Shown here: piece by piece, positions 1 through 64,000 of the stretch
How the letters are laid out: the number at the start of each line of letters is the position of its first letter
Position numbering within the stretch: position 1 is the first letter of the stretch
Sequence record: PP968062.1
Strand: one strand, 5' to 3'
Length of the DNA stretch: 64,000 nucleotides
The notes under the pieces: generated by a model
Seen by the model: only the letters and a program-made list of their open reading frames with translations
The model's database searches: none
What the model was told of the DNA's origin: nothing
Position numbers and translations under genes: made by a program

Positions 1-2190
1 ATGGAACTTATTTTATTCCGCGATGATTGGGAGAAGTTCCCAACCGCGATTGCGGATACCAAAACATCAAATAAAACCTTTCTAAAATTAGCGGCCCTTT
101 ATCGGGACGAACTCAAAATAGCAAACTGGAAATTCATTCTCACATTGCTTCAACCAGATCTCCAGGGCGTAGACCCTTATGACCCAGATCTAGATGATGC
201 AACTAAAATGAAGATCGCTTTGGAATGTAAATACAACCCTTGGTATTACTTCCGTGAAGTTGCCCGTGTCCCTGCGACATCTGGTAACGTTCCGAACCCA
301 TTCCGTGCTAACCGTGGTAACATTGCACTTTTCTGGTGCTTCTTTAACCACCTAGACTTTGGTCTGCTGCAACCGCGTCAGACTGGTAAATCTGTTTCAA
401 CCGATATCTTGATGACAGGCATGATGTATATCTGGGGTGAGAACACCACCATCAACCTGATCACTAAAGATAACAAACTCAGAACGGCGAACATTGAACG
501 TCTAAAGGTAATGCGAGATCTGCTACCTGACTACATTCACTGGGCTAACCCGAACGACGTTGACAACAACGAACTAATGACTTGCATTCGTCTGGGCAAC
601 CGCTACAAGACTGCTGTAGGCCGTAATGATAAGATTGCAGCTGACAAACTCGGTCGTGGTCTTACTGTACCGATCATGCAGTTCGACGAATTTGCATACA
701 TTAACTTGATTGAGATCTCTCTCCCGGTAGCTCTGGCTTCCGGTTCCGCGGCTCGTGCCGAAGCTAAGCGTCAGGGTCAACCCTACGGTAACATCTTCAC
801 AACAACTGCTGGCAACATTACTACTCGTGACGGTGCATTTGCATACAAGTTCATGACTGGCGGTCATACTTGGACTGAAACGATGTTTGACCTTGCAAAC
901 CAACGCATGGCCGTACTAGTAATGGAGAAAGGATCTAAGGCAGATCAGAAGCCTATCATCTACGGGGCATTCAACCACCGTCAATTGGGACGGACAGACG
1001 AATGGCTATTCCAAGAACTTAAAGAATCTAGCTCGTTCGGTGAAATTGCTGACCGTGACTTCTTTAACATCTGGACTGTTGGTGGTGAAGGTTCTCCCCT
1101 GTCTCCGGAACATAAGAAGCAATTGAAGGCTTCTGAACGTGAACCTGTGTGGACTGAGATTACTAACGATGGTTACACTATTCGTTGGTACATCCCGAAA
1201 CATGAAGTAGAACAACGACTGGCCGAAGGTCGGTTCATGATGGGTATGGACCCCAGTGAATTGCTGGGCAAAGATAACGACGCCACTGGTATGGTTGTCT
1301 TTGATGTAGAGACTCACGAAGTAATAGCAGCCGGCTGCTATAACGAAACCTCCGTCCCTGTCATCGCTGCATTCATTGGTACGCTATTGATTCGTTACCC
1401 CACGATTACCTGGGTACCTGAGCGTAAGTCCATGGGTACTGCTCTGATTGACTTCGTGGTGATGCAACTACACAAAGCTGGTATTGACCCGTTCCGTCGG
1501 ATCTTTAACCGAATTGTGGATGAGCACACTGTACTTGAATCTGAGTTCCGTGATATTCAGACTCCGCTGTCTCAACGTCCTGCATCGTTCTACGATCGCT
1601 TCAAACGTTACTTCGGTTTCAACACTTCTGGTTCGGGTCGTTACTCTCGTAACAGTCTGTTCCTGGAAGCACTACCGAGCGCAATGGATTACGGTAGCCG
1701 TCGTATGGCTGACAAGAAACTCATTACAGAGCTTCTGGCATTGACCATTAAGAACGGACGTATTGACCACACTCGGGATAACCACGATGACATGGTAATC
1801 TCGATGCTGCTGGCTCACTGGGTTTGCATCCGTGGACAGAACCTGTCCTACTACGGTATCAACCCGGCTACGATCTTCTCTCGTGCTGTTACACGTGATG
1901 TCGAGCTAACTGCTCTTGAGAAATATCGTGAAGACAAAGAGAAGCAAAACAAAGGTGAGTTCGAAGATCTCATCGCTCAGCTTAAAGGTGAGACGAATCC
2001 ATTCGTTATCACTAAGCTTGAAATGCGTCTGCGTAATCTGTCTAAGAGTATCAACATGGAAGAAGCTACAGGTGTCGGTATTGACGCAATGCTGAAACAA
2101 GTCCGTGATGATCGTACTCGTCGAGTTCGTACTTCTCGCTTCCAGCAAGAACGTAGTTTCAGTAACGTAGGTTTCTACGGACGCCGATAG
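1..2190 (+). CDS. terL: Terminase large subunit (phiKZ gp25-like)
   Basis: 729 aa; adenine-binding YYFREVARVP, Walker A QPRQTGKS, Walker B QFDEFA, RNase H-like nuclease acidic motifs GMDPS and HDDMVIS. Confidence 0.92.
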   Translation: MELILFRDDWEKFPTAIADTKTSNKTFLKLAALYRDELKIANWKFILTLLQPDLQGVDPYDPDLDDATKMKIALECKYNPWYYFREVARVPATSGNVPNPFRANRGNIALFWCFFNHLDFGLLQPRQTGKSVSTDILMTGMMYIWGENTTINLITKDNKLRTANIERLKVMRDLLPDYIHWANPNDVDNNELMTCIRLGNRYKTAVGRNDKIAADKLGRGLTVPIMQFDEFAYINLIEISLPVALASGSAARAEAKRQGQPYGNIFTTTAGNITTRDGAFAYKFMTGGHTWTETMFDLANQRMAVLVMEKGSKADQKPIIYGAFNHRQLGRTDEWLFQELKESSSFGEIADRDFFNIWTVGGEGSPLSPEHKKQLKASEREPVWTEITNDGYTIRWYIPKHEVEQRLAEGRFMMGMDPSELLGKDNDATGMVVFDVETHEVIAAGCYNETSVPVIAAFIGTLLIRYPTITWVPERKSMGTALIDFVVMQLHKAGIDPFRRIFNRIVDEHTVLESEFRDIQTPLSQRPASFYDRFKRYFGFNTSGSGRYSRNSLFLEALPSAMDYGSRRMADKKLITELLALTIKNGRIDHTRDNHDDMVISMLLAHWVCIRGQNLSYYGINPATIFSRAVTRDVELTALEKYREDKEKQNKGEFEDLIAQLKGETNPFVITKLEMRLRNLSKSINMEEATGVGIDAMLKQVRDDRTRRVRTSRFQQERSFSNVGFYGRR

Positions 2191-2230
2191 GCAACATAAA
2201 AGCCTTCCCCAACGGGAAGGCTTTATGTCG

Positions 2231-2725
2231 TTAGTCTCGTTGACCTAAAGAACATTGCTGTTCAAGACGACGTTTCTCTTTTTTAACGTTCGGCTTGGTT
2301 GGACGAGCAATAATTCGGTAACCATCTACACCAACACGAATCAGACCACGAATGATCGGATTGACTTTGGATACTTTAAGAGCTTCATAGAAAATATGAT
2401 CGATCTCTTTCCGAGTGATCTTAACTTCCATAGCAGTTCCATTCACCATCTGGAGGATAGTGTAAGTTTCACAAAGCTTGTCATGTAGTGCAGCTGCTTG
2501 ACCATGCTTGCCTAACCGTGGAATCAACCAACGTACAGGACGAGGGATAGATGCACCATCGGTCAGGAAGCATTTGTTAACAATAGCAAACTTACCGGAG
2601 CCTTCACTTCCAATGTCGTATTGGAAGGTCTCCATAATTCGCCAATAGTCGTCACCGAGAATAGCCGATGCATCATCGTCATATTGGATAGACATCTTAG
2701 CGTTGAACTTAGTGTAGCTACTCAT
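2231..2725 (-). CDS. DUF1353 family protein
   Basis: FLTDGASIPRPVRWL and AAALHDKL motifs; start placed at the ATG following GGAG. Confidence 0.8.
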   Translation of the reverse strand: MSSYTKFNAKMSIQYDDDASAILGDDYWRIMETFQYDIGSEGSGKFAIVNKCFLTDGASIPRPVRWLIPRLGKHGQAAALHDKLCETYTILQMVNGTAMEVKITRKEIDHIFYEALKVSKVNPIIRGLIRVGVDGYRIIARPTKPNVKKEKRRLEQQCSLGQRD

Positions 2726-2755
2726 TACAATCTCCATCAATTACAGAAGATTATG

Positions 2756-3280
2756 TTAGCGCCTCGCCCAGTATTGCAGGCTGTAACCAAGTCCAGGATT
2801 TCGAACAGCTTGTGTTACGCCAGGGAACTTAGAAATGAATCGCCACTTAATGGGATCCAGATATTCGTCGAACCGCGCAACTTCAGTTACGTCATCGGGA
2901 GAACAATCAATGTCCATATCCACAACCGTGCGATAGAACTCACTACAACGAGTGAGACCATCTTTAAATAGTCGTTCTCCACCAATGATGAAAACTTTCT
3001 TTTCATTTTGGGATAGCTCCAATGCTTCATCGAGAGATTTAACATGGACGTATCCTTCACCTTTTAGATTCTCCGCGTTGGAAGACAGAACATAGTTAGT
3101 ACGACCAGGGAGAGGCTTATTGCCAAGCGACTCCCATGTCTTACGACCCATCACTACCGCATGTCCAAAAGTCTTATCTTTAAACCATTTGAAGTCTTCT
3201 GGAATATGCCACGGAATTTCTCCGTTAACCCCAATGACACCATTAGTAGACACTGCAAAAATCATTGCGAGAATGGGCAT
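2756..3280 (-). CDS. folA: Dihydrofolate reductase
   Basis: GVIGVNGEIPWHIPEDFKWFK, VVMGRKTWESL, PLPGRTNYVLS, FIIGGERLF. Confidence 0.96.
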   Translation of the reverse strand: MPILAMIFAVSTNGVIGVNGEIPWHIPEDFKWFKDKTFGHAVVMGRKTWESLGNKPLPGRTNYVLSSNAENLKGEGYVHVKSLDEALELSQNEKKVFIIGGERLFKDGLTRCSEFYRTVVDMDIDCSPDDVTEVARFDEYLDPIKWRFISKFPGVTQAVRNPGLGYSLQYWARR

Positions 3281-3290
3281 GTTAACTCAC

Positions 3291-3872
3291 TTATTCAGCG
3301 AACTTGACGTTGAGGGTGGAGGGAGTCCAGTGGAAAGTGTATTCGGTATCAAAGGTACCACGGAAGCCATCGCATTGTTCATGTAGGTTAGCAATACAGT
3401 GGCTGAGAGCGATCTGCTGTAGTACAGAGAAATGGTTCAAAGAGAACTCGAATTCTTTAGTGCCGATAGTCGATTCAGGATCGAACTCAGGATGAACTTC
3501 TACAATCGACTTGTGAGACAGCGTACCACGGAAGGTAGCGCGGTTCCCACTTGGATGTACGTCAATGAAGTACTCGGTGATAACGAAACCTTTCTGACCA
3601 ACTTCTTCCATATCGGTCAACATGTATTGCGAGATAAGGAAAAGTTGAGGGGCCATTTGCAACGACGGATGTTTACCCGTAAGAGTATCAATCAGATTAG
3701 ACAACTGAGAGAAGTGTAGTGTGTGGGCTTGACCTTCGTTATCTAGGATAGTGAGCTCACGAGACATCATGGTCTCAGTGGCACCATCCACGGTGTGTTC
3801 AAACATAAGACCTTTAGTGATCTTATCGAACGTATCCATTACATCGGGGAAGGGGTAGTTAACAGCAGTCAT
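3291..3872 (-). CDS. chmB: ChmB-like phage-nucleus shell-associated protein (gp2 family)
   Basis: 193 aa, MTAVNYPF...FDKITKGL...EYTFHWTP closely matches my recollection of Pseudomonas phage PA1C gp2; next to DHFR as in phiKZ-like genomes; not verified by search. Confidence 0.72.
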   Translation of the reverse strand: MTAVNYPFPDVMDTFDKITKGLMFEHTVDGATETMMSRELTILDNEGQAHTLHFSQLSNLIDTLTGKHPSLQMAPQLFLISQYMLTDMEEVGQKGFVITEYFIDVHPSGNRATFRGTLSHKSIVEVHPEFDPESTIGTKEFEFSLNHFSVLQQIALSHCIANLHEQCDGFRGTFDTEYTFHWTPSTLNVKFAE

Positions 3873-4270
3873 TTCTTGGCTCCAGGTTTAACATCAACAA
3901 CTTTCTTGAAAATAGCTTCGAATTCTTTCTTGTGGTGGAGTACGTAGCTAAGAATACGTTTCTTATCATCGCGGATGAATTCGATATAATCACCAGGACA
4001 AACAACCGATGGACTTTCGTTGGTACGGATCTTCAGGATACCGTGTTTACCATAATAGTCGTTACAGATGACACACCTATCAGAAGCAAGTTCCGAACCA
4101 TAGCTTGGATGTCGGCCTACAACATTCCCCTCGTTGATCCCGTTGACAGTGCGGTCCATGGGGTGGTCACCATTTTTAAACCACTGGTGCGCTTCTACTA
4201 AGGGTAAAATAGCTTGATAAAAAGGCATTTGAATTCTCCAAATTGGTATAAATAGCATATCCTTTTCCAC
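3869..4270 (-). CDS. Conserved phage protein (AHQWFKNGDHP...VCPGDYI type)
   Basis: 133 aa, overlaps next gene by 4 nt; Cys/His-containing motif. Confidence 0.7.
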   Translation of the reverse strand: MEKDMLFIPIWRIQMPFYQAILPLVEAHQWFKNGDHPMDRTVNGINEGNVVGRHPSYGSELASDRCVICNDYYGKHGILKIRTNESPSVVCPGDYIEFIRDDKKRILSYVLHHKKEFEAIFKKVVDVKPGAKK

Positions 4271-4426
4271 CTCAGTAGTTCTTCTTTTTAGGAGTGGTAT
4301 GTTATGCTGTTGGAAGATTTAAACTTCCTTAATAACCAAGTGATCGTAAAAAATACTTGTATGAATTTAGATATGTTAGAATTCATCAACTTACGTTTTA
4401 CGCAATAAACAACTGGAAAAATAGAG

Positions 4427-6712
4427 ATGATCGAGACTATTATCAAACTGGACGGCACCGAACAACCCTTCGATAACGAGAAAGCAAATGGTTGGGGTGA
4501 GTGGGCTGCCGCACGCTTGGGTAACAAGGTTGACTGGGGTAGCATCGTTCTGGGTGCGGTCAGTGGTAAACCGAAGAAAGTTACTTCTCAAGAATTCCAG
4601 GGCTGGCTGATTGAAGAATGTCTTAATCGTAAGACTTGGTCGTACTACCTCATGGCTGGTCGACTCTACGCGGTTCTGCTCCGCAAGAAGATTTATGGTC
4701 CGGATGGTATCCCGACTGTTAAAGCTCTGCAAGCCAAGATGCTTGCTGATGGTGTAATGATTAAGCTCGACTACAGCGATGCTGAGTTCGAAGCTATTGA
4801 AGCAATGATCGACCATGACCTCGATTTCAACTCTCCTCACTTTGCCCTGCATCACATTCGTGGTAAGTACTCCCTGCGTAACCGCGTAACTGGTAAAGAG
4901 TACGAGACCCAACAATTTACTTACATGCGTATGGCAATGGCCCTGTCCGAGAAAGAGCCTAAAGCTGAACGCCTTGAACACGTGAAGAACTACTATGAGC
5001 TCTTCTCTCAGAAACAACTGTCGGCGCCTACTCCTAACTACGTTAACCTTGGCACTGTACTCAGGGGCTTTGCTTCTTGCTGCCTCTTCGCTTCTGGTGA
5101 CAATGGTACTTCGCTGGCTATCGGAGACTACATCGCGAACATCATGACCCAGTCTTCGGCTGGCATCGGTGTTAACATCATGTCTCGTTCGATCGGTGAT
5201 CCTATCCGTAACGGTCTGATCGTTCACCAAGGCAAGAAGCCTTACATCGACGTAATGGGTAAAGCTGTTCGTGCTAACCTGCAAAACGGTCGTGGTGGCG
5301 CGGTAACTAGCTTCTACAGTCTGTTCGACCCTGAAGCTGACATGATCTCTCAACTGCGTAACCCGCGTTCGACTGAAGACCGTAAGAATCGTGACCTGCA
5401 CTATGCTGCAATGGGTAACGTTCTCTTTGCTGCTAAGGCTGCTAAGAACGAGAAGATCTTTGTGTTCAACCCGTATACTGCACCAGATCTGTTCGAAGCC
5501 TTCTACGGTAAAGACCAAACTCGCTTCAAAGAGCTGTATGAGAAATATGAAGCTGATGAATCGTTCGTTAAGAACTACATCGATGCTCGTGAACTTCTGA
5601 AAGTTGTTCTGAACGAAGCCTATGAGACTGGTGTTGCATACACCGCTCAGATCGACGAAATGAACCGTCATACTCCGTTCAAAGAACCGATCCATAGTTC
5701 TAACCTCTGCATGGAAATTGCTGAGCCTACCAAACCCTACTACGATATGCGTGACCTCTATTCCGAGGAAGACCATGGTCGTGGTGAGATCGCTACTTGT
5801 TCTCTGGCTGCAATCGTTGTTGATAACATCCCCGATGCTGCAACCTATCGTAAGGCTGCGTACTATGCATTGAAGATGATTGACTACTGTATTCTGAACG
5901 CCGAGTATGCATTCCCGCACTTGGGCTTCACTGCTAAGAAACGTATGAGTGCAGGTGTTGGTATCATGGGTCTGGCAACTCACATGGCTCGTGCTGGTCT
6001 GGCTTATTCTTCGGAAGCTGGTAAGCGGGAGATGCACTTCGTTGCAGAACGTCACATGTATCACCTGATCGAAGCTTCTCTACGTATTTCCAAAGAACGT
6101 GGTCTGGCTCCGTGGATGCATAAGACTCTGTGGCCTGAAGGTTGGTTGCCTCTCGATACCTACAAGCGCAACATTGATGAAATTGTACCTGGTGGTTTCG
6201 AGAACATCTACAACTGGGAACGTCTCCGTAAAGAAATCATTGCTAACGGCGGCATCGGTCACTCGGTACTCGTAGCCTACATGCCTGGCGAAGCCTCGTC
6301 TAAAGCTGTTGGTGGTGCTAACTCGATCTATCCAGTTCGTCGTCTTGTTATCAATAAGTCGGACAACAACAACCTGATCAACTGGGCTGCTCCGTTTGGT
6401 GATGATAAGAACTATAATTACGAACTGGCTTACGACATCCCCACTAAGGACATGATCGAAGCTTACGCTATCTTCCAGAAGTGGACTGACCAAGGTATCT
6501 CTGCTGACCTGTATCGTCGAATCGTTGGTGATGAGAAGATCAGTTCTAACGAAATGCTGCGTGATTACTTCCTGCAAGTTAAACTGGGTATGAAGACTCG
6601 CTACTACATGAATACCGAGACTTCCGCTAACCTGTCTCTGGCTGCATTGGATTCCGCGTTCGAAAACAACGATGGTTCCAAAGGCTGTGCTGGTGGTGCC
6701 TGTACTCTGTAA
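4427..6712 (+). CDS. nrdA: Ribonucleotide reductase class Ia alpha subunit
   Basis: ASCC, SNLCMEI, TCSLAA, RYYM and C-terminal CAGGAC catalytic motifs. Confidence 0.97.
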   Translation: MIETIIKLDGTEQPFDNEKANGWGEWAAARLGNKVDWGSIVLGAVSGKPKKVTSQEFQGWLIEECLNRKTWSYYLMAGRLYAVLLRKKIYGPDGIPTVKALQAKMLADGVMIKLDYSDAEFEAIEAMIDHDLDFNSPHFALHHIRGKYSLRNRVTGKEYETQQFTYMRMAMALSEKEPKAERLEHVKNYYELFSQKQLSAPTPNYVNLGTVLRGFASCCLFASGDNGTSLAIGDYIANIMTQSSAGIGVNIMSRSIGDPIRNGLIVHQGKKPYIDVMGKAVRANLQNGRGGAVTSFYSLFDPEADMISQLRNPRSTEDRKNRDLHYAAMGNVLFAAKAAKNEKIFVFNPYTAPDLFEAFYGKDQTRFKELYEKYEADESFVKNYIDARELLKVVLNEAYETGVAYTAQIDEMNRHTPFKEPIHSSNLCMEIAEPTKPYYDMRDLYSEEDHGRGEIATCSLAAIVVDNIPDAATYRKAAYYALKMIDYCILNAEYAFPHLGFTAKKRMSAGVGIMGLATHMARAGLAYSSEAGKREMHFVAERHMYHLIEASLRISKERGLAPWMHKTLWPEGWLPLDTYKRNIDEIVPGGFENIYNWERLRKEIIANGGIGHSVLVAYMPGEASSKAVGGANSIYPVRRLVINKSDNNNLINWAAPFGDDKNYNYELAYDIPTKDMIEAYAIFQKWTDQGISADLYRRIVGDEKISSNEMLRDYFLQVKLGMKTRYYMNTETSANLSLAALDSAFENNDGSKGCAGGACTL

Positions 6713-6860
6713 CGACATATTGCCCTCCCTTTGGGGAGGGCTTTATGATGCAATCTACTGACGGCTCGTGGATTGGATATCAAGCTTAAGGCATCTGTCT
6801 AAAAATTACTAATGATCCATATCAATTGTAAGCACTTATACCCTCAACAAGGAAACTGAA

Positions 6861-8018
6861 ATGAGCGACAAACTCCCTGCAAAGATTTTCAACGTAAATA
6901 AGTCTGACTACGATGTACCCGAAATCATTCTGGGTCAAGAACCTGGACTACTGGATTCCATCCATACACACTTCCCGGTACCGTGGTCTCTGTACAAACG
7001 TCTCCGTAAACTTGACTGGGACGAACTCGAATTTGACTTCCAACAATGCCTGGTAGAATTCGAGACCTGTAACAAATCGACTTACGACATGATGATCAAA
7101 ACCCTTGCATGGCAATGGGAAGCTGACTCTGTTGCTAGTCGCGCTATCGTTAACATCCTGGGTCCGGTAATGACCGACTCTCGTATCTGGACTGGTTACG
7201 TCCGTATCAACGATAACGAAGATATCCATGCTCTGACCTATTCTGAGATCGTTCGTGGTTCGTTCAAGAACCCGCGTGTGATCCTCGATGAAATCCTGCG
7301 TGTTGAAGAAGCTCAGGAACGTATGGTTGCTGTTGCTCGGGTAATGGGTGAGGCTCATGACACTTCTCATGCTTATGCACTGAAGCAAGTACCGAACGAC
7401 CAAGATACCTACAACAAGATCTTCATGTTCTTTATCGCTCTCTACATGCTGGAGCGCATTCAGTTCATGGCATCGTTTGCCGTAACCTTTGCTATTTGCA
7501 AAACTGGTCTGTTCCAACAGATCGGCGAAGCCGTGAAGAAGATTGCTCAAGATGAGTTCGAGATTCACGCTCAGTACGGCCAAGAAGTTATCAAGGCTCT
7601 CCTGAAGACTGAACGTGGCATGACTGCTTATGCGCAATGCAAACCACAAATCATCGAACTATTCTGGGAAATCATTCGAACTGAAGTTACCTGGGTTAAG
7701 TACCTGTTCTCTGAAGGTCGTAGCCTTGCTGGTGTTAACGCACAGAAACTGTTCCAATGGGTTCTGTTCAACGGTAACGCAGCTGGTACTTTCCTGAACA
7801 TCATTCCCGAGACTCTGACCGCACATAGCCAAGAGTATCTGGAACTGACTGGTGTACCGCTGGAATTCCCGGAAGACAACCCGCTTCCGTTCATGGTTGA
7901 ATATCTCGACATCTCTGCAACGCAAGCCTCCCCGCAAGAAGCTGAGAAAGGCGACTACATGGTCAACCTTCTCGATACTCGTGGTGAGAAAGCTGAATTC
8001 GACGTGGACTTCTTATAA
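6861..8018 (+). CDS. nrdB: Ribonucleotide reductase class Ia beta subunit
   Basis: Di-iron ligands and radical Tyr: WEADSVA, NEDIHALTY, LERIQF, DEFEIH. Confidence 0.96.
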   Translation: MSDKLPAKIFNVNKSDYDVPEIILGQEPGLLDSIHTHFPVPWSLYKRLRKLDWDELEFDFQQCLVEFETCNKSTYDMMIKTLAWQWEADSVASRAIVNILGPVMTDSRIWTGYVRINDNEDIHALTYSEIVRGSFKNPRVILDEILRVEEAQERMVAVARVMGEAHDTSHAYALKQVPNDQDTYNKIFMFFIALYMLERIQFMASFAVTFAICKTGLFQQIGEAVKKIAQDEFEIHAQYGQEVIKALLKTERGMTAYAQCKPQIIELFWEIIRTEVTWVKYLFSEGRSLAGVNAQKLFQWVLFNGNAAGTFLNIIPETLTAHSQEYLELTGVPLEFPEDNPLPFMVEYLDISATQASPQEAEKGDYMVNLLDTRGEKAEFDVDFL

Positions 8019-8431
8019 TGAGAAAGATCACTCTTGCTGTAGCTCTCGCCTTCCCCCTGGTTGCTCTTGCAGCTGGGGAGATCAAAACCTCCACTACCGG
8101 TATCGTTAAGCAATCGGAATGTCAGTTGGTTGCTAAAGATAACAGTATCGTTGGTGCAACTGTAGGTGGTACTGCCGGGGCCGTTGGTGGTGCAATGCTT
8201 GGTCGTGCCATCTTCGGTAAGAATGGTGGTTGGGTAGGTGGTCTCATTGGCGGTGCCGCAGGTGGCGCAGTCGGTAACGAAATGGGAGCCACTGAAACCT
8301 TTCAGTGTAAGATGATCATCGAGTCTGATGGCAAACAACATCTTGTACAAACCATCGCTAACAAGAAACCAGAAGTAGGTAAATCCGTAACCGTTCTTGA
8401 AATGGTGGATGGTACACGCGAGATCATGTAA
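8018..8431 (+). CDS. Secreted glycine-zipper membrane protein
   Basis: Signal peptide MRKITLAVALAFPLVALA; GATVGGTAGAVGGAMLG and GGLIGGAAGGAVG repeats. Confidence 0.8.
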   Translation: MRKITLAVALAFPLVALAAGEIKTSTTGIVKQSECQLVAKDNSIVGATVGGTAGAVGGAMLGRAIFGKNGGWVGGLIGGAAGGAVGNEMGATETFQCKMIIESDGKQHLVQTIANKKPEVGKSVTVLEMVDGTREIM

Positions 8432-8464
8432 TCATACTGCCCTCCTTCGGGAGGGCTTTATGTT

Positions 8465-9211
8465 ATGTCAATTCTAACGGTTGCTATCACGATGAACTCT
8501 TTATTGCAGTTTGCGATTTCTCTCGAAGCGGAAATGGATGATCTCATCAATCAGTTGTTTGATGAAGTCAACAACCCTCGACAAGATCGCCCTTATGATG
8601 TTTGGGTAGACCCAACTCCAACTGAGAGTTTATCTACGCCAACTACAACAGAACTCATTAATAACATCGACGACATGTGGACGTATTACAATCGTTCAGG
8701 TCGTTCTAATGTTAAAGCTTACAAATATGGTCCGGATTGGATTCTCGTGGAATTCGGTGGCGAGGTATATTACCTTTACACGTTGAAGAGCATCACTGAG
8801 ATTCAGCTACAAGACATGAAATATTTTGCTGATGGTGGTTCGGGTTTGAACAGCTATATTAGTAAAGTAATTCGTGGTGGCTACGTAGCTAAGAACATCA
8901 ATAATGAAATCGTTATTACTCCCGGCTTTGAAGCTTATAAGAGTAATGTCCCTGCGATCTTCATCCATGTACGAAATAAAGAACAGGTAACAGACATGAC
9001 TACTCTCACTACTCTAACTGGTTATAAAGCAGCTATCGAAGCGGCTGGTCTTGATGGTCTTACTCCCGAAGCACGGAAGGTTATGCAAGTTGGTCTTGCT
9101 CAGATCGACAAAGAAACAGGCTTTACCAGCGTAGCTACTGAGAACTTCGAAGAGCGAATCGCAGTAGAACAAATCGATGAACGTATTGCGTTTATTAGTG
9201 CTGAAGAATAA
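8465..9211 (+). CDS. Probable head protein with KTSC-like domain
   Basis: YYNRSGRSNVKAYKYG...VEFGG...YYLY...GSGLNSYI resembles KTSC-like domains; SLE and ATE motifs resemble phiKZ prohead-protease sites. Confidence 0.55.
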   Translation: MSILTVAITMNSLLQFAISLEAEMDDLINQLFDEVNNPRQDRPYDVWVDPTPTESLSTPTTTELINNIDDMWTYYNRSGRSNVKAYKYGPDWILVEFGGEVYYLYTLKSITEIQLQDMKYFADGGSGLNSYISKVIRGGYVAKNINNEIVITPGFEAYKSNVPAIFIHVRNKEQVTDMTTLTTLTGYKAAIEAAGLDGLTPEARKVMQVGLAQIDKETGFTSVATENFEERIAVEQIDERIAFISAEE

Positions 9212-9230
9212 CTTACTCAGTATGTAATGA

Positions 9231-9385
9231 TATGTAGAGATGTCACTCCTCGTCCCTACATGAACCGCAGCGCGCCGGAGCCAACAACCCTTCCAGTTGG
9301 CTTCTAGGAAGTAAGACTCCCTGTTGCGGTTCCCCTCCTTTCAGTTGGTAAGTTGTATCTTTCTCCTTGTTGTGTTGATGAGCAT
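9231..9385 (+). ncRNA. Candidate structured ncRNA A
   Basis: No ORF; TATG motif upstream, terminator downstream; helices GAACCGCAGC/GTTGCGGTTC, GAGCCAAC/GTTGGCTT, ATGTAG/CTACAT. Confidence 0.55.
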
Positions 9386-9450
9386 ACTGCCTCCCAGTCG
9401 GGAGGCTTTATGTTATATTTATACTTGCTAACATCTTCATATAGAACAAT

Positions 9451-9535
9451 GCCCGGTTGGTGAAATGGTAGTACACAAGAGACTTAAAATCTCTCGGCGA
9501 AAGCCGTGTCGGTTCGAGTCCGACACCGGGTACCA
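9451..9535 (+). tRNA. tRNA-Leu(UAA)
   Basis: Cloverleaf, anticodon arm AGAGA-CTTAAAA-TCTCT, long variable arm, GTTCGAGTC, CCA end. Confidence 0.96.
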
Positions 9536-9593
9536 ATTCAGATATAATGCCTTCCCTTGTGGAAGGTTTTATATTGTCATTAAGAGAGTAAAC

Positions 9594-9821
9594 ATGAATA
9601 CCGTTGCAATGTTAGTACTATCGATCCAAGTTGGTTTCTTTGGATTTACTACAACGAGCGAGTCCAAGATTGAATTCGAGAATAGAAGGCAGTGCATCTC
9701 TCATCTTGATATCCTAGAAAAGAAATACGGTCACCACGAGATCACACGAAATGAATCTACTCTCAAAGTAACAGACCACAGTAATCATGCGATTACCATT
9801 TTTAAATGTCCTACGAGGTGA
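9594..9821 (+). CDS. Small secreted or membrane protein
   Basis: Hydrophobic N-terminus, two Cys, RBS-like GAGAG. Confidence 0.65.
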   Translation: MNTVAMLVLSIQVGFFGFTTTSESKIEFENRRQCISHLDILEKKYGHHEITRNESTLKVTDHSNHAITIFKCPTR

Positions 9822-9825
9822 CGAA

Positions 9826-10113
9826 ATGGAACACCAAGAACAAGTAAGTCTTATTAAGTCTCTCCTGCAATCTGCTTACGATCTAACATTCAATCCTGAA
9901 AAGCGTGGTGGTGCAGTAGGTCCTGATTGGAAGAAGCTAACTGAAGAAGTTGTACTCTTCCCGAATGGATTGGATATTACCATCAATGCGATCACCCGTG
10001 CTATTAAATGGGAACTCATCGATGGACGTGTTGCCAACATCACCTACGTTGAAGCCATGTTCTTTAATAAAGGACTCAAGGCTATCAAAGACTACCTGAA
10101 CGGAACGGAGTAA
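9826..10113 (+). CDS. Hypothetical protein
   Basis: GAGG RBS before ATG; operon packing. Confidence 0.7.
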   Translation: MEHQEQVSLIKSLLQSAYDLTFNPEKRGGAVGPDWKKLTEEVVLFPNGLDITINAITRAIKWELIDGRVANITYVEAMFFNKGLKAIKDYLNGTE

Positions 10114-10117
10114 AACA

Positions 10118-10450
10118 ATGTCTGAACTTGCACCTATCCAACATGAAGTATATACCGCTTTCTGTAGCCCTGCTCTTATGAATAAGACTACCACTGAAGC
10201 GTTCACTCATCTGCACAAACAGTTCCCTCAGATCAAACATTGCGTCAAAAGAAAGACAGGTGAGCACGAGCTACAATTCGTCTTCATCTTCCATGGCGAC
10301 GTGAATGATTTGATTGTCGTGAGAAAGACTACGCCAATGCCTACGCTGAGTAACTTTAATAACGAAGAAGTTGTTCTGAAGGGAGACGCTTTGAAAGAGG
10401 TGCTTGAGAAGGTCGGTCGTGGATCGATATCTCGGACAAAAAGAAAATAG
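10118..10450 (+). CDS. Hypothetical protein
   Basis: GGAG RBS; operon packing. Confidence 0.7.
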   Translation: MSELAPIQHEVYTAFCSPALMNKTTTEAFTHLHKQFPQIKHCVKRKTGEHELQFVFIFHGDVNDLIVVRKTTPMPTLSNFNNEEVVLKGDALKEVLEKVGRGSISRTKRK

Positions 10451-10482
10451 TACTATTTGTGTAATAGTATGTAACACACAAT

Positions 10483-10558
10483 TCCGTGATAGCTCAGCAG
10501 GTAGAGCAGCGCACTGTTAATGCGTTTGTCCCATGTTCGATCCATGGTCGCGGAGCCA
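10483..10558 (+). tRNA. tRNA-Asn(GUU)
   Basis: 76 nt cloverleaf, GCGCA-CTGTTAA-TGCGT, CCA end. Confidence 0.96.
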
Positions 10559-10717
10559 AACGTAAGATCGAGAAGCCCAAAGCTCGATCGAAAGGGACTG
10601 AGAGACTGCGGGTAGCTCAGTATAATCTAACGCCGCCCAATTCAAGAGAGTAGCTTCGGCTACTCTTTTATGCCGTGATGTTATACTCCAATATCGGAGT
10701 TATAGGAGATACTGAAA

Positions 10718-11374
10718 ATGTTGAATAGATCAAAAGGCCTGTTTTTAGATGATAGTAACCTTATGGAAGTTAAGGTTATAAATGCGGTAGGGCATAGAAC
10801 CCATGGTGGTCCTCATATAGAGGATGGATCAAAATATCATAGAACACTTGACTCGTATGAGGTGTTAGCTAAAGGTTATATGTTACGTGAGGGAGTACTG
10901 TCACTAGGTATAAATACATCTGCACACGATATTGAGTATGATGGATTTGGATTTATTAATGTATTTTTAATAGAAGATCCATTACCTCACGTTGAAGCAT
11001 ATAAAGGAAAACATGTTATTCTATCACCTGTACCTAAACAGTTGGCCGATAAAATAATTAAGGATGATAGAAATGTTGGACGATTAACAAATTTAGGAAT
11101 GTTAGATGATTTACTATACCAAATTGATACACGTGTAACTGAAGCATTAATCTATCTAACTGAAAACATGGCACCAGCCAGTCCCGAATATAGGGCAATT
11201 CCACCAGTTCTAACCTTTGACATTTTTGTAGATAATAAATATGTTTCGATATATGCGTTCGAATCAGCTATTAAAGAAAAGTATGGGGATACGATAACAT
11301 TCCGTATTATAGAACCTAATGAACCTCCGACACCAGGAGAGTATTTAAGGATTGAGTTAACTATAACGAAATAG
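10718..11374 (+). CDS. Hypothetical protein in AT-rich island
   Basis: 218 aa ORF, GGAG RBS, visibly more AT-rich than flanks. Confidence 0.7.
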   Translation: MLNRSKGLFLDDSNLMEVKVINAVGHRTHGGPHIEDGSKYHRTLDSYEVLAKGYMLREGVLSLGINTSAHDIEYDGFGFINVFLIEDPLPHVEAYKGKHVILSPVPKQLADKIIKDDRNVGRLTNLGMLDDLLYQIDTRVTEALIYLTENMAPASPEYRAIPPVLTFDIFVDNKYVSIYAFESAIKEKYGDTITFRIIEPNEPPTPGEYLRIELTITK

Positions 11375-11442
11375 CAATATATCCTACAATTTATTCAAAC
11401 AGATTATCTTATGAACTAAATTGTTTACTTGAGAGCACACTC

Positions 11443-13290
11443 ATGTTTGAATTATTGTTATCAGCTGCTGGGCAAGCTAAGCCAGTGGAAATGATACCGT
11501 ATAACCAACCAACATTGTTTGGACAACTGGATGTTGGATTGGTTGGATCGGTACCCTATTTCAGAAATGGTTTATTAAATATTAATAGTGGTGCCCCATC
11601 AAGAAGTACAACTGATAATAACATCAGAATTTTTGATAGCACTGGTACTCAAATCAGTAAAACAGCTGTCCAAAATAGTTATTCACTTTGTCATACGGCG
11701 GGTGTATTTGTTCCAACATCCGATAGACTTTACATGTTCGGTGGGCGTCGTGGCGCTTCTTGGACACAAAACGTCATCACGATGATCAATCCAACTGTAC
11801 CTAATGATAATCTTATTAGTAATCAGTTGATGAATACATCCACTTATAACAGTATCGGCGATTGGGATGGCGGTGAATTTATTTGGGTACTGGAACATGC
11901 AACAGATCTTTTGATTCGCTATAGACTATCGAATAACGTTCGAGAAGTAATGAGTGCCCGGTGCCCTGTTATTCTATCTGGAGCGTATGCATTCTGCCAT
12001 AAAGGGAATTTCTATGTGATGGGTGGATGGAAGAACATCTCTGGCAGTTGGGTTGTTAACCAAGATGTTTATAAATACACCGTTGCTATTAATACATGGA
12101 CATTGTACCATTCATACTCCACAGACTACCACGGTGGTCATCAAGGTGGTAAGTACTGGAACGGGACTTTTAACTACACTATCGTTAAAGATGGTAAGAT
12201 TCATTGTGTTCGTTATTATATCGCCGAAAAACAATTTGTTGTTACTGAGACGAATATTGGTGAGGTCCATGGGACATCAGTCGCATTAAATCCATCGAAT
12301 GGCGATCTGTATCTGATCGGTGGTTCGGACATTGTTATCGATGACGCCCTTTTTAACACCCCTGAAAGAACGAAAGCAGCTATCTATAAATTCACTATTC
12401 CTATCCCTCCAAGTAAAACTGAATGGGAAGTAATGGCAAACGCACCTTATGATAGTCGAGGTTCCACTGCGGTTGTAATAGATGATGAACTGTATATGTT
12501 CGGCGGGTATACAAGTACAGGTGCATATAGAGGCGCGTTTAATAAATATAATCCTGAGACTAATACATGGAACGGTCTATTCACTGGATCTGGTTTAAGT
12601 CCGAGTGCCCGTGCTAATATGTGTGCAGCTGCAAATGATACACATATGTACCTATTCAGTGGATCTAACCAATCAGCAGATTTCTGGCGTTATAACGTAG
12701 CGACCAATGATTGGACGGCTATTACACCCGCTTCTCCGGGTTCATCTAATCCAGTATTTAGAACACAAGCTACGATGGTTCATTATAATGGTAAGCTCTA
12801 TTTGCTTGGTGGGAATAATGAATCTGACGCGTTGTTCGTCTACGATATTGCATCTAACATGTGGTCAAAACGAGTTGCGCAAGGTGGCATCCAACGATCT
12901 TCACATAGAGCGGTTGTTGTCGGCGAGTACATGTATGTCTATGGTGGATTTGTAAATGGTTCGCAATCCGGTCGATTTGATCGAATGAATATGAATACAT
13001 TTGCATGGGAGTCTCTACCGACTACCGATGGTCCCGGTGTTAACAGTTACGGTGTAATGCTGACTAACGATGAAGAAATTATATACATTGGCGGCGCTGA
13101 CGAAGACAAACGTAGAAAAGCCAATGCGTATAATATCCAATCGAGAACTTGGCGTAAACTACCAGAACTACCAAACGGTGTGAATGATGGCTATGGTGGA
13201 TTTATTAATGGCACAGCATATGTTGGCGGTGGTCTAACTGGAGCCAATAATAATACAATTACAGACAAGTTCTATCGTCTTGGAATTTAA
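11443..13290 (+). CDS. Kelch-repeat beta-propeller protein, probably virion-associated
   Basis: Repeated LYMFGG/FYVMGG/LYLIGG/MYVYGG...Y(N/D)...W blades, enough for two propellers. Confidence 0.88.
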   Translation: MFELLLSAAGQAKPVEMIPYNQPTLFGQLDVGLVGSVPYFRNGLLNINSGAPSRSTTDNNIRIFDSTGTQISKTAVQNSYSLCHTAGVFVPTSDRLYMFGGRRGASWTQNVITMINPTVPNDNLISNQLMNTSTYNSIGDWDGGEFIWVLEHATDLLIRYRLSNNVREVMSARCPVILSGAYAFCHKGNFYVMGGWKNISGSWVVNQDVYKYTVAINTWTLYHSYSTDYHGGHQGGKYWNGTFNYTIVKDGKIHCVRYYIAEKQFVVTETNIGEVHGTSVALNPSNGDLYLIGGSDIVIDDALFNTPERTKAAIYKFTIPIPPSKTEWEVMANAPYDSRGSTAVVIDDELYMFGGYTSTGAYRGAFNKYNPETNTWNGLFTGSGLSPSARANMCAAANDTHMYLFSGSNQSADFWRYNVATNDWTAITPASPGSSNPVFRTQATMVHYNGKLYLLGGNNESDALFVYDIASNMWSKRVAQGGIQRSSHRAVVVGEYMYVYGGFVNGSQSGRFDRMNMNTFAWESLPTTDGPGVNSYGVMLTNDEEIIYIGGADEDKRRKANAYNIQSRTWRKLPELPNGVNDGYGGFINGTAYVGGGLTGANNNTITDKFYRLGI

Positions 13291-13334
13291 TAAATACTGG
13301 TATGGTAATACTATGTAAGACTATACCAGATTTC

Positions 13335-13423
13335 GGAGAGATAGGAAAATTGGTAACCCCAGCTGACTGTAAATCAGCCGTCCGTATCGGGCATTACTGG
13401 TTCGAGTCCAGTCCTCTCCACCA
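13335..13423 (+). tRNA. tRNA-Tyr(GUA)
   Basis: GCTGA-CTGTAAA-TCAGC, long variable arm, CCA end. Confidence 0.96.
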
Positions 13424-13485
13424 ATGCGTCATAGTGCTCTCCCTCCGGGGAGAGCTTTATGCCAATTAACACAAAAGGAAATAAC

Positions 13486-14022
13486 ATGTCAGCATTAAGT
13501 TTGATTCAACGATGGGCGCCGGAGGCACCGAGGATTCTCCTCCATGCTAATGACAAGCCCTCCACTACAAAGATGGTTCTCGATAAAGATCACGGGGAAT
13601 ACATGAAGTTTAACGACTTCCTGATCCTCCTTAAGAACGGTATCTTTATTGAAGCTACGAAAGATCTTCATGAAACGCTGCTAGATGGTAGAGCACAACA
13701 AGACCTCATGGCTCGACTGGGTCGTATGGGTTATGAAGACTTCGATCAAGTCATGCGTGTATTGGAAGAACAACGTAGTACTGTTCTCAAAGAGAAAGAG
13801 TATGAAATCTGGCAAGAGGGCCATCAAGCATCTGGTGATTCCAGTAAAGCTCATCTCGTTGGTAAGGCTACAGGTTACTCTTTCCTCGATGCTGTAGACA
13901 ACTACATGAAGACAGCCAGTAAAGATACGAAAGACTGTTTCCGTGCTGAACTGGATGCAGCCTATATCTGGGGTTGCCGTCTGTATGACAATGAAATCGA
14001 TGCACGTAAATCTTTCGGGTGA
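13486..14022 (+). CDS. Conserved phage protein (YEIWQEG...WGCRLYDNEIDARKSFG domain)
   Basis: AAGGA RBS; C-terminal motif I recall from other phage proteins, function unknown. Confidence 0.72.
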   Translation: MSALSLIQRWAPEAPRILLHANDKPSTTKMVLDKDHGEYMKFNDFLILLKNGIFIEATKDLHETLLDGRAQQDLMARLGRMGYEDFDQVMRVLEEQRSTVLKEKEYEIWQEGHQASGDSSKAHLVGKATGYSFLDAVDNYMKTASKDTKDCFRAELDAAYIWGCRLYDNEIDARKSFG

Positions 14023-14025
14023 TCT

Positions 14026-14460
14026 ATGATTCCTAAACTTTCTGTTGCTGATATCCGTAGTAAACAAACTCCTGAACAACTGGCCAATAACCGGGAGAAA
14101 ATCCTGGAAGCAGTCGAGCGTTACCATGCTGCTCAACGAGAGCTTGAAACCTACTGTGAACGTAATGGGTTAGAAGTACCTATCCTAGTCTGTAACTCCA
14201 TGGCAGTTAACAAAGGTATTCCTTCTCGTCTCTCTATGCACGTAATGGTTCAACTCGGTATTGGTGATTATACCAGTCGAATGAACATGAACGCTATCCA
14301 ACTCAGTGATATGATCGAACGTGATCTAACCGATCTTTGGAACAAGCATTATGAGAATGAGTGGATTGATTGGAAACCTTCCGTTAATACATTCCTCTGC
14401 AATGGCCAATATATCATCCAAGTCTTCTTGGGTCGCGAAAAGATCATGGAGTTGAAATGA
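14026..14460 (+). CDS. Hypothetical protein
   Basis: 144 aa, operon packing. Confidence 0.7.
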   Translation: MIPKLSVADIRSKQTPEQLANNREKILEAVERYHAAQRELETYCERNGLEVPILVCNSMAVNKGIPSRLSMHVMVQLGIGDYTSRMNMNAIQLSDMIERDLTDLWNKHYENEWIDWKPSVNTFLCNGQYIIQVFLGREKIMELK

Positions 14461-14606
14461 CTACTGAAGTCAAAAAAGAAAAGCGACATAGAGGGCGACA
14501 AGCCCTCAATGCAGTTGGTGAAATCATCGGTGCTATATTCGAAGGCATCTGGTGGATCCTGACCTGTCCGTTCCGTTTAATCGGTGCACTCTGTACACTC
14601 GATTAA
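14457..14606 (+). CDS. Small membrane protein (49 aa)
   Basis: ATGA overlap with upstream stop; MTTEVKKEKRHRG followed by hydrophobic helix; not in ORF track. Confidence 0.6.
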   Translation: MTTEVKKEKRHRGRQALNAVGEIIGAIFEGIWWILTCPFRLIGALCTLD

Positions 14607-14629
14607 AAAGAATACTTGGTTGGTTACAG

Positions 14630-14870
14630 TATGTAACGAACAAAGTTACTTCATCGAAATGCTGCCCGTTGAAACATCTCACGCTAGGTCCAGCAGACTG
14701 TATCGTTTCGATGTGACCTTTATAGCTCCCGGAAACCAAAGGCTAATTGTGGCAAGCCAATGCTTGAGGGAAGTCGATTGGGCCGACCCTAGAGAAAGGT
14801 GTCTCTTCAGTTCCACTGACTGTACCTAACGAGGGATATCAAGATCAATAAGAGACTGGTTTTGGTATTC
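14630..14870 (+). ncRNA. Candidate structured ncRNA B
   Basis: TATG at 14630, terminator at 14878-14898; helices CATCGAAA/TTTCGATG, TGCTG/CAGCA, GTCG/CGAC, AGAGA/TCTCT, CAGT/ACTG. Confidence 0.5.
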
Positions 14871-14956
14871 GACATACAGCTCTCCGTTAAGGAGAGTTTT
14901 ATGCCGTTTTATACTGGGTACTATAACAGTATGTTAAAGGTCGTAAAGAGGTACAC

Positions 14957-15316
14957 ATGACTACATTCATGCCTAGTCACGCAGAAGCTGATATTGATGT
15001 TGCTTCAAGAAACAAAATGCTGTCTGAACTGCTTATAGAAGAGTTCCCTAATACCGAAGGAATGTCCACCGCAGCAGCTGAAGACTATCTACGTTCTAAG
15101 GTCGTAGATAAATTCAACATTAACCATCCGGAATACACAGCTCACGTTAGTTACGATTGTACAGCTCGTGGCGATTTCATCACAGCTTGGGTAACCCGTA
15201 AGCTCGCCTTAATCAAATTGAAAGTTACATCAGAGGAACCAAAATGTTCGAAAACGCAGAATTCAAAGATGATGGCCTTGGGGCACTCATTACGGAAATT
15301 TTTGGTCGGAACCTGA
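14957..15316 (+). CDS. Hypothetical protein
   Basis: GAGG RBS; 3' end overlaps next gene by 73 nt so the end is uncertain. Confidence 0.65.
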   Translation: MTTFMPSHAEADIDVASRNKMLSELLIEEFPNTEGMSTAAAEDYLRSKVVDKFNINHPEYTAHVSYDCTARGDFITAWVTRKLALIKLKVTSEEPKCSKTQNSKMMALGHSLRKFLVGT

Positions 15317-15459
15317 ACCAGAAGTTCCAAGAATGGTACAGCCCACTGATGGCTGATCCGACTATAGAAAAGGTTCCAGTCTGCCGAGGTGGGCAGGTTG
15401 TTAAAGAACCAGCTAACTTCGTAGCTCTTGTAAAAGAGTGGTTAGCGAATCAAGAATAA
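15244..15459 (+). CDS. Hypothetical protein
   Basis: GAGGA RBS. Confidence 0.7.
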   Translation: MFENAEFKDDGLGALITEIFGRNLNQKFQEWYSPLMADPTIEKVPVCRGGQVVKEPANFVALVKEWLANQE

Positions 15460-15484
15460 GTTTACTGAGAAGTAAACCATATGT

Positions 15485-15553
15485 AAGAGTTAATGTCGGT
15501 GGTATCCCTTAACTTAACGGTCGGATGCGAAAAGTGCATCGGTGTTAACTCTT
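15485..15553 (+). ncRNA. Candidate structured ncRNA C
   Basis: Terminal stem of about 15 bp (AAGAGTTAATGTCGG/TCGGTGTTAACTCTT, with G-U pairs) and inner GATGC/GCATC hairpin; TATG at 15480. Confidence 0.5.
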
Positions 15554-15557
15554 CATT

Positions 15558-15643
15558 GGGAGCATAGGCGAATTGGTATAGCCAGCTGGTTTAGGTCCAG
15601 CCGTCGTAAGACACTGTGGGTTCGAGTCCCTCTGCTCCTACCA
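15558..15643 (+). tRNA. tRNA-Leu(UAG)
   Basis: GCTGG-TTTAGGT-CCAGC, long variable arm, CCA end. Confidence 0.95.
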
Positions 15644-15685
15644 TTTACTAGATTCTTGTGTAATACTATACGAGAATATTCAATG

Positions 15686-15845
15686 ACTCTGCATGTTCTC
15701 CGGGTATATCCCATAATTGCTATTCTACTCCTCCCTTAAAAGGATAGCATTTAAAGGTTGCGATGACTAATCGTAATGCAGGGTGATTAATAGTGCCGAC
15801 TATAGCGAGGGTCGGGTCTACACTTAACTGGTGGATTCCAGTACT
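15686..15845 (+). ncRNA. Candidate structured ncRNA D
   Basis: GTAATACTATACG motif upstream; CTGCAT/ATGCAG encloses three hairpins, followed by CCGAC/GTCGG and ACTGG/CCAGT. Confidence 0.45.
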
Positions 15846-15858
15846 CAATTCAAATTCA

Positions 15859-15887
15859 GCCGTTATAGCTCAGCAGGTAGAGCAACT
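15859..15887 (+). pseudogene. 5' fragment of a canonical tRNA-Thr(UGU)
   Basis: GCCGTTATAGCTCAGCAGGTAGAGCAACT = acceptor 5' strand, D arm and start of anticodon stem (thrU-like); stops 3 nt before the HNH start codon. Confidence 0.8.
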
Positions 15888-15890
15888 AAA

Positions 15891-16298
15891 ATGAGAATAG
15901 ATCTTGATTTTCCGTTTAACCAAGATTGGACTCATGGATATCTTAACAGTCAAACAACAGGTCGTCGGATTGTACATCTCCATGATGGTTCAGGCAAAAC
16001 GAAGACAGTTAGTTATGCAAGATATCTAGTCTCTGTGGAGCTAGAACGTCATCTTGAGAAAGATGAAGAAGTGGATCACGTTGACGATAATTTCGAAAAC
16101 GATAAACTACTTAATCTCCAAATTTTAACACCCCGGCAGAACAGAGCAAAGCAAGGTCCTCTAAATAGAGTAGACGTTGTACATGGTTCTTTAACAGCGT
16201 ACCGTTATTGTAAATGTGATATTTGCAAACTCGGTAAAAGTCTGTGGTCTAAGGGTGACAAAATTGGATACGAAAAAAATCTGGCCAACGTAGCATAG
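15891..16298 (+). CDS. HNH homing endonuclease
   Basis: SYARYL...EEVDHVDDNFENDKLLNLQILTPRQN HNH motif; C-terminal HG...Y..CKCDIC module. Confidence 0.9.
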   Translation: MRIDLDFPFNQDWTHGYLNSQTTGRRIVHLHDGSGKTKTVSYARYLVSVELERHLEKDEEVDHVDDNFENDKLLNLQILTPRQNRAKQGPLNRVDVVHGSLTAYRYCKCDICKLGKSLWSKGDKIGYEKNLANVA

Positions 16299-16370
16299 CG
16301 GTCGACTGCAATGGATTTGTAATCCATCGACTAACGTCCATCGTGAGTTCGAATCTCACCGTTGGCTCCA
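16284..16370 (+). tRNA. tRNA-Thr(UGU) with long variable arm
   Basis: GCCAACG/CGTTGGC acceptor, ATGGA-TTTGTAA-TCCAT, extended variable region, GTTCGAATC, U73-CCA. Confidence 0.88.
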
Positions 16371-16376
16371 GTAATA

Positions 16377-16464
16377 CCCAGTGTGGCAGAGTGGTTTAAT
16401 GCACCAGCGAAAAGCTGGCGACAAGTCCTACGAGTCCATAGGTTCGAATCCTATCACTGGCCCA
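16377..16464 (+). pseudogene. Degenerate tRNA-Ser-like gene
   Basis: Ser-type D arm and variable arm, TTCGAAT loop, but a 5-nt anticodon loop (CCAGC-GAAAA-GCTGG) and a 6-bp acceptor stem. Confidence 0.75.
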
Positions 16465-16465
16465 G

Positions 16466-16601
16466 TTTTTGAAATTAGTTGTAAGATGGTAAGGTACAGC
16501 CCGAATCACATTAAAGGAGCCGCCCGGTGATTCATGATGGGTGCATGGGTACAAGTCGAGTGATAAAACGAGTCGCCTTTCACTCCTGCTAATTTCAAAA
16601 A
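16466..16601 (+). ncRNA. Candidate structured ncRNA E
   Basis: Perfect 13-bp terminal inverted repeat TTTTTGAAATTAG/CTAATTTCAAAAA; inner GAATCAC/GTGATTC and GAGTGA/TCACTC. Confidence 0.55.
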
Positions 16602-16609
16602 GCTATTCA

Positions 16610-16687
16610 GGTTCCATAGTCGAGTTGGTTAAGACGCTTGCCTGTCACGCAAGAGATCGTCGGGTTCGAGTCCCACTGGAATCGCCA
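16610..16687 (+). tRNA. tRNA-Asp(GUC)
   Basis: CTTGC-CTGTCAC-GCAAG, G73-CCA; one extra C bulged in the T stem. Confidence 0.94.
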
Positions 16688-16921
16688 TTCGAAAAGACAA
16701 GTCTATAAAACATTAAATAGACTTAGGTCTATTCCAATTGGAGGAATAGTCTCCAGAGGAACTAAACCTCTCGCCTATCCCTCCTCCTAAATGTGCTCTG
16801 GCAAATGTACTATATAGGTAATAGCTAGCTAAAAGAGTGAGCACAGATACCGTTGTAAAGGTAGCCGAAAGGCTACCTTTATTCCGTCAACTACAAATGT
16901 AATTTACTCAAGGGCTTCACT

Positions 16922-17422
16922 ATGAATGACAATATCGTTAACGCACACATTAACTACATCAATATGTTAATCGAGGATTCTCGTCAGATTAATGCAATCG
17001 CAGTTAATCGTGGACTACTTCGTATTAAACAAGATGCAGTAATGATCCGTGAGCATCAAACCGTAGGATTCCACACGGGTCCTTTGTTGAACCCTGATCA
17101 ATTCATTATTGATTGGTACGTAGCTAATGCAGACTCAACATTGGTGATTCCTTATAGTTCCGAAGATGGAGCTAAAATCACTTTGGAAGTAGCACGACGT
17201 ATGCCAGAAGTAAACCCGCAAAGGAACTTCGGTCATATCCGTTCGCTCTCGGTTCGACCTGCCGACACTATCGAGTTCTCTAGTAAACAAGAACACATCA
17301 AATACGTGATCTTGCAGAATGCTAGCAACGTGTTTACTTATGGTACCATCAAGAAGAAATCATTTTACAATTGGGTTGCTAAATGGTTTGCTAAAGATGT
17401 TTATGTAATTCTCGTTAACTAA
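16922..17422 (+). CDS. Hypothetical protein
   Basis: 166 aa ORF after terminator 16857-16880. Confidence 0.72.
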   Translation: MNDNIVNAHINYINMLIEDSRQINAIAVNRGLLRIKQDAVMIREHQTVGFHTGPLLNPDQFIIDWYVANADSTLVIPYSSEDGAKITLEVARRMPEVNPQRNFGHIRSLSVRPADTIEFSSKQEHIKYVILQNASNVFTYGTIKKKSFYNWVAKWFAKDVYVILVN

Positions 17423-17433
17423 AGGAAAATACA

Positions 17434-17882
17434 ATGTTGAATAAAAAGAAACACGTAACGTATTTCTCGCTATTACTAATGTTAAGGTAATGAGATTTCT
17501 CGTGTAGGGATTGGGTGTCATAACTTCAATCCCTTCTTCCGTGTTGATTATGGTGACAAAACAGTAAACTGGGGAAACAAGTATAGCTAAGACTATAGTT
17601 AGAGCAAAACTGATTACAGAATCTGGTGCCTGGATGTCTTCTGATTGGGGACGTGGTTTCATAGTCAATCGCTTTGTTAGACTGGGTGCTGATATCGTCA
17701 CACCAAATGAATTCGAAACACTGTTAACGGACTTCTCGGTTGGAGATATGTTAGTAGTATGGCCCAATGGCCTGAGAACATCGTACAAGACCGATAGCTT
17801 TGATAAGAACTTTACATATGTGAAGGACGAATACTATCAAACTGATCTGATTCCTCTCTTCTATCTAGGGAGTAAACAGTAA
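17434..17882 (+). pseudogene. Hypothetical gene with about three frameshifts
   Basis: AAGGA RBS and ATG; plausible peptide continues across frames (MLNKKKHVTY|FLAITNVK|GNEISRVG...|IAKTIVRAKL...LGSKQ). Confidence 0.55.
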
Positions 17883-18141
17883 TGGCCTTCGCTTGCTGCA
17901 ATGCAGTTTACATGAACTATATCAATCGCGATGGCGGTACCGATATTGAAGTACTGCGTAAGATATCGGGAATGTAGATGAAGTCGTTCAAAAAGAACGC
18001 ACAGATGACTTAGCGCTATGGCATGCTAAGAAGCATGGTACCGAAGTTGCTAAGACTACGTTTGTATTGATTGGTGGGATAGAGCAAGAGCTCTGTATGT
18101 GTGATTGTCATAAACACGACGGTCATTACGTTTTACATTGA
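17882..18141 (+). pseudogene. Small Cys/His-rich gene with one frameshift
   Basis: MAFACC...EVLRK continues in the -1 frame as DIGNVDE...CMCDCHKHDGHYVLH. Confidence 0.55.
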
Positions 18142-18148
18142 GGTGGAT

Positions 18149-18325
18149 ATGAGTACACTCGTACACAAATACGTAGCATTTACACGTACCTTTAAACTGA
18201 CTGAAATCAAGATGCCTAAAGGCGACCGTATGGTGCGCGCTGGTGGTGGTTTCAATAAAGGTAAGGGGTTCGTTAGGGTTGACCTCGGTGCTGTCGGATA
18301 CCGTATCACACGCCGTGATAACTAA
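18149..18325 (+). CDS. Small basic protein (58 aa)
   Basis: GAGG RBS; followed by terminator. Confidence 0.65.
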   Translation: MSTLVHKYVAFTRTFKLTEIKMPKGDRMVRAGGGFNKGKGFVRVDLGAVGYRITRRDN

Positions 18326-18546
18326 CAACATAAATACCTTCCCTTCGGGGAAGGCTTATGCCGCTATCTTATGATGTTGGTGTCAATCACCGTTTACCAT
18401 AGGGCGAAGTTTTAATTGACTTCACCTATGCCGTTATGACATATAGGAGCACTATCGTGTTTGAGGCCCTATTACCAATCCTAGAAAAAGACCGTCATAT
18501 GGCCTATCCTTGTATACATCGGCATTAAAGAAGATGGGAGTCAATA

Positions 18547-20501
18547 ATGAGAATCGATTTTAAAAACTACAACGATGTTACTGTTACCGGTAGCTATCGA
18601 ATCTACCGTAGTTATAGACCTATCGATCCGAACAATCCTTGGGCACCTATCGCAGAGGTCCCTGTGGGTACCTCTGAGTGGTATGATCTCACAGTAGACC
18701 TTCAACGTATCGCTTATTACCGAATATCGATCGTATCTGATGGTAATGAGGTGATCGGCCCCGAATACTGTACGACTAAGAGATTCTACTCTGGCCCAGA
18801 AATTACAGATGATGCACCTGACATGGTCATTAGGGGTAATGCAGAGTACGGGTATTATGGTAAAATCGCGCAAGAGCGTGTCTTGCCAATTGACCAATTG
18901 GTTGATAAGTATACTGACATCAATCTGATACCGGGTACTGACATTACGGATATCTATTACGAGAAATGTCTCTATAAAGGCAACGTACTGTTCATTCCTA
19001 GTAAGCCTTTCGTACAAGGTAGCTTCAGTGATCTATGGCGTGCAGGGATTGCATACAGCAATCCCAATGCCAAGAATTATCTTAAACAAGAGTTCGCTCA
19101 GAATTTCTCAGACATCCCTCGGTCTACCACTATTACCATGGGTGTACACACCTATAAAGTTCGAGCGATGAATGAGGAAGAGTTTAGAACCATCTATCCA
19201 AGGTTGTATCCTACATCAGGACTTGGACAGACGGTGAATACAATTCTTGCCAACAGTACGCCGCATACACATGGATTGATTATTCCTCGTACCCAAGAAC
19301 AAGGGGAGCAGGTATACGCATACACCATCAATAATGCGGCTGAGCTCGTTGATAGAAACGCTGTTCGACCTATACTTCTAATTCTTGAATTGGTTCCAGC
19401 CGAAACGATATCATTGCACCTACTCCGACAGTAGAGCATTTGACTGATTTCAGTTACCCGAACCACATGCCGACCATAGGCATCTATAAAAATCGTCTGC
19501 ATGTACTGGGTGGTTTTGCAGGCAATCCAACGTTTACCAGTGAAGCCACTAAAACACACATGTCGTTTGCACTGGATGGCACTGATGCAAAAGTTCACCC
19601 TGACTTGTCCTTCGGTATTGGACGTGGACATATTCACGTATACGATGGTAAGATGTTCGTATTCCCCATTTACGACAAGTTCGATGGCGCTATAAGCGAG
19701 ACATTCATTGACGTAAATAACCATGACTTTGTTCATGTTTATACGGAAGATGTATCTGGTGTTGGTAGCTGGGTTGCCTTTCCGCCACCCTCGCCCGAGT
19801 TTAGACTGGCTATGGCCTCGGTTGGCATGTACCCAGATATAGCCACTGGTGAAATGCATTTCGTGATGACAAGTGGTCTCTCACCGATGGCGAATAAACT
19901 ACATTTCGCTAGAGTAGATAGTTTTAATAACAGGTGGGAAGCCAGGGATATACAGCCGATCGTGTACTCCAAAGGTGCTGCTCTCCACGTGCATGAAGAT
20001 ACGCTCTACTCTATTGGCGGAATACACTCGGATGGCATGCCAGCTTCGAAATACGTGAATCTCGTGAAGCTTAAACCACTGGCACCCATGATGCCCTTCG
20101 ATGACGTTCCAGTGCGTCGCGATACAAAGATGAGTGAGCTGGATTATAGTAACTCTGGTTATGCAATGTCTTGGAAAGATACAGTCTATTACGTTAATGG
20201 ACGTTTATTCCCTTCGGCAACAACCGATTGTATCTATCAGTACATCGAACTAGAAACCAGATGGGTTAGGATACCAATCGATCTTGGTCCAACTGGATAT
20301 CGACGAGAGCTGGCATCTGTAAGTCAAGGTAACGTTATCTATATTGTTCGATCCAAGGGTAATACCGACAACGAAGATAGGCCGATCACTCTACATCGAG
20401 TAACACTACTAGATCCAGATCAAGCACCGCTCTTACCCATTACTGGGGTAAACAAAGCTAACATCGTTAATAGACCATGGCGAGTGAGGTTATTTGCATG
20501 A
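18547..20501 (+). CDS. Virion structural protein (FN3-like + phiKZ gp130-146-type domain + kelch propeller), split by frameshift near 19403
   Basis: ORFs 18547-19434 and 19440-20501 join with one extra A; YRIYRS...YYRI, GP...GYYG and LHVLGG/LYSIGG motifs. Confidence 0.7.
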
Positions 20502-21663
20502 GTATTCTACTAACATTCCAAAATGCAAATTCACCTATGGTGACCGATATAGAGATCTACAGGTCTGAGGAAGATATTCCAGATGTACCAGTGGATCTAC
20601 CTATGGTGACGCTACCTGGCGATACGAGTGAATATCTCGATCTGACTACACATCCAGATAAACTATACCACTACAGATTCCGTGTTGTTTATAGGGGTAC
20701 TAGCCGAAGTGCAATGAGTGAACAGTTTTCATATAGAGACGAGGGTAACCTCGGTCCCGGTGAGACGCACAAAATGTACGGCCATATCCGAAATATAGAG
20801 TATTACGGGTTAAGGAGTTATACCTCTCGGATATTTACATTGATGTTGGAACTGAGATCAATCCACCTGATTACACCTATGGAATGTCGAGTGCATTTGC
20901 ATTCAATGAAAATAAGATGCCTAAAGGTGAACCCTACTATCTTCTAGCCGAGTTTAAGACCAGGGGACTGCAAACATCGTCGTACGTTGCCCGACAGATC
21001 GTTTCCTATTCTACTAAAGTAGATAAATACTTTAGAAACGGGGTTGAACGAGATTTATTGGGGGACTGGTATGAAGGATGTATTAGTGATACGATTACCT
21101 CTTATTGGTGGCCGAAAGTAGATGTTCTACAAAGACTATTGAATTCAGCTGGTCTTAGTGTACCTAATGCTAATGGTAATTGGCGAGTAGCATTCCACCG
21201 ATATAAAGCAATCATCGCGAATGATCTGTTGTACGGAACTACAGATGTTAAGTCGTTATACAGATCGGGAATGTTAGCCGCTGAAGGTACAATGGAAGAT
21301 ATCTTCACTCCAGATGAGATAGCTGCTTTTGGTGGACCAGTTGTACAAGGTACTAAGATCTACGATACAGGTAACAATGATAAATTACAGGTTCGTGTAC
21401 CAACATTCGAAGAATTGAGTGGTACTATTGCACGTCTGTATAATGCAAATCTTCCTGCATCTGGCGGTATCTGGTCACTCCGTGAACATTCTTCCAATAT
21501 CAATGATCTTTTCTTTACTGCACCGACTCTTAACCCAGCCGGGGAGAGATTCTGGGTAGCAGCGAATAGACAGGAAGGAACGGTTGAATTTAATCCAAAT
21601 CTCCCGAACCTGAAAGTACCACTCATCTTTGTACCGATCCAACAGTTTGAAGAAGAAGAATAA
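20498..21663 (+). CDS. Virion structural protein (same family), split by frameshift near 20808
   Basis: IEIYRS...YHYRF...GPG...EYYG continues in the -1 frame as VKELYLSD... into ORF 20884-21663. Confidence 0.72.
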
Positions 21664-21711
21664 AAAAAAATAAGGCATAAGCCCTCTCCCAAAGGAGAGG
21701 GCTATATGTCG

Positions 21712-22245
21712 TTACACCATTTCAATTACATCGTAGCAACGATGTTTACCTTGACCATTCCACCAGGCGAACTTACCAGAACGGTTGATGCGATAACCTT
21801 CGATCTCGGTCAACGGATTGACCGCCAGGTAAGTAGCGAACTGGGGATTGTCATTGTAGATTGGAAAACGATCAACAAGAAGCTTGGAGAATGGGAGGAT
21901 ATCCCGCATCGACTTATACAGCGGTGCAGTGATGACACGGTTGTATTCAGTCAGTATGCGATTGACCTCAATGAATGCAGGATCTTTTTCATCGATCAGC
22001 CATGGCGTTTCACCTTCATTTAGAAGGAGTTGTTCGCCGTAGATCGGTATTGCGATTTCATGGTCAGCTACGATAGCAAGACCACCTTCGTTACCAGTTA
22101 CTTCAGTGTGAACGATATCCCCGGTAGCATTACGTCTTTTAACCTGCCAGGTCATACCAAGAAGCTTTGCGGCATGGACCATACGTTCAACGAAAGTTTT
22201 GAAGGTGAAGAGTTCTTTTGCAATAGCGATTTCACGTTGGGACAT
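21712..22245 (-). CDS. Hypothetical protein
   Basis: AAGGA RBS before MSQRE; ends at bidirectional hairpin. Confidence 0.72.
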   Translation of the reverse strand: MSQREIAIAKELFTFKTFVERMVHAAKLLGMTWQVKRRNATGDIVHTEVTGNEGGLAIVADHEIAIPIYGEQLLLNEGETPWLIDEKDPAFIEVNRILTEYNRVITAPLYKSMRDILPFSKLLVDRFPIYNDNPQFATYLAVNPLTEIEGYRINRSGKFAWWNGQGKHRCYDVIEMV

Positions 22246-22258
22246 TTTCAATTTCCTT

Positions 22259-22342
22259 TTAAAAGAGTTGGATAATAGATACAACGACAACGACACTGAT
22301 GAACGACCACATCAATCCACGTTGTAGCTTATCTTTACGCAT
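22259..22342 (-). CDS. 27-aa membrane peptide
   Basis: MRKDKLQRGLMWSFISVVVVVSIIQLF fills the gap between two genes; not in ORF track. Confidence 0.5.
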   Translation of the reverse strand: MRKDKLQRGLMWSFISVVVVVSIIQLF

Positions 22343-22393
22343 ATCACGTTGACGACGTTTAAGCCGTTCTTCAGGGAGGCTACGCATTTGTAT

Positions 22394-23071
22394 TTACCTA
22401 TTTACGATTGGAACTGGTTGAGGTTTGTAGTTGACAGCTATCTTCCTTATCGCCTTACGAACGATCATCTGACGTACTCGATCACTCAGATTGATGTCGC
22501 GAGTGAGTACACCCGACTTAGCATTCCAATGATCGAAGCGACAACCCAGGATAGGGTAATGTGCTTGAGCCATTACCATGCATTCCAGTGGGTTGAATGC
22601 ATCACTAGCCGAAGTGAACACATTGTTCAGATGTTCTACCGCTTCACCACACCCGAAAATGATCGGCTTACGAGCAGGAGTGGAATAGTAGTTACTAAGG
22701 AACATGTCATGCGTCGATTGGAACACATGGAGAACATCGTCTTCATCAATGACAATGTATTCCGCATTGGGTGACAGTAGATGTTGGAAGTTCTTCGCCG
22801 TCTCGGCAATACTGTGGATATCATCACCGGTTTCCAAGAAGTTCAACCAGCAATGTCGATATTCGGTATCTCCCACCATAGTGAAGGCTTTTACTTTACG
22901 ACCCCAGACCTTTGCCTCCCAGTTACTCTCGGATGCAAGATAGATCTTGGAATGATCCAACTCAACGTAGTACGGTTTAGGTTTACCGTTCTCGTCCGTG
23001 ATATCGCTTTGGGTAATCGTAGTGACACGATCCACCAGCAAATCTTTACCATCCCAAACAACAAGCGTCAT
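22394..23071 (-). CDS. HslV/proteasome-beta-like Ntn hydrolase
   Basis: N-terminal Thr (MTLVVWDGKDLLVDR), SKI, MVGD, IFGCG at expected spacing. Confidence 0.6.
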   Translation of the reverse strand: MTLVVWDGKDLLVDRVTTITQSDITDENGKPKPYYVELDHSKIYLASESNWEAKVWGRKVKAFTMVGDTEYRHCWLNFLETGDDIHSIAETAKNFQHLLSPNAEYIVIDEDDVLHVFQSTHDMFLSNYYSTPARKPIIFGCGEAVEHLNNVFTSASDAFNPLECMVMAQAHYPILGCRFDHWNAKSGVLTRDINLSDRVRQMIVRKAIRKIAVNYKPQPVPIVNR

Positions 23072-23130
23072 ATTAAATTTTCCTGTTTTCAGTGCAAGAC
23101 GGAATAAAGCCCGCTCCTATTGGAGCGGGC

Positions 23131-23475
23131 TATTCGTTAGATCACCTCACTGGAAAGCCGGCCAGCTAGGTCGCCGAGGAGGTCAGCAACCAATCCAGTT
23201 AAGGTAACGCCACTCGGGGATACCCCTCTCAATCGGAGGTAGTAGCCGTCGTAACTTCAGATATAAAGACGGCCAAGTCAATATACCTGCTTCGGCTTGA
23301 TCCTTTGGCATGGATCGCTGTTAGTCTCTCCGAACTTATGCGGAGAGAGCCCACTTACACCGAAAGCTCGTGGGAATAAGGTGAGGTCACTGCGGCACCC
23401 TAATATGGCGACGGGGAGCCTTAGGGGAGATGATCCGGGTGACCTCTGTTCTGTTGGGACATTTGTCCTCGTATA
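23131..23475 (-). ncRNA. Candidate large structured ncRNA F (about 340 nt)
   Basis: Intergenic; promoter-like GTAATGATATACG at the 5' end, terminator 23105-23133; at least eight helices. Confidence 0.6.
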
Positions 23476-23497
23476 TCATTACATGCCAGGTATTCTT

Positions 23498-24028
23498 TTA
23501 CGTGAGCTTTACTTCCACGTTGACCGATTCGATTCCCAGGCTGTTACGTTTGGTCCGACCACGGGCCAGCAGATAACGAGACCAGGTTTCACCTTGGACA
23601 CGATCGAACTTGAAGAAAATGTGCTGAGTGATCATCTTGCTCAAATCAGCAATCTCTTTCGAGACCATATCGAAGAACAGGTTCTTGTCCATAACAGAAG
23701 CATCGTAATGCTTGAGCTGGACACGACAGTACTGGGAGTTTACCTCGTCGTAGAACTCGACCTCGGGTTCAGGTTCAAAATAATGGACCTTGTTACCCTT
23801 GAACTCGATACCATGAAGGATGACACCGATGTCGTCGTTATGGAAGAAGCGGTCTTTCACAGCACGGTTGTACTCAACAACCATTTTGTCCAGATGGATG
23901 CCACTTACCACTTCTTTGGTAGTGAAGAGGTAGCGACCATTGGGATCGACATACTGTTCACGTGCCCACAGGCAGCATAGACCGGTCGGAATGATTTCAG
24001 CGGGGATACGTAGATCACTGAGCTGCAT
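23498..24028 (-). CDS. Hypothetical protein
   Basis: AAGGA RBS before MQLSDL. Confidence 0.75.
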   Translation of the reverse strand: MQLSDLRIPAEIIPTGLCCLWAREQYVDPNGRYLFTTKEVVSGIHLDKMVVEYNRAVKDRFFHNDDIGVILHGIEFKGNKVHYFEPEPEVEFYDEVNSQYCRVQLKHYDASVMDKNLFFDMVSKEIADLSKMITQHIFFKFDRVQGETWSRYLLARGRTKRNSLGIESVNVEVKLT

Positions 24029-24482
24029 CGAGTTGTTCCTTCTTTGCATGAATGGATTTGGTGATGATGACGCGTCGTTCTTTTGCTGCATCGGACATTA
24101 TCGTTATTTGTTCTTGCATCTGGGTGAACAACAATAGTTCCAGCATGGTGATCAACATGTGCTCTATCCAGAGACGAACACATATTTTGTTCATGGGGGC
24201 ATCATAACGAAGCGGTTGAACCACTTTAGCCAGAGCTCCGGTAAGAGGGCAGGTGAAGCAGATGTGCAGGTTCTCACTGTCACTATCTTCAGCCCAATGA
24301 ACATCTTCCCCTTCTCCGTGAACCATGTTGGTTACATGAACCACGGGTTGATGCTCAAAGGCTTCCGGACGAGGTGTAACACCTTTCTCAACACACTGGT
24401 CAAGATAGATGTCACGAATTACAGCGGAGAGTTCTGCCGCTTCGAGAGACGGCATAAAAGGAAATTTGAGTGTTACCGACAT
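24015..24482 (-). CDS. Hypothetical protein
   Basis: AGGGA RBS before MSVTLK. Confidence 0.75.
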   Translation of the reverse strand: MSVTLKFPFMPSLEAAELSAVIRDIYLDQCVEKGVTPRPEAFEHQPVVHVTNMVHGEGEDVHWAEDSDSENLHICFTCPLTGALAKVVQPLRYDAPMNKICVRLWIEHMLITMLELLLFTQMQEQITIMSDAAKERRVIITKSIHAKKEQLDAAQ

Positions 24483-24544
24483 TTGTAGGTCCCTATTGTG
24501 AAAGGCAAAATAAACCCCTCCCCCGATCAAGGGGAGGGAGCTCA

Positions 24545-24705
24545 AGGTTGGTGGTGACACGAGTCACAGGGATCAGCCGATTGCGGACCCTTAAAAGTGA
24601 TGGGACTCTAACCCATCGTGTCTAACGTTGGATTTAGCCCAACTTAACCAAATTGTAAAAGAGCTATCATAAAGGATCAGGAAACGCATATGATGGTGCG
24701 TAACC
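24545..24705 (-). ncRNA. Candidate multi-hairpin ncRNA G
   Basis: TTGGT/ACCAA closes four hairpins; terminator 24513-24540 follows. Confidence 0.5.
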
Positions 24706-24710
24706 TTTAA

Positions 24711-25133
24711 CTAAACGATAACCTCGCGCGGAGGTGGTTCAACTTTAGTCCAATCCAAGGTTAGAGGAGTAGCGATCTCTTCCCTCATTTTGAACTCGAC
24801 GATGGTTCGTGGCCCGAAATGTTTAATTCCGAGTACATACCCTTCGATAATGATTTCGTACTGCCGACACAACTTACGAATGTAAAGTTCTATCTCGGTT
24901 TCAGTTCGAGGATCCTCAGGAGCAGGGCGATGCTGATGATCCCAGAATATGCAGAACTCTAGCTTTTGCCAGTTACTGAATTCCGGGTTGTAAGAAAACT
25001 GATGCAGGTGAGCTTGTTCATACTCTTCCCCCACGTAAAACAGCAAACTATCGGTGGGTTCCCTAGTCAACTCACTGAAGTCGACTTTTCGCCCACCACG
25101 GGTGAGATCAACGACAATGAGTTGAGAAGACAT
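24711..25133 (-). CDS. Hypothetical protein
   Basis: Operon packing with 1-nt overlap. Confidence 0.75.
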   Translation of the reverse strand: MSSQLIVVDLTRGGRKVDFSELTREPTDSLLFYVGEEYEQAHLHQFSYNPEFSNWQKLEFCIFWDHQHRPAPEDPRTETEIELYIRKLCRQYEIIIEGYVLGIKHFGPRTIVEFKMREEIATPLTLDWTKVEPPPREVIV

Positions 25134-25834
25134 CAGGCGCTCCGTCTGTTATCGGTCAGAGAGCGAATCACTCGTCCGTCCACCTCGTTACGAGTTTTGT
25201 TACGGGTACGTTCAACCACACGAAAGACATTAACATGGTCAGCATCGACTTCATAGTTGGCGAACAGTTCACCGAAGTTGTTGGTCAGAGACTCAAGAAT
25301 CAGTTTCTTCGCATCTTCTTCGTTTATGTAGTGATACAGGATCACGCCACGATGATACAGGAACAGCGGGTAGTCCTGGCCGTTGATCTTAACTTCAGCG
25401 GCAAAGCCACCGTACGACATGGTGTCCGAGTTGATATCTTCACGGTACACATCCAGCTGCACATTGTTGATGGTGTGCATTTGAATCATGTCATTACCTC
25501 GACCACCAAAGAAGGTGGGACGCTTACGACCAGTAACCACATCTTGGATAGATTCCATCAGACGTGATACATCGGTGACGATCTCAATTACATCACACAA
25601 CTTGTTGATGGCTTCGAGGAAGCGAGCGTTCACTTCATCGATTTCGAAACGTGTCCACGGACGGGTTTCATGATTGAGGATGTTGATCCCGAACCATGCA
25701 TAACCGTTGTTATGTTTTACCTTAACGCACAGGTGAGGTACATCATCCAGGCCGGACTGATGGTTCAGCGTGTAATCACTGATGCGCTTCAGGACCAGTT
25801 GTACGAATGGGAGATTGATGATTTTGGTCGACAT
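25133..25834 (-). CDS. Hypothetical protein
   Basis: 233 aa, RBS. Confidence 0.78.
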   Translation of the reverse strand: MSTKIINLPFVQLVLKRISDYTLNHQSGLDDVPHLCVKVKHNNGYAWFGINILNHETRPWTRFEIDEVNARFLEAINKLCDVIEIVTDVSRLMESIQDVVTGRKRPTFFGGRGNDMIQMHTINNVQLDVYREDINSDTMSYGGFAAEVKINGQDYPLFLYHRGVILYHYINEEDAKKLILESLTNNFGELFANYEVDADHVNVFRVVERTRNKTRNEVDGRVIRSLTDNRRSA

Positions 25835-25912
25835 GAACCTATTCCTATTAATTCTTTAAAGTTGATAGAGGCAGTATAAGCACTCACTAGATTATACTAC
25901 CCCAGTACATTT

Positions 25913-26602
25913 TTAGTGGCGGGTGAAGCTTTGATTCAGACAACGACCTAAAGGGGAATCGATGGTGAAGTTCTCCATGATCTCAATAGCTTGATCGATG
26001 GATTTGAAGGTAGAGACTTCAGTGATAGTGAAGCCGCGGCATTTCAGGATATCATCGGCCTGTTCGGTTACGAAGTTCTGAAGGAGCTTGTTCGAACGGA
26101 AGTGATGCGAATGTTCGATTTTCCCGATGTAATACATGAACTTGGTGAGCACTTCATGTTCATTAGTATTGCTATTGCGGGACTTGGTCAGGAAGTAGTC
26201 GCAGGTCTTGTCATGACGGATCACGAACACACGCCCATTGGTTTCTTTCCTGGGTGCGGTGCGGTGCAACAGCTGATCGCGATGCTCCAGTTCTTCACGA
26301 AGTTGATCAACACAGATCTCAGGCTTGGTGCAGAACCACAGATCCAGTTGTTGGCCGTTCTTTACAGCTTCTTCGATCGCCACCGGCATGTTAGCCATGC
26401 TACCGGACCGATAGCGTTGCATCACAGCCGCGAAAGAGGGGGATTCGGAGAGCCATACGTCACCGGTGTCACGGGTCACCAGAGCATACCAGCCTTTCTT
26501 GGCTTTCGGGGGAGTGGTGGTGTTAGTGAAGTCAGCCATGTACTTCATGATCAGACGACGGGTGTTTTCGTAGGCACGGGATTTGGTTTCAATAGCGAAC
26601 AC
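25913..26602 (-). CDS. Protein with two degenerate GIY-YIG-like repeats
   Basis: KGWYALVTRDTGDVWLSES and GRVFVIRHDKTCDYFLTKS. Confidence 0.5.
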   Translation of the reverse strand: MFAIETKSRAYENTRRLIMKYMADFTNTTTPPKAKKGWYALVTRDTGDVWLSESPSFAAVMQRYRSGSMANMPVAIEEAVKNGQQLDLWFCTKPEICVDQLREELEHRDQLLHRTAPRKETNGRVFVIRHDKTCDYFLTKSRNSNTNEHEVLTKFMYYIGKIEHSHHFRSNKLLQNFVTEQADDILKCRGFTITEVSTFKSIDQAIEIMENFTIDSPLGRCLNQSFTRH

Positions 26603-26679
26603 GTTGGTACTCCTTTTGGGTATTTGGATTTTCTATTTGATTAGGGAAAGCGGTGGGATTTCCCCACCGCCTTATGCCG

Positions 26680-28194
26680 TCAGACGATGTCTTTCGGGAT
26701 TGCTTTGATGAACTCAACCGCGTTATGGCGATGCTCCGCAAACAGAGCTTGCAGATCACAACCAGCGATCGGACGGAATACAACATCTTTTTGCACGGCC
26801 ATCTTCGGGAACATCAGTTCAATGTAATCACGAACTTCAGCATCCTCCAACAAACCAATTTCCCATTGATGGTCAACACGACCCTTACGGATCAATGCCG
26901 GATCGAGATGCTCGGGATGGTTAGTAGTCAGCAGGATCAAAGAGCCATCCAGTGGAACAACACCATCCAAAGCGTTCAACAAGCCAGACAGAGTCAGTCC
27001 ACCCATACGGGTATCTTCTTCACCACCGTTCACATGACGGTTGTGGAGTTCCCATAGACGCAGGAGCATTGGATCACCAGCAACGAACTCAGAGAGTGGC
27101 TCACCAGGAGCAGGTACAGCGTAACCAGCTTTTGTGGCATCACGATGCTGGCGAGCTTCTGTTGGATTGTACATCTGGTACCCAACGCGGAAGTCTTTAC
27201 CCATCATTTCCCACAGGCACATGACCTCCACTCCATCATCGATCACCTGATAGTTACCGAGTCCAAACTGAGTGATCAGGCTATCAAGTTCACTCACCTC
27301 ACCATCCGTCAGTTTCTTCAACGTACGGTTTTGTACTGCCTTGTTGGTATCGAAGTCCTCGATCATCAGGATGCTACCAGAAGGCATGGAGGTAACCGCT
27401 TTACGGAGGAGCTCATCGGAGATACTCGCCAGGGACAACCAATAGATGTTCTTATTGAATACCGAGGCGATAGCTTTACCGATAGAAGTCTTACCGGTAC
27501 CGGGCGGACCGGAAAGCATGACGCACATTTTGTACGGCATACCACGGGACTCATACCACTCCCGTCCAGCAAAGAACTCTTCGATCTTTCCGATGATCTC
27601 AGCTTTCTGTTCACGGTTCATGATCACAGTGTTCATAGCACGCTTAGTGATCGGGATGGAATCACCCCAGCGCATACCTTCCCACGGGATCACACAGACT
27701 TCTTTATCATCACCTCTAACACGGAACTCCTCCACCAGATCCAACAGCAGTTGAGTATTTCGAGTCAAGCCATGGATCTCAATCTGGAATTTCTCCAGAT
27801 GAGTACCAGAGCTGTCCAGCTTGGTACGATTGAACCAGAACAGACGACCCTTGTAGAAGAAGAGGTGGATACCGAAGCCAGCACCGATATCAGTGGTAGG
27901 TGAGGGACTACCATTCCATATCGAATTCATCGACAGCTTACGACTGAAGCGTGCGATGGGTTGTTGTTTGAACCAGGTCATGAAAGCGATGCACTGCTCT
28001 TCGTTCGGACCATGTCCACCGTTGTTCATAACCAGAGATGTGACTAACTGGCTCTTAACCACGACGAACAGCTTTTTAGGAAGACTGCGTGCCATCATGA
28101 GCAACCAGCCACCCAAACCAACACCAACCAAAGAAGCAAAGGTTGGGTTGATAGCCATGATTTCTTTATACCAGGTCATTACTTCCTGAATCAT
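26680..28194 (-). CDS. BCS1-like membrane-anchored AAA+ ATPase
   Basis: N-terminal TM; Walker A GPPGTGKTS; Walker B MIEDFD; LTLSGLLNALDG...TTNHPEHLDPALIRKGRVD. Confidence 0.9.
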   Translation of the reverse strand: MIQEVMTWYKEIMAINPTFASLVGVGLGGWLLMMARSLPKKLFVVVKSQLVTSLVMNNGGHGPNEEQCIAFMTWFKQQPIARFSRKLSMNSIWNGSPSPTTDIGAGFGIHLFFYKGRLFWFNRTKLDSSGTHLEKFQIEIHGLTRNTQLLLDLVEEFRVRGDDKEVCVIPWEGMRWGDSIPITKRAMNTVIMNREQKAEIIGKIEEFFAGREWYESRGMPYKMCVMLSGPPGTGKTSIGKAIASVFNKNIYWLSLASISDELLRKAVTSMPSGSILMIEDFDTNKAVQNRTLKKLTDGEVSELDSLITQFGLGNYQVIDDGVEVMCLWEMMGKDFRVGYQMYNPTEARQHRDATKAGYAVPAPGEPLSEFVAGDPMLLRLWELHNRHVNGGEEDTRMGGLTLSGLLNALDGVVPLDGSLILLTTNHPEHLDPALIRKGRVDHQWEIGLLEDAEVRDYIELMFPKMAVQKDVVFRPIAGCDLQALFAEHRHNAVEFIKAIPKDIV

Positions 28195-29018
28195 TTCTTT
28201 TCCCTCACGTAGCTGAAGTTTCCACGCGTGTAGGTATTTTGGATCGGATGCTTTTCGATAATCTCATGGTTGGCCATCGAAAGCATGTTTTCAGTGAGTG
28301 CGGGAATATATTCCCCACCGATCATGTAACCGAGGTTCTTCCTTTCTTCATCGCCAATATGGCGTTGATACAAAGGTTGCTCATAGGTCACAATGAATAG
28401 ACCAGTACAACACTTGAAGATGATAAAGCATTGTCCGCGGAGGAACTTATATCTCCACTCCTGTTTTTTAATCTTCTCAATAGGGAACTGATATTCTTTA
28501 CTACCTTCACGGGAAATACGACGAATCTCACTTGCACATTTCTGTGCCCAGGATCCTTCACCGATGACATAAATGTCTTCGATCAAATCGTCATAACCGG
28601 GACGGAACTCGGCCTTTCTCCCACGGGCATTCTTGTAAATCTTGTACGAATGAACATCCGGACCAAACCAGAACGAATCAGTAAAATTTACAACATGGGG
28701 TGAACGATACACATTACGTGCAACCTTTACATCCACCTTCACGTCGCCGTTAAGGGTGAAGTCTTCGATATATGCCAGACGACGCATCAATTGATGATAC
28801 GGATAAAGTTTCTGTGTCTGTGTGCCCGGCAAATGAAAACGGAGAAGATGTGGTTCCACGTTATCGGAAATACGCATCCGATGATTCTTGGTGAGTTCAC
28901 TCAGATTGAATGACTTAATTTCCTCACGCGCAGCTCGCGCTACATATTTCGCATATTTATTTTCACCGTCATTAACGTAAATGTTCATGACAGCTGTGAC
29001 ACTTTCATTGAAGTTCAT
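28191..29018 (-). CDS. Hypothetical protein
   Basis: 275 aa; first gene after promoter at 29055. Confidence 0.8.
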   Translation of the reverse strand: MNFNESVTAVMNIYVNDGENKYAKYVARAAREEIKSFNLSELTKNHRMRISDNVEPHLLRFHLPGTQTQKLYPYHQLMRRLAYIEDFTLNGDVKVDVKVARNVYRSPHVVNFTDSFWFGPDVHSYKIYKNARGRKAEFRPGYDDLIEDIYVIGEGSWAQKCASEIRRISREGSKEYQFPIEKIKKQEWRYKFLRGQCFIIFKCCTGLFIVTYEQPLYQRHIGDEERKNLGYMIGGEYIPALTENMLSMANHEIIEKHPIQNTYTRGNFSYVREKK

Positions 29019-29054
29019 TGCATTTTCCTTTTGGTTTAGCTTAACGGCATAAAA

Positions 29055-29090
29055 GTAATATAGACCTCTAAACGGTTAGAATAGAGGTCT
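29055..29090 (-). promoter_or_regulatory. Early promoter (TATATTAC) beside an inverted repeat
   Basis: GTAATATA at 29055-29062; AGACCTCTA/TAGAGGTCT. Confidence 0.7.
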
Positions 29091-29096
29091 ACCTTT

Positions 29097-29309
29097 TTAG
29101 AACTTCAGTTCGTGCTCCCTGGCTTTGAACACCAGGGGACGTGTACGATCCTGAACACTGACCACAAATTGATCAGTACCAGGAATCTGACCGAGCAGGG
29201 TAAGGGGTTCATCCTTCTCTGCGCAGAGATAAGAAGTTCGGCCTTTCAAGGCCGAAGCTTCGATACGTTCATTTGCACGAACAGTAACACGATAGGTCAT
29301 TTTACTCAC
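29097..29309 (-). CDS. Small SH3-like beta protein
   Basis: CAEKDEPLTLLGQIPGTDQFVV pattern. Confidence 0.6.
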   Translation of the reverse strand: MSKMTYRVTVRANERIEASALKGRTSYLCAEKDEPLTLLGQIPGTDQFVVSVQDRTRPLVFKAREHELKF

Positions 29310-29866
29310 TCGAAATCAATTACACGCCAACGATCATACCCACATGCAGCGAGTAGACCGACTCGTTCCATAGCTGGTACGTAACCTGCCAACTTAACTT
29401 GCTGGAGTTCCCCGATATCCATCCCATGATGCAACGATTTCGCAATAGCCGTGTCCGGATACCACTGCGTCAACGGAATCGAGGTATTGTAGGTGTAACC
29501 GCAGAACACATCATAAACGTGATGATGTTCATTAATGAACAGGCAGTTACCCTGTGCGCCATTATCGTGATGGGTTTCTTGGATGAGTGCACGAATCTCA
29601 CTCAGGTGACCAGAGGTGAAGCTATTGTAGAACTGGTCAACGTCGTCGTCCCAAAGCAGATCACGAATACGACGAACCAGAGTATCTTCACCACCAACGA
29701 TGATACACTTGATTTTCTGTTTGCGTTCTTCCTGCGGGGGATGGTAGGTGTTATCATTGTTCTCATGGAAACGAATGACATGGGTATTGAAACCACAGTC
29801 CTTACGCCCAAAGAAAACAACCTGATCCCCGAAAACAGCTTGAGCAAAATGCATTTGACCTTTCAT
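29306..29866 (-). CDS. Hypothetical protein, possibly degenerate Ntn fold
   Basis: Strand/helix pattern like 22394-23071, no N-terminal Thr. Confidence 0.6.
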   Translation of the reverse strand: MKGQMHFAQAVFGDQVVFFGRKDCGFNTHVIRFHENNDNTYHPPQEERKQKIKCIIVGGEDTLVRRIRDLLWDDDVDQFYNSFTSGHLSEIRALIQETHHDNGAQGNCLFINEHHHVYDVFCGYTYNTSIPLTQWYPDTAIAKSLHHGMDIGELQQVKLAGYVPAMERVGLLAACGYDRWRVIDFE

Positions 29867-29868
29867 GA

Positions 29869-30210
29869 TTAATCTTCCAGAATGTGAAGGTTCTCGCCAC
29901 GTTCCAGGAACGGGAGGTACGTTTCGTAGTTGTTGATGACCCACTGACAGGATTCATGCTTCGGGGTATCCCTGAGGAACACGCGCATGAAGGTCAGAAG
30001 ATAGATCAGAGAGGCACGGTTGAAACTCAGACCAGCCTGTTCCCATTCTTCCTTGTATTGGCGGGCCTTATCGATGTGATAATCCAAACCCTCCAATGCA
30101 GCGATGTTAACACCATCGATAGCATTAGCCAAATCCTCGATCATGTACGGGAAAACCAGATCGACGTATTCAGCATGTTCGGTAGCATTTACTTGTTCAA
30201 TGATGTTCAT
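29869..30210 (-). CDS. Hypothetical protein
   Basis: ATGA overlap. Confidence 0.75.
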   Translation of the reverse strand: MNIIEQVNATEHAEYVDLVFPYMIEDLANAIDGVNIAALEGLDYHIDKARQYKEEWEQAGLSFNRASLIYLLTFMRVFLRDTPKHESCQWVINNYETYLPFLERGENLHILED

Positions 30211-30416
30211 ACTTCATTTCCTTGTTTGTAGTAGACAGATTTACGAGAGTTGAGGCAACGCGACATATCGCGGACGGGGAAGAGCCCGTCCGCGTATGCT
30301 GTTACCACCTGTGGTCTTGCCCGAGTGGGAATCTCAGCTACAGCTTTCATGGTTACAGGCAGTACGCCTTTACTGAGAATATCATCGACCAGCGCATTCC
30401 AGGCGGTATTTTTCAT
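30207..30416 (-). CDS. Hypothetical protein
   Basis: Coupled start/stop. Confidence 0.7.
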   Translation of the reverse strand: MKNTAWNALVDDILSKGVLPVTMKAVAEIPTRARPQVVTAYADGLFPVRDMSRCLNSRKSVYYKQGNEV

Positions 30417-31192
30417 TAGCGGTTGACCTGTTCGCGATAGTCACGATCAGCCAGTGCCAACAGAGACCAGGAAGTCGCTACCGGCAGTTCACGGCAATCA
30501 GTAGCTACATGTTCAACGGTGTAACCCGCTACGCGTTCAGCCACGATATCGATCTGCCAATTTGGATCAGTGATCTGCTTGATCGCTTTCGGACGCGCCA
30601 GATCGTACACAATGCCCTGGAAGGTAATACCAATGACGTTAACCTTACCAGCTGCACGCTTAGAGATCTCGACCATGTCGGATTCTTTCAACAGGTGAGT
30701 ACGACGTACGATGTGTTGCAGATAACGACGAGCGCTACGCATGGCGTTATGTTCGCCCATGAAGTAGAACTGGCTGATGAAAATATGCTCGTTGTTATCA
30801 GTACGGATCTGAACCGGACGAGGAAACCCACTACCGATACCCAGGTTCAGAGTGGTCTTTTTGTCCATGGCGTAGAAGTCCACATACTTCTTACGCAGCA
30901 TATAGAGTTCACCAGTGGGAGTCAGATAGATCTTGGTGGCGCTGGAATCATCTACTTCGACTTCATTCAGTTCGCAATAGATACCCAGACCTTGTACAAC
31001 CGATTGTGCTTGTAGTAGCCGTTCTTCAGTGAGGCGTTTCGAATAGGTCACCAGTGTATCTGCGATTACACCAACAAGCAGGTTCTCACCATTGCAGGGA
31101 ATGATCTCCATACCGATCAGTTCTACAAGCTCTAGAGCCAGCTTTACTTTCTCCGCATCATAGCGGTCATAAATACCAATGAACTTAGCCAT
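30416..31192 (-). CDS. Hypothetical protein
   Basis: 258 aa, GAGGA RBS. Confidence 0.8.
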   Translation of the reverse strand: MAKFIGIYDRYDAEKVKLALELVELIGMEIIPCNGENLLVGVIADTLVTYSKRLTEERLLQAQSVVQGLGIYCELNEVEVDDSSATKIYLTPTGELYMLRKKYVDFYAMDKKTTLNLGIGSGFPRPVQIRTDNNEHIFISQFYFMGEHNAMRSARRYLQHIVRRTHLLKESDMVEISKRAAGKVNVIGITFQGIVYDLARPKAIKQITDPNWQIDIVAERVAGYTVEHVATDCRELPVATSWSLLALADRDYREQVNR

Positions 31193-31254
31193 TTCTCATT
31201 TTCCTCTTTTGGTTGAAGTAATTACATACAACAGGGTTTGGGAGTATATTCTTA

Positions 31255-31345
31255 CTCGGTACAGCTACTCTTGAGGTAGCTGAGATCCGAGGAACAATAA
31301 TGCTCGATTGTATCGGGAGTTTAATACTCATTTCGGATGTACCTA
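31255..31345 (-). ncRNA. Candidate multibranch RNA or structured leader H
   Basis: GGTACA/TGTACC closes AGCTAC/GTAGCT and ATCCGA/TCGGAT arms with inner hairpins. Confidence 0.45.
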
Positions 31346-31435
31346 AAGGTAGTGTATATTTAAAAGAAGAATAAAGAGGGGTAATCTCCCCCTCATTAGA
31401 TCAAGGTGATCCAGTATAAAATTCCTTATCTTTTT

Positions 31436-31672
31436 TTAGATAAGGTTATTGCTCCAGGTGAAACCATCAGGAGCATTCTTACTAAAGAACTCATTACCCC
31501 AACCAAAAGAAATCTTAAAGTCTTTAACTACACCTGAATCGGAGTTAATAACTTTATATTCACTAACCTCATCGCTATTCTGCAATACAATCAACAGAGC
31601 GATAAGATCTTCAGGATTGCCAATACAGAGCTCATGACGCTTGTCATGCCTCTTAAAGATAACTGTCAGCAT
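31436..31672 (-). CDS. Hypothetical protein
   Basis: GAGG RBS, AT-rich. Confidence 0.65.
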   Translation of the reverse strand: MLTVIFKRHDKRHELCIGNPEDLIALLIVLQNSDEVSEYKVINSDSGVVKDFKISFGWGNEFFSKNAPDGFTWSNNLI

Positions 31673-31713
31673 ATCAAACCTCGTGACGAAATAAAGAGAG
31701 CTCCGAAGAGCTC

Positions 31714-32229
31714 TCAGAATCTGTACATCAAAACATCGTCAGGATAACGACGTAGTAGAACTCTAAAGTCCGTATCCATAGGAGCTGTAGTGATGGTAAC
31801 AACTTTACCCTTCATTACTTCTCGAATGTTAACTTCTTCAACAGTGACATTATGGATTGTCTTACGAGTAGTCCATTCAGTGTCAATGTTGTTATACGGG
31901 TTATTGTTCTTCTGCCATCCATCAGACTCTCTGAAAGGAATGGTGTATACGTAGATAGTCAGCTTGAGGAACTCTTCAAGCGTGATCAGTCGGTCAGCAA
32001 AGATCCAGATGTCTCCATTGATCTCTACGAATCGATGAGAGTTAAACTCTTTCTCTACCGCGCTACCAATACCTAACAATTCAGCCTCTCGTTTGTCAGA
32101 GGACGCGTACAGGTTAAGGTTAGATTCAACCCCATCCCAAACGGTTAACTTACCTGACCTTTTAAAGCCCGGCATGAGTTCCTTCTGCTTGTAGAGAGAA
32201 CCGTGATACAACAGCTCTGGTTTGTCCAT
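31714..32229 (-). CDS. ADP-ribosyltransferase-fold protein
   Basis: LLYHGS strand-1 motif, LYASSD strand-2 motif, IYVYT. Confidence 0.55.
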   Translation of the reverse strand: MDKPELLYHGSLYKQKELMPGFKRSGKLTVWDGVESNLNLYASSDKREAELLGIGSAVEKEFNSHRFVEINGDIWIFADRLITLEEFLKLTIYVYTIPFRESDGWQKNNNPYNNIDTEWTTRKTIHNVTVEEVNIREVMKGKVVTITTAPMDTDFRVLLRRYPDDVLMYRF

Positions 32230-32293
32230 GGTGCGATTCTCTTAATAAACTCATACGATGGATGCCTTTTACGACATCCATCGCTAGAGAGCC

Positions 32294-32668
32294 TTACAGA
32301 GCCTTGTAGCTATCGTCCATGTCGATGGGGGAACCCATATGGAGTTGGAAGCGATCGAATAGGCTATCCATGTTCACTCGCAGTGCACGGATGTTCATGC
32401 GATTGTCTTCCGGGCGGCCTTCGGATTCCCATACCTCATGTGCGATACCAGGAGCGACGTTATTCAGGTAATCCTGAACTTCGTCTTCTTCGAGCAACAG
32501 AGTGCCTTGTAAACCGATACGAGAGATCAGCGCGTAATCACGTTGATTCGCTTTCTTAGAACCCTCACGTACCAGATAACTGGTGCCAGCGCCCGAACGG
32601 CAACCAACGCCGTGGATTTCAACGATGTACTTATCGTGCCAAGTGTGATTCATGGAAATCTTCTCCAT
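32294..32668 (-). CDS. Hypothetical protein
   Basis: Operon packing. Confidence 0.72.
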   Translation of the reverse strand: MEKISMNHTWHDKYIVEIHGVGCRSGAGTSYLVREGSKKANQRDYALISRIGLQGTLLLEEDEVQDYLNNVAPGIAHEVWESEGRPEDNRMNIRALRVNMDSLFDRFQLHMGSPIDMDDSYKAL

Positions 32669-33217
32669 TTATTCAACTCGTTTGTAATCAGCCGGAAGAT
32701 GGTTACCTTCCCGTTTCATTACCAGGGGAACGGACAGAGTAACGCCGTCCGCCAGTTTCTCCAGAATGCGGTTAACCGCTGCTGCTTCCTGGAGGTTGGT
32801 GCACGGCATTGCGATGGCGTCACCGTAGTACGGACTGTGGTTGATGCTGTCGCCGAACAGGCTATCGACGAAACCGTATTCCAGGCAATCTACAGTAGTC
32901 ATGATAACGACAACGTTGTCATCACCAATCATACCGCTTTCGCGATCACCTACGATCTTCAAGCGTTGTTTCCACCCACGTTGGCAGATCCACACTTCAT
33001 GATAGCGGTAGGGGAACAGCGTTGCCCCGGTCATGGGATCGACTTCACTCACGAAGTACATGGTACCATAGGACGTATCACGGAAGATACCGCCGTCCTT
33101 GTGTTGCTCCCACACTTCTTCGAGACAGTGGGTGTGCTTGTTGATGAACTCGCCATCATTGTTCAGGGTTTCCACGATACCGTCACGGATACGGACAACG
33201 TGCAGGGTTTTGGTCAT
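32669..33217 (-). CDS. Hypothetical protein
   Basis: GAGGA RBS. Confidence 0.75.
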   Translation of the reverse strand: MTKTLHVVRIRDGIVETLNNDGEFINKHTHCLEEVWEQHKDGGIFRDTSYGTMYFVSEVDPMTGATLFPYRYHEVWICQRGWKQRLKIVGDRESGMIGDDNVVVIMTTVDCLEYGFVDSLFGDSINHSPYYGDAIAMPCTNLQEAAAVNRILEKLADGVTLSVPLVMKREGNHLPADYKRVE

Positions 33218-33228
33218 GTTGTTTCCTC

Positions 33229-33675
33229 TTAATAGTTTCTGAAGCGTTCTTGGGTTACTTTCTCAGCCAGACGATCAATGACGTAGTTACGACCTACAGT
33301 GAACTGGAGTTTCTGAGGTCCGCTCAACTCTTCCCATTCGGTCAGATGAGGCAGATCCGAGACTTGATCGTATTGTGCTTTATTAAGCTTCGCGATCATC
33401 TCCCACACGTAAGGACCCCCGATAAACCAACGTAGACCCGTGAAGGTATCCCAGTCAGTCAGCTTCACGCCGTAGAGACTGAGATCAACTCCTGCTTCTT
33501 CTGCCATCTTACAGGTCTTTTTATAGGCATCGAATACCGCACGAAGGCGATGGTCGAAACCATCACCCTCGCACATTTCGATAGCTACGATCAACATCGG
33601 AAACGTATCACTGTAGAACTTGATTAGTTTCCGGTTTGCTGCCTCTTTAGCTTTCTGCTGTTGCGTCTTTGCCAT
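33229..33675 (-). CDS. Hypothetical protein, paralog family P1
   Basis: KMAEEAGV...WEMIAKLN...LTEWEELS. Confidence 0.75.
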   Translation of the reverse strand: MAKTQQQKAKEAANRKLIKFYSDTFPMLIVAIEMCEGDGFDHRLRAVFDAYKKTCKMAEEAGVDLSLYGVKLTDWDTFTGLRWFIGGPYVWEMIAKLNKAQYDQVSDLPHLTEWEELSGPQKLQFTVGRNYVIDRLAEKVTQERFRNY

Positions 33676-34123
33676 TTTGAATTTCCCTGAACTCAGCGAA
33701 GAGTTCTTTTTGATTGTCGTAGTGACGGAAGGCTTTGTTCAGAACACTGATCGCACGCCCGAACATCTTGCGATCTTCACGAGAATGCTCTGACCAGGTC
33801 GGAATGCGACGACGTTTAACCTGCTCGTTGAGATGGCCAACCATATCCCAGAAGGCATAGGTGATCATCCAGTTGGCATGTTCATAGACCGAGTAGTTAT
33901 CCGGATTGACGTCACAGACATCTATCTGCAAACCTGCTTCCTTTGCATAAGCCATGATGCGCTTATGCTTAGTCAGCAACTGGGTCATTACGTCTTCGTT
34001 CGGAATCCCCTTACCAAAGAAGGTGTGGAGATTCTTTATCTGGAGCATGTAGCCGCGGTAACCTTTACTGAAAAAGGAATTCCGCATTTCAGAGCGAGTG
34101 CTACTTTTCTTTACCTCAATCAT
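33647..34123 (-). CDS. Hypothetical protein, paralog family P1
   Basis: MAYAKEAGL...WDMVGHLN...IPTWSEHS. Confidence 0.75.
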   Translation of the reverse strand: MIEVKKSSTRSEMRNSFFSKGYRGYMLQIKNLHTFFGKGIPNEDVMTQLLTKHKRIMAYAKEAGLQIDVCDVNPDNYSVYEHANWMITYAFWDMVGHLNEQVKRRRIPTWSEHSREDRKMFGRAISVLNKAFRHYDNQKELFAEFREIQNGKDATAES

Positions 34124-34706
34124 CTTTACGCTCCACACGACCACCCAGGTTGTACTGGACCTTGAACTGCATCATCACCGGAGTGTTAGTCTGGGGACGC
34201 TCGGGGATCTCGTGATATTCACCGTCGAAACGAGTGAACGTCATTTCCCCTTGCAGCGCTTTGTAGATACTTGGCATGTAGTGAACATACCAGAGTTGAT
34301 CATCTTTCAGTGCATAATGACCGAAGCTATTTGTGTTGCGTGCATCGGTAACAACACGAATGTTCTTACCGAGTACATCACCGATGAACGCCAGATGATC
34401 ATCCAGTTCCATACCTTCAGCGGCATTGAACGTAGTGATGACTTCAGGTGCCAGGTACATCTCACGGAGAGTGTCATTGAGCGGATAGATCAGATGAGTC
34501 TCAACACCTTCCAACCACTTACCGAACTTACCCAGGTGATCCTGTTTGTCGGTACCAACCAATACTGTATCATCGTCATACGGCAGGGTAATCAGATCGT
34601 ACCCCTCGGCACGGGCACGTTGATGACCACAACCGTGGAAGTTGATACGCAACAGAGCCATGGCTTGAAGTTTGCCTCGGAGGGCTTCCAGAGTCACTCG
34701 TGACAT
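34116..34706 (-). CDS. Hypothetical protein
   Basis: GAGGA RBS. Confidence 0.75.
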   Translation of the reverse strand: MSRVTLEALRGKLQAMALLRINFHGCGHQRARAEGYDLITLPYDDDTVLVGTDKQDHLGKFGKWLEGVETHLIYPLNDTLREMYLAPEVITTFNAAEGMELDDHLAFIGDVLGKNIRVVTDARNTNSFGHYALKDDQLWYVHYMPSIYKALQGEMTFTRFDGEYHEIPERPQTNTPVMMQFKVQYNLGGRVERKDD

Positions 34707-34716
34707 TTTCTATTCC

Positions 34717-35178
34717 TCAGAATACCTTGTTAATGATGGCTGCGCGGAAGCGAGACCACTCAGTTTGACTAACTGCCAGGTGACGTTCTTTCGGACGCCA
34801 CAGGTGATCGCCACAATCGAGACCCAGGTAAAGCATGTTCGCTTTCCATTGGTTCCGATGGTTACGCAGAGTAGCAGACAGACTGAACTCGCACATGACT
34901 TCGTCAACATCCAGATGAACCAGAGTTTCACTGGTCATACCGCTCATACTGATGCCGAGTGCTTTACGCACCCGGATCAGATCTTCGGTCATCGTCCGCC
35001 ATGTCCGGATATGGGCATAGTACTCATCCGGAGTCATGCTGTTCTTGTAGTACAGGCCGCCCGGAGTCATTGCCATCCAATCCGGGAACTGCGAAACTAT
35101 GTAATACATCCAATCACTGTTGTGACGGAGTTCGTTCAGCTTTTCTTGGATCACGAGGTTAGTGGTTGCCTTAGCCAT
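34717..35178 (-). CDS. Hypothetical protein, paralog family P2
   Basis: FPDWMAMTPGGLYYK...QWK...LWRPKER. Confidence 0.78.
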   Translation of the reverse strand: MAKATTNLVIQEKLNELRHNSDWMYYIVSQFPDWMAMTPGGLYYKNSMTPDEYYAHIRTWRTMTEDLIRVRKALGISMSGMTSETLVHLDVDEVMCEFSLSATLRNHRNQWKANMLYLGLDCGDHLWRPKERHLAVSQTEWSRFRAAIINKVF

Positions 35179-35633
35179 TAGACAGTTACCTCGCGCAGAT
35201 ACTCGATAACTGCTTCCTGGAATTCCAACCAGATAGCACGCATATCGACATCATCACGTTGACGAGCACGCCATACATCCGACTCACTCGGAAGCTCCAA
35301 GGCTTTGCAGATATCGCGCCATTGGTGCAGGTATTTACGAATACCAGCAGGAGTGTAAACTACCACCATCGCATCGACGGTAGCCAGTTTGACGAAAGCC
35401 TCGTCTTCGTTCGGCATACCACCCCAGCTAACATCGATCTCACGAACGAGATCGTTCAGTTCAGCCAGGCGATTGTGAAACTCGATCACACCTTCACGAC
35501 CCGGCTTGTAGTTCAGACCAGAAGGCATGGTGCGCATCATGGCCGGGAACAGTTCAGTCAGGACAGCGTAGTAACGTTCATCCTTGGCAAGTTCACGGAG
35601 TTTGTTTTCGAGCATGGAGTTAATCTTAGGCAT
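35178..35633 (-). CDS. Hypothetical protein, paralog family P2
   Basis: FPAMMRTMPSGLNYK...QWR...VWRARQR. Confidence 0.78.
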   Translation of the reverse strand: MPKINSMLENKLRELAKDERYYAVLTELFPAMMRTMPSGLNYKPGREGVIEFHNRLAELNDLVREIDVSWGGMPNEDEAFVKLATVDAMVVVYTPAGIRKYLHQWRDICKALELPSESDVWRARQRDDVDMRAIWLEFQEAVIEYLREVTV

Positions 35634-35660
35634 TTCTATTTCCTCAGGGCTTGATGGAAT

Positions 35661-36179
35661 TTAAACGGTTGCAGGTTTTGGTTTGACGGACTTGATGATC
35701 TCGCTGTACGACATCCAGTTATAGTTGGTGAAGAACTCCGGATGATTTGCTTTCAGCCATTTAACGAACTTATCCAGTTCGACTTCCCGTACGATACCAT
35801 TACCATAGAGATCTCGACGGCATGGATGATCTTCGGGTATTTCAGCGCAATGTGCCTCGTGCATTTGTCGCAACAACTCCAACAAATTTTCTTTACGTCC
35901 AATCATGAACGTAAACACATGCACTGGATCCCAACCGGTCATAGTGGTCCATACGGATTTATTAGCTGTCAGGTTTTCGAGTTTAAGCTCTTTCACCTTA
36001 TCCATCAGTAGTTTACATTGAACAAGCATCCCTCGTAGCTGTTCTTCCGGATCTCCGTCAATAATCCAGTGAGAACCGCCAGGCATATAACCGCAGAAGG
36101 TGTAAAGGCTATCACGCAAATATGCATGACGACCGCGTTCCAAAGCTTCTGCTTTCTTTTGTTCCTTAGATTTAGCCAT
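35661..36179 (-). CDS. Hypothetical protein, distant P1 paralog
   Basis: MAKSKEQKKAEA start resembles MAKTQQQKAKEA. Confidence 0.72.
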   Translation of the reverse strand: MAKSKEQKKAEALERGRHAYLRDSLYTFCGYMPGGSHWIIDGDPEEQLRGMLVQCKLLMDKVKELKLENLTANKSVWTTMTGWDPVHVFTFMIGRKENLLELLRQMHEAHCAEIPEDHPCRRDLYGNGIVREVELDKFVKWLKANHPEFFTNYNWMSYSEIIKSVKPKPATV

Positions 36180-36615
36180 TTTCATAACCCTCGTCAGATT
36201 TGTAAGTGCGTTCTGGACTGAACACGTACTTGATGTCATGAATCACCGCTGTGATATAGACCTGATATTCTTTTGAAATAGACTCCATCTGTTCTACAGT
36301 CACTTCTTCCAAAGACGAGATCTTGGCATAAGCGTCATCAAGAAGATCATCATCATTGCCGAACAACCATCCCCGGTCAGAGGAACTGATAACCGGATAA
36401 TGAACCCAGGTACGGATATAAGGCTTACCCAGATGGATCACCTGAATGACCTCATTGTGGGATTGACCTTTCTTTTTGTTCACGTACTTGACATGACGCT
36501 CAATGTACGCATAGATACCCGAGCAATGCTCGTTGGCGTAAGCGGCCAATTCGAAACCGTACTTATGGCCTACGTTGTTGGGATCACGACGCCATTGCGG
36601 AATGAAAGCTTTCAT
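36172..36615 (-). CDS. Hypothetical protein
   Basis: ATGA overlap. Confidence 0.72.
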   Translation of the reverse strand: MKAFIPQWRRDPNNVGHKYGFELAAYANEHCSGIYAYIERHVKYVNKKKGQSHNEVIQVIHLGKPYIRTWVHYPVISSSDRGWLFGNDDDLLDDAYAKISSLEEVTVEQMESISKEYQVYITAVIHDIKYVFSPERTYKSDEGYENG

Positions 36616-37127
36616 TTGAATTCGTACCATCCATAAATAGTCAGATCGAGGTCTTTCCAGAACAACTGGGAAAACTCCTCGAAGGTATCGGCATTCTCCA
36701 GTTCGTCCAACTCGACGTCAGGAGATTTAACGAAGCTCATCCCCGTCTCGGGATAAACGTCAGTGATGATGCGAGTGGTGTTGTCCGAATAGTCACGAGT
36801 GAACGTGGTTACGGAACGATCGGTGAACAGAGCGACACTGAGATCACCTTTATGGTTACCCAATTCGTCAGTTACAGCGTCGATGATATCGACATCGATA
36901 ATGTTGCCGCCGAAGTCGAGGATCTTCAGACGGTTACGAACCAGCTCACTGGCTACCCAATCATCGGATTTGATGACCAGGAGTTTAGCTACCTCGCCAT
37001 TGTAGGTAACCAGATCATCCGCACCTTCTACACGGAGGCTCCAGTCGAAACGGATGTCGGTATCCCCGACACCTTTGTCATGAGCGATGATGACGCCTTG
37101 TTTGCCATAAACTACGATGTGCTTCAT
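36612..37127 (-). CDS. Hypothetical protein, possibly degenerate Ntn fold
   Basis: MKHIVVYGKQGVIIAHD N-terminal hairpin. Confidence 0.65.
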   Translation of the reverse strand: MKHIVVYGKQGVIIAHDKGVGDTDIRFDWSLRVEGADDLVTYNGEVAKLLVIKSDDWVASELVRNRLKILDFGGNIIDVDIIDAVTDELGNHKGDLSVALFTDRSVTTFTRDYSDNTTRIITDVYPETGMSFVKSPDVELDELENADTFEEFSQLFWKDLDLTIYGWYEFK

Positions 37128-37144
37128 TTGTATATTCCTTTTGA

Positions 37145-37525
37145 TTAATTGAAACGACTAAATGCATTCCACCACTCTTCATCACGAATGTGAAGAGTCG
37201 TGCACAGATCGATGATCGCGTCGAAGAGCAGAACGGTTGTCGGATTCCGTCCAATGAACTCGCGCTGGAAAGAAGTGAAGATAGCGATGATGTTATCACC
37301 GTCTTCAGTATCGAACAGGATCTGGTCATGGACCAGTGCCATGTCGTAGAAGTCGACTTTATTCAGAGTTTCAAGAAGAACTTCAAGTCGCTTGAGAGCG
37401 GTGTTCAGCTCGAAAACGATGACCGGGTTGCAACCACGGTCTTTATGGTGATGCATGCGATGCTTGGAGATACGCTCTACGATCAAGCGAGGAAGACCTT
37501 GTACATCTACGAGTTTACCTTTCAT
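37145..37525 (-). CDS. Hypothetical protein
   Basis: AAGGA RBS. Confidence 0.72.
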   Translation of the reverse strand: MKGKLVDVQGLPRLIVERISKHRMHHHKDRGCNPVIVFELNTALKRLEVLLETLNKVDFYDMALVHDQILFDTEDGDNIIAIFTSFQREFIGRNPTTVLLFDAIIDLCTTLHIRDEEWWNAFSRFN

Positions 37526-37580
37526 TTTGATTTTCCTTTTTTGCGAAATAAATGCCCTCCCGAAGGAGGGCGATATGTTG

Positions 37581-38060
37581 TTACAGGTTGATGACGGTTA
37601 CGAACTCGAACACGCGGTTCAGCTCTTCGTCGCGGTACGCTTGACGGAAAGGCTTGCCCTCAACGCCGCAATACGGGAAGAACAGTTTGCGATGCTCGGT
37701 CTCACCGAACCAGAAGGTCGTGGTATTGGAATCGATGATCCCATGCGTAGCCACACCACGGATGTTCTGGAATACGTGAACCGCCTTCTCAGCGATCACA
37801 CGCAGTTCCACACCATGTTCGTTCATCATGGCCAGGATGTCCTCACGACTGTAGTCAGTACGCTCGGCATTGGTCATGATCTCGTGAACCAGAGAACGCT
37901 TCTCTTTGTCACCGAAGCAGATGCAAACCAACTGGACCAAAGAGCCTTCGATCTTGAGTTGGTTGATCGGCTTGAACAGAACGATGTTCTCGTACTTGAA
38001 ATCGTTGGTAACGATCAGAACGGAACTGTCGCGTACAGCGATACCCAGACTGTAAGTCAT
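37581..38060 (-). CDS. Possible Ntn-fold protein (Anbu-like N-terminus)
   Basis: MTYSLGIAVRDSSVLIVTND; CFGD; FWFG. Confidence 0.55.
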   Translation of the reverse strand: MTYSLGIAVRDSSVLIVTNDFKYENIVLFKPINQLKIEGSLVQLVCICFGDKEKRSLVHEIMTNAERTDYSREDILAMMNEHGVELRVIAEKAVHVFQNIRGVATHGIIDSNTTTFWFGETEHRKLFFPYCGVEGKPFRQAYRDEELNRVFEFVTVINL

Positions 38061-38064
38061 GTTT

Positions 38065-38424
38065 TTATTCCTCTTTAGAAATTGAAATGGTGGCTACCGC
38101 AGCGACCTCATGATCACGAAGGTAAACCAGTTTTACTTTGTAGTTACCAGCAGGCTGACCCATTGCTAGAAGCATTTTGGGTAGATCAGGCTGAGTGGAG
38201 ACATGCGCCAGCATCAACTGGGCAGTCTTGAAGTCTTGCCAACGGACCACTTCCTGTTGTTGGAAGGTAATAGCCCATACAGCAATCTTTTCCCCTTTCT
38301 TTCTAACGAACCACAGAAGGTCTTGATCGTCTTCGGTCGTGACCTTCATGTAGTACGGAGATTGAACGGGGAGCATCAGGTTACGAACATTATTCGCACC
38401 TGACGTATCCCAGTTGAATACCAT
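38065..38424 (-). CDS. Hypothetical protein
   Basis: GAGG RBS. Confidence 0.72.
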   Translation of the reverse strand: MVFNWDTSGANNVRNLMLPVQSPYYMKVTTEDDQDLLWFVRKKGEKIAVWAITFQQQEVVRWQDFKTAQLMLAHVSTQPDLPKMLLAMGQPAGNYKVKLVYLRDHEVAAVATISISKEE

Positions 38425-38431
38425 GCTTACC

Positions 38432-38662
38432 TCACAGAGTCGGTAGCGGGAATGCCGGATTCACACGGATATCAGCTTCAGTCACGTAGACATAGCTGAT
38501 GGTGGTTTCATCACGACGGATACCGTACATCGCTGGAGCTTTGGCAGGATCAACTACCATGATGCGTCCCGGTTGTTCGGCTTCCATGTACACCTCACCC
38601 TTGCTATTCTTGATCTGGGTGTTGGTGATGATGTAAGTACTACACTTGAATTTCTTTTCCAT
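38432..38662 (-). CDS. Small SH3-like beta protein
   Basis: EAEQPGRIMVVDP pattern; GAGGA RBS. Confidence 0.65.
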   Translation of the reverse strand: MEKKFKCSTYIITNTQIKNSKGEVYMEAEQPGRIMVVDPAKAPAMYGIRRDETTISYVYVTEADIRVNPAFPLPTL

Positions 38663-38669
38663 GTCGTCC

Positions 38670-39314
38670 TCAGTTGAGCCAGCTGTTGTCGGTATCAGCG
38701 AAACGTGCAGCTGAACGATGTGGATAACCAAACGGGATTTGTGGAAGGATGGGTTGATCGATCAAATGTGTCGGATACTCGGGTTCATCGGGGAAGTAGC
38801 CTTCCAGTGAATAGACGAGTTGAATGACACGAACACGATCGGAGTTCGGACCGTAGTAACGACCACAGTTCAAACCAACCCCGTGCATGAATTGATCGGA
38901 ATCGATCGGAATGAAGCGGTAGTAGTAGCGCAGGTTCAGTTGGCTGAGCAACACGTCGTTCAGGTAGTCTGCCCAGTCGCCAGCGCTGTACTGCTCACGT
39001 TCGTGCAGGTCAACCAGATCCAGTGCCAAGGCAGCGCCATTGAAGATCTTACGAACGTAGTCTTTCTCAGTCAGACCCATGGTAACCATTTCAGGTAACC
39101 CCATGCGACCGAGACCGATGGTGTAGCGAGCCTGGGGAATCTCATCAGCGCGACGCGTGTAAATCACGTAATCATCGCTACCGAATTGACTGTTGATGGT
39201 CTGAATGATTTCAGCCACCTTCTTCTCCAGTACATGCGACATTTCGAAAACCGGATTGCTCGGTTGAATAACCATACCGCCCTGAGTACCTGTCATATCG
39301 ACTACAGTGGACAT
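38670..39314 (-). CDS. DUF4262-like protein
   Basis: RYTIGLGRMGLPEMVTMGL; RVIQLVYSLEGYFPDEPEY...QP. Confidence 0.75.
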   Translation of the reverse strand: MSTVVDMTGTQGGMVIQPSNPVFEMSHVLEKKVAEIIQTINSQFGSDDYVIYTRRADEIPQARYTIGLGRMGLPEMVTMGLTEKDYVRKIFNGAALALDLVDLHEREQYSAGDWADYLNDVLLSQLNLRYYYRFIPIDSDQFMHGVGLNCGRYYGPNSDRVRVIQLVYSLEGYFPDEPEYPTHLIDQPILPQIPFGYPHRSAARFADTDNSWLN

Positions 39315-39351
39315 ATTCTCTCCTAAGGGAATAAAGAGGACCCGAAGGCCC

Positions 39352-39711
39352 TCAATTGAGTAACAGATAACCGTACTGAGTTTCTTTCACAGCTTTCCGA
39401 ATACGACCTTCAATCTGCTTAGCTTCAGATTGACTTGCAGGGAACTCCAGCAGTTCTAGATCGCTATTCTCAGGATCACCTTCCATCAACCGATTCATTT
39501 TAGGCCATGGACTAGCCTGGCCTTTGATTCGAGTGATGAGCTGGTCAACATCTTTAGAAACTGTTTTGCTTCGTCCCATAATGAACTTGCCAGTTCCCAG
39601 ATGGACCACACAGTACAGCCCACTCGTCACTATATCTTTACGCTTCCCCCTACCCCAGATAGTCGAAGACCATTTGTTGTATTGGGTTTCACCGTGGAAT
39701 GCCTGTTGCAT
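39352..39711 (-). CDS. Degenerate GIY-YIG-like protein
   Basis: SGLYCVVHLGTGKFIMGRS...AKQIEGRI. Confidence 0.55.
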   Translation of the reverse strand: MQQAFHGETQYNKWSSTIWGRGKRKDIVTSGLYCVVHLGTGKFIMGRSKTVSKDVDQLITRIKGQASPWPKMNRLMEGDPENSDLELLEFPASQSEAKQIEGRIRKAVKETQYGYLLLN

Positions 39712-39755
39712 TTTCAGATCCTTGCTAAATGACTATTACATTTAGCATCCCAGTA

Positions 39756-40280
39756 TTACTTGTGGTACTCTGGGTACAGGCGCCGGGATTCTCCGTTGTA
39801 TTCAATAACGATAGTTTCCAACTTGTTGAGAATCTCAGCCATCTTCAGGTATGCATCACGTCCCTCTTTGTGCTGGTCATACAAAGGATCGAATACACCG
39901 ATCGATTCCATTTCAGCATCGAGTTGAATGGCTTTGTCCAATGCCTCACAAGAGGTCATGAAGATCTGACGTCCTTCCATCGCCACTTTCAGTTGTATTT
40001 CGAGAATACGGTTGTAACCCTTACGGAAGAACTCTGGATTACCGTCATAACCTTTTGCAACCGCACGCCGGAAGAGTTCAACATCTACCGGAATATCGGT
40101 GGCGATACCGTTATGACTACCTACCACAAAACGACGACCACTGGAATCGGTTGCGTAGAACAGGCTGGTACCGTCCATTTCTTCTTGCAGGGTTAATACC
40201 CAGCCAGGTTGATAGATGACACCGGGGTTGTCGGTGGTGGACAGGGTGGTAGTGGTGAAGAACTGATCACCTACTTTCAT
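39756..40280 (-). CDS. Hypothetical protein (SH3-like N-terminus, helical C-terminus)
   Basis: AAGGA RBS. Confidence 0.72.
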   Translation of the reverse strand: MKVGDQFFTTTTLSTTDNPGVIYQPGWVLTLQEEMDGTSLFYATDSSGRRFVVGSHNGIATDIPVDVELFRRAVAKGYDGNPEFFRKGYNRILEIQLKVAMEGRQIFMTSCEALDKAIQLDAEMESIGVFDPLYDQHKEGRDAYLKMAEILNKLETIVIEYNGESRRLYPEYHK

Positions 40281-40319
40281 TTGGAGTTTCCTTTTAAATT
40301 GAGTTGAGAAAGTGGAGCG

Positions 40320-40589
40320 TCAGTAAATCACAAGCTGACGCCGAGTGGCATAGAACGAAACCGCTTCTGGATCTTTCTCCAGAACGACTTCATAGGTATC
40401 TTCGTTGACCTTACGGATGATCTTGAGATAATCACCCTTGTTGGCCATAACCAGACCAGGACCAGAATCACCGACGTTGGCGGTGATGTTTTCGAGAGCA
40501 GCAGCTTTTGCAGTCATGAGTTCAATCTTCTCCATATAGGGTTCAAGGAATTCAACAGCTTTACCAACAAGTTCGTGTAGAAAGCCCAT
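40320..40589 (-). CDS. Amphipathic helix + SH3-like protein
   Basis: MANKGDYLKIIRKVNEDTYEV. Confidence 0.7.
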   Translation of the reverse strand: MGFLHELVGKAVEFLEPYMEKIELMTAKAAALENITANVGDSGPGLVMANKGDYLKIIRKVNEDTYEVVLEKDPEAVSFYATRRQLVIY

Positions 40590-40591
40590 GG

Positions 40592-40891
40592 TTATTTACC
40601 GTAGTCGTTGAAGGTGTCTTCCATATCACTGAACGGAATGGTTTCGATTTGATCGTAGTTGTCACGGTTGATCACACGGAAACCACCTGCCGGGTTATCC
40701 GTATCCTCACAAATGATTTCCAGATCATCACCTTCGTTTGCATACTTGGTCTCAGTATAACCTTTTTCTCGATCAGTACGCGTGATGAAAATATCGCGAG
40801 CAGCTTGTAGGACCATCCCTTTTACGAGATCGTTCTTAGCCAAGTTCGCACTGAGTTTCATTGTATCGTTAATGAGGGCACTGAAGTTCAT
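40592..40891 (-). CDS. Amphipathic helix + SH3-like protein
   Basis: YANEGDDLEIICEDTDNPAGGFRV. Confidence 0.7.
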   Translation of the reverse strand: MNFSALINDTMKLSANLAKNDLVKGMVLQAARDIFITRTDREKGYTETKYANEGDDLEIICEDTDNPAGGFRVINRDNYDQIETIPFSDMEDTFNDYGK

Positions 40892-41000
40892 TTCTTTTTA
40901 CCTTTTACTTTTTCGGTATCTACATCTTTACGCGTTCTCCACTTTTGATCGAGGATCGAGTTGATGATGTATTTTTGACGAGTTGGAACTGGTTGCATCG

Positions 41001-41357
41001 TTAACCCATTATGAGTTGTGAGATGGTGATATTCAAATCACGTTGGAAAAGATTTGCAGACGGATTGTCTAATTTGTGGTTAGCATGTGCACAAATCTCG
41101 TTAGTGTTGCGATCAACGAACACCGTCAGGAAACGTTTATCGCGTCCCTGGAAGATGCAGTTGACAACCATCAGACGATCGTCATTTTCACCGCCGCGCA
41201 TTTCAGCTACGTAGTCGATCTTGTCCGACATGGCCTCTACGAGCGCCTTGGTGATGTCGACGGTCTTCATGCCAGCTTCGTGTTGCCTTTTGTAATACTC
41301 GCGTATAACCGCTTCTGCCGCCGCGTTACGCGCCAGACGAATTAGTTCTTCAAGCAT
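41001..41357 (-). CDS. Hypothetical protein
   Basis: First gene after promoter at 41383. Confidence 0.72.
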   Translation of the reverse strand: MLEELIRLARNAAAEAVIREYYKRQHEAGMKTVDITKALVEAMSDKIDYVAEMRGGENDDRLMVVNCIFQGRDKRFLTVFVDRNTNEICAHANHKLDNPSANLFQRDLNITISQLIMG

Positions 41358-41382
41358 GTGAAATCCCCAGGTTGACATGTTT

Positions 41383-41412
41383 GTAATATAGTGTTCTAAA
41401 CACTTTGAATGC
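41383..41412 (-). promoter_or_regulatory. Early promoter (TATATTAC)
   Basis: GTAATATAG at 41383, between terminator and next ATG. Confidence 0.75.
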
Positions 41413-41449
41413 AACGGTATAAACTCTCCCACTAGGGGAGAGCTTATGT

Positions 41450-41890
41450 TTATTCTACCAACGAGAACTTGACACCGATGATCGGAGATTCCCGGTCGAT
41501 CTTGATCACAGCATGGCCAGTAATACCATCAACTTCGAAAGTGGTACCCCAACGCAGACCATCCATCTTGGATACCATTCCGAAACGGAAGATACCGTCG
41601 CGCCGGATTTCGATCGGATCATGTGCAGTAACCGGATGGAACAAAATGTTATCGCCTGAATCAACGTAAGCGATTTCTTCGATCACCAGCTTGCGAATGT
41701 CCTCATCACCACCACAGAGGGTGAAGATATTAAATGGAGAGTCCACTTTTACATAGCTGGAAAGAACCGAACCGATACCTTCGATATCAACACGGAAGAC
41801 CGGCATGCGCAGGTGTTGAGCAAAGTGCTTATCGCTCTTGCCCATTTGGTAAAGGGGAACGCGGGTGGAACCGGCGACTTGTGTAGTCAT
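41450..41890 (-). CDS. Hypothetical protein
   Basis: GGAG RBS. Confidence 0.75.
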   Translation of the reverse strand: MTTQVAGSTRVPLYQMGKSDKHFAQHLRMPVFRVDIEGIGSVLSSYVKVDSPFNIFTLCGGDEDIRKLVIEEIAYVDSGDNILFHPVTAHDPIEIRRDGIFRFGMVSKMDGLRWGTTFEVDGITGHAVIKIDRESPIIGVKFSLVE

Positions 41891-42267
41891 CAGTATTCTC
41901 CGTATTTGTAATTGAAGTTAATAGGGTGGTCTAATCTTGACCTAACGATACGCTTGGTCTGATTCAGTGAAGCTTCGACAACATAGTAAAAGGCAGGCTG
42001 TTTCACCAAATCTTCTCGATAGCGATTGTCCAATATGACGGCATCATTGGAAACGTAGACATAAAATGGGGAGTCTAAATTTTCAATGATGACTGGATTC
42101 GAACACACGGGAGTAGTTCTTATTCCGTCATGTGAGTATCCAACTACTTCTACTTTCATTAAGTCATGGTTCCCAACATGAGGAACCATGACTATTACCA
42201 TTATCCACGCAAGTAAGATAGCGGTTAATTTTAGCAGAATGGATAACTCAACGAGAGTCCTATCCAT
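41890..42267 (-). CDS. Membrane-anchored protein
   Basis: Hydrophobic N-terminus; AT-richer than neighbours. Confidence 0.65.
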   Translation of the reverse strand: MDRTLVELSILLKLTAILLAWIMVIVMVPHVGNHDLMKVEVVGYSHDGIRTTPVCSNPVIIENLDSPFYVYVSNDAVILDNRYREDLVKQPAFYYVVEASLNQTKRIVRSRLDHPINFNYKYGEY

Positions 42268-42281
42268 AAAGGATCTCCGAG

Positions 42282-42674
42282 TTAGATGGTCCTCCAATCG
42301 ATTATACTGTTTACACCCTTGATATCGAACTCCTCGAATTTGTAAGCACCGCCACCCCTCAGCCACACTTGGTGATAGCTGAAGTATTGGACATCCGCAT
42401 CAGCAGAGATCAGTTCGATCTCCAGATTAGTAAGGGATTTGTGGTAAGTAACCTCACCATTCCGGATAACCACATAGAACTGGTTCTTACCGTTACGCAG
42501 GCCGTGACAGTTACCTTTGTTCTTGATGGTAACCTTACGACCTACTTCGCCACGTATATGTAATACATTTACGACGAAGTGTTTCCTGATTCTTAGGGTG
42601 AAACGAACGGCCAGTACAGTGAGTGCCAGAAAGACGACTGTTACACCCAGATGCACCAAAGTTTCGGAAAGCAT
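42282..42674 (-). CDS. Membrane-anchored protein
   Basis: N-terminal TM; GAGG RBS. Confidence 0.72.
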   Translation of the reverse strand: MLSETLVHLGVTVVFLALTVLAVRFTLRIRKHFVVNVLHIRGEVGRKVTIKNKGNCHGLRNGKNQFYVVIRNGEVTYHKSLTNLEIELISADADVQYFSYHQVWLRGGGAYKFEEFDIKGVNSIIDWRTI

Positions 42675-42681
42675 GGCTACC

Positions 42682-42942
42682 TCATTGAATATTAAGTTGA
42701 CGAGTCAGACCGTGGTTGGAGGGGATCTCCACAATATCCAACTCGACATCGTCTTTCACTCGGTATACTCGTTCGAGTACACCACTCATATTACATTCAA
42801 AACGAAGACCAGAATCGGGATGAATACCGAGCGACACCCAGCTAGTGTCGTCGTCCAGCGAAAACGTAAACTTGTTTTGAGTTTCCGCCTTCTGTACCAG
42901 CCATTCGCCTTCACACTTAACCAACTTGGTGTTTGTATTCAT
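42682..42942 (-). CDS. Hypothetical protein
   Basis: GGAG RBS. Confidence 0.7.
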   Translation of the reverse strand: MNTNTKLVKCEGEWLVQKAETQNKFTFSLDDDTSWVSLGIHPDSGLRFECNMSGVLERVYRVKDDVELDIVEIPSNHGLTRQLNIQ

Positions 42943-42944
42943 TA

Positions 42945-43367
42945 CTACTCTCCTGGGAGTTTCACGACCTTACTGACGTCATGACCATTGTCATGTATTT
43001 CGTCTGTCGTATGAGCTTGAAGATAAAGATAGGTAATTTGCACGGCTCGTCCGATGGAATCCGCCCAAACGCAAAGTGTTTTAGTTCGGTACTCTTGCTT
43101 CTCCCACGAATAGCGCTTCGGCTCTCGGTAGGTAAGCTCGATGTTCAAGGTAACGAATTGCTTCGATTCCTTTGCCGACTCGAACATTTTGAGATTGTCT
43201 TCCTCGCTTACCAACAGTTTATTGGCATCGATAAAGGATCCATAATAGCAAGTCCGACCACATAGCATTTGTTGCAAAGTGGCCTTTCCGTTGAAGCGAC
43301 GAGGTTTCAGTTCTACTCGCCAACTCCAATCCAAAAGGTTCTCGATTTGTTCTTCCAGGTTATCCAT
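42945..43367 (-). CDS. Hypothetical protein
   Basis: Coupled start. Confidence 0.72.
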   Translation of the reverse strand: MDNLEEQIENLLDWSWRVELKPRRFNGKATLQQMLCGRTCYYGSFIDANKLLVSEEDNLKMFESAKESKQFVTLNIELTYREPKRYSWEKQEYRTKTLCVWADSIGRAVQITYLYLQAHTTDEIHDNGHDVSKVVKLPGE

Positions 43368-43717
43368 TATGGCATCTCGAATTGAACGGTGATAGTCGAC
43401 TTACCTTGCGAGTACTCGATGAACGGGTTAACGTAACCCAGACGCATGATCCATTGACGGAGTTCTTGGTAGTCAGCCATATTCCACGGCATACTACCCA
43501 TGCTAACCCGATAGACCAGACCTTTGGTCGGATCTTTGAGTCGCCAGTTCGCTGAATCCAGTACACCAGAGCGAATGATCATCCTGATTTGATCAACGAC
43601 GCAGTTTGCTTCGGGGTTAGCTTCTCGCACTATACGGAAAGCTTCAGATGCTTTACTCATGTTATCGAAGTTGACCACGAAGCTGTAGCCGTGGCCTTGC
43701 TTAACTTGCATTTTCAA
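43367..43717 (-). CDS. Hypothetical protein
   Basis: Operon packing. Confidence 0.72.
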   Translation of the reverse strand: MKMQVKQGHGYSFVVNFDNMSKASEAFRIVREANPEANCVVDQIRMIIRSGVLDSANWRLKDPTKGLVYRVSMGSMPWNMADYQELRQWIMRLGYVNPFIEYSQGKSTITVQFEMP

Positions 43718-43765
43718 ATTCCTAAAGAAAAAGGTATAGAAAGGGGACCCGAAGGTCCCCTGTTA

Positions 43766-44239
43766 TCAGTTCAGAGAATCGCGATGAGCGTACTCGAAGG
43801 TATCGACATCTGCAACCATGTTGAACACAGCGATGATCGCGCTCATGGGTTTCTTACCCATGTTGAAATGCACGACGAAGCTGTCCTTGTAACACTCGAT
43901 GGAACGAATACCATAGACGACGTTGATGCGGTCGATCTGATTGCGAACAACCAGAACTTCTTCATCGGTCATATTCTCGATGTAATTCTCGATCAGCTGG
44001 AACACACGCTCATCACCCAGTATCAGATTTTTGCGCTCGACTTCCACCGGAGCGAAGGTCAGCAGATGAGGCATGAACTCCGGCAGGGCTTCCACGTTGA
44101 ACAACAGCTTGTCGTCCAGCAGAGGAGATGCACGATACAGATCGGACAGAACGATGTTACCGTTCACGATCTCGATCTTGTCTTCTTGAGCCAGTGCAGT
44201 AGCCAGACGACGATCAGCAGCGTTGTTAGAACCGAACAT
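43766..44239 (-). CDS. Hypothetical protein, probably highly expressed
   Basis: Strong codon bias, AAGGA RBS, own terminator. Confidence 0.78.
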   Translation of the reverse strand: MFGSNNAADRRLATALAQEDKIEIVNGNIVLSDLYRASPLLDDKLLFNVEALPEFMPHLLTFAPVEVERKNLILGDERVFQLIENYIENMTDEEVLVVRNQIDRINVVYGIRSIECYKDSFVVHFNMGKKPMSAIIAVFNMVADVDTFEYAHRDSLN

Positions 44240-44283
44240 TGAAATTTCCTTTTAGTAAAGAGTCAGTAGATTAGGGACCTGGG

Positions 44284-44853
44284 TTAAGCTTCCCAGGTGT
44301 CTTTCCAGCGAGTTACAGGAAGTTGGAACGTCTCACAGAGTTTAGTTACTGCGCGATGTTCCAGATTGTTCTCCGGATGGAACGTGATGGGGCTCATGGA
44401 GCAACCCCAGTCAACACGACATCCGGTTTCTTTGTGAATCTCACTGAGGACAGTGTAAGAACCACCGCCATCATCATAACCCATTTTGTACGGGTTGACG
44501 CAGATCTGGGTATTGTGCTTCATCATGACTTTGTCGACTTCGATCGTCAGCAGCCGAACGAACTCGTCAGTCTTGGAGATGTCGTCTACCCAGAACTCCA
44601 GGAGAATCCACTTGCCACGTGGGTCATTATGACCGCCTTGGAAGAATACACTGAAACCTTGTTTTGCTTGATAGAACGGAGAGGACATCAGGTTACATGT
44701 AACAACCCGATGAACAGCTTCCCATACGCGCTCAGTGACGTAATCGCCGTAGAGTTCGATGCAGGGGCCACGACCGGGGAAGCTTTCTTTCGGTGCGAAT
44801 TTGAGTTCGAACATTTTTACACTCCCGATTGGTAGCGCTTGTAGCGAACCCAC
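44284..44853 (-). CDS. Hypothetical protein
   Basis: 189 aa. Confidence 0.72.
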   Translation of the reverse strand: MGSLQALPIGSVKMFELKFAPKESFPGRGPCIELYGDYVTERVWEAVHRVVTCNLMSSPFYQAKQGFSVFFQGGHNDPRGKWILLEFWVDDISKTDEFVRLLTIEVDKVMMKHNTQICVNPYKMGYDDGGGSYTVLSEIHKETGCRVDWGCSMSPITFHPENNLEHRAVTKLCETFQLPVTRWKDTWEA

Positions 44854-45209
44854 TGCCCATTACATGGACGTTGGAATTCGAGGGTATCCATCATGTGGTA
44901 ACCGAAGTGCTCGATGATCCACAGAGCCACTTGCTTGGAACGCTTCATGCCCATTTCACAATGGACAACGATGTTCTCGCCGTTACAGGCTTTCACCCAT
45001 TCGATGAGTTCAGCATTCCGAGCATTGACCGGGTTATCGAACCCATCGATCTCGAAGACGTTCACACCGGGATCGATACCGTAGTTATCCTTACGGTTAT
45101 ACTCGATACTGATCAGGTTGGTGCCGGGATTAACTGCGCAACCAACTGCGCGCGGCACATGGATGACGCCTTTACGTTTACGAGTAACCTTTACGGATAC
45201 GATGCTCAT
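44817..45209 (-). CDS. CX5R (PTP/dual-specificity-like) phosphatase
   Basis: VVHCEMGMKRSKQVA signature. Confidence 0.82.
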   Translation of the reverse strand: MSIVSVKVTRKRKGVIHVPRAVGCAVNPGTNLISIEYNRKDNYGIDPGVNVFEIDGFDNPVNARNAELIEWVKACNGENIVVHCEMGMKRSKQVALWIIEHFGYHMMDTLEFQRPCNGQWVRYKRYQSGV

Positions 45210-45490
45210 TTGAAGTCTACCTCACGCAGTGCACGAATCAGTTTGTCTTTCGCTTCAACGCTGGAGCTCCAGCATTCCACGATGTCGTAACCATGCTCAT
45301 CTTTCTTCATGAAAGCGCGAGCATCTTGTCCCAGCTTGCCAGCAACGTGCATGTTGTAGGCCTGGAAACGCTCGGGGGTCATGGTGACCGGATCCAGGTG
45401 GATAGTGGTAACCATGTCGGACAGATTGTTATAAGTCATCATTTTGATTTCCTTTTTAAACAGTGATATCGCGTTTGTGAACACTAACAA
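45206..45490 (-). CDS. Hypothetical protein
   Basis: Probable start at MMTYNN. Confidence 0.7.
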   Translation of the reverse strand: MLVFTNAISLFKKEIKMMTYNNLSDMVTTIHLDPVTMTPERFQAYNMHVAGKLGQDARAFMKKDEHGYDIVECWSSSVEAKDKLIRALREVDFK

Positions 45491-46070
45491 AGGTCAGTTT
45501 GCTAGTGCGTTTGAGGATGTGTGCAGAGAGTACCTTCGAACCGTTGAAAACGTCGGTATCGAGGATCTCTTCTGGTGTTGCTTCCGATGCAGCAGCGCCG
45601 AGATACGCATTGAGGTGATTCGCCTGGAACCAGCTGCGAATGATCATCGCGTCTTCGATGTCTTCAACGAAGCGGATTTTAGTCGGATCTTCACTGGGAG
45701 CCAGGAAGAGACTCTTGCGGCCGTTCTCGAATTCGAGATAGAACTCTTCATGGAGATCGGTCTCACTGATCTCTCTTTCCTCTTCCAGGATTTCATGGTA
45801 TTTAACGCAACCATGTACCAGACCCAGATCGACTTCCGAATCACCATACCAAGTTGCCTTGGCAAGCTCCAGGAATTCCAGAGCATCGTTGAACAGCTTG
45901 AACACTACGCCGTAACGACGAGCATCCTCGACGCTGAAGTCTTTGGCCAGTTGGTTATGTACGATGAACACCGGACGGCTGTAGATGAAGTCTACATACA
46001 GACGGAGCTCACACGCAACGGGAATACCATCAACAGTATTCTCCAGGATCACTTCACGCAGTTGTTTCAT
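45456..46070 (-). CDS. Hypothetical protein
   Basis: First gene after tandem promoters. Confidence 0.78.
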   Translation of the reverse strand: MKQLREVILENTVDGIPVACELRLYVDFIYSRPVFIVHNQLAKDFSVEDARRYGVVFKLFNDALEFLELAKATWYGDSEVDLGLVHGCVKYHEILEEEREISETDLHEEFYLEFENGRKSLFLAPSEDPTKIRFVEDIEDAMIIRSWFQANHLNAYLGAAASEATPEEILDTDVFNGSKVLSAHILKRTSKLTFVSVHKRDITV

Positions 46071-46108
46071 TGTATCTTCCTTTTTACACGGGGTTGAATA
46101 TCACATTT

Positions 46109-46190
46109 GTAATATAGGGTTTTAAAAGGTTTAAATATAACCTTCTATTTATCACAGTTGTAATATAGGCTTTTAATGCCTTTAAATGTA
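46109..46190 (-). promoter_or_regulatory. Tandem early promoters
   Basis: GTAATATAG-g-(T/C)TTTTAA...TTTAAAT at 46109 and 46160. Confidence 0.82.
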
Positions 46191-46241
46191 AAAGAAAAAA
46201 AAAACGGCATAACGCCTCTCCCGAAGGAGAGGCTATTATGT

Positions 46242-46625
46242 TTACTCGCCTTGACCTTCACCACCGGTTTCCGGAGGAGTGGTCTCGCCGCCTTCGCCAC
46301 CAGTACCGGGTTCTTCCGGACCTTCGGGCTCAGTGGTTTGTTCTTCAACGTAGAAGCTGACGAACATTTCGTTGCCGTTCTTGATTTCAACGGAAACGGA
46401 TTTCCAACCGGCGTCTTCGATGGCTTTCTTCAGAGCAGCTACAGAAGTATCAGCGATGTTCACGCCACGGAAGTGACGGTGTACAAAGTGTACTTTCTGC
46501 TCGGCGTCGTTCAGGAAGTCAACGGTACCCGGCAGGGACAGGTATTCGTTGATAGCATCTTCGTACTGAGCAATCTCAGCTTCGGACATTGCCTTGCCGG
46601 CTTCGTCCAGGGAATAAATCGCCAT
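46242..46625 (-). CDS. Acidic protein with Gly/Glu/Pro-rich tail
   Basis: PEGPEEPGTGGEGGETTPPETGGEGQGE. Confidence 0.75.
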   Translation of the reverse strand: MAIYSLDEAGKAMSEAEIAQYEDAINEYLSLPGTVDFLNDAEQKVHFVHRHFRGVNIADTSVAALKKAIEDAGWKSVSVEIKNGNEMFVSFYVEEQTTEPEGPEEPGTGGEGGETTPPETGGEGQGE

Positions 46626-46675
46626 TGGTGATTCTCCATAGTCATGAACAGCGGTATTGCTGCACATAACATCGG

Positions 46676-47101
46676 TCACTTCACCGGAATAATTCCAAAT
46701 GCCAATTCCGTACGTACGCCAGTTTGCGCTTCAGTTACTTGTTCAACCTTAACACTCCATTCGGGTTCACCCACTAAGGTAACCTCTAGAATAGAATGCG
46801 TTTCCTCGTTAGCCATGTGATAGGCGGATGCTTCAGAGTGATAAATTTCGACATCGCGATCCCGACAGCAAAGAAACACAGACGACTGAGTCTCAGGGAA
46901 ATCTAGATAGACTTGTTTGAAGTCAGCGTATGCAATCATGTTGTTGCCTACGTAGTGCGTCATCCCAGCTAGGATCACGCGACGCTTTTCTTTCTTCTTA
47001 GGTTTCTCTTTCTTAGCTTCTTCGCCACGAGGTAGAGATAACCATACCAACCCAGCTAAGATCAGCAGGATAATGGCCGAGGTAGGAATAGTAAAAGGCA
47101 T
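46676..47101 (-). CDS. Membrane-anchored protein
   Basis: N-terminal TM then Lys-rich linker. Confidence 0.75.
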   Translation of the reverse strand: MPFTIPTSAIILLILAGLVWLSLPRGEEAKKEKPKKKEKRRVILAGMTHYVGNNMIAYADFKQVYLDFPETQSSVFLCCRDRDVEIYHSEASAYHMANEETHSILEVTLVGEPEWSVKVEQVTEAQTGVRTELAFGIIPVK

Positions 47102-47162
47102 GACACCACCTAAAAATTAAAAATGGCAGAAAGCTGTCCCCGAAGGGACAGCCTTATGTCGA

Positions 47163-47480
47163 TCAGTTGTTGACGGTAGCCCAGTAGGAAGCAGCCAGGT
47201 CAATCTCCAGAGCGTTCGGAGCAACTTCAACGGAAGTGGATTCACCAGCTTCGTTGACGATGAACTTCGGAGTCAGATGGAAGTCGTTCTGGATACCAGC
47301 CATGGTACCAGCGATAGCACGATCGATGAAGGTAGCTTGTACCTTAACAGCTTCGGCTTCGCGGTCCAGACCTTTCAGCAGATCTTCTTTTAGGTCTTCG
47401 CAATACTTGATTACGGAAGCGCCAGCAGCGGTCAGGTTTTCGTGTTGTTCGATTACGTTTTCTACAGGTTCCATTTTCAT
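47163..47480 (-). CDS. Hypothetical protein
   Basis: AGGA RBS, own terminator. Confidence 0.75.
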   Translation of the reverse strand: MKMEPVENVIEQHENLTAAGASVIKYCEDLKEDLLKGLDREAEAVKVQATFIDRAIAGTMAGIQNDFHLTPKFIVNEAGESTSVEVAPNALEIDLAASYWATVNN

Positions 47481-47535
47481 TTCCTAATTTTGAGAGAGAG
47501 GGTATAACTGCGCACCCGAAGATGCGCAGCTTGTA

Positions 47536-48402
47536 TTACTTACCGAATACGCGATTGCTCAGACCTTGGGTACCCATTGCTTCGTAGGGTACGAAGATAG
47601 CACTACCGGTATTACCCAGATTGGTAGACATCTTCTCTTGTACTTCCAGAGCACGATAGGCCAGCAGCTTATCACTGATACCGGCAGCGACGATCTGGTT
47701 CTGGTCACGCAGAGTACGAGCTTTGGTCAGTTCAACTTCACGATCAGCTTCAGCCAGTTTCAGAGCGTTAGTGCGCTTGGTCATTTCAATGGCTTGCTGG
47801 TTGTTCTCGGTCTGAATAGCCAGTTCACGTTCAGCTTGTTTCTCGATAGCGTCGGTGATCACCTTCGGATATTCCAGTGCACCCAGGGTGACGTTGGAAA
47901 CTTCCAGAGGCGAATTCTTCATGGCGTCTTGCAGACGGGTCAGTAGATCAGCAGAGATCTTGTCGAAGTTGGCAGGGACTTCTTCAACTTTGTACTTGTT
48001 CAGTACGGAACGTGCAGTAGAACTTACAACGTCACGACCATAGATACCGTAGACCTGGTCCAGCGATACCATGTTGTCCACGACGGTGATCGAGTTGAAC
48101 ATGGCGTTGATGACTTGCTCGTTACCAGCAACGCGAGTACGGAAGCTCACGGTGAAGGTCAGGTCGAGTTTGTCAGCCATCTTCACGGTCAGACGTTCGT
48201 TCTTGGTCTGTACAGAACCGTCCAGCAGGATCAGCTGGTCACGACCGTAGACAGTCAGCTTACCGGGTTCGAGAACTTCCGGAGAGTAACCGTTAACAGT
48301 CAGCAGCTTACCTTTGTGCGCTGGAGGAATTACCTCAAACGAACAGCCGGTTACAGCCAGGGCGATCAGCAGAGCGAAGACGAGTTGGAAGTACTTTTTC
48401 AT
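47536..48402 (-). CDS. SPFH/band-7 (prohibitin-like) lipoprotein
   Basis: Lipobox AVTGC; VIPPAHKG...LEPG; coiled-coil region. Confidence 0.88.
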   Translation of the reverse strand: MKKYFQLVFALLIALAVTGCSFEVIPPAHKGKLLTVNGYSPEVLEPGKLTVYGRDQLILLDGSVQTKNERLTVKMADKLDLTFTVSFRTRVAGNEQVINAMFNSITVVDNMVSLDQVYGIYGRDVVSSTARSVLNKYKVEEVPANFDKISADLLTRLQDAMKNSPLEVSNVTLGALEYPKVITDAIEKQAERELAIQTENNQQAIEMTKRTNALKLAEADREVELTKARTLRDQNQIVAAGISDKLLAYRALEVQEKMSTNLGNTGSAIFVPYEAMGTQGLSNRVFGK

Positions 48403-48749
48403 TGCGCGTTTTCCTGTTTGGATTTCTTGAGTTGTTCGTCGAAGGCGGATTGTGCACTCGACACATTATCCTGAGCCTTGGTAACTTTTTCCGGAATGGT
48501 CGACTGATCCACTACAGGAGCATCGAACCGAGTTACCAGAGCTTGTTTCACCGGAGTGGTGATCTGGAGCAGGGAGGATTGGAAGACGCCTACAATCGCC
48601 AGAGCGATCAGGAAGCGCTTACCACCACCCAGTTGTTTTACCCATTCTTTCTTGGAGAACAGAACGAAGCCTGCCGCAAGAACAGAGATCAGAGTCAGGA
48701 TAGCGTACAGAAACGGCGAACCGATAATAGCGATGTTCAGGTTGTGCAT
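48399..48749 (-). CDS. Two-TM membrane protein coupled to SPFH gene
   Basis: Two hydrophobic segments, ATGA overlap. Confidence 0.75.
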   Translation of the reverse strand: MHNLNIAIIGSPFLYAILTLISVLAAGFVLFSKKEWVKQLGGGKRFLIALAIVGVFQSSLLQITTPVKQALVTRFDAPVVDQSTIPEKVTKAQDNVSSAQSAFDEQLKKSKQENAQ

Positions 48750-48756
48750 GATTACC

Positions 48757-49101
48757 TCAGTTGTTGATATGGTCGAAGTATTGATCGGCTAAGTTCTTTC
48801 TTTCGTCAGAGAGAAGACTTACACCCACGGAGCGATCACTTGCGGATCGGCTTCTTTTCAGCTTCGAATCGTAGTTACGCGAGCAACGATAGTTACCGGT
48901 ACTCAGGAACCGAAGGGCCAGAAGGATACCTTCCGTAATTCCTTCATCGAACGCGTCTTGTTGCGCAGCGTCTTGGTAACGGAGCACGTTTTCACGGCTG
49001 AACGTCTCATGAGTATCTGCAAGCTCTTCGAGGAATAGACCATTTGCTCTTAACCACTCTTTATTTGGTGTTAAAGGTTTTTGCGTTTTCTCGGCACTCA
49101 C
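48757..49101 (-). CDS. Hypothetical protein
   Basis: Operon packing. Confidence 0.7.
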   Translation of the reverse strand: MSAEKTQKPLTPNKEWLRANGLFLEELADTHETFSRENVLRYQDAAQQDAFDEGITEGILLALRFLSTGNYRCSRNYDSKLKRSRSASDRSVGVSLLSDERKNLADQYFDHINN

Positions 49102-49351
49102 GAATAGCCTCCGGAGTTAATTGTAGACGACCGTTCTGAGTTACCTGATTGACACAGTCTTCGTAGTGTTTGACCATAGCCAAACTAGCAGCCGCTTCAC
49201 GATCGAGCCTTGCTTGTTTATCGCTATTGCCCTGGATGATACCACCAATGATCCCCATGATCGCAAGAAGGATCATCGCTTCGATAATGGTGATCTCTGG
49301 CAACCAGCCCCAGATACGAAAACGTTTCCTTCTTTTGGTAGCGAGGTTCAT
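49061..49351 (-). CDS. Type IV pilin-like membrane protein
   Basis: ITIIEAMILLAIMGIIGGII resembles the pilin consensus FTLIELMIVVAIIGILAAI. Confidence 0.6.
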   Translation of the reverse strand: MNLATKRRKRFRIWGWLPEITIIEAMILLAIMGIIGGIIQGNSDKQARLDREAAASLAMVKHYEDCVNQVTQNGRLQLTPEAIRECRENAKTFNTK

Positions 49352-49686
49352 TAGGTGTTTACCCCTGCGAATAGATCGACCGTGAGATCAGGATACCAAG
49401 GCGTGCTAGTCAGCTGGATCTTACCTTCGCTGTCATACACGTCCGCACCGGTTATCATGATCTGCCCATGAGTCTGGATGGCGTCGATTGCCTCTTTTGC
49501 GGAGAGTCTAGCAGTACGCATAAACAGGTCAGCCATATCGCGACCCTCGCCATTATAGTAGAGATCCTTGAATCCCTCATTAATGACGCTATCTACACGA
49601 TCACGAATTTCTTCCTGTAAGAGTTTAGTCTTGTTAGTTTGAAACTCGTTGGTGTAATACGGGTATTCTACTTCCGCTTCTTCCAT
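49351..49686 (-). CDS. Hypothetical protein
   Basis: TAATG coupling. Confidence 0.72.
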   Translation of the reverse strand: MEEAEVEYPYYTNEFQTNKTKLLQEEIRDRVDSVINEGFKDLYYNGEGRDMADLFMRTARLSAKEAIDAIQTHGQIMITGADVYDSEGKIQLTSTPWYPDLTVDLFAGVNT

Positions 49687-49883
49687 ACGTTCACCTCAGT
49701 GATCGAACTACGTTTCATCCGATGTCTCAATGACGACGATGCTTTCTCTGTTGCCTCTGTCCAACCACCGCCATAGACGGTGTGGAATGCATTGATCTGT
49801 GTGTGCAGGTCATGGGTAGCCATAACCTTACCAAGTCCACGAGACTCGTAGTACTCGATCAAAGCGTTTGCTGGATCACTCAT
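49668..49883 (-). CDS. Hypothetical protein
   Basis: GGGTAAACTC ATG start. Confidence 0.68.
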   Translation of the reverse strand: MSDPANALIEYYESRGLGKVMATHDLHTQINAFHTVYGGGWTEATEKASSSLRHRMKRSSITEVNVWKKRK

Positions 49884-49908
49884 GAGTTTACCCTGTCGTA
49901 GTGTCTAG

Positions 49909-50148
49909 TCACGAGTTGACGTCTTCATACCAGGACCTAGTCAGCTCCTGTTTAAGTTCAACGACAGCACCCATACCGCCAGTCAGGACCGCTGTTTCGA
50001 CGGCCAAGGCGACAGCGGATAGAGCATGATCGACGGCGTTTTCTATGGTTTCTTCACGTTTGGCATCGACACGAATGGCATTGATACCGATAAGTAACTG
50101 GGTGCGAGCTTTGATGTTAGCTTCGACGATTTCGGTTTGTTCCGACAT
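49909..50148 (-). CDS. Hypothetical protein
   Basis: RBS, helical. Confidence 0.68.
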   Translation of the reverse strand: MSEQTEIVEANIKARTQLLIGINAIRVDAKREETIENAVDHALSAVALAVETAVLTGGMGAVVELKQELTRSWYEDVNS

Positions 50149-50239
50149 TTCTAATATTTCCTATTTAGAGAAGTTTACACCTATCAGAGCTAAGCTGGTG
50201 ATGAAGTTACGGATCATGTTTCGTTGAAAATAGGGTGAT

Positions 50240-50581
50240 TCACGAGTTTACTCTATCGTAGTGATACGAATAGATAGAACTCGCAACATGACTAGCAGAA
50301 CCTGCATTTAAAGAATGGTTCTCAACCATCTTCACCGCACTCTGTGTGATGTCACCGACTTTGTAAGCAAACTCAGTCAGCCACTCTCGCACAGACCCTT
50401 CAGCTATACCAGTCTTGTCGACTACGTCAACTGTTGCTTTATCCAGAAGATCGTCCAACATGGCAACACCGACATTGATGATTGCTTTCTCAAGGTCGAT
50501 AACCACGGCAGAAAACTCCCCACTCACTCGGAGCAGGGAGTCGAGGTCAGGATCGTTCCAATCTAACGAAGGTTCCTTCAT
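50240..50581 (-). CDS. Hypothetical protein
   Basis: TAATG coupling. Confidence 0.72.
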   Translation of the reverse strand: MKEPSLDWNDPDLDSLLRVSGEFSAVVIDLEKAIINVGVAMLDDLLDKATVDVVDKTGIAEGSVREWLTEFAYKVGDITQSAVKMVENHSLNAGSASHVASSIYSYHYDRVNS

Positions 50582-50871
50582 TAGGTATTCACGGATTCGA
50601 AGTAAGTCTCGGACAGGCCAGACACACAGGTCAGGTTAACGCCGGGATCTTCCTCGTGGTCGGTGGAACCAGAGATGATGTCTTCGTAGTGATTCTCTAC
50701 CGCATCGAGAACGCCACCGACGGTATAGTCAATAGCAGCAGTAGCTGCACCAACCAGAACATCGTGACCATCATTGGTGTCATCTTTCGACAACTCCTTG
50801 ATTTTGTTCTTGAACAGCTCGATAGCTTCGTTACGTACTTCTACAGCAGCGCCAATCAGTTGAGTAGCCAT
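50581..50871 (-). CDS. Hypothetical protein
   Basis: TAATG coupling. Confidence 0.72.
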   Translation of the reverse strand: MATQLIGAAVEVRNEAIELFKNKIKELSKDDTNDGHDVLVGAATAAIDYTVGGVLDAVENHYEDIISGSTDHEEDPGVNLTCVSGLSETYFESVNT

Positions 50872-51371
50872 TAAGCTTCTCCTACAAGTTGTTTGGTTTT
50901 GAGACGCAGTTTGTGTTGCCGGTATTTCAGGATGGAGGATGCCTTGACCTTGCCTTCAATGATCCGCTTGGTTTCTTCGGTGGTAAAGTCAGCATCGATC
51001 TGATAGATGAAATGTTTCTCGTAGAAATGTTGGAATCCATTGAAACCATAATAACCACGAAGCAACTTCCCACCAGTCAGCCGACGCAGTTCCTTGATCA
51101 TTCCAGAACCAATGCCTTTCTTGCGTTGATCTGGCTTAACGTAGAACATGCAGATGTTCTGGCGACACACTTTGTACAAGATGTAACCAACCATCTCTCC
51201 GTTCGTATCATCAATCGCCATCACCACACGGTAACGACTCACGGTACCATTTTTCAGAATGGACTTGACGTAACGACAGAGCGAACCGGAATGTTCATAA
51301 AGTTTATTCTCAACTATCAAACGTAGAGTCATCCTCACGAGGACGGGTGTTTCGATGATACTGTAGTTCAT
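50871..51371 (-). CDS. GNAT acetyltransferase
   Basis: MVGYILY...MFYVKPDQRKKGIGSGMI...FQHFYEKH. Confidence 0.88.
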   Translation of the reverse strand: MNYSIIETPVLVRMTLRLIVENKLYEHSGSLCRYVKSILKNGTVSRYRVVMAIDDTNGEMVGYILYKVCRQNICMFYVKPDQRKKGIGSGMIKELRRLTGGKLLRGYYGFNGFQHFYEKHFIYQIDADFTTEETKRIIEGKVKASSILKYRQHKLRLKTKQLVGEA

Positions 51372-51739
51372 CAGCTGTTTACCAACTTGAAGTAATCGAC
51401 AACACCTTCCGAGATATCGATCGCTTCGACATCTTCAGCGGCGAAAGGAATCCAGTTACCACCCGCTTCTACTGCCTCAGCTTTCTCTTCCTCACCTACC
51501 TTTGGGGAAAGAGTAAAACCCGGACAGTCCGGATGACCACCTTCAATGATACCCAGAACACCAGAGATGATTTCATCTGCCAGCGCTGCATTCGGGTTAA
51601 CGTAGGCTTCGAACTTACCCTGCTCAGCTTCAGAGAGGATTTCATCACGTTTACCTTTTACCGCACCAACAAAGAGATCACGTACTTCACTGAAAGTGGC
51701 AGCACGTGGTTCACCGTTACCTTCGAAATATACTGTCAT
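51371..51739 (-). CDS. Conserved phage protein
   Basis: TGATG coupling; GGHPDCPGFTLSP. Confidence 0.75.
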   Translation of the reverse strand: MTVYFEGNGEPRAATFSEVRDLFVGAVKGKRDEILSEAEQGKFEAYVNPNAALADEIISGVLGIIEGGHPDCPGFTLSPKVGEEEKAEAVEAGGNWIPFAAEDVEAIDISEGVVDYFKLVNS

Positions 51740-52158
51740 GGCAGTTCAACCGCTATAGTTAGATCTTCTTTGAATTGCTCGAACTCCTCATCGGTTAACT
51801 GACGAGAAGAGGTCATGCAACGACCGGGATATTGATACCAGGTAATACAGACATCTTTCCAGATCAATGCAACTTCATCCAACCCTGGAAGGCGGAATGT
51901 CTCAAGTACGTCAGTCTTCAGGGTGGGTCCACCAGGATACGGGTTCAGTCGTTCGTGATCAACTTTACTGATCTCTTTGAGAAGATCATAGAGAGGACCA
52001 TTGGAGACAATAACCCAATTGGAGGCCAGGGCAATATCCTCTTCAGGAATGCTTGCCCAGTGCTCGCGCTCGCAGTCGTCCATATCCTCATCAAGCGGTT
52101 TCCCACCGATCAAGGAATAGGCATGTTGTGCAACTTCAACCAGCCTCATGTTTTTCAT
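51736..52158 (-). CDS. Conserved phage protein
   Basis: VCITWYQYPGRCMTSSR motif. Confidence 0.72.
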   Translation of the reverse strand: MKNMRLVEVAQHAYSLIGGKPLDEDMDDCEREHWASIPEEDIALASNWVIVSNGPLYDLLKEISKVDHERLNPYPGGPTLKTDVLETFRLPGLDEVALIWKDVCITWYQYPGRCMTSSRQLTDEEFEQFKEDLTIAVELP

Positions 52159-52499
52159 AGCTTGATCCTGATTTTGGTTATACCACAGCTGTGTTCACCA
52201 AACTCGACTTTCTTCCAACCGGAAGCTTTCAGGCGAGCAAGGACTTCTTTCTTAACGGCAGGTGCAATCTCGTCTTTATGTTCAACGACGATTTCATAGT
52301 TCTTGACGTAATGGAAGTTGTTGTAACCCGGTAGGTTCTCAAGCATCTTGGTGCGGATGCTGACACAGACTTCATCAGCTTGTCGGACAATCAACATTTC
52401 GATGATTTCAGCACGAGTCGGAATCGTGGTATTGCCAACTTCTTTCTGGAGAGTCAAGATCGCATTCGCCAGTTGTTCCTTAGATATACCGAGAGTCAT
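52155..52499 (-). CDS. Hypothetical protein
   Basis: ATGA overlap; similar layout to 52496-52951. Confidence 0.72.
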   Translation of the reverse strand: MTLGISKEQLANAILTLQKEVGNTTIPTRAEIIEMLIVRQADEVCVSIRTKMLENLPGYNNFHYVKNYEIVVEHKDEIAPAVKKEVLARLKASGWKKVEFGEHSCGITKIRIKL

Positions 52500-52951
52500 C
52501 GTACAAGTTCTCCAACAGTCAAGAAGACTTTAATGAGAGTTTCAGTTTCGGTTGCATCGTGGGGATTCTGGACATCGAGTACCTCCACGAAATAACCATG
52601 TTTACCGATAGCTTCTTTTACAGAGTTCTTCAGGTCTTTCGGAAGGATATGCATGACCTGTACTTCGAACCAGGCTGCTCCTTCTTTGTTGTACTTGATG
52701 TTTTCGTAGTTACCACCGTAGCTATCCAGTTCCATTTCCTGACGCAGATCCCGAAGAATCTGAGTGGTCATGTATTGGACATAGTGACGATAGAAGCTAT
52801 CATGTTGTTCGATTAAAACAGTTTTGTCCCGAGTGAAACGAAGTACTTCCCGTTCGTTCAGGGGGATGATCCCACCGTTACTCACCGAAGCGCACTTGCT
52901 TGAGGAGAGCCAGGGTAGCCACTTCCAGTAGTTCGTCATCTTCAACCTCAA
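52496..52951 (-). CDS. Hypothetical protein
   Basis: Start uncertain. Confidence 0.68.
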   Translation of the reverse strand: MRLKMTNYWKWLPWLSSSKCASVSNGGIIPLNEREVLRFTRDKTVLIEQHDSFYRHYVQYMTTQILRDLRQEMELDSYGGNYENIKYNKEGAAWFEVQVMHILPKDLKNSVKEAIGKHGYFVEVLDVQNPHDATETETLIKVFLTVGELVR

Positions 52952-53559
52952 TATCTCTCAGTAGCATCATTCCGTCCCATTCGAAGCAACGGTCTTTAAG
53001 GGCAGCGTTAACGCTACTCGGAATCATCAGGTAGACATCGTACTCTTCGCCATCATCATCCAGTTGTCCCAAGCTATGCATCGTGACATCACCCATTTTA
53101 GGGATTGGAGTCATTCGATGAACACCAGGGGTATTGGTGACTTTGATGAAGGTCTTGATGTCCTGAGTGAACTCCATTGATTCACTAATAGCCTTATCCA
53201 AGAAGGTCTCATCCGTCAGATTGACCAGACTGAAACGACCTTGCGGGATATAACGCGTACAGTTGGAATTGCAATACGTCTGGACGATAGGAGTAACAGC
53301 TAGTTCCCATCCAGTTTCATTCTCTGGGCTTGGCATCCAAGACCCATGAATGATTGCGATCTTGTTACCCAATGATACCACCTCGGATAGGCTCTTGATC
53401 TTGGAAGGAAATCCGTACAGTGGGAAGCAGTTCGCCAGCACGTTCTTCCCAACCAATCTCAAGACTGCGAATACGCTTTGCGATATCGGGATTGGAAGCG
53501 AGAATAGACTTGCCGCCGTTTACGAGAACTTGAAGACGGTCACCGGAACGACTGGACAT
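52878..53559 (-). CDS. Hypothetical protein, probably one gene split by a 1-bp insertion at 53368-53370
   Basis: ORF 53365-53559 (...GGIIG) joins ORF 52878-53462 (NKIAIIHG...) if one G is removed. Confidence 0.55.
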
Positions 53560-53716
53560 TTGCAGCTACCTCTTGACAGGAGAGTGGATATTTAATGCAT
53601 TGCTCAGCTTGCCGTTCAGCATGCTTCTTACTGTAGATACAGCCAATGATCATCAATGCAATTACTGAAATGATCATCAGCCAAATTGATTGTTTCCTCT
53701 TATGCGTCATTTGCAT
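53540..53716 (-). CDS. Small single-TM protein
   Basis: First gene after promoter at 53741; TM then Cys pair. Confidence 0.68.
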   Translation of the reverse strand: MQMTHKRKQSIWLMIISVIALMIIGCIYSKKHAERQAEQCIKYPLSCQEVAANVQSFR

Positions 53717-53740
53717 GTTCCTTGTGAATTTAGCTAATAC

Positions 53741-53765
53741 GTAATATAGATTTGAAAAAAATTTT
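53741..53765 (-). promoter_or_regulatory. Early promoter (second subtype)
   Basis: GTAATATAGATTTGAAAAAAATTTT, near-identical to 63636. Confidence 0.78.
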
Positions 53766-53804
53766 AGTGTACAAAGCCCTCTCCCGAAGGAGAGGGCATA
53801 TGTC

Positions 53805-54254
53805 TTATTTCTTTTCTGCCGGGTTGGGTACAGTAAACGGTTTAGGATCAAAACTCTTACTCATCCTGCAAGCAGAGAAAAGCCTTTCTGCGGCACGATC
53901 GGTAGCGGTCATCCCATTAAAGCCGTTATGGCCAAACTGTTTCCTATACCGCGTGATATCGACATGGAAGTTAACGATCTTGTCTTTGATATACCACAGC
54001 GCAGTAAGATTCGCAGTGATTTCGTACTCCATGGTTTTTGGCATATCTTTTGCTTTGTTCCATAGAGTCCAGTATGCCTTCTGAACGGCAATAGAAGCCT
54101 GATCGGAATTGGCGTTTTTCTCTTCGATCTGATTACCTACAACAATACTGGTTTGATATACCAGCGCGCAAACGTCATCGTTCAACGCGAGGTAATTATT
54201 CGCATTAACAGCGAAAGAGAAAAACATAAGAACGAAAGCAGCTACGTATTTCAT
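53805..54254 (-). CDS. Secreted protein
   Basis: Signal peptide ...FAVNA; two Cys. Confidence 0.75.
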   Translation of the reverse strand: MKYVAAFVLMFFSFAVNANNYLALNDDVCALVYQTSIVVGNQIEEKNANSDQASIAVQKAYWTLWNKAKDMPKTMEYEITANLTALWYIKDKIVNFHVDITRYRKQFGHNGFNGMTATDRAAERLFSACRMSKSFDPKPFTVPNPAEKK

Positions 54255-54268
54255 GGGATCTCCTTAAT

Positions 54269-54724
54269 TTAGAGGGCGCGCCCATTGATGGGACGAAGAT
54301 ATTCAAATTTGGTACCGATGGCTTTCTTACAATCGAGGTAAGTGGCACCACCGATAAAATCAGGATACTGACTGAGATTACCTTTTAGGTTAAGCCAATT
54401 AAGGCGGTAGGTTTTACTATAAAGGTTATTATGCAGGGTTGGTGAATAAACTGCAATGTAGTGGAATATTGCCCAACTAGTCGGATCTTTTGTTTCGTTG
54501 TTCAAAAGAACGGTAACGACCTGCTGTGAGAGATCACGAGCACTTACATTGCTTTCCATGTTGTCAATAGCGAGAGCAGTTGCGAAGATCTCAACTTTTT
54601 CACAAAGCTCTACATCGACCACACGGGTATCCCGCATGAAACCTTTGGGTGGTGGTGCAGCATTGGCTACACTCAACACCGCCAGCATTACAAAACCTAC
54701 AATAAGACGAGCGAACATATTCAT
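54269..54724 (-). CDS. Secreted protein
   Basis: Signal peptide ...SVANA; two Cys. Confidence 0.75.
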   Translation of the reverse strand: MNMFARLIVGFVMLAVLSVANAAPPPKGFMRDTRVVDVELCEKVEIFATALAIDNMESNVSARDLSQQVVTVLLNNETKDPTSWAIFHYIAVYSPTLHNNLYSKTYRLNWLNLKGNLSQYPDFIGGATYLDCKKAIGTKFEYLRPINGRAL

Positions 54725-55077
54725 TTACTCCCTGCGAATTTGTAACCCACGTTAGCTTCACAACTTTCGATTATTGCCTGGACAATATCTTTATCAGGAT
54801 AACTCTTAGATATATTGCGACGAATGTCCATGACCAGAACTTGAGCATAGACCGCACCTGTACGAATGTCTTCGTTATCGGTGTTACCCATGCGCTTATT
54901 CAGGTAGGACATCGCTTGAAACTGATCTCCCCCGTTCCGAAAAATCTTGATAACATCACGGGACATGGACACAGCGATCTTACAGGATTTCTCGGTGATC
55001 AGTTGGTCTTTCTCTGCGAACGAAGGTTGGCAGCCAGTGAACAGCATGATCAGAAAAGCGAGTACGTAACGTTTCAT
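54721..55077 (-). CDS. Secreted protein or lipoprotein
   Basis: MKRYVLAFLIMLFTGC lipobox-like; two further Cys. Confidence 0.75.
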   Translation of the reverse strand: MKRYVLAFLIMLFTGCQPSFAEKDQLITEKSCKIAVSMSRDVIKIFRNGGDQFQAMSYLNKRMGNTDNEDIRTGAVYAQVLVMDIRRNISKSYPDKDIVQAIIESCEANVGYKFAGSK

Positions 55078-55110
55078 CTTCTTAACCTCTTTGGTGTGTA
55101 TATCAAGTTT

Positions 55111-55140
55111 GTAATATAGCCTTTAAAAGGCTTTAAATGT
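55111..55140 (-). promoter_or_regulatory. Early promoter (TATATTAC)
   Basis: GTAATATAGCCTTTAAAAGGCTTTAAAT. Confidence 0.82.
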
Positions 55141-55185
55141 TAAATTGAAAAGGACATAAAGCCCTCCCCGAAGGGAGGACCTCAT

Positions 55186-55458
55186 TCAGAGAGCGTAAGA
55201 CTCAACGATAGGGCCAACTAGGTAGCCCACCCATATAGCCATTACACACGGCATTGCAAAATCATGCATGTCCATCCAACGCTTGAACCACTTGGGAGAA
55301 CGCTTGAACACCCACTTCCAAATATCTCGCGCTTTGAATTGGATATACACGTAGAACCAGATGGAGACACCGATGAACAGAAATATTGCAGCCTTCTCAT
55401 GGTAAGCCGAGATGTAAGCTGTAATGATGCCAACGATGATCGCTAGGTAGTATTGCAT
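55186..55458 (-). CDS. Multi-pass membrane protein
   Basis: Three hydrophobic segments; TAATG coupled to HD gene. Confidence 0.72.
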   Translation of the reverse strand: MQYYLAIIVGIITAYISAYHEKAAIFLFIGVSIWFYVYIQFKARDIWKWVFKRSPKWFKRWMDMHDFAMPCVMAIWVGYLVGPIVESYAL

Positions 55459-56063
55459 TATACCTCCAGTTTGGCGAGCGCTTCATCCAGGAACATTTTG
55501 AACACATCTCGTACAACCGGATGCGCTTTCGTCATCCGATTATAGAGATCGAGTTTCTCGTTGAGGAACACCGGAGCAAACTTCGGAGAGTCTTCAACAA
55601 TAACGTAGACGTTAGTCAGAGACTCGATCAGTTTACAGGTTTGCGTGATATCGCAGCACGACTCCAGTTGGGTGTGGTAAGTATCAATACGAACTTTGCG
55701 CGGAGCATCGAAGTTCGGTTGAGTCAAACCTTTCACAAGCCTGGTGATATAAGGAGTGAAGTGAACCAATACATCTTCAATGGTCCAACTACTATCCTCA
55801 ACAATGTCATGAAGCCACAAAGCAGCTTGCTCACCGGGTCCCAGGCCGAATACCTTGGCGATGGTAGCGGAGTTGTGTAAGTGGGTCCATACAGGCAAAC
55901 CAGAGCCTTTACGACGCTCTCCTGATCCGATCGTGTAACCTACCCCAATAGCGGCTGCCAACTCTACAGTATGGTGCCCTTTCCATAGCGGAAGCACGTT
56001 CGCTGGAAGGCGAGTATCCAAGATAGCTTTAACTTGCTGATATGCTTCTGCTACTACGTCCAT
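55458..56063 (-). CDS. HD-domain (p)ppGpp hydrolase-like protein (Mesh1/SpoT HD family)
   Basis: RRKGSGLPVWTH, ALWLHDIVEDS, LVKGLT, CKLIESLTN. Confidence 0.85.
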   Translation of the reverse strand: MDVVAEAYQQVKAILDTRLPANVLPLWKGHHTVELAAAIGVGYTIGSGERRKGSGLPVWTHLHNSATIAKVFGLGPGEQAALWLHDIVEDSSWTIEDVLVHFTPYITRLVKGLTQPNFDAPRKVRIDTYHTQLESCCDITQTCKLIESLTNVYVIVEDSPKFAPVFLNEKLDLYNRMTKAHPVVRDVFKMFLDEALAKLEV

Positions 56064-56099
56064 AACTTACTCCAGGGTGAATAAAATTTCGGTTTTCCC

Positions 56100-56579
56100 T
56101 TAATTGGGGAAAAGGATATGCTCATTGGGATCAATAAAGAAACCACAATTGACGAGGATAACATCCATCCAGGTTTTAGTCTGGAGGATACCTACCTCAT
56201 GTGCATCTACTAGATCAATGAGATCCAGTGGATCGAATGAACCGTAATACGTAGGTCCATCTTCCAGCTGGAATTGGTAGAAGCGGAGTCTCGATGTGTC
56301 CTCTTCATCCAACGGATCAAGAGTATCATCTGCATCTTCATCGTCGTCATCCAAACCTAGCATCAGATCTAGTACGTGTTCACGATAAAGGAAACGCTGC
56401 CCACTTTCTACAGTGAACATATGCTTCTTACCTGCAACTGGGATACGGCGTTTGAATTGAGGTTCTGCAATGAAAGCACGATAGCTTTCTTCCAGACCAT
56501 CAGCTCGACCACAGGCCAGCGTTGAGGAACGGATAGCGGTTAACATCACTGCTTCCAAGATTGGATGCATCTCAATCAT
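56100..56579 (-). CDS. Hypothetical acidic protein
   Basis: GGAGG RBS; DDDDEDADD tract. Confidence 0.75.
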   Translation of the reverse strand: MIEMHPILEAVMLTAIRSSTLACGRADGLEESYRAFIAEPQFKRRIPVAGKKHMFTVESGQRFLYREHVLDLMLGLDDDDEDADDTLDPLDEEDTSRLRFYQFQLEDGPTYYGSFDPLDLIDLVDAHEVGILQTKTWMDVILVNCGFFIDPNEHILFPN

Positions 56580-56694
56580 TGCTGCCTCCTATTGACAGGT
56601 TGATGATCACTTACATGATGTAGATCTAAGATAATTTTTAACAAAAAGAAAAACGATAAAAGTCCCTCTCCCGAAGGAGAGGGCTTTATATCAC

Positions 56695-57087
56695 TTAGGC
56701 TTTCGGTGCGTCGCAGTTCTGCGCGATATTACGAAGAACTTCTTTCAGGAGAGCACGCATCCAACCTTCGGAACGAATACCTTGACGGTACTTATGTATG
56801 ATGGTTATCCGCCCGATAGCATCCTTATCGAACTCGTATTCGATCCAGCTGGTTTCTTTATTACGAGTAACCGTCACATTGATAATGAAGCGATCAGGAG
56901 CTTCCGATTTCCAGTCAATGCGAACATCGACTTTGTGATCATCAGGACCTTCGGCGTTCTCTACGATGTACGGAAGTTTCTCCGGGGTTACCTTGTCCAG
57001 GATGAATTGGAACAGGGCAATAGCCACTGCATCGTATTCAACATGGTACAGCTCATTACGACGGAGACGGTGAAATTCCTGATCCAT
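56695..57087 (-). CDS. Hypothetical protein
   Basis: AAGGA RBS. Confidence 0.75.
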   Translation of the reverse strand: MDQEFHRLRRNELYHVEYDAVAIALFQFILDKVTPEKLPYIVENAEGPDDHKVDVRIDWKSEAPDRFIINVTVTRNKETSWIEYEFDKDAIGRITIIHKYRQGIRSEGWMRALLKEVLRNIAQNCDAPKA

Positions 57088-57096
57088 ACCTGTTCC

Positions 57097-57435
57097 TTAG
57101 CGAGTAACGTACTCGGCCCACTTGATGAGAGTTTCAGCTGCTTCACGATAGAGCTCTGCCGATTCGATGCAACCCCGCGTACCGAAATGCAGGATGACTA
57201 CACCACCGTCATGCACGAATGCATCAAAGTGGAGAATCCCCGGACCCGTACCAACAGCGAACGTCCAGGTCTTTACAGTTTCATCAGCACTGGTGTCACC
57301 GATGATGACCTGAGTACCGTTGCAAAAGTGAGTTCGAGTTTCACTCAAGCAATTCGGATTGGTCGTGATCGTATCGGTTACGACCGTGATGATGGTTTTC
57401 TTCCACAACTCTTGGTAACGCTTATCAACGTCCAT
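57097..57435 (-). CDS. Hypothetical protein
   Basis: GGAGG RBS. Confidence 0.75.
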   Translation of the reverse strand: MDVDKRYQELWKKTIITVVTDTITTNPNCLSETRTHFCNGTQVIIGDTSADETVKTWTFAVGTGPGILHFDAFVHDGGVVILHFGTRGCIESAELYREAAETLIKWAEYVTR

Positions 57436-57450
57436 TGACTACCCTCCTTA

Positions 57451-57852
57451 TTACTTGATGCTCGGCATGATCGGTTTGCCATTCTGATCACAGTGGGAAG
57501 AACAGTAAGCAACTGCCTCAGTGAACAGGCTGTTGACTTCCTCCATGTCGGAGATGATGTCATCGGACATCGTACCGCCAACCAGCTGGAAGTCAACACC
57601 GCCAGGAACACCGTAGCTGTATTCCTGAGTGATGTGCCAGATACGATCAGAGACCGTAACTTCAGCACGTACCATGCTCAGACGACGATCGACCGATTCG
57701 TGGTGGAAGGTGACAGTCGCGTCACCGACTTCTACCGTGGGGAGAGCATTGGCAGCTTCACGACGGAAGGAGTTGTTGTAGTAAACGAAGATGGCTTCTG
57801 CTACACGTTGCAGAATGGTGATATGTACACTGGTTTGAATTTCAGCGTTCAT
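57451..57852 (-). CDS. Hypothetical protein
   Basis: GAGGA RBS; first gene after promoter at 57924. Confidence 0.75.
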   Translation of the reverse strand: MNAEIQTSVHITILQRVAEAIFVYYNNSFRREAANALPTVEVGDATVTFHHESVDRRLSMVRAEVTVSDRIWHITQEYSYGVPGGVDFQLVGGTMSDDIISDMEEVNSLFTEAVAYCSSHCDQNGKPIMPSIK

Positions 57853-57923
57853 GAGAATTCCTCTATTGATTATCGATGGTCTTCTTTACGTATTTGAATG
57901 ATAGTCTTTCGAATATCATATTT

Positions 57924-57952
57924 GTAATGTAGGCTTTTAAAACGTTTAAATA
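57924..57952 (-). promoter_or_regulatory. Early promoter variant (TACATTAC)
   Basis: GTAATGTAGGCTTTTAAAACGTTTAAAT. Confidence 0.75.
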
Positions 57953-57996
57953 CAAAAAAAAAGAAATAAACATGGGGAGCCGAAGCTCCCCTATGC

Positions 57997-58557
57997 TTAG
58001 ATAGAACGACACAGGGTAGAATCGAGATTCTGGGTGGATTCCAGGAACACCGAACGCAGATCGATGCCCCAACCACTAATGGCTTCAGCAGCCTCGGGCC
58101 AATATTCGGTACCAAGAGGACTCTCGAAGGCGAAACGAGGGCCGTCGAGATCACGCAGAGTGAACTTGTTAGCATCAATCAGTTCCAGGTGTTGTACCAG
58201 AATGTGGTAGATCACTTGACACAGAATCGACTTACCACGGTGATTACCACCCAGAACCGCGATACGGAGTTCTTTGCTCCACAGTGGATTGATGGCATTG
58301 TTTACCGGGGGAGATACCTTAGTACCACACGGATGAATAGCGTGCTCACTGACAGTCAGATGATAGCCATCAGCCTTGAATCCACTCAAGATTACAGCGG
58401 AATCGAGATCACCATAGTCTTCACGACCATTGTGTATTACTTCGTGGTTAAGACCAAGAGAGGTAAACCCATTAGAAAGCATATTCCGGATAGCCAGGCT
58501 GGTTGCAGGGTCATCAGTGAGAACGAGGATTTGGTTACGTACGTGGTTATACAGCAT
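57997..58557 (-). CDS. Protein with duplicated degenerate P-loop-like unit
   Basis: IAVLGGNHRGKSILCQVI and QILVLTDDPATSLAI. Confidence 0.6.
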   Translation of the reverse strand: MLYNHVRNQILVLTDDPATSLAIRNMLSNGFTSLGLNHEVIHNGREDYGDLDSAVILSGFKADGYHLTVSEHAIHPCGTKVSPPVNNAINPLWSKELRIAVLGGNHRGKSILCQVIYHILVQHLELIDANKFTLRDLDGPRFAFESPLGTEYWPEAAEAISGWGIDLRSVFLESTQNLDSTLCRSI

Positions 58558-58760
58558 TTTGTTTTTCCTTGATTTCGTTAAAGGTCTTTTCGTAGAGGGG
58601 TGCAGTGAGATGGCTTTCAGGGAACACGGGTGCTCCACTTCCACCTCTTACCCAACGGATGTAGGTAGTGGGGTCAAACAGATTACTGCGATTGATTTTT
58701 ACTGGTCATTGAAATATCCTAGTGGATATAAAGCCCAGCCTAAGCTGGGCATTTATGTTA

Positions 58761-58862
58761 TCAGATCCAGTCTTCCTCTTTGGTGATGATACCATCGTAT
58801 TCATCAGAAGAAACACCTTCACCAACACCGATGTAGTCTTCCCAAGAATCAGAAACCTTCAT
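58761..58862 (-). CDS. 33-aa acidic peptide
   Basis: MKVSDSWEDYIGVGEGVSSDEYDGIITKEEDWI, GAGAG RBS, ends at terminator; not in ORF track. Confidence 0.55.
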   Translation of the reverse strand: MKVSDSWEDYIGVGEGVSSDEYDGIITKEEDWI

Positions 58863-58871
58863 AGTCGTCTC

Positions 58872-59177
58872 TCATATAACTTTCCTTACACGGATGGTCA
58901 GTGTTGCGCCATCGTCACTCTTGAAACGGAACAGAGCGGTACCCGGTTCCCAAATCGAAGGAATGACTTTGACGACCCAGTTACGAGCCTTTTTACGGCT
59001 GCGTATATAATGGTCGAGTGCACTGCTAAGCTGCTCCGACCAATGATACTTCTCGAAGTGAGCGATTACCTGGAGGACGTACTCCTTATCACCAACGAAA
59101 GTAGCACGATCGTTCATGTAGTTGGGGATACCAACAGTGAAGACAGCGTGAAGGTGTTGACAAGCGGAAAGGAGCAT
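58872..59177 (-). CDS. Hypothetical protein
   Basis: AGGT RBS. Confidence 0.68.
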   Translation of the reverse strand: MLLSACQHLHAVFTVGIPNYMNDRATFVGDKEYVLQVIAHFEKYHWSEQLSSALDHYIRSRKKARNWVVKVIPSIWEPGTALFRFKSDDGATLTIRVRKVI

Positions 59178-59182
59178 ACCTA

Positions 59183-59439
59183 TTATAACCTCTGGAGAGT
59201 TTGACTGATGATTTCTATACCGAGCCAGCAACCACTTAAAAAAGCAATCCAGAACCATGTCCAAGGAGAAACCCCTTCGAACAAATTAAACCGTTCTCTT
59301 GGAATAAACTCGACTTGAGGGTCAATTACTCTTTGACTAGGTGGTATAGTGCGAACGATGGGGTCAACCTTTATTTGGATTGGTTCTTTAGCTATCGGCG
59401 GTACCGGTACTAAGGATTGGATATCGCGATAGATATCAC
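59183..59439 (-). CDS. Small protein with C-terminal TM
   Basis: GTGA overlap; WTWFWIAFLSGCWLGIEII. Confidence 0.62.
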
Positions 59440-60029
59440 GGACGTCCGTAACTCTGGTCGGCGTCTTCGATGAGCTCTGCGTAGTAGTTCGGGTTTCCCA
59501 CGATAGCCTTGTAGGGGGCCTGGACGTACGCCTTGTAGTACTCTTCATCATAGGCAATCCTTGTGTTGATGTCCCCGTTAAAGAGACGATAGGGCTGGGC
59601 ACCGATCTTCTCCGCAAAGGCTCGAACACGAGCAATGGTTACAGGATAACCTTCAAGGCGCTTACGATCGATGGAGTAAAGAACACTCACATCGTAATTG
59701 AAGAAACTGTTAGTAAGAGTGTAACCCTTATCAACAGCTTCATCATAAGTCTTTTCCAGATAGTCCAGTTTGTTATTGACCACAGTGGCCCATTGATTGA
59801 TCCGGAAGTCTTCTTCCTTGATCAAACGAGGAGCATGTTCAATACGACCCTGGGTTTCTGGTTGAATATCGTGAGCGTCCAACCAATGTTTGGCATCGTT
59901 CAGACGCTCGGGGATTACTTGCGGACCCATCGGGGTACTGGCACAGAACTCTTCTATGAATTGTTCTAGTAAACCTTTTCTAGTCAGTTGCTCAAGGATC
60001 TTCATTTGAAACGCTCCAGGAAAGTCCAA
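59436..60029 (-). CDS. Hypothetical protein
   Basis: Probable start MKILEQ. Confidence 0.75.
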   Translation of the reverse strand: MDFPGAFQMKILEQLTRKGLLEQFIEEFCASTPMGPQVIPERLNDAKHWLDAHDIQPETQGRIEHAPRLIKEEDFRINQWATVVNNKLDYLEKTYDEAVDKGYTLTNSFFNYDVSVLYSIDRKRLEGYPVTIARVRAFAEKIGAQPYRLFNGDINTRIAYDEEYYKAYVQAPYKAIVGNPNYYAELIEDADQSYGRP

Positions 60030-60562
60030 CGTTCGTAAGGGCTGTAAACACGCAGACCAGGATTGGTGATCAGTTCGAGTTGGCCGCCTTCTACGTAAGG
60101 ACGCATAGCCAGTACGAAGTCCTCTTCCGCTCCACGGCAGTTGAGATCAACGTCAGGATCGAAGGTGAAGTCTTCTTTGACGAGGGCGATCATCATATTA
60201 CCTTTCAGATCACTGCCGCTATAGACAGGACGAGGGAACAGAACGATCATCTCACCAGCTTTGTAGTCTTTACGACCAGCAGTCATGGTTTCGAACAGAG
60301 TCTCGGTACGGTCACGCAGGTCTTCCACAGTAGTGGGAAGATGGCGACCACGCAAGAACTTAAGACCGAGATCATGGCGATACACGGTAACTACGTCCGG
60401 GTTGAAGTCGAGCTCTTCCGGAGTAGCATCTTCATAACACGCATGCTTGAAGTCTTCAGTCAGACCACACTTACGAACGATGTCAAAAACATCAGTCGGT
60501 TGCAGTGGAGTCTCTTTACGTTTTTCCAGAGGAGATACAGACAGATCAGGAGTTTCGGACAT
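60002..60562 (-). CDS. Hypothetical protein
   Basis: AGGA RBS. Confidence 0.78.
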   Translation of the reverse strand: MSETPDLSVSPLEKRKETPLQPTDVFDIVRKCGLTEDFKHACYEDATPEELDFNPDVVTVYRHDLGLKFLRGRHLPTTVEDLRDRTETLFETMTAGRKDYKAGEMIVLFPRPVYSGSDLKGNMMIALVKEDFTFDPDVDLNCRGAEEDFVLAMRPYVEGGQLELITNPGLRVYSPYERWTFLERFK

Positions 60563-60614
60563 TTGAGTTTCCTAGTTAAGGTTGATAACACATTATCAGA
60601 GAACTGAGTACTTT

Positions 60615-61067
60615 CTAGTCAGTCCTTCTAAAGGCTTCTTTCCATCCCCGTTTCCAATTGTACTTCGGTGATGAGATCTTAGCGAAGCCATCATCGCTCA
60701 TGAAAATGAAGTGATCACGTTCAACGATCTTTACAATCGCATCAGGAGTATCGGCGTTAGCACGAATACATTCCTTAGCCTGCTTAACGTAGTTACCCCA
60801 TTCATCGATGTAACCTTCTTTGATTTCGTCTACTCGTCCAATCCACATACGAGGAGCGAATAGATAACGGAACCAACCGATGAACAGAATGTAGGATAAC
60901 CACACACCCAGTAACAGAGTACAGAACCACAGAGCGGTAAAGAACGTATGTCCGTCACAGGGAGAAGCTGTGGTCAATTCATGCCAACCACGACGAATCC
61001 AACTGATAGGATTCCACCAGACGATCTCCGCTTTAGGTTGACTGGCGTAACGATGGAATAAGGACAT
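60615..61067 (-). CDS. Membrane protein
   Basis: Trp-rich, one long TM. Confidence 0.75.
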   Translation of the reverse strand: MSLFHRYASQPKAEIVWWNPISWIRRGWHELTTASPCDGHTFFTALWFCTLLLGVWLSYILFIGWFRYLFAPRMWIGRVDEIKEGYIDEWGNYVKQAKECIRANADTPDAIVKIVERDHFIFMSDDGFAKISSPKYNWKRGWKEAFRRTD

Positions 61068-61069
61068 AT

Positions 61070-61351
61070 TTAATCCTTCACGTCGAGAATGGTTTCCCAG
61101 GATTTGTCAGTCTTCAGCTGAATCTTGATTTGGTGCGTATACATCGAGTCCGAATATTTCCTGAATACACTTTTCAGAATGTGTTGCCACCAAGGCATGT
61201 AACGACTGTAACTGACAGTGAAATACTGGTTAGGATCGTAAGCTTCTAGAGCTTTACGAATCGTTTCGGCAAAGAAAGCAAACGCATACACGTTGTTATT
61301 ATACAACAGAGCTGCAATAGCTTTCTTAGGGCCGACGAGGTTTACCTTCAT
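61070..61351 (-). CDS. Hypothetical protein
   Basis: Operon packing. Confidence 0.7.
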   Translation of the reverse strand: MKVNLVGPKKAIAALLYNNNVYAFAFFAETIRKALEAYDPNQYFTVSYSRYMPWWQHILKSVFRKYSDSMYTHQIKIQLKTDKSWETILDVKD

Positions 61352-61712
61352 GGAAAATGTCCATCACGTCAATGGTGGTACTATACTCAACACGAGCATA
61401 CCCAGGTTCTTCGAAGATGACGATGTTGAATTGACCGTCACGCCAAACAAACTTGAAGTAGTTACGAACTGCACTAATCAGGTCTTCTTGGAACTCAGGA
61501 TGGGCGTGTTCTGCCCGGATGAGTCGACAGATCTTCCAGAGAGCGTTGTCGAACTTGTAGTAGACTCGCCGCCCTTCTTCGCCCATCTCTTCCGACAGAA
61601 TACCGACAGTCTGAAGAATAGGAGAGAGTACAGGATCACTCTTCCAGTTAGTTAGCAGGTAGAGTTCCTCACTATCAAGAGCGCGAGCCAGAAACTTTAG
61701 AGCTTGAGACAT
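61326..61712 (-). CDS. Hypothetical protein
   Basis: AAGGTG RBS. Confidence 0.72.
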   Translation of the reverse strand: MSQALKFLARALDSEELYLLTNWKSDPVLSPILQTVGILSEEMGEEGRRVYYKFDNALWKICRLIRAEHAHPEFQEDLISAVRNYFKFVWRDGQFNIVIFEEPGYARVEYSTTIDVMDIFHEGKPRRP

Positions 61713-61763
61713 GTGGTCACCTTTTAACAAAAAATAAATGGGGAGCCGAAGCTCCCCTTTATG

Positions 61764-63128
61764 TCACTCAGCCGAAGCTTGCGCTTCTTTAGCAGCGGCT
61801 TTCTCTTCCTCTTTTTCCTTCTTGAGCAAGTAGCTGTTCGATATGGATTTCCAGGAGAGTACACGTTGGTTGGACTTGAAGACCAGACCTTCGCGGTAGC
61901 CACGTTTGTTCTTGAACGCGGACGGACCTTCAGCCATTGCCAGGACATCTTTAACAGAGGTCTCAGCGGTAGGCTTCCAGGCCGGATCGAATACCGGTAC
62001 GTATTTCAGGCCGAGTTCTTTCACGATGGAACGTGCTTCAGCCGGCAGTAGTTCACGATTGCCATCTTCGTAGACGTTGAACACGAAGTAATCGTAATCG
62101 GCTACTTCTTCAAAGTTATCCTGAATGGACGGGCCAATCAGTTCACCCTGTACGGAGATGTAGCGACCAGTGGTGGCCTGGAAGTTGCGCAGACGTTCGA
62201 TGATCTGCTGTTGATTGGTAACACGTACGAAGTTGTTGTCTTCGATAGCAGTACCTTTTGTCCACAGGGGCCAGATGATACCGTTACGAAGTTTACCTTC
62301 CGGAGTAATCCAGGTCTTCTTGCGGAATACGTTACGGTTACGGATCAGGAAGTTGCCGACCCAGTAACGCAGTTGTTGCAGGAAGCCCCACTTCTCACCA
62401 CCCATACCCAGCTCGTAGTTACGCGAGCAAACGCCAGTACGAACACCTTTATCTTCTACGCAGAACACGGTCATGGAGCTACCATCGAGTTTGTAGGTAA
62501 CTTCCATGTCATCGCCGGCTTCTTTTAGGGTATTGAAAGCAACGGTTTTGTTCTGGATACGATCTTGGTCAGACTTGGTCAGCATTACAGGCCAGGGCTT
62601 CAGCGCGCCACCCAGATCACCAATCAGCTTGACAGCTAGCTTGACGATCCACGGAGCGTTACGTGCAGCGTGAGCTTTCGGTACCATCGGAGGAGCAGAC
62701 TCGTATTTCAGGATACCCAGCTTCAGAGTCAGGTTAGTATCAACCGGCTCGTCTTTGAACTCTTCCGGAATAGGAACCAACAGACCCTGGGACAGCTCTT
62801 TGCGAAGCTTGATGGTTTTCAGACGATGATAGTTCTTACCATCTACACGACGGTTATCGGAACGACGAGCTTCCAGGAAACCGAACAGTGGGATGTTGTC
62901 CAGCGGAAGCAGAGAGTCGATCTCGCAATAGATAGCACGATCGCCTTTCTTGTACTCACCGAGTTTTACGCACAGTTGCCAACCACCAACAATTGCCAGT
63001 TCCAACGCGTCTGCGTTCGGGTGCTTGACTACGTCGTCGATTTCAACGATACGTGCCAGCTTACGAGTTTCTTCTACAACGCCGAAGCCTTCGCGGATCG
63101 GTTTGAGTTCTTCCATTTCGAGAGTCAT
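61764..63128 (-). CDS. RNA ligase, DRB0094/Rnl2-like family
   Basis: N-terminal HPNADALE...GGWQ domain; motif I YKLDGSS; GELIG; EGLVFK; KSISNSYL. Confidence 0.92.
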   Translation of the reverse strand: MTLEMEELKPIREGFGVVEETRKLARIVEIDDVVKHPNADALELAIVGGWQLCVKLGEYKKGDRAIYCEIDSLLPLDNIPLFGFLEARRSDNRRVDGKNYHRLKTIKLRKELSQGLLVPIPEEFKDEPVDTNLTLKLGILKYESAPPMVPKAHAARNAPWIVKLAVKLIGDLGGALKPWPVMLTKSDQDRIQNKTVAFNTLKEAGDDMEVTYKLDGSSMTVFCVEDKGVRTGVCSRNYELGMGGEKWGFLQQLRYWVGNFLIRNRNVFRKKTWITPEGKLRNGIIWPLWTKGTAIEDNNFVRVTNQQQIIERLRNFQATTGRYISVQGELIGPSIQDNFEEVADYDYFVFNVYEDGNRELLPAEARSIVKELGLKYVPVFDPAWKPTAETSVKDVLAMAEGPSAFKNKRGYREGLVFKSNQRVLSWKSISNSYLLKKEKEEEKAAAKEAQASAE

Positions 63129-63207
63129 TTCAGTTTCCTTATTAACAAGGTTTATGTTTTTCTTTCTTCTGTCTACATAACTGAACGAGTCCAGTCGAAT
63201 TTTCCTA

Positions 63208-63606
63208 TTAGGTATTTACACCCCAGTTGTAGTCGTAGTAGGTTTCACAGAAGGTCTTACCTGCGGTATACTTCATGGTGCAGTTGTTGGAATCAACCAG
63301 AGTCGCTAAGTCTTCGAACGGTACAGGGTGACCACTCATCGGAGAGATGATCGTGTAACCGTTGTAGCGCAGATGATCAACCAGAGCAACCATACCAGTT
63401 TCCAAACCGACATTGTAGATGCGGTTTTCTTTCGGAGTCTCAACGATGTACTGTTCACCAGCAGGAATGTCAGTGATCAGACTACGATCGTCATCGGTAC
63501 GAGCTACATCGGCCATGGTCCGACTGATTTCCCAGCAGAACTCATTGAGTACGGGGTTGGATTCTTGCCATTCTTTCTTTTCTTGCAGACGCTGTTCGCA
63601 GGACAT
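63208..63606 (-). CDS. Hypothetical protein
   Basis: First gene after promoter at 63636; GAGG RBS. Confidence 0.75.
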   Translation of the reverse strand: MSCEQRLQEKKEWQESNPVLNEFCWEISRTMADVARTDDDRSLITDIPAGEQYIVETPKENRIYNVGLETGMVALVDHLRYNGYTIISPMSGHPVPFEDLATLVDSNNCTMKYTAGKTFCETYYDYNWGVNT

Positions 63607-63635
63607 TGTAATTACCTCGTTGTGGATGCAAATAA

Positions 63636-63660
63636 GTAATATAGATCTGAAAAAAATTTT
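63636..63660 (-). promoter_or_regulatory. Early promoter (second subtype)
   Basis: GTAATATAGATCTGAAAAAAATTTT. Confidence 0.78.
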
Positions 63661-63697
63661 ATTGACATAAAGGGGAGCCGAAGCTCCCCCATGTCTA

Positions 63698-64000
63698 TTA
63701 CAGAGATGCAGCAATCCGTTCCCGGATCTTAGCCATCGTGTCGTGTTTGTAGAACTCACCATTCTTGAAGAACAGTTTCAGTTCACCCGATTCGGTTTCC
63801 AAAGCATCCCAACTAAGGTCAGCTTCTTGTTCCAGAACGAACTTACCATCTTCGGTCTTCACTACATGCAGGAAACCTTTAGCCGACTTCTTGGAAGAAG
63901 CAGCTTTAGGATCTTTGTACAGCTCAACGAACTCGTCTTCGATCTGAACAGCAGTAGCTTTGACAGCCATGCCGAAAGTATCGCGAGTGTTGTACTGATA
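63698..64000 (-). CDS. nadV: Nicotinamide phosphoribosyltransferase, C-terminal part (continues beyond window)
   Basis: YQYNTRDTFGMAVKAT...KDPK...KKSAKG. Confidence 0.9.
   Translation of the reverse strand, partial: YQYNTRDTFGMAVKATAVQIEDEFVELYKDPKAASSKKSAKGFLHVVKTEDGKFVLEQEADLSWDALETESGELKLFFKNGEFYKHDTMAKIRERIAASL

Follow-up and report, generated by a model that had tools for sequence, protein, structure and literature searches.

The ten stretches considered here, which lie among the tRNA genes of a jumbo phage and further downstream, are probably not one anti-ribosome toolkit. They seem to combine about five conserved non-coding RNA (ncRNA) genes and a single small protein gene with phage promoters and terminators and with leaders and spacers of tRNAs. 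The analysed window comprises bases 1-64000 of the Pseudomonas jumbo phage HPP-Temi (Pawinskivirus, phiKZ-related), and the region holding the segments is syntenic with PHIKZ293-304 of phiKZ. An initial annotation had described these stretches as a suite of about ten structured, ORF-free ncRNAs united by a common promoter motif and by exposed loops complementary to the Shine-Dalgarno (SD) sequence. All ten segments (A to J) were found where they had been placed (Table 1), and several genuine ncRNA genes seem to be present in the region, but they probably do not constitute one suite. A search of public reads for this phage and its close relatives returned DNA runs only, and the starts, ends and RNA species given for HPP-Temi are all predicted from sequence. 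A, H, F, C and probably I would be independent conserved ncRNA genes; of the remainder, D would be a tRNA leader, B a trailer, E an insertion in a leader, G a trailer common to PA1C and J a protein gene. Phage promoter and terminator elements would partly explain both why a motif is shared and why the segments look rich in C.

Table 1. Predicted features of the segment region in HPP-Temi (positions in the window).
Feature	Position	Strand	Basis
Promoter of RNA A, TACT-N7-TAAT-N2-TATG, predicted start G9234	9214..9234	+	Pattern match; conserved through to phiKZ
RNA A, ~179 nt: three predicted hairpins within a closing stem, C/U-rich linker, terminator	9234..9412	+	Synteny, homology, covariation
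phiKZ-type intrinsic terminator of A: C-rich 5' arm, then UUUAUG	9389..9412	+	Sequence
Same-class promoter before tRNA-Asn	10451..10471	+	Pattern match
B: putative 3' trailer of tRNA-Asn ending in terminator; first ~76 nt HPP-Temi-specific, with a tRNA-5'-half-like word	10559..10673	+	Sequence comparison
Same-class promoter before tRNA-Tyr	13295..13315	+	Pattern match; conserved in relatives
C: candidate non-coding unit, ~271 nt, TATG promoter to terminator	14633..14903	+	Only in Pawinskivirus
D: putative 75-nt hairpin leader of tRNA-Leu(UAG), HPP-Temi-specific	15483..15557	+	No match in relatives
E: promoter GTAATACTATA (predicted start A15670) and ~145-nt HPP-Temi-specific insertion	15660..15861	+	Sequence comparison
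F: predicted outer stem and two hairpins with near-invariant 16-17-nt loops; after a tRNA 3' CCA, before tRNA-Asp	16465..16609	+	Covariance model, covariation
G: structured 3' trailer after tRNA-Asp ending in terminator	16688..16886	+	Common to HPP-Temi and PA1C only
H: putative structured RNA, ~372 nt, promoter GTAATGATATA (predicted start A23472), terminator	23101..23472	-	Conserved in Pawinskivirus and PhiPA3
I: conserved non-coding stretch, ~183 nt, strong terminator at end	24505..24687	-	1-nt indels, 1 compensatory pair
J: CDS0057, small protein gene, 48 aa	31185..31331	-	Substitution pattern

The proposal that a shared promoter motif precedes both ncRNAs and tRNA genes was borne out. GTAATNNTATR occurs five times in the window against 0.89 expected, a number reached in none of 100 shuffles, and all five sites are intergenic and in the sense orientation; they precede A, tRNA-Asn, tRNA-Tyr, E and H. 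In phiKZ, PA1C, BRkr, Psa21 and D6, as in HPP-Temi, the motif is found ahead of both tRNAs and ncRNAs. It is a subclass of the promoter type already known for the phage, and its CAGTATG form also stands upstream of protein-coding CDS0023 (TATG at 14929). The promoters of the phiKZ non-virion RNA polymerase comprise a late class, TATG with G as +1, and a middle class with the element AAanTTACc (Yakunina et al. 2015, PMC4666361). Like these, the intergenic, sense-oriented sites of HPP-Temi have TAT(G/A) at the predicted 5' end and a TTAC/TACT-like element upstream. They would be read by the phage polymerase as promoters of the phiKZ middle/late type, composed of an (A/T)TAC(T/C) element followed by TAAT-N2-TAT(G/A), whose final base would be the first one transcribed. 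Unlike the phiKZ promoters in PMC4666361 and PMC10914365, where an RNA-gene subclass is not described, the extended form of HPP-Temi stands almost exclusively before genes for tRNAs and ncRNAs: the strict bipartite pattern TACT-N6-8-TAAT-N2-TATR has three matches in 302 kb, all of them in the tRNA/ncRNA region. Near 92.8 kb of the HPP-Temi genome this promoter recurs with a sixth unit, which contains no ORF, and the promoter subclass is a possible sequence-only handle for finding more phage RNA genes.

The C-rich words had been proposed to be more frequent than background, and so they are: CTCC occurs 23 times in the 2247 nt of the segments, where shuffles give 9.9 +/- 2.9 and the rate of the whole window predicts about 7. 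This count is to be read with the facts that the segments were partly chosen for their C-richness and that at least five matches are terminator stems. Many of these words are terminator arms or paired strands. In the window, phiKZ-type terminators, hairpins that have a C-rich 5' arm and are followed by UUUAU, close most units; in this arm and in the TTAT that follows the hairpin they resemble the phiKZ terminator motif described in PMC10914365. As CTCC is still enriched with the terminators discounted, there may be some weak, shared pressure towards single-stranded C-rich sequence. Regarding the six C-rich motifs said to be exposed, the three in A and the one in E are predicted to be unpaired, but that of F is paired and that of G mostly paired. 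No exposed C-rich motif was found in B, C, D, I or J, and the one exposed in H is unconserved in its relatives. Loops that are at once exposed (P 0.64-0.92 for the three motifs) and conserved were found in A only, and the idea of a suite united by anti-SD loops is not supported.

Folding energies, expressed as z-scores relative to dinucleotide shuffles, also separated the segments. A (z -3.4, and -3.6 in another run), D (-2.9), G (-5.3), H (-4.7) and J (-3.6) folded clearly better than their shuffles and E (-2.3) and F (-1.9) modestly so, whereas B (-0.9), C (0.0) and I (-1.2, compared with -2.3 for the intact segment) were at chance level once the terminator was removed. A scan with Rfam 15 at the gathering score returned tRNAs only, and permissive E-values over 9000-18600 and 22900-24800, F alone and a GC-rich F homolog gave no credible non-tRNA match.

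Segment A appears to be the ortholog of a 141-nt intergenic small RNA of phiKZ located upstream of PHIKZ302 (transcription unit TU237, terminator T131), which originates from early termination and was validated by northern blot (Putzeys et al. 2024, PMC10914365). As in phiKZ, the gp303 homolog precedes A, which opens the tRNA region. It shows 72-79% identity over about 110 nt with phiKZ-like phages and PhiPA3; its alignment with the phiKZ spacer includes both the start and the terminator, and predicts a phiKZ RNA of 140 nt, compared with the published 141. The structure is supported by 90.9% of cells being paired and by 10 pairs changed on both sides, where shuffles show 4.3 +/- 1.6 and slid controls 0-3. 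A shares with the phiKZ RNA the TATG start, the terminator, three hairpins with compensatory changes and an invariant CCCUUCCA loop; it differs in that the Pawinskivirus version adds about 44 nt, partly common to PhiPA3, which carry CCCCUCCUU and UUCUCCUU, and in that it is followed by tRNA-Leu, not by a PHIKZ302 homolog. Only A carries conserved single-stranded C/U-rich elements, which would serve pairing or protein binding, and we infer that it is most likely a base-pairing or protein-binding small RNA acting through them. That a validated phiKZ small RNA, with its invariant C/U-rich loops, is conserved in three genera or more provides a concrete structure and mutants to test.

Segment F seems to represent a structured RNA family absent from Rfam. 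A covariance model built here (R1) matches positions 16466-16603 at 148.9 bits and recovered 12 further instances at 101-171 bits; since the 14-base scans of the viral collection gave mostly chance matches, the search relied solely on the joint pattern together with the covariance model. F has the outer stem, the two hairpins with near-invariant loops and the invariant joining strands of the family, with 12 pairs changed on both sides compared with 5.5, and 97.5% of cells paired. Its putative anti-SD word is the 3' strand of a covarying helix. Members sit in the tRNA arrays of several jumbo phages; the family spans jumbo phages of both Pseudomonas and Erwinia and extends to small phage contigs, where it lies away from tRNAs, between HNH and terminase genes. 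F was not found in phiKZ, PhiPA3 or PA1C. We dropped a reading of F as an HNH-associated RNA, since BLASTP found no relationship (E 1.4) between the HNH genes that neighbour it in HPP-Temi and those in a 36-kb viral contig. F would be a compact three-helix RNA of the tRNA operon, and, given this location, tRNA-processing enzymes would probably cut it out and release it as a stable RNA. Its presence in the tRNA arrays of unrelated jumbo phages adds to its interest.

H, without a match in Rfam, is likewise best described as a structured ncRNA gene shared with PhiPA3, with 18 compensatory pairs between the two phages. F and H would add at least two structured RNA families absent from Rfam to the same region. 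C and I were found only in Pawinskivirus, where the divergence available is small: C has no ORF common to relatives, 1-nt indels and 3 compensatory pairs, and I is either a unit of its own starting from a TATG or the 3' UTR of CDS0046, and may be only the latter.

B, D and E all sit where HPP-Temi departs from its relatives, and judging from these comparisons they appear to be HPP-Temi-specific leader or trailer pieces at mosaic (recombination) junctions. The promoter of E drives tRNA-Thr in relatives; in HPP-Temi it is followed by the insertion, which has no relatives and whose hairpin loop exposes CUCCUCCC, and E then reads into a truncated 5' piece of tRNA-Thr and an HNH gene. These orphan segments could nevertheless be functional RNAs beyond the reach of blastn. 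The CCCUCCUCC of G is largely paired with an internal GGAGG. J, claimed to be an ncRNA, is a small protein gene: in comparison with PA1C and phiLBG22, two near-identical relatives, 9 of its 12 substitutions are synonymous and 8 of the 12 hit the third codon position. At 31228, J contains a TATGTAAT promoter that would serve the next gene.

According to one alternative, none of the segments has a function, and tRNA precursor transcripts simply contain them as spacers, leaders and decayed remnants of tRNAs or genes. B, D and most of E fit such an origin, as they have no relatives in the whole phage collection and are placed exactly at HPP-Temi-specific differences; so do the tRNA-like word in B, the truncated tRNA-Thr at 15862 and the chance-level folding of C and I without their terminators. 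As an account of every segment we consider it improbable, because A has been kept across three genera with compensatory changes and its phiKZ version is seen on northern blots, F combines near-invariant loops with stems that covary among jumbo phages of Pseudomonas and Erwinia and small phage contigs, and H has its compensatory pairs with PhiPA3. That several segments encode small proteins, as annotated in the GenBank record, is very unlikely. J does have a coding pattern and is the exception to the ORF-free character attributed to the segments, and ORFs of 30-56 aa are annotated in A, C, F, G, H and I. However, these short ORFs are unconserved: that of C needs a 1-nt insertion unique to HPP-Temi, with no frame common to relatives, I is interrupted by 1-nt indels and H by many indels, including non-triplet ones, and paired columns covary in A, F and H. 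Several small ORFs of the GenBank record are spurious, as this analysis flags, and one gene is probably annotated on the wrong strand. Nothing resembling human sequence was encountered, nor any toxin gene or alternative genetic code.

The reading first proposed, in which about ten RNAs form a toolkit for translation takeover whose exposed C-rich loops pair with SD sequences or serve to decoy host nucleases, seems to us quite doubtful. In support of it, A has three predicted single-stranded C/U-rich elements, its first hairpin loop is likewise rich in C and U in PhiPA3, PA7 and phiKZ while the second keeps its invariant word, E exposes a motif in a loop, and CTCC is in excess. Nevertheless, the motifs of F and G are tied up in helices of their own RNAs, the exposed word of H is unconserved, B, C, D, I and the 92.8-kb RNA have no such motif, and J is coding. 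Moreover, an SD-like word is found at -18..-4 in 68% of the phage genes in the window (background, 11%), so that a general anti-SD sponge would also strike the phage's own mRNAs, and the complement of A's invariant loop word (TGGAAGGG) is no commoner in phage genomes than a control word. Another proposal, also rather unlikely, is that phiKZ-like phages possess a set of stable-RNA genes marked by TACT-N6-8-TAAT-N2-TATR (the tRNAs, A, H, the 92.8-kb RNA, and F within the tRNA operon), in which A would act in trans via three or four single-stranded C/U-rich elements on purine-rich GGAG-type sequences. These would belong to ribosome-binding sites or to the G-rich 3' arms of the phage's own terminators, and the outcome would be retuned translation or read-through in infected cells.

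To our knowledge, the ncRNAs of nucleus-forming jumbo phages have barely been studied; in phiKZ there are 17 candidates, of which a few are validated and none has a known function. One phiKZ ncRNA, between PHIKZ298 and PHIKZ297, comes from the same, syntenic tRNA region as the segments of HPP-Temi (Gerovac et al. 2021, PMC8545117). No homolog of it was found in the HPP-Temi window, and only its flank is shared with PA1C. In phage T4, RNAC and RNAD lie in the tRNA gene cluster. Both are stable RNAs whose function is not known (PMC9697503). F recalls them by its place in a tRNA operon, directly after a CCA end and before the next tRNA; unlike them, F also occurs outside a tRNA context. As for A, the staphylococcal RNAIII and Rsa-type sRNAs use C-rich loops to pair with ribosome-binding sites. 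The host of HPP-Temi is Gram-negative, there is no homology with those RNAs, the feature is absent in conserved form from the other HPP-Temi segments, and the loops of A resemble the 5' arms of the phage's own terminators as much as they do the 16S 3' end; yet A, like RNAIII and its kind, exposes C/U-rich words in its hairpin loops and linker.

The sequence of the window is exactly that of bases 1-64000 in the genome of Pseudomonas phage HPP-Temi (PP968062.1, 302,719 bp), a PA1C-like relative of phiKZ belonging to the genus Pawinskivirus. Seven tRNA genes lie within 9.2-17 kb, in a stretch syntenic with the phiKZ tRNA region PHIKZ293-304, and from about 21.7 kb on the gene orientation is that of the minus strand. 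The initial annotation had read ten ORF-free, inverted-repeat-rich segments (A to J) as one coherent suite of ncRNAs with a shared promoter motif and anti-Shine-Dalgarno-like loops. As a single suite this was not borne out; the observation was confirmed in part, and the interpretation drawn from it is partly supported. Our data suggest instead an RNA gene cluster, all of whose transcripts are predicted, under a subclass of phiKZ-type promoters. Its members are A, orthologous to a phiKZ small RNA, F and H, which represent two RNA families that Rfam does not contain, and C and I, two non-coding units specific to the lineage; the other segments are leaders and trailers, plus a gene for a small protein (J).

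Coordinates of the ten segments in the window, with predicted boundaries
Segment	Start in initial annotation	Predicted extent	Strand	Length	Predicted boundaries or context
A	9231	G9234 to ~9412		179 nt	TATG start to terminator
B	10560				
C	14630	14633-14903			TATG promoter and terminator; non-coding unit
D	15485				
E	15686				
F	16466	16465-16609			After tRNA CCA end, ahead of tRNA-Asp
G	16690				
H	23131	A23472 to ~23101	minus	~372 nt	Starts at GTAATGATATA, ends in terminator
I	24545	~24687-24505	minus		Strong terminator at end
J	31255				

The motif said to precede both the ncRNA segments and the tRNA genes proved genuine. Where 0.89 copies of GTAATNNTATR would be expected, the window has five, a count that none of 100 shuffles reached. 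Each copy is intergenic and reads in the sense direction, upstream of A, tRNA-Asn, tRNA-Tyr, E and H; the one at E is the driver of tRNA-Thr in the relatives. A second element, (A/T)TAC(T/C), is located upstream of this motif. The defining element of phiKZ late promoters is TATG, with the start at its G, and phiKZ middle promoters carry AAanTTACc farther upstream, with TATG in some of them too (PMC4666361). From these rules we therefore identify the motif as a phiKZ-type phage-polymerase promoter, and its identity as an ncRNA-specific signal was rejected. The tRNA genes of phiKZ, PA1C, BRkr, Psa21 and D6 are also preceded by it. The strict form TACT-N6-8-TAAT-N2-TATR has only three sites in the whole 302-kb genome, every one in this region, and a looser pattern of the extended promoter gave 10 sites versus 4 for a control word. 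Judged from sequence, the extended promoter appears to be nearly restricted to RNA genes, an observation of our own rather than a published rule. The plainer form CAGTATG (TATG at 14929) stands ahead of the protein gene CDS0023 as its predicted driver, and TATGTAAT at 31228 is the predicted promoter of the gene after J. Outside the window, on the minus strand at ~92,600-92,850 of the HPP-Temi genome, a further ORF-free unit of ~190 nt has the same promoter (ATAC...GTAATGATATA, near 92.8 kb) at its start and a GC-rich terminator at its end; it lacks C-rich words and matched nothing in Rfam.

Segment A is orthologous to a small RNA described in phiKZ. All six Pawinskivirus relatives have it at 90-92% conservation, PhiPA3 and the phiKZ group share its first ~110 nt at 72-79%, and it aligns with the PHIKZ303-PHIKZ302 spacer. 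The TATG-to-terminator span of the phiKZ counterpart is 140 nt, matching the 141-nt small transcript upstream of PHIKZ302 that Putzeys et al. detected with ONT-cappable-seq and validated on a northern blot (PMC10914365), which ties A to this RNA. Its fold consists of a closing stem around three hairpins, followed by a linker and the terminator (z -3.6, the folding energy relative to dinucleotide shuffles, where negative values are better than chance). In the alignment 90.9% of 296 cells are paired, and both partners were substituted in 10 pairs, where shuffles gave 4.3 +/- 1.6 and slid controls 0-3. The first hairpin loop is C/U-rich across every genus, CCCUUCCA is invariant in the second, and the linker gains CCCCUCCUU and UUCUCCUU in Pawinskivirus, the latter also being found in PhiPA3.

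Segment H is 90-92% conserved in Pawinskivirus, and PhiPA3 has a counterpart with 78% identity over the 5' part, which there too fills a gene-free gap (416 nt). Its consensus fold has 116 pairs, 18 of them with compensatory changes (z -4.7), and no Rfam match was found. The plus-strand CDS0043 (23405-23980) overlaps the H promoter; in its place the relatives have a minus-strand gene of 177 aa, matched in HPP-Temi by a minus-strand ORF at 23498-24091, ending at 23498, and CDS0043 is probably annotated on the wrong strand. Segment C, ~271 nt long and 86-88% conserved, was found only in Pawinskivirus. The 56-aa ORF annotated in it exists only by virtue of a 1-nt insertion that HPP-Temi alone carries, and the relatives have no reading frame in common. 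It has three compensatory pairs, and its folding is not above that of shuffles (z -1.2, and 0.0 without the terminator). Segment I (~183 nt) is 90-91% conserved, with 1-nt indels and one compensatory pair, and may be its own transcription unit or the 3' UTR of CDS0046.

The remaining segments are of other kinds. D is a 75-nt leader hairpin upstream of tRNA-Leu(UAG), the first 76 nt of B are part of the tRNA-Asn trailer, and the E core (~145 nt) is inserted at the tRNA-Thr leader position of the relatives; these three sequences had zero matches among 50,697 phage records, and all lie at sites where HPP-Temi departs from its relatives through gene loss or replacement. From E, one predicted unit of ~1.2 kb reads through a truncated 5' piece of tRNA-Thr, an HNH gene, a new tRNA-Thr, an odd type-II tRNA, F, tRNA-Asp and G, with a terminator near 16886. 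G has a counterpart in PA1C only and folds well (z -5.3). J, proposed as an ncRNA, shows a coding pattern instead: in the CDS0057 frame (48 aa), 9 of 12 substitutions relative to PA1C and phiLBG22 are synonymous and 8 of 12 fall at codon position 3, which identifies J as coding.

Whether the segments expose C-rich words able to mask ribosome-binding sites has a different answer for each of them. In A this was borne out, as the three motifs originally quoted are all predicted to be unpaired (P 0.64-0.92), and CUCCUCCC is predicted to lie exposed in a loop of E, a segment that has no relatives. By contrast, CCCUCCUCC in G is mostly paired with an internal GGAGG, TCACTCCT in F makes up the 3' side of hairpin 2, covaries (e.g. 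UCUCC in Psa21) and therefore forms no exposed loop, the exposed CCUCC of H is replaced in the relatives, and neither C nor I has any such exposed word. CTCC itself is above background in the ten segments (23 occurrences, where dinucleotide shuffles gave 9.9 +/- 2.9 and the rate for the window predicts ~7); these segments had been picked in part for their C-rich character. At the end of most units is a hairpin whose 5' arm is C-rich and after which comes UUUAU, matching the conserved phiKZ terminator motif (PMC10914365); such stems account for at least 5 of the 23 matches and explain part of the C-rich signal. A role as a general anti-Shine-Dalgarno sponge is unlikely, because it would act on the mRNAs of the phage as well: 65 of the 95 phage genes of the window carry an SD-like word at -18 to -4, versus a background of 11%. 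The loops of A resemble the C-rich 5' arms of the phage's terminators as much as the 16S 3' end, and the complement of its invariant loop word is not enriched in the phage genomes. Candidate modes for A are pairing with GGAG-type sequences (ribosome-binding sites or terminator 3' arms) and protein binding.

The tRNA region (9000-17000) is strongly mosaic with respect to the relatives. HPP-Temi lacks tRNA-Pro, tRNA-Met and two virion-protein genes (~939 and 1569 bp) present in them, and has a cassette of HNH gene, odd tRNA and F whose best matches are P. syringae phages. At 15862-16370, a ~32-nt 5' fragment matching the start of the relatives' tRNA-Thr is interrupted by the HNH endonuclease ORF (15891-16298), downstream of which is an intact tRNA-Thr(UGU) (16284-16370); this looks like a homing-endonuclease cassette carrying its own replacement tRNA. 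The tRNA at 16377-16463, called tRNA-Phe with anticodon AAA by ARAGORN, is of type II (long variable arm), has an unusual anticodon loop with G at position 33, scores only 39.8 bits with the Rfam tRNA model and may derive from a tRNA-Ser-like gene. The annotated starts of two genes look wrong: that of CDS0018 (13459) is an ATG within the UUUAUG tail of the tRNA-Tyr terminator (13456-13461), and CDS0013 (9465-9821) overlaps tRNA-Leu (9451-9535).

Segment F is a member of an RNA family that has no match in Rfam. No counterpart was found in the Pawinskivirus relatives, phiKZ or PhiPA3, and its core is ~85% identical in the P. syringae phages Psa21 and D6 and in Erwinia phage pEa_SNUABM_9, where the element lies 3' of a tRNA-Ser. 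The covariance model that we built recovered 13 instances (101-171 bits), the window copy included; ten are in jumbo-phage tRNA arrays, directly 3' of a tRNA CCA end, and three are GC-rich copies outside tRNA arrays, on phage-like contigs of smaller size. The latter three (L084:1030-1167, L137:2542-2679 and L247:4543-4666) come from 36-kb and 49-kb viral contigs and a Xylophilus MAG contig, the L084 copy being flanked by an HNH endonuclease gene and by small and large terminase genes. The structure combines an outer stem, two hairpins with loops of 16-17 nt that hardly vary, and invariant joining strands; 97.5% of the alignment cells are paired, and 12 pairs changed on both sides versus 5.5 +/- 1.6. 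Its two halves resemble the products of a tandem duplication, and the copy in a 317-kb viral contig (L019:10443-10607) has an additional 27-nt hairpin between them, a tolerance of insertion typical of structured RNA. Release of F from the tRNA operon would probably be carried out by tRNA-processing enzymes, in the manner of RNAC and RNAD, stable RNAs located in the T4 tRNA cluster.

Follow-up and report, generated by a model that had tools for sequence, protein, structure and literature searches.

A probable homing cassette of an I-HmuI-like HNH nuclease gene and a long-variable-arm tRNA(UGU) gene at the site of tRNA-Thr(UGU) in the jumbo Pseudomonas phage HPP-Temi

The jumbo phage HPP-Temi of Pseudomonas has, in its tRNA cluster, a free-standing HNH endonuclease gene of the I-HmuI / HNH_3 type, placed between the 5′ stub of a resident tRNA-Thr(UGU) gene and a tRNA gene with the same UGU anticodon and a long variable arm. 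That this locus is a real SegB-like homing cassette is well supported, and homing is the probable route by which the nuclease gene and the long-arm tRNA gene arrived jointly in the tRNA cluster of this phage lineage. Comparison with other phages brought out the polymorphism at the locus, its breakpoints, a minimal form of the cassette, the apparent intactness of the HNH gene, signs of selection on the substitute tRNA, and an association of the HNH family with tRNA genes. Homing endonucleases are known from phage tRNA clusters, SegB being the studied case, and the effects of such cassettes on the tRNA genes themselves have hardly been described. In HPP-Temi, the nuclease gene apparently destroyed a tRNA gene and made up for the loss with a tRNA that has the same anticodon but another structure. 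"The window" refers throughout to the whole stretch of DNA that was analysed, 64,000 nt (64 kb) of sequence record PP968062.1.

Organization of the locus

All features described here lie on the plus strand. The stub of the class-I tRNA-Thr(UGU) gene (GCCGTTATAGCTCAGCAGGTAGAGCAACT, 29 nt, positions 15859–15887) comprises the acceptor 5′ strand, the D arm and the first 3 nt of the anticodon stem, with the break after tRNA position 29, and it holds the sole orphan canonical D-arm motif of the window. When cut at 15888, it gave a weak, 3′-truncated match to positions 1–29 of the Rfam tRNA model (17 bits, E 0.16). The decisive evidence for its origin, as judged from sequence comparison, is not this match but its identity to the 5′ ends of the intact tRNA-Thr genes of sister phages: the stub equals nt 1–29 of tRNA-Thr(UGU) in PA1C, BRkr and phiLBG22, and the upstream flank is likewise the same. 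This left flank (15834–15858, GATTCCAGTACTCAATTCAAATT..), in which homology to PA1C and BRkr resumes after a Temi-specific segment of ~146 nt, is common to the sister phages; in L001 and L005 it immediately precedes the intact tRNA-Thr. Flank and stub together (57 nt) had 94.7% identity by blastn. HPP-Temi has lost the final 47 nt of the old tRNA-Thr gene, and two 19–22-nt probes for the missing 3′ half gave no match in the 64-kb window with up to 3 mismatches. The initial annotation, made from the sequence of the window, had described a 29-nt stub that ends at the anticodon stem and has no 3′ half nearby, and both observations were borne out.

A 3-nt linker ('aaa', 15888–15890), missing in the relative contig X4, separates the stub from the HNH start codon. 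The HNH gene (15891–16298; ATG at 15891, TAG at 16296–16298) encodes 135 aa, and its final 15 nt lie inside the gene of the substitute tRNA(UGU) (16284–16370; 87 nt, with an encoded CCA), which was detected by both ARAGORN and Rfam. The distance from stub to ORF and the overlap with a complete UGU tRNA were therefore as first described. A longer frame that starts at GTG-15831 and runs through the stub was rejected as the HNH gene, because all homologs begin at the equivalent M-K/R-I-x-L. The proposal that the AGGT of the D-loop serves as a ribosome binding site fared less well: this motif ends 12 nt before the ATG, only GAG stands at a usable distance, several HNH homologs have an AGGAG of their own between stub and ORF, and the spacer itself is absent from X4. 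A promoter and terminator scan of 15300–17000 gave nothing above chance and no terminator, which lends weak support to co-transcription of the HNH gene with the tRNAs. Since the last 15 nt of the ORF are within the tRNA, RNase P processing of the substitute would strip the HNH stop codon, and this may hold nuclease expression low. The GC content of the HNH gene is 39%, compared to 46% for the window.

Three further elements follow downstream. A degenerate, Ser-like class-II tRNA (16377–16463; Rfam 39.8 bits), annotated as 'tRNA-Phe(AAA)', had 71–76% identity to phage tRNA-Ser(UGA) genes. Its 5-nt or G33 anticodon loop, its C1-C72 mismatch and its missing CCA mark it as a probable pseudogene; its fold was no better than that of shuffled sequence (z −1.0). 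A conserved structured element of 135 nt (16465–16600) matched no Rfam family. Copies with 75–85% identity were found in phage tRNA clusters, in Psa21, D6, Erwinia phage pEa_SNUABM_9 and Vibrio phage 1.210.O, and the consensus fold had compensatory changes in 16 of 33 pairs. The last element, tRNA-Asp(GUC) (16610–16687; ARAGORN and Rfam), is an allele different from that of the sisters. Relative to PA1C, it showed compensatory stem differences inside the gene and near-identity 3′ of it, and the closest allele in the first locus search was that of phage PaBG (89%).

Intact allele and exchange boundaries in sister phages

An alignment with sister phages had been suggested as a way to find an empty allele. 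All six annotated relatives (PA1C, BRkr, phiLBG22, phiHQ, PS119XW and HHBS36_1) have an intact tRNA-Thr(UGU) of 75–78 nt at the same position. The stub, the HPP-Temi HNH gene and the long-arm tRNA were absent from all six, so relatives without the HNH gene that already carry both the fragment and the long-arm tRNA, the situation named as contrary to the initial interpretation, were not among them. In a search of 50,697 phage records, a near-identical copy of the long-arm tRNA was found in HPP-Temi alone. A protein search with the HNH gave only homologs with <60% identity, in other phages, and no listed sister among them. The locus thus has the presence/absence polymorphism of a free-standing homing endonuclease gene, with flanks 95–98% identical and an unrelated interior, and the nuclease gene stands at an edge of the exchanged sequence.

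The right boundary of the replaced segment lies near the 3′ end of tRNA-Asp (~16680), and beyond it the identity to PA1C is ~97%. BRkr and phiLBG22 carry a different HNH_3 gene at the same locus and have lost tRNA-Asp, which marks the locus as a hotspot. HPP-Temi represents a species of its own, with mosaicism relative to PA1C across its entire tRNA region: it lacks a Kelch-repeat CDS, has the ~146 nt in addition and carries another tRNA-Asp allele. Because of this mosaicism, the order of events cannot be set, and ordinary recombination between tRNA repeats could be the source of part of the picture. The case is a clean one and open to experiment, and both allele types exist in cultured P. aeruginosa phages.

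Cassette variants in diverged relatives

The exact HPP-Temi stretch was found in no sequencing run. Diverged relatives turned up as contigs in four runs, designated X1 to X4. The stub/HNH junction was crossed by the X4 contig and the HNH/tRNA junction by contigs of X1, X3 and X4, at 88–91% identity. Both junctions are thus spanned by independent public contigs and are not an assembly artefact. X4 represents a minimal cassette, in which stub, HNH gene and long-arm tRNA(UGU) are followed directly by the native tRNA-Asp. This form indicates that the unit of transfer is the HNH gene plus the substitute tRNA, and that the pseudo-tRNA and the 135-nt structured element of HPP-Temi, both missing from X4, are extras. 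The X1 form of the cassette also lacks the pseudo-tRNA. The initial view of HNH gene and substitute tRNA as the inserted element holds for this minimal form; the segment in HPP-Temi itself is larger and mosaic, as it includes the pseudo-tRNA, the structured element and the different tRNA-Asp allele.

In X3, the HNH gene has a 95-nt internal deletion, a decay of the kind expected late in the life of a homing element. The variable stem of the substitute tRNA, GAC/GUC in HPP-Temi, is AGA/UCU in X1 and X2. This change is fully compensatory and indicates that the substitute is under selection.

No donor with a near-identical cassette was recovered. A near-identity DNA search of phage records returned only HPP-Temi itself, the best protein match among 5.8 billion proteins had 53% identity, there were no relatives of this HNH in IMG/VR, and an exact 23-nt probe for the long-arm tRNA had no match in IMG/VR or the JGI metagenomes.

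The HNH nuclease and its family

The HNH protein matched phrog_14913, 'HNH endonuclease', at E 4e-27. Its score for Pfam HNH_3 (PF13392), 18.7 bits, was below the curated cut-off of 24.8. PF13392 is listed in the precomputed table for 22 of the 23 HNH homologs found, which points to divergence, and not to a different fold, as the reason for the low score. A profile search of PDB sequences matched I-HmuI (1U3E) at E 0.012. The AlphaFold model had pLDDT >90 over residues 1–90, and 1U3E was its top Foldseek match, with a probability of 1.00. The segment EVDHVDDNFENDKLLNLQILTPRQN retains all residues that are invariant in 17 homologs, including D62-H63, N70 and N75, and thereby the catalytic D-H ... 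N ... N motif in a beta-beta-alpha fold, as in HNH_3 / I-HmuI type enzymes. Only HNH families matched the HPP-Temi protein; there was no GIY-YIG match. By sequence and model, the gene looks intact, functional and foreign.

The nearest homologs (36–53% identity) lie mostly in tRNA clusters, adjoining tRNA stubs, and several stand between complementary halves of a split tRNA gene, which marks tRNA genes as their habitat, in agreement with the initial reading. In L011, L012, L019, L022 and phage P19, the insert lies between a 5′ stub and a 3′ remnant whose acceptor strands are complementary. The 15-nt overlap of ORF and tRNA was seen again in L010. L022 and L023 share an identical cassette behind two different tRNA 5′ stubs, with identity ending at the end of the D stem, which we take as a likely sign of cassette mobility. 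Some cassettes, those of L011 and P19, are without any tRNA. In stub searches for the broken tRNA, L009 was Met(CAU)-like and L010 was ambiguous between Met and Lys. The crAss-like phage cr7_1 was considered as the empty allele for L009 and rejected, as the two have only a tRNA 5′ half in common. Only for HPP-Temi is it established that the broken tRNA and its replacement agree in identity, by their UGU anticodon; for the other loci, the broken identity is just roughly assignable.

These loci may be parts of a general system, a reading we offer tentatively. An I-HmuI-like HNH family (phrog_14913) would live specifically on phage tRNA genes and break them in the region of the anticodon stem-loop, with the near-universal D-arm sequence as a portable left homology arm. 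It would often carry a long-variable-arm substitute with a changeable anticodon; versions for Thr, Met and Ile are seen beside the HNH gene, and versions for Lys, Asn and Pro elsewhere. If this is true, such cassettes would drive the turnover of phage tRNA sets, and could spread tRNAs shaped unlike those of the host, for example ones insensitive to tRNA-cleaving defences. A family-wide pattern would also explain the stubs and odd tRNAs that litter phage tRNA clusters, and would offer a mechanism for the rapid exchange of tRNA repertoires between phages.

The substitute tRNA

The substitute tRNA scored 58.2 bits in Rfam, where the gathering score is 29. Its minimum-energy fold is a cloverleaf; the acceptor stem has 7 bp, the D stem 3 bp and the variable arm 15 nt (C-GAC-UAAC-GUC-CAUC), the anticodon loop reads UUUGUAA and position 73 is U. 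It belongs to a family of long-arm phage tRNAs with anticodons for Lys, Asn, Thr, Pro and Met. Across 13 family members, the variable and anticodon stems covary with few broken pairs, as in functional tRNAs. A homolog with the same anticodon arm and a covarying acceptor stem (L033:6556–6640) is the only Thr(UGU) tRNA in 8.6 kb of an unrelated viral contig. The initial claim of a carried substitute tRNA-Thr(UGU) therefore needs qualification: the tRNA is present, and its variable stem is compensated among relatives, but it was not made for the purpose and comes from this pre-existing family. Among 15 long-arm loci in IMG/VR, adjacency to HNH genes was not significant, so the family is not generally tied to HNH genes. 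We found no published description of the family, and no paper on long-arm phage tRNAs with anticodons outside class II.

In E. coli, the determinants for ThrRS are G1-C72, C2-G71, G35 and U36. All four sequence determinants are present in the substitute, and by these E. coli rules it may be charged with threonine. Nevertheless, it is unorthodox for a tRNA-Thr to have a long variable arm. Like other class II synthetases, ThrRS approaches the tRNA from the variable-loop side, so the arm could impair or alter charging. The charging rules of long-arm tRNAs should be of interest to tRNA biologists.

Proposed mechanism and alternative explanations

We propose that, during a mixed infection, the HNH enzyme made a cut or a nick within or close to the anticodon stem-loop of the resident class-I tRNA-Thr(UGU) gene. 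For free-standing homing nucleases, the recognition site need not coincide with the insertion point. Repair, presumably by gene conversion, would then have copied the donor cassette. The left crossover would lie in the 5′ portion of the tRNA-Thr gene, whose D-arm sequence TAGCTCAGCAGGTAGAGC is shared by many tRNA genes, and the right crossover in or after tRNA-Asp. Such an exchange would leave a 29-nt stub before the HNH start codon, and the long-arm tRNA as the one remaining UGU decoder. The HNH enzyme is predicted to cut the intact tRNA-Thr gene, and the long-arm gene would be resistant to it. Old and substitute anticodon arms have only TTGTAATC in common. With the broken target unrecognisable and so little shared by the substitute, a genome bearing the cassette is presumably immune. 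The initial annotation had likewise read the locus as a nuclease that destroys its target tRNA gene and brings a cleavage-resistant replacement. The parts of this interpretation that can be tested by comparison were all as predicted, which supports it at the level of sequence.

Homing is not the only process that could have placed these genes side by side. Ordinary or illegitimate recombination between the D-arm and T-arm repeats of two phages' tRNA genes may have swapped the segment, with the HNH gene as a passenger, and the UGU tRNA kept since genomes without a decoder were selected against. The phage's own tRNA-Asn has the same D-arm 18-mer as the stub, the L022/L023 crossover falls exactly in the D arm and the mosaicism reaches well beyond the cassette, all of which would suit such passive shuffling; moreover, 14% of the Thr codons in long ORFs of the window are ACA, which makes the usefulness of a UGU decoder plausible. 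Yet shuffling leaves unexplained why one HNH family is found regularly beside tRNA stubs or in split tRNA genes across unrelated phages, and why so many homologs have the stub directly against the ORF start. Nuclease genes at recombination boundaries are, in addition, the known signature of homing (PMC10448857). We consider passive shuffling unlikely. An interrupted yet functional gene, whose stub would be joined at the RNA level to a distant 3′ half as in a group I intron or a split tRNA, seems extremely improbable. Both tRNA halves do flank the ORF in an exon-like manner at L011 and in phage P19. In HPP-Temi, however, the ORF fills the interval from the stub to the next tRNA and leaves no room for a ribozyme core, and two Rfam searches gave no match to group I introns or any other ribozyme family. 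The locus was accordingly rejected as a group I intron in a tRNA gene, and the absence of a 3′ exon from the 64 kb refutes this reading for the window.

A different doubt concerns the substitute itself, which may not function as a Thr tRNA. Another synthetase, such as SerRS, could charge it, or it could act as a nuclease-resistant or decoy tRNA against host defences that target tRNAs, and the replacement would then be nominal. Phage tRNAs that neutralise tRNA-cleaving defences are known (PMC10264068, PMC11464382, PMC11555353). Among the tRNAs compared, the closest to the substitute were phage tRNA-Ser genes (70%), with a common 21-nt stretch from the T arm to the start of the acceptor 3′ strand; the Ser-like T arm, the class-II shape and the many anticodons on one family scaffold fit this reading as well. 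E. coli tRNA-Ser, however, has G2-C71 and G73, in place of which the substitute has C2-G71 and U73, and its variable stem is only 3 bp. The full set of ThrRS determinants and the homolog that is the sole Thr(UGU) tRNA of its contig also speak against a non-Thr function, which we regard as improbable. Entry of the HNH gene with its substitute tRNA-Thr(UGU) by homing is the reading that we prefer.

Comparison with known systems

The genome paper of HPP-Temi does not mention the locus, and we found no paper on tRNA stubs beside HNH genes. Among known systems, the closest relatives of the nuclease in structure and sequence are I-HmuI, I-HmuII and I-BasI, with 1U3E as the nearest solved structure; they share the HNH core and the N-terminal beta-sheet DNA-binding part. 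These HNH_3 nicking enzymes are encoded in self-splicing group I introns of the DNA polymerase genes of Bacillus phages, and the host gene is functional after splicing. In contrast, HPP-Temi has no intron, its target gene is destroyed, and a different gene stands in its place. I-Ssp6803I, the homing endonuclease of the group I intron in tRNA-fMet of Synechocystis, resembles the present case, as proposed here, in that it targets a tRNA gene and is inserted around the anticodon loop. It differs in its nuclease fold and in that the self-splicing intron restores the tRNA.

In the intronless homing of T-even phages (SegF, SegG, MobE), the nuclease gene is accompanied by a resistant allele of the target gene beside it (PMC2988022; PMC2790892). 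There, the sensitive allele is cut in nuclease-less genomes, and repair co-converts the nuclease gene and a linked resistant target function, much as proposed for HPP-Temi. Their resistant allele is, however, near-identical to the sensitive one, with few polymorphisms and no remnant, whereas HPP-Temi has a class-II-shaped tRNA and the stub of the old gene.

T4 SegB is a free-standing GIY-YIG homing endonuclease in the T4 tRNA cluster that recognises a T-arm motif of tRNA genes and takes adjacent tRNA genes with it as it spreads (PMC2330249; PMC13096335). Features in common with the locus of HPP-Temi are a free-standing nuclease gene in a phage tRNA cluster, missing from close relatives, and a strong tRNA association across phages; recognition of a conserved tRNA-gene motif and co-spread with neighbouring tRNA genes would be shared as well. 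A truncated target stub abutting the ORF and a same-anticodon substitute tRNA were not found described in the portions available (PMC2330249; PMC13096335). SegB further differs in its GIY-YIG superfamily and T-arm motif, the HPP-Temi nuclease being an HNH enzyme. The resemblance between the two is one of lifestyle, not of homology.

Anatomy of the cassette locus

The 64-kb window opens the 302.7-kb genome of Pseudomonas phage HPP-Temi, a jumbo phage of the genus Pawinskivirus, and window coordinates are those of its record, PP968062.1. Its genome paper gives seven tRNA genes and leaves the cassette locus undiscussed (PMC11591403). All seven were placed inside the window by ARAGORN.

The locus opens with a 5' tRNA stub (15859-15887, GCCGTTATAGCTCAGCAGGTAGAGCAACT), which consists of the acceptor 5' strand, U8-A9, a complete D arm, A26 and three anticodon-stem bases. 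Rfam, run on the stretch cut at 15888, gave a 3'-truncated tRNA match (model positions 1-29, 17 bits, E 0.16). In a motif scan of the 64 kb, the stub carried the sole orphan canonical D arm, identical to that of the HPP-Temi tRNA-Asn. A linker, 'aaa', separates the stub from an HNH ORF of 135 aa (ATG 15891 to TAG 16298). The ORF end has 15 nt in common with an 87-nt tRNA with anticodon UGU (16284-16370), detected by ARAGORN and Rfam. The stub, ORF and overlapping tRNA thus read exactly as in the initial annotation, which had also seen no 3' half of the old tRNA; two probes for this missing part, with up to three mismatches allowed, matched nowhere in the 64-kb window.

Two other frames run through the stub, the annotated 33-aa CDS HSP1_CDS0025 (15793-15894) and a GTG-started 155-aa frame (15831-16298). 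Both are probably spurious, since homolog alignment sets the HNH start at ATG 15891. The gene annotated as tRNA-Phe(AAA) (16377-16463) has the look of a Ser-type tRNA in decay. Phage tRNA-Ser(UGA) genes match it at 71-76% identity, the anticodon loop is either cut to 5 nt or has G33, positions 1/72 are C/C, and CCA is absent.

A structured element of ~135 nt lies at 16465-16600. Further copies were found at four loci (L003, ~2528-2663; L004, 2501-2636; L024, 1501-1608; L025, 1201-1289). It directly follows a tRNA in the tRNA clusters of the Pseudomonas jumbo phages HPP-Temi, Psa21 and D6 and of an Erwinia jumbo phage, and it lies just upstream of tRNA-Pro in a 48-kb Vibrio phage. The copies share 75-85% identity, with compensatory changes at 16 of 33 predicted pairs, and no Rfam family matched. 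The element is not at this locus in the Pawinskivirus sisters, nor in the relative from sequencing run X4.

The intact allele in sister phages

A locus search retrieved phage PA1C. Its tRNA-Thr(UGU), complete at 76 nt and preceded by the same 25-nt flank, starts with GCCGTTATAGCTCAGCAGGTAGAGCAACT and continues with GACTTGTAATCAGTAGGTC; tRNA-Asp starts 12 nt after it. HPP-Temi breaks off after tRNA position 29, within the 5' strand of the anticodon stem. Five more phages, BRkr, phiLBG22, phiHQ, PS119XW and HHBS36_1, came from a second search, all with an intact tRNA-Thr(UGU) at the equivalent place (sequence inspected in four). The empty allele predicted by the initial annotation was thereby found in all six sisters. 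Relatives lacking the HNH but already having both the fragment and the long-arm tRNA would have spoken against that annotation; stub, HPP-Temi HNH and long-arm tRNA were each missing from every sister phage.

Between HPP-Temi and PA1C, tRNA-Asp differs by many changes, several of them compensatory, and ~97% identity resumes at its 3' end. The replaced HPP-Temi segment therefore extends from 15888 to ~16680. A near-identical copy of the long-arm tRNA outside HPP-Temi was not present among 50,697 phage records, and protein searches with the HNH yielded only homologs below 60% identity in other phages. No near-identical donor of the cassette was found.

In BRkr and phiLBG22, a different HNH_3 gene (187 aa, phrog_15471, Pfam HNH_3 E 6.5e-11; L005:2705-3268 in BRkr, same place in phiLBG22) directly follows the intact tRNA-Thr. 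It replaced tRNA-Asp and ~60 nt downstream, leaving neither stub nor substitute. The genus therefore has three locus states: Thr and Asp; Thr and another HNH, with Asp lost; and stub, HNH, long-arm tRNA and Asp. On these comparisons, the locus is a hotspot.

HPP-Temi is a separate species, and its tRNA region departs from that of PA1C in several further ways. The five sisters that were fetched have a 1569-nt CDS between tRNA-Leu(UAG) and the tRNA-Thr position (L001:1391-2959 in PA1C). The PA1C copy, annotated as 'virion structural protein', contains Kelch repeats. No homolog of this CDS was found anywhere in the 64-kb window. At its place, HPP-Temi has ~146 nt (15688-15833, within 15644-15858) that are missing from PA1C and present in X4.

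Variants in diverged relatives

The exact HPP-Temi sequence was in no public run, and diverged relatives were detected in four (X1-X4). A 2349-nt contig from X4 matched 15640-16046 at ~91% identity, across the stub/HNH junction and without the 3-nt 'aaa'. A diverged 186-nt stretch of equal length follows, then a match to 16233-16371 and a direct jump to 16605, with the tRNA-Asp 3' end and downstream sequence being of the PS119XW type. This genome has just the stub, HNH and long-arm tRNA(UGU) ahead of its native tRNA-Asp. An X1 contig was 88% identical over the long-arm tRNA and the 3' end of the HNH, skipped 16371-16465 and then matched at 99%. The pseudo-tRNA at 16377-16463 is missing in both X1 and X4. 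The mobile unit is therefore the HNH plus tRNA(UGU), to which pseudo-tRNA and 135-nt element were added separately. An X3 contig has a 95-nt deletion within the HNH ORF; the nuclease gene is thus decaying in one or more copies, a stage expected of a homing element over its life cycle. An assembly artefact is excluded by these contigs, which are independent.

The HNH nuclease and its family

The HNH ORF matched phrog_14913 'HNH endonuclease' (E 4e-27), and Pfam HNH_3 only below threshold. Its best homologs among 5.8 billion proteins were 36-53% identical, nearly all with HNH_3. All 23 invariant positions of a 17-sequence alignment are kept in HPP-Temi, including D62-H63, N70, D71, N75 and two C-terminal cysteines. 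Searched against PDB sequences, the family profile found I-HmuI (1U3E, E 0.012). The AlphaFold model (pLDDT >90 for residues 1-90, low in the C-terminal 45) had the same structure as its top Foldseek match (probability 1.00, E 8e-3). The GC content of the ORF, 39% versus 46% for the window, fits a foreign origin.

We examined 19 genomic contexts of HNH homologs, of which the most clear-cut are given here. At the locus of the nearest homolog (L009, 53% identity), a tRNA stub of 32 nt is continuous with a complete tRNA-Ile(UAU), followed by the HNH. L010 (48%) has a stub, HNH and a tRNA(CAU) that shares exactly 15 nt with the end of the ORF, like the tRNA of HPP-Temi. In L011 (45%) a 5' stub and a 3' remnant with pairing acceptor strands flank the ORF, and in L012 (43%) stub, HNH and tRNA(CAU) precede a 3' remnant pairing with the stub. 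L019 (42%) has a stub, a 93-nt long-arm tRNA(UAU), the HNH and a matching 3' remnant. L022 and L023 (45%) share identical cassettes (HNH plus 88-nt long-arm tRNA(CAU)) behind two different stubs. The boundary of their identity is at the D stem end, and the shared 3' remnant pairs with the L022 stub only. This is direct evidence for movement of a cassette to another tRNA context via a D-arm crossover.

Among annotated phages, HNH homologs also adjoin tRNA genes or tRNA-like pieces in Serratia phage Totoro, RaK2, CBB, Vibrio phage 10AMN and Acinetobacter phage Bestia, and Pseudomonas phage TC6 has a homolog with a 5' stub and a 3' remnant. In Kuravirus phages the annotated HNH start codon lies within a D loop. 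In Aeromonas phage P19 (L042, OM339718.1, ~1440-2040) a 504-nt HNH ORF splits a tRNA-Lys(CUU)-like gene in the anticodon loop, similar to L011. The halves have fully complementary acceptor and anticodon stems and an abnormal T loop (ATCATGC), and the space is too small for a group I core. Breakpoints across the family range from about position 20 to position 38, a spread that fits variable conversion tracts and not precise intron-like insertion. The broken tRNA can be assigned no more closely than Met(CAU)-like in L009 and Met or Lys in L010; at the sequence level, HPP-Temi alone provides an established case of a broken tRNA replaced by one of matching identity.

In an Elizabethkingia genome contig (L020, 1501-2889), an HNH homolog ends in T-arm-like sequence (CAGGTTCGAGTCCTG), and the gene directly after it encodes a Pfam RNA_ligase domain. 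There were no tRNA calls in the vicinity.

The substitute long-arm tRNA

The substitute adopts a cloverleaf fold. Its acceptor stem is a perfect 7 bp and its D stem 3 bp; U8 and G18-G19 are in place, the anticodon loop reads UUUGUAA, the variable arm is 15 nt long (C-GAC-UAAC-GUC-CAUC), and the tRNA has a canonical T arm, U73 and encoded CCA. In X1 and X2 the variable arm is C-AGA-GAAA-UCU-CAUC, with all three stem pairs altered and all three preserved. A pattern built from the variable and T arms matched 15 viral contigs in IMG/VR. The genes, of 85-88 nt (for example L027:3496-3583 and L032:3500-3587), were called as Lys(UUU), Lys(CUU), Asn(GUU), Pro(UGG), Thr(UGU) and CAU species. Their shape is class-II-like (3-bp D stem, variable arm C-NNN-GAAA-NNN-CATC, T arm GTGRGTTCGAAWCYCAC, often U73), and their anticodons are those of class-I-type amino acids. 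Across 13 members, the variable stem has compensatory changes at its three pairs in three to nine sequences, and no broken pair. The Thr(UGU) gene at L033:6556-6640 is clearly homologous to the HPP-Temi substitute: it shares the D, anticodon and T arms and U73, and its acceptor stem covaries. It is isolated within a 161-kb contig, and no HNH lies in its vicinity. The substitute is therefore no accident, but a member of an existing phage long-arm tRNA family under structural selection.

Mechanism and alternative explanations

Intronless homing is known in T-even phages. There, genomes without the gene of a free-standing nuclease are cut by it at a conserved neighbouring target, and repair copies the nuclease gene along with a linked, uncut version of the target function. 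By analogy, this is the most likely reading of the HPP-Temi cassette. The HNH would cleave the tRNA target in genomes without the HNH gene, and the gene and its linked uncut tRNA would be copied in together. At each new invasion the generic D arm of the stub could serve as left homology arm, which would explain the frequent presence of a stub beside the ORF. Had tRNA repeats simply recombined and carried the HNH along passively, the mosaic would be accounted for but not the family-wide position of the ORF, and we consider this unlikely. A spliced or split tRNA in HPP-Temi was excluded, as the 3' half is missing from the 64-kb window and no ribozyme family of Rfam matched.

Because of the 15-nt overlap, RNase P cutting the substitute at its 5' end would strip the HNH ORF of its stop codon, plausibly a brake on nuclease expression. 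The overlap is kept in L010, not in every family member. The substitute may also not act as tRNA-Thr, which touches the word 'replacement' and not the anatomy. It has G1-C72, C2-G71, G35 and U36, determinants of E. coli ThrRS, and is without G2-C71 and G73, features of tRNA-Ser. ACA makes up 14% of Thr codons in the window's long ORFs and five of seven in the HNH ORF. A broader system of tRNA-gene-specific HNH cassettes with exchangeable long-arm tRNAs is possible, and we propose it tentatively.

Comparison with known systems

Homing endonucleases in phage tRNA clusters are already known. The literature searched held no account of an HNH cassette truncating a tRNA gene while carrying a same-anticodon substitute, of tRNA stubs recurring around this HNH family, or of a phage long-arm tRNA family. 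The nearest studied case is T4 SegB. SegB lies in the T4 tRNA cluster, recognises a T-arm motif of tRNA genes and brings neighbouring tRNA genes into T2L (PMC2330249), and its homologs co-locate significantly with tRNA genes (PMC13096335). The HPP-Temi nuclease differs in superfamily, being an I-HmuI-like HNH. Unlike in the SegB descriptions consulted, a stub of the destroyed target is left ahead of the ORF, and the putative linked 'resistant allele' is a same-anticodon tRNA of another structural class.

Follow-up and report, generated by a model that had tools for sequence, protein, structure and literature searches.

A structured RNA family with a universal 5' domain and an optional 3' domain in phiKZ-like jumbo phages

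The DNA analysed here, a window of 64 kb identical to PP968062.1, comes from the Pseudomonas phage HPP-Temi, a phiKZ-like jumbo phage. On its minus strand, the ORFs at 23498-24091 and 22394-23071 are separated by a gap of 425 nt without conserved ORF, in which we recognise a non-coding RNA gene (23469-23103, minus strand, with a predicted product of about 367 nt) that represents the long form within a family of structured RNAs. The gene downstream (22394-23071, minus strand) codes for a protein of 225 amino acids, which BLASTP relates to PhiPA3 gp355 (35%, E = 1e-34) and to phiKZ gp289 (22%, E = 3e-4). Upstream of the RNA lies a gp287 homolog (25133-25834, minus strand), and HPP-Temi displays the phiKZ arrangement of gp287, RNA and gp289 on the same strand. 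The flanking proteins have no sequence match in Pfam, PHROG, NCBIfam or PDB, and our search of the literature returned no papers on gp289. From three sequences, AlphaFold modelled the gp289-like protein with a pLDDT of 46; the N-terminus of this protein may perhaps be Ntn-hydrolase-like.

The 425-nt stretch folds with a minimum free energy of -148.4 kcal/mol (z = -4.85), beating 100 of 100 dinucleotide shuffles, and its opposite strand has a z-score of -3.24. Within the helices G-U pairs far exceed A-C pairs (48 to 5 and 49 to 3), which implies that the structure belongs to the minus-strand RNA. The same DNA might instead code for proteins or matter at the DNA level (as an origin or packaging site, or as a mere remnant), since the GenBank record of HPP-Temi annotates three CDSs here (CDS0041, CDS0042 and CDS0043) and CDS0042 is intact in the related phage PA1C. 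However, the CDS0042 region is 97% identical in DNA between the two phages, so that its intactness is uninformative, and PA1C breaks CDS0041, which we rejected as a gene. It also interrupts with stop codons the plus-strand ORF 23297-23980, an outcome in favour of the first-pass annotation, whose case would have fallen had that ORF been translated. No gene is annotated at this place in PA1C, and in PhiPA3 only the last 4 nt of gene 354 reach into it. Together with compensatory changes, the G-U versus A-C asymmetry and a phiKZ homolog transcribed with defined ends, this makes a coding or DNA-level explanation highly improbable. As for smaller frames, the 13-codon ORF noticed earlier at the 5' end of the RNA does exist and is kept in PA1C, but PhiPA3 has no AUG at its position and no counterpart was found in those sequences of phiKZ and Psa21 that were read. 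Both this 13-aa frame and a 30-aa ORF were discarded, since relatives either break or lack them.

Immediately upstream of the RNA, a promoter-like box, AAGAATAC-N8-TGTAATGATATA (23472-23497, minus strand), would be, by homology, of the middle type served by the phage non-virion RNA polymerase. Its pattern is unique in the window, where 0 chance matches are expected, and the box is kept upstream of those long forms that were read and, more loosely, upstream of the L143, L160 and L180 loci. It is similar to phiKZ P130, annotated as a 'middle promoter' (Putzeys et al., 10.1101/2023.10.13.562163), and is not a sigma-70 promoter. The 13-mer GTAATGATATACG, present as an exact copy only at 23470-23482, belongs to this longer box, which is conserved in homologs. 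It had been equated with a motif upstream of the RNA genes of the tRNA region; its sole near copy in the window, at 15660-15672, carries two mismatches, and since about 1.5 such copies are expected by chance, the match is no better than chance and the shared motif is not established.

The RNA ends in an intrinsic terminator consisting of a 10-bp G+C-rich hairpin followed by UUUAUU (23103-23131, minus strand, from the predicted fold), whose interrupted U run made a simple terminator scan miss it. From homolog to homolog the stem of this terminator covaries, and in type it equals phiKZ T119, where a transcript end has been mapped by experiment. The gene reaches 23103, terminator included, and does not stop at 23131 as had been thought. 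Both ends given for the HPP-Temi RNA are predictions from phiKZ, the 5' end through alignment of the promoter with P130, whose mapped start is 263172, and the 3' end by analogy with the mapped terminator T119 at 263292.

In phiKZ, these two positions delimit TU198, a gene-less transcription unit of 120 nt (Putzeys et al., bioRxiv 10.1101/2023.10.13.562163) listed in Table S7 of the same study as a "5'UTR-derived ncRNA candidate" (bioRxiv 10.1101/2023.10.13.562163 / Microlife 2024), with no structure, family or function given (10.1101/2023.10.13.562163). The description of the RNA as previously undescribed therefore needs amending: the short form of phiKZ was already in a supplementary table, but as a transcript without structure, family or function. 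TU198 resembles the HPP-Temi RNA in its homologous 5' domain (94.9 versus 95 bits with the covariance model presented below), its syntenic site, its similar promoter box and its terminator type. It differs in being restricted, within its 120 nt, to the 5' domain and the terminator, whereas the RNA of HPP-Temi, about 367 nt long, adds a 5' hairpin and a 3' domain. Going by the phiKZ homolog, the HPP-Temi RNA would be transcribed from the middle-type promoter by the RNA polymerase of the phage itself, the terminator would stop most transcripts so that a discrete RNA builds up, and read-through transcripts would include the downstream gp289-like gene. That gene probably depends on read-through, given that it starts 32 nt after the terminator; in phiKZ no promoter has been mapped between T119 and gp289 (Putzeys et al., 10.1101/2023.10.13.562163), so that the RNA is also, literally, the 5' leader of gp289.

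The part of the RNA found in all members of the family is a 64-nt irregular hairpin (23383-23446, minus strand), hereafter the universal 5' domain, defined with a covariance model, R1, and by covariation. It is built, on the minus strand, from P1 (23446-23439 / 23390-23383), P1b (23437-23435 / 23395-23393), P2 (23426-23421 / 23403-23398) and the P3 hairpin (23420-23418 / 23409-23407), the latter capped by the invariant apical loop UNCCCGUC, and it contains an 8x2 internal loop with the invariant bases AUCUC / UG. In HPP-Temi it is preceded by a 5'-terminal hairpin, GGAC-AAAU-GUCC (23457-23468, minus strand), whose stem becomes GGAA/UUCC in PhiPA3, a compensatory change, and GGAG/CUCC in the 201phi2-1 clade, and alignments place after it a conserved single-stranded tail, ACCUUAUU (23375-23382, minus strand), with the family consensus RCCUA. 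An A-rich stretch lies ahead of P1 in most family members. R1 scores 95 bits at this domain, its only match in the window. Among 22 distinct sequences, 92.8% of the cells of the domain are paired, compared with 34-52% in slid controls, and both sides have changed in 18 of the 20 pairs; with 9 distinct sequences the values are 96.4% and 16 of 20. As MAFFT alone misaligned the stems, the sequences were realigned with the covariance model, and all these counts, coming from alignments fitted to the model, lean towards the structure; the shuffle controls likewise overstate significance because the sequences are related by descent. The same architecture was recovered when each isolate sequence was folded alone (10/10). 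While the stems covary freely, the loops between them keep a fixed size and contain the invariant bases, a pattern typical of a recognition site.

The long forms carry in addition a 3' domain of about 230 nt (23142-23374, minus strand), outlined with RNAalifold and covariation. It comprises, all on the minus strand, hairpin Ha (23374-23350), the long-range helix S1 (CUUUCGGU/GCCGAAG, 23366-23359 / 23296-23290), H5 (23347-23326), H6 (23316-23299), S2 (23289-23258), S3 (GUUAC/GUGGC, 23255-23251 / 23213-23209) and S4 (23207-23194 / 23154-23142), which encloses S6 (23191-23169) and S7 (23167-23156), the latter inside the invariant palindrome CUGGCCRG. Homologous long forms number 11, HPP-Temi, PA1C, PhiPA3 and 201phi2-1 among them, and RNAalifold was run on nine of the long forms and separately on six from the 201phi2-1 clade. 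In this domain, 91.8% of the cells are paired against 35-50% when slid, and both sides have changed in 21 of 42 pairs, figures that lean towards the structure insofar as it was derived from the alignment used to test it. The H6 loop GCCAA (23309-23305) faces the S2 apical loop UUGGC (23276-23272) in a putative loop-loop (kissing) contact spanning 23272-23309 on the minus strand. At least four complementary bases of this NCCA/UGGN' contact are found in 11 of the 11 long forms, and its variable pair covaries (G-C in three, A-U in seven and U-A in one). From sequence comparison, the long-range helix and the covarying loop-loop contact appear to hold together a compact 3' domain. This domain would be an accessory fold, dispensed with in lineages such as phiKZ, Psa21 and Phabio.

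The first-pass annotation had seen a discrete, highly structured non-coding RNA here, with a promoter and terminator of its own, and had made its case depend on covarying homologs; such homologs exist, and the RNA itself is borne out by covariation in 22 distinct homologs and by the phiKZ homolog with mapped start and terminator. The features that it listed are present on the minus strand where it placed them, and what has to be withdrawn are three helices, the shared motif and the gene end. Comparative data back 9 of its 12 helices, namely GGAC/GTCC, GAGGTCAC/GTGACCTC with CCCTAA/TTAGGG and GGC/GCC, CCCAC/GTGGG, CTCTCCG/CGGAGAG, GATCC/GGATC, CTGG/CCAG and that of the terminator. Of the 3 unsupported ones, GCCGTC/GACGGC and CCGAG/CTCGG are incompatible with S2 and S3, helices that covary, and the long-range TCACCT/AGGTGA pair gives way to a local helix, UUACCU.../...AGGUGA, which a G-to-A change in PA1C leaves intact while breaking the long-range pair.

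Homologs occur once per syntenic locus in 23 of 23 non-identical Pseudomonas chimallivirus sources searched: the core motif is found once in the syntenic locus of 10 isolate lineages and also in 13 non-identical uncultivated viral or metagenome loci. Six further Pawinskivirus-like phages (seven records) have homologs of about 90% identity, and the 5' part of the HPP-Temi RNA is 78% identical to that of PhiPA3. Between HPP-Temi and PA1C, identity amounts to 100% in the 5' domain and 96.9% in S1-S3, against 74-76% in the flanking genes, and such conservation, far above that of the surrounding genes, points to purifying selection on the RNA and implies that it has, in the machinery of phage or host, a partner of importance. 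In IMG/VR, PhiPA3 was the only match to the exact pattern CAAGCCGAAGC...GAAGTTACGACG; the 5' domain pattern hit 110 stretches and, among the 77 new listed loci that were screened, the only real ones were contigs of PA7 (phiKZ-like) and Phabio. The long-form pattern gave 49 metagenome matches, two of them real (L143 and L160); more than 40 of the 49 were one chance match, to the antisense strand of archaeal 23S rRNA. No similarity to E. coli genomes and plasmids was found. Judging from these searches, the family has been found only in phiKZ-like jumbo phages, that is, nucleus-forming phages that infect Pseudomonas. Our search of the literature on phiKZ-like phages returned no paper describing a structured RNA motif, and a ChmC eCLIP study restricted its analysis to annotated genes.

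The RNA matches no family in Rfam 15, as had been surmised from the letters alone. At the gathering score, only tRNAs elsewhere in the window reach the threshold, and even at E <= 10 the HPP-Temi region and the 201phi2-1 homolog yield terminator look-alikes only, with no match to RNase P, tmRNA, 6S, group I/II introns, riboswitches, T-boxes, pRNA, ROOL, GOLLD, OLE, HEARO or small ribozymes. A supposed likeness to 5S rRNA, RNase P and the 3' end of 16S rRNA was dropped for want of Rfam support. In general appearance, the HPP-Temi RNA recalls ROOL, GOLLD, OLE, raiA and HEARO, bacterial or phage RNAs of unknown function with which it has in common a link to phages, a length of several hundred nt, covarying helices and tertiary contacts. 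By contrast, it matches none of these in Rfam 15, its family is narrower, found in Pseudomonas chimalliviruses only, and it is smaller than ROOL or GOLLD.

We favour the idea, with a probability of about 0.5, that the RNA acts through a specific macromolecular partner, as a stable ribonucleoprotein, a decoy or a scaffold. The universal 5' domain would be a specific recognition module for a conserved partner, for which a protein that takes part in gene expression of phage or host is the best candidate, although binding of an RNA or a ligand would fit the observations just as well. An RNA endowed with such a module would work in one of these three ways and not as an mRNA or as a switch operated by a small molecule.

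The main rival, possible but clearly less probable, is a cis-acting leader in which the 5' domain sets the read-through of the terminator into the gp289-like gene(s), either through a modification of the phage RNA polymerase, comparable to the processive antitermination brought about by HK022 put RNA, or by binding a protein or metabolite in the manner of an attenuator or riboswitch, the discrete RNA being just the terminated by-product. Putzeys et al. (10.1101/2023.10.13.562163) indeed class the phiKZ homolog as '5'UTR-derived', by premature termination, the mapped phiKZ promoters leave the interval from T119 to gp289 empty, and every locus read has a same-strand gene that begins soon after the terminator. 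Seven lineages have a gp289-like gene next to the RNA or separated from it by one small ORF; in the 201phi2-1 clade such a gene was found in two loci, L012 and Viktualia, at a distance of about 1.2 kb downstream. The extreme conservation of the RNA would be explained if its partner were as conserved as the phage polymerase. Like put RNA, the HPP-Temi element measures about 70 nt, has conserved internal loops, and comes directly behind a promoter and before a terminator through which transcription of the downstream genes has to run; unlike it, put consists of two simple stem-loops and acts on the host polymerase, and we found no sequence similarity between them. The likeness to riboswitch aptamers lies in covarying stems that frame invariant loop or junction bases with a terminator behind them, and that to T-box leaders in a UGGN'/NCCA pairing with covarying N, except that the NCCA partner of the HPP-Temi RNA is inside the same RNA. 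Against switches of this kind, the short forms of phiKZ and Psa21 show no antiterminator in competition with the terminator and no mutually exclusive pairing, their terminator hairpin persisting when the 5' strand of P1/P1b is removed; Rfam has no riboswitch or T-box match, and the downstream genes are neither metabolic nor aminoacyl-tRNA synthetases. More generally, in the long forms about 230 nt of separately folded RNA, plus linkers, part the 5' domain from the terminator, and the tertiary fold of the 3' domain has no obvious role in a leader. The immediate downstream gene also changes with the clade (gp289-like, gp425-like or a small membrane-like ORF), and the 201phi2-1 locus has no gp289-like gene.

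The conserved unpaired bases of the 5' domain and its tail invite another explanation, which we deem unlikely: a base-pairing sRNA that, resembling the UCCC-loop sRNAs of Staphylococcus, would use AUCUCCC, UNCCCGUC and RCCUA to bind mRNAs of the phage or its host at their purine-rich ribosome-binding regions, its A-rich (ARN-like) leader and terminator tail possibly recruiting Hfq. These bases are pyrimidine-rich and complementary to Shine-Dalgarno-like sequences, and both the A-rich stretch ahead of P1, in most members, and the intrinsic terminator with its U-rich tail would suit such a role. Yet the 64-kb window shows no enrichment of sequences complementary to the three motifs, none of which lies convincingly at a start codon, and a plain seed needs neither strict loop sizes nor a conserved irregular helix geometry.

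The 3' domain, for its part, raises the prospect of a catalytic or self-assembling RNA: a ribozyme, a ring or cage held by intermolecular NCCA/UGGN' contacts as in the oligomers of phi29 pRNA or the ROOL/GOLLD assemblies, or an RNA whose UGGN' loop captures tRNA 3' ends (NCCA) in T-box-like fashion. The HPP-Temi RNA has the size of a ribozyme, a long-range helix, a covarying loop-loop contact and the invariant palindrome CUGGCCRG, and in phi29 pRNA the interacting loops (AACC/GGUU) were likewise interpreted at first as an intramolecular contact. Both RNAs are phage-encoded, both have two loops with 4-5 complementary bases that covary from one relative to another, and both have a modular layout with a dispensable 3' part, but this is a resemblance only: no homology was found between them. 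Furthermore, no catalytic core is recognisable, Rfam gives no ribozyme, pRNA, T-box, ROOL or GOLLD match, and the domain that bears the loops and the palindrome is missing in many sister phages, so that no process both essential and shared, packaging for example, can depend on it; we consider this family of explanations improbable. A bolder version, which we regard as doubtful, sees the long form as a new class of compact, tertiary-folded phage RNA, a machine and not a regulator, that could oligomerise through NCCA/UGGN' and CUGGCCRG as pRNA or ROOL do, capture tRNA 3' ends or be catalytic. The 5' domain would then serve as the universal module at which the apparatus for gene expression docks in nucleus-forming phages.

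Nucleus-forming jumbo phages, which keep transcription apart from translation, are a very active research subject. To them our analysis adds a covariation-supported RNA family outside Rfam 15, in which a universal module is joined by an optional 3' domain with a tertiary contact, and which is now tied to a phiKZ transcript mapped by experiment. Direct tests of the family are possible in PAO1, where phiKZ, PhiPA3 and PA1C-like phages provide natural short and long forms. Three CDS calls of the HPP-Temi record, probably spurious, are corrected as well.

Our comparisons show that Pseudomonas phage HPP-Temi, a phiKZ-like jumbo phage of the genus Pawinskivirus, carries a conserved, folded, non-coding RNA with a modular architecture. 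The feature is real and of interest. It belongs to a family of structured RNAs, strongly conserved in nucleus-forming Pseudomonas phages, of which HPP-Temi has the long form. The window sequence is identical to PP968062.1 and shares its coordinates; the RNA gene is held in a 425-nt gap between two minus-strand ORFs, 23498-24091 and 22394-23071. The minus-strand RNA of this gap folds to -148.4 kcal/mol (z = -4.85), beating 100 of 100 dinucleotide shuffles, and the opposite strand reaches z = -3.24. G-U pairs far exceed A-C pairs in the helices (48 vs 5 and 49 vs 3), implying that the structure belongs to the minus-strand RNA and not to the DNA or the opposite strand. Compared with phage PA1C, identity is 100% in the 5' domain (23383-23446, minus strand) and 96.9% over helices S1-S3 of the 3' domain (23142-23374, minus strand), against 74-76% in the flanking genes.

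By BLASTN, the whole element is about 90% identical in six more PA1C-like phages (7 records), and over the first 150 nt it is 78% identical to PhiPA3. In the syntenic regions beside the gp287 homolog of phiKZ, Psa21, RVTF4, D6, 201phi2-1, Phabio and Viktualia, a common core (ATCTCYC ... CCCGTC ... GRTGCY) occurs once per locus. All ten isolate sequences, each folded independently, adopt the same arrangement of P1, P1b, an 8x2 internal loop, P2 and a P3 hairpin, and a covariance model, R1, built from four of them finds exactly one match per locus, the single one in the 64-kb window being at 23375-23449 on the minus strand (95 bits). Pattern scans of IMG/VR and metagenomes, with gp287-guided fetching, added 13 further non-identical loci, and every locus with enough sequence holds one copy. 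In these collections, which were scanned by exact patterns only, all members detected lie on Pseudomonas-type chimallivirus contigs. Among 49 metagenome pattern matches (L124-L172), more than 40 share one fixed 114-116-nt chance match, which in the 14 loci examined by Rfam falls antisense to archaeal 23S rRNA; a conserved multi-copy gene hit by chance just once can thus mimic a large family. In agreement with the first-pass annotation, which had recognized no known RNA class, Rfam 15 detects only seven tRNAs in the window, all elsewhere, and at E <= 10 the RNA region and its 201phi2-1 homolog yield only terminator look-alikes. The RNA is a member of no Rfam family.

Covariation in homologs, which had been proposed as a check, is borne out by the stems of the 5' domain, where 18 of 20 pairs have changed on both sides among 22 distinct sequences. 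Standard pairs fill 92.8% of pair cells, a share that drops to 34-52% once partners are slid by 1-3 columns; shuffled alignments give a covariation score of 0.19, and none of 500 attains the observed 0.608, although these figures lean towards the structure because the alignment was model-fitted and the sequences are related. A nine-sequence set gives the same picture. Despite this bias, the predicted fold is convincing in view of the slid controls and of the many compensatory changes that arose independently. Invariant bases occur as AUCUC and UG in the internal loop, as UNCCCGUC in the hairpin loop and as RCCUA in the tail; loops of fixed size with invariant bases, set between stems that covary freely, are a pattern typical of a specific recognition site.

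For the 3' domain, RNAalifold was applied to nine long forms and separately to six of the 201phi2-1 clade, and both agree on its elements. S1 is a long-range helix (UUUCGGU/RCCGAAG), invariant except for a U-G to U-A change; it encloses the region containing the covarying hairpin H6 and is abutted by the covarying stem S2. S3 (GUUAY/RURGC) shows a compensatory C-G to U-A change, and S4 encloses S6 and the S7 hairpin in a three-way element, S7 lying within the invariant CUGGCCRG. One PA1C helix reads CCAGA/UCUGG in place of CUGGA/UCCAG. Pairing holds in 91.8% of cells, against 35-50% when slid, with both-side changes in 21 of 42 pairs, counts that favour the structure, as this alignment was also its source. 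Every one of the 11 long forms has complementary apical loops in H6 and S2 (NCCA/UGGN', the variable pair being A-U in seven, G-C in three and U-A in one), which indicates a loop-loop contact and hence a compact fold. S1 is formally a pseudoknot in the HPP-Temi clade, where the Ha hairpin carries CUUUCGG in its loop. Of twelve helices listed previously, nine are supported, whereas GCCGTC/GACGGC and CCGAG/CTCGG are incompatible with S2 and S3, and the long-range TCACCT/AGGTGA is displaced by the local S4, which a G-to-A change in PA1C maintains while it would break the long-range pair.

Short forms, in which the terminator lies directly 3' of the 5' domain, occur in phiKZ, Psa21, RVTF4, D6, Phabio and several uncultivated relatives. 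The long forms of HPP-Temi, the PA1C group, PhiPA3, 201phi2-1, Viktualia and six uncultivated contigs have a homologous 3' domain between the 5' domain and the terminator, with the common invariant blocks CUUUCGG, RCCGAAGC, GAAGUUAY, GURGCG and CUGGCCRG. Among related phages, long forms occur interspersed with short ones, which suggests that the ancestral form was long and was lost repeatedly. A third variant (L180:2370-2760, IMGVR_UViG_3300042009_000063) combines the family promoter box and 5' domain with an unrelated stretch of ~240 nt that lacks the long-form anchor motifs and ends in a G+C-rich hairpin with no clear U run. Long forms of the 201phi2-1 clade (L009:7085-7200, L011:7337-7440 and relatives) have ~100 additional nt that separate the 5' hairpin from the 5' domain and contain two more hairpins and a second CCUAUUC motif.

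In phiKZ, a promoter of the type 'middle promoter' (P130, start 263172; Putzeys et al., bioRxiv 10.1101/2023.10.13.562163; Microlife 2024, supplement), the terminator T119 at 263292 and a gene-less 120-nt transcription unit, TU198, have been mapped, and Table S7 of the same study lists a '5'UTR-derived' ncRNA candidate at PHIKZ289, without northern validation (Putzeys et al., 10.1101/2023.10.13.562163). This candidate is exactly the phiKZ short form, and the HPP-Temi locus is a long-form member of a family whose phiKZ representative is listed and uncharacterised. The evidence on expression all stems from the phiKZ homolog: promoter alignment would place the start near 23469, and analogy with T119 the end near 23103. 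The 13-mer GTAATGATATACG, previously read as a motif shared with RNA genes of the tRNA region, has a single near copy, at 15660, whose two mismatches put it at chance level; it sits inside a longer box, AATAC-N8-GTAATGATATA, which occurs once in the window and is kept upstream of the homologs. A 2026 jumbo-phage review mentions phiKZ non-coding RNAs in passing only, with no function, and our literature search turned up no work on gp289 and none on structured RNA motifs of phiKZ-like phages.

The GenBank record annotates three small CDSs in or across the gap, CDS0041 (23137-23232), CDS0042 (23229-23354) and CDS0043 (23405-23980), which overlap the RNA gene or are antisense to the upstream gene. 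In PA1C, stops or indels break CDS0041, a 30-aa ORF and the plus-strand ORF 23297-23980, which contains CDS0043 and whose translation would have contradicted the RNA reading; the three calls are thus probably spurious. CDS0042 is intact in PA1C, which is uninformative as the underlying DNA is 97% identical. The 13-codon ORF of the first-pass annotation can be read in HPP-Temi, but PhiPA3 has no AUG at its start and no counterpart is seen in the stretches of phiKZ and Psa21 that were read.

By homology, the phage polymerase would transcribe the RNA and transcripts would terminate, some reading through into the downstream gene. In phiKZ, gp289 appears to depend on such read-through, since the promoter mapped next sits at the end of that gene (10.1101/2023.10.13.562163, supplement). 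On indirect evidence, and with a probability of roughly 0.4, we favour a ribonucleoprotein, decoy or scaffold role in which the RNA works through a macromolecular partner that is itself conserved. The main rival, a cis-acting leader working by put-like antitermination or attenuation, seems less likely: no terminator/antiterminator alternative was found in the phiKZ and Psa21 short forms, the 5' domain is distant from the terminator in long forms, and the gene immediately downstream differs from clade to clade. A base-pairing sRNA is improbable; complements of the invariant loops show no enrichment in the 64-kb window. We consider a catalytic or self-assembling RNA equally improbable. The RNA shares only single features with riboswitch aptamers, put RNA, phi29 pRNA or T-box leaders, and it did not pass their defining tests wherever these could be applied.

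In PhiPA3, the protein downstream of the RNA is only 35% identical to that of HPP-Temi and the upstream proteins are unrelated. The gene at 23498-24091 (minus strand) has no PhiPA3 homolog at the corresponding position, which implies that the RNA travels with its downstream rather than its upstream neighbour; this upstream gene is probably shorter than its 197-aa ORF, since in PA1C the extension is interrupted at its codon 10 by a stop and the annotated protein has 176 aa. The downstream protein (22394-23071, minus strand; 225 aa) is of the same family as phiKZ gp289 and PhiPA3 gp355, with 11 invariant positions across nine homologs, including an LE and an FD pair, and Thr at residue 2 in eight of them and Ser in one. 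Searches of Pfam, PHROG, NCBIfam and PDB gave no matches, and an AlphaFold model built from three sequences (pLDDT 46) was too poor for use. Elsewhere in the window, 15660-16300 (plus strand) resembles a homing-endonuclease insertion within or beside a tRNA gene: ~200 ORF-free nt beginning with GTAATACTATACG follow tRNA-Leu(tag), a sequence like a tRNA 5' half (~15861-15890) is continuous with an ORF (~15831/15892-16298) bearing an HNH-like motif, and this ORF ends just within tRNA-Thr(tgt) at 16284-16370.
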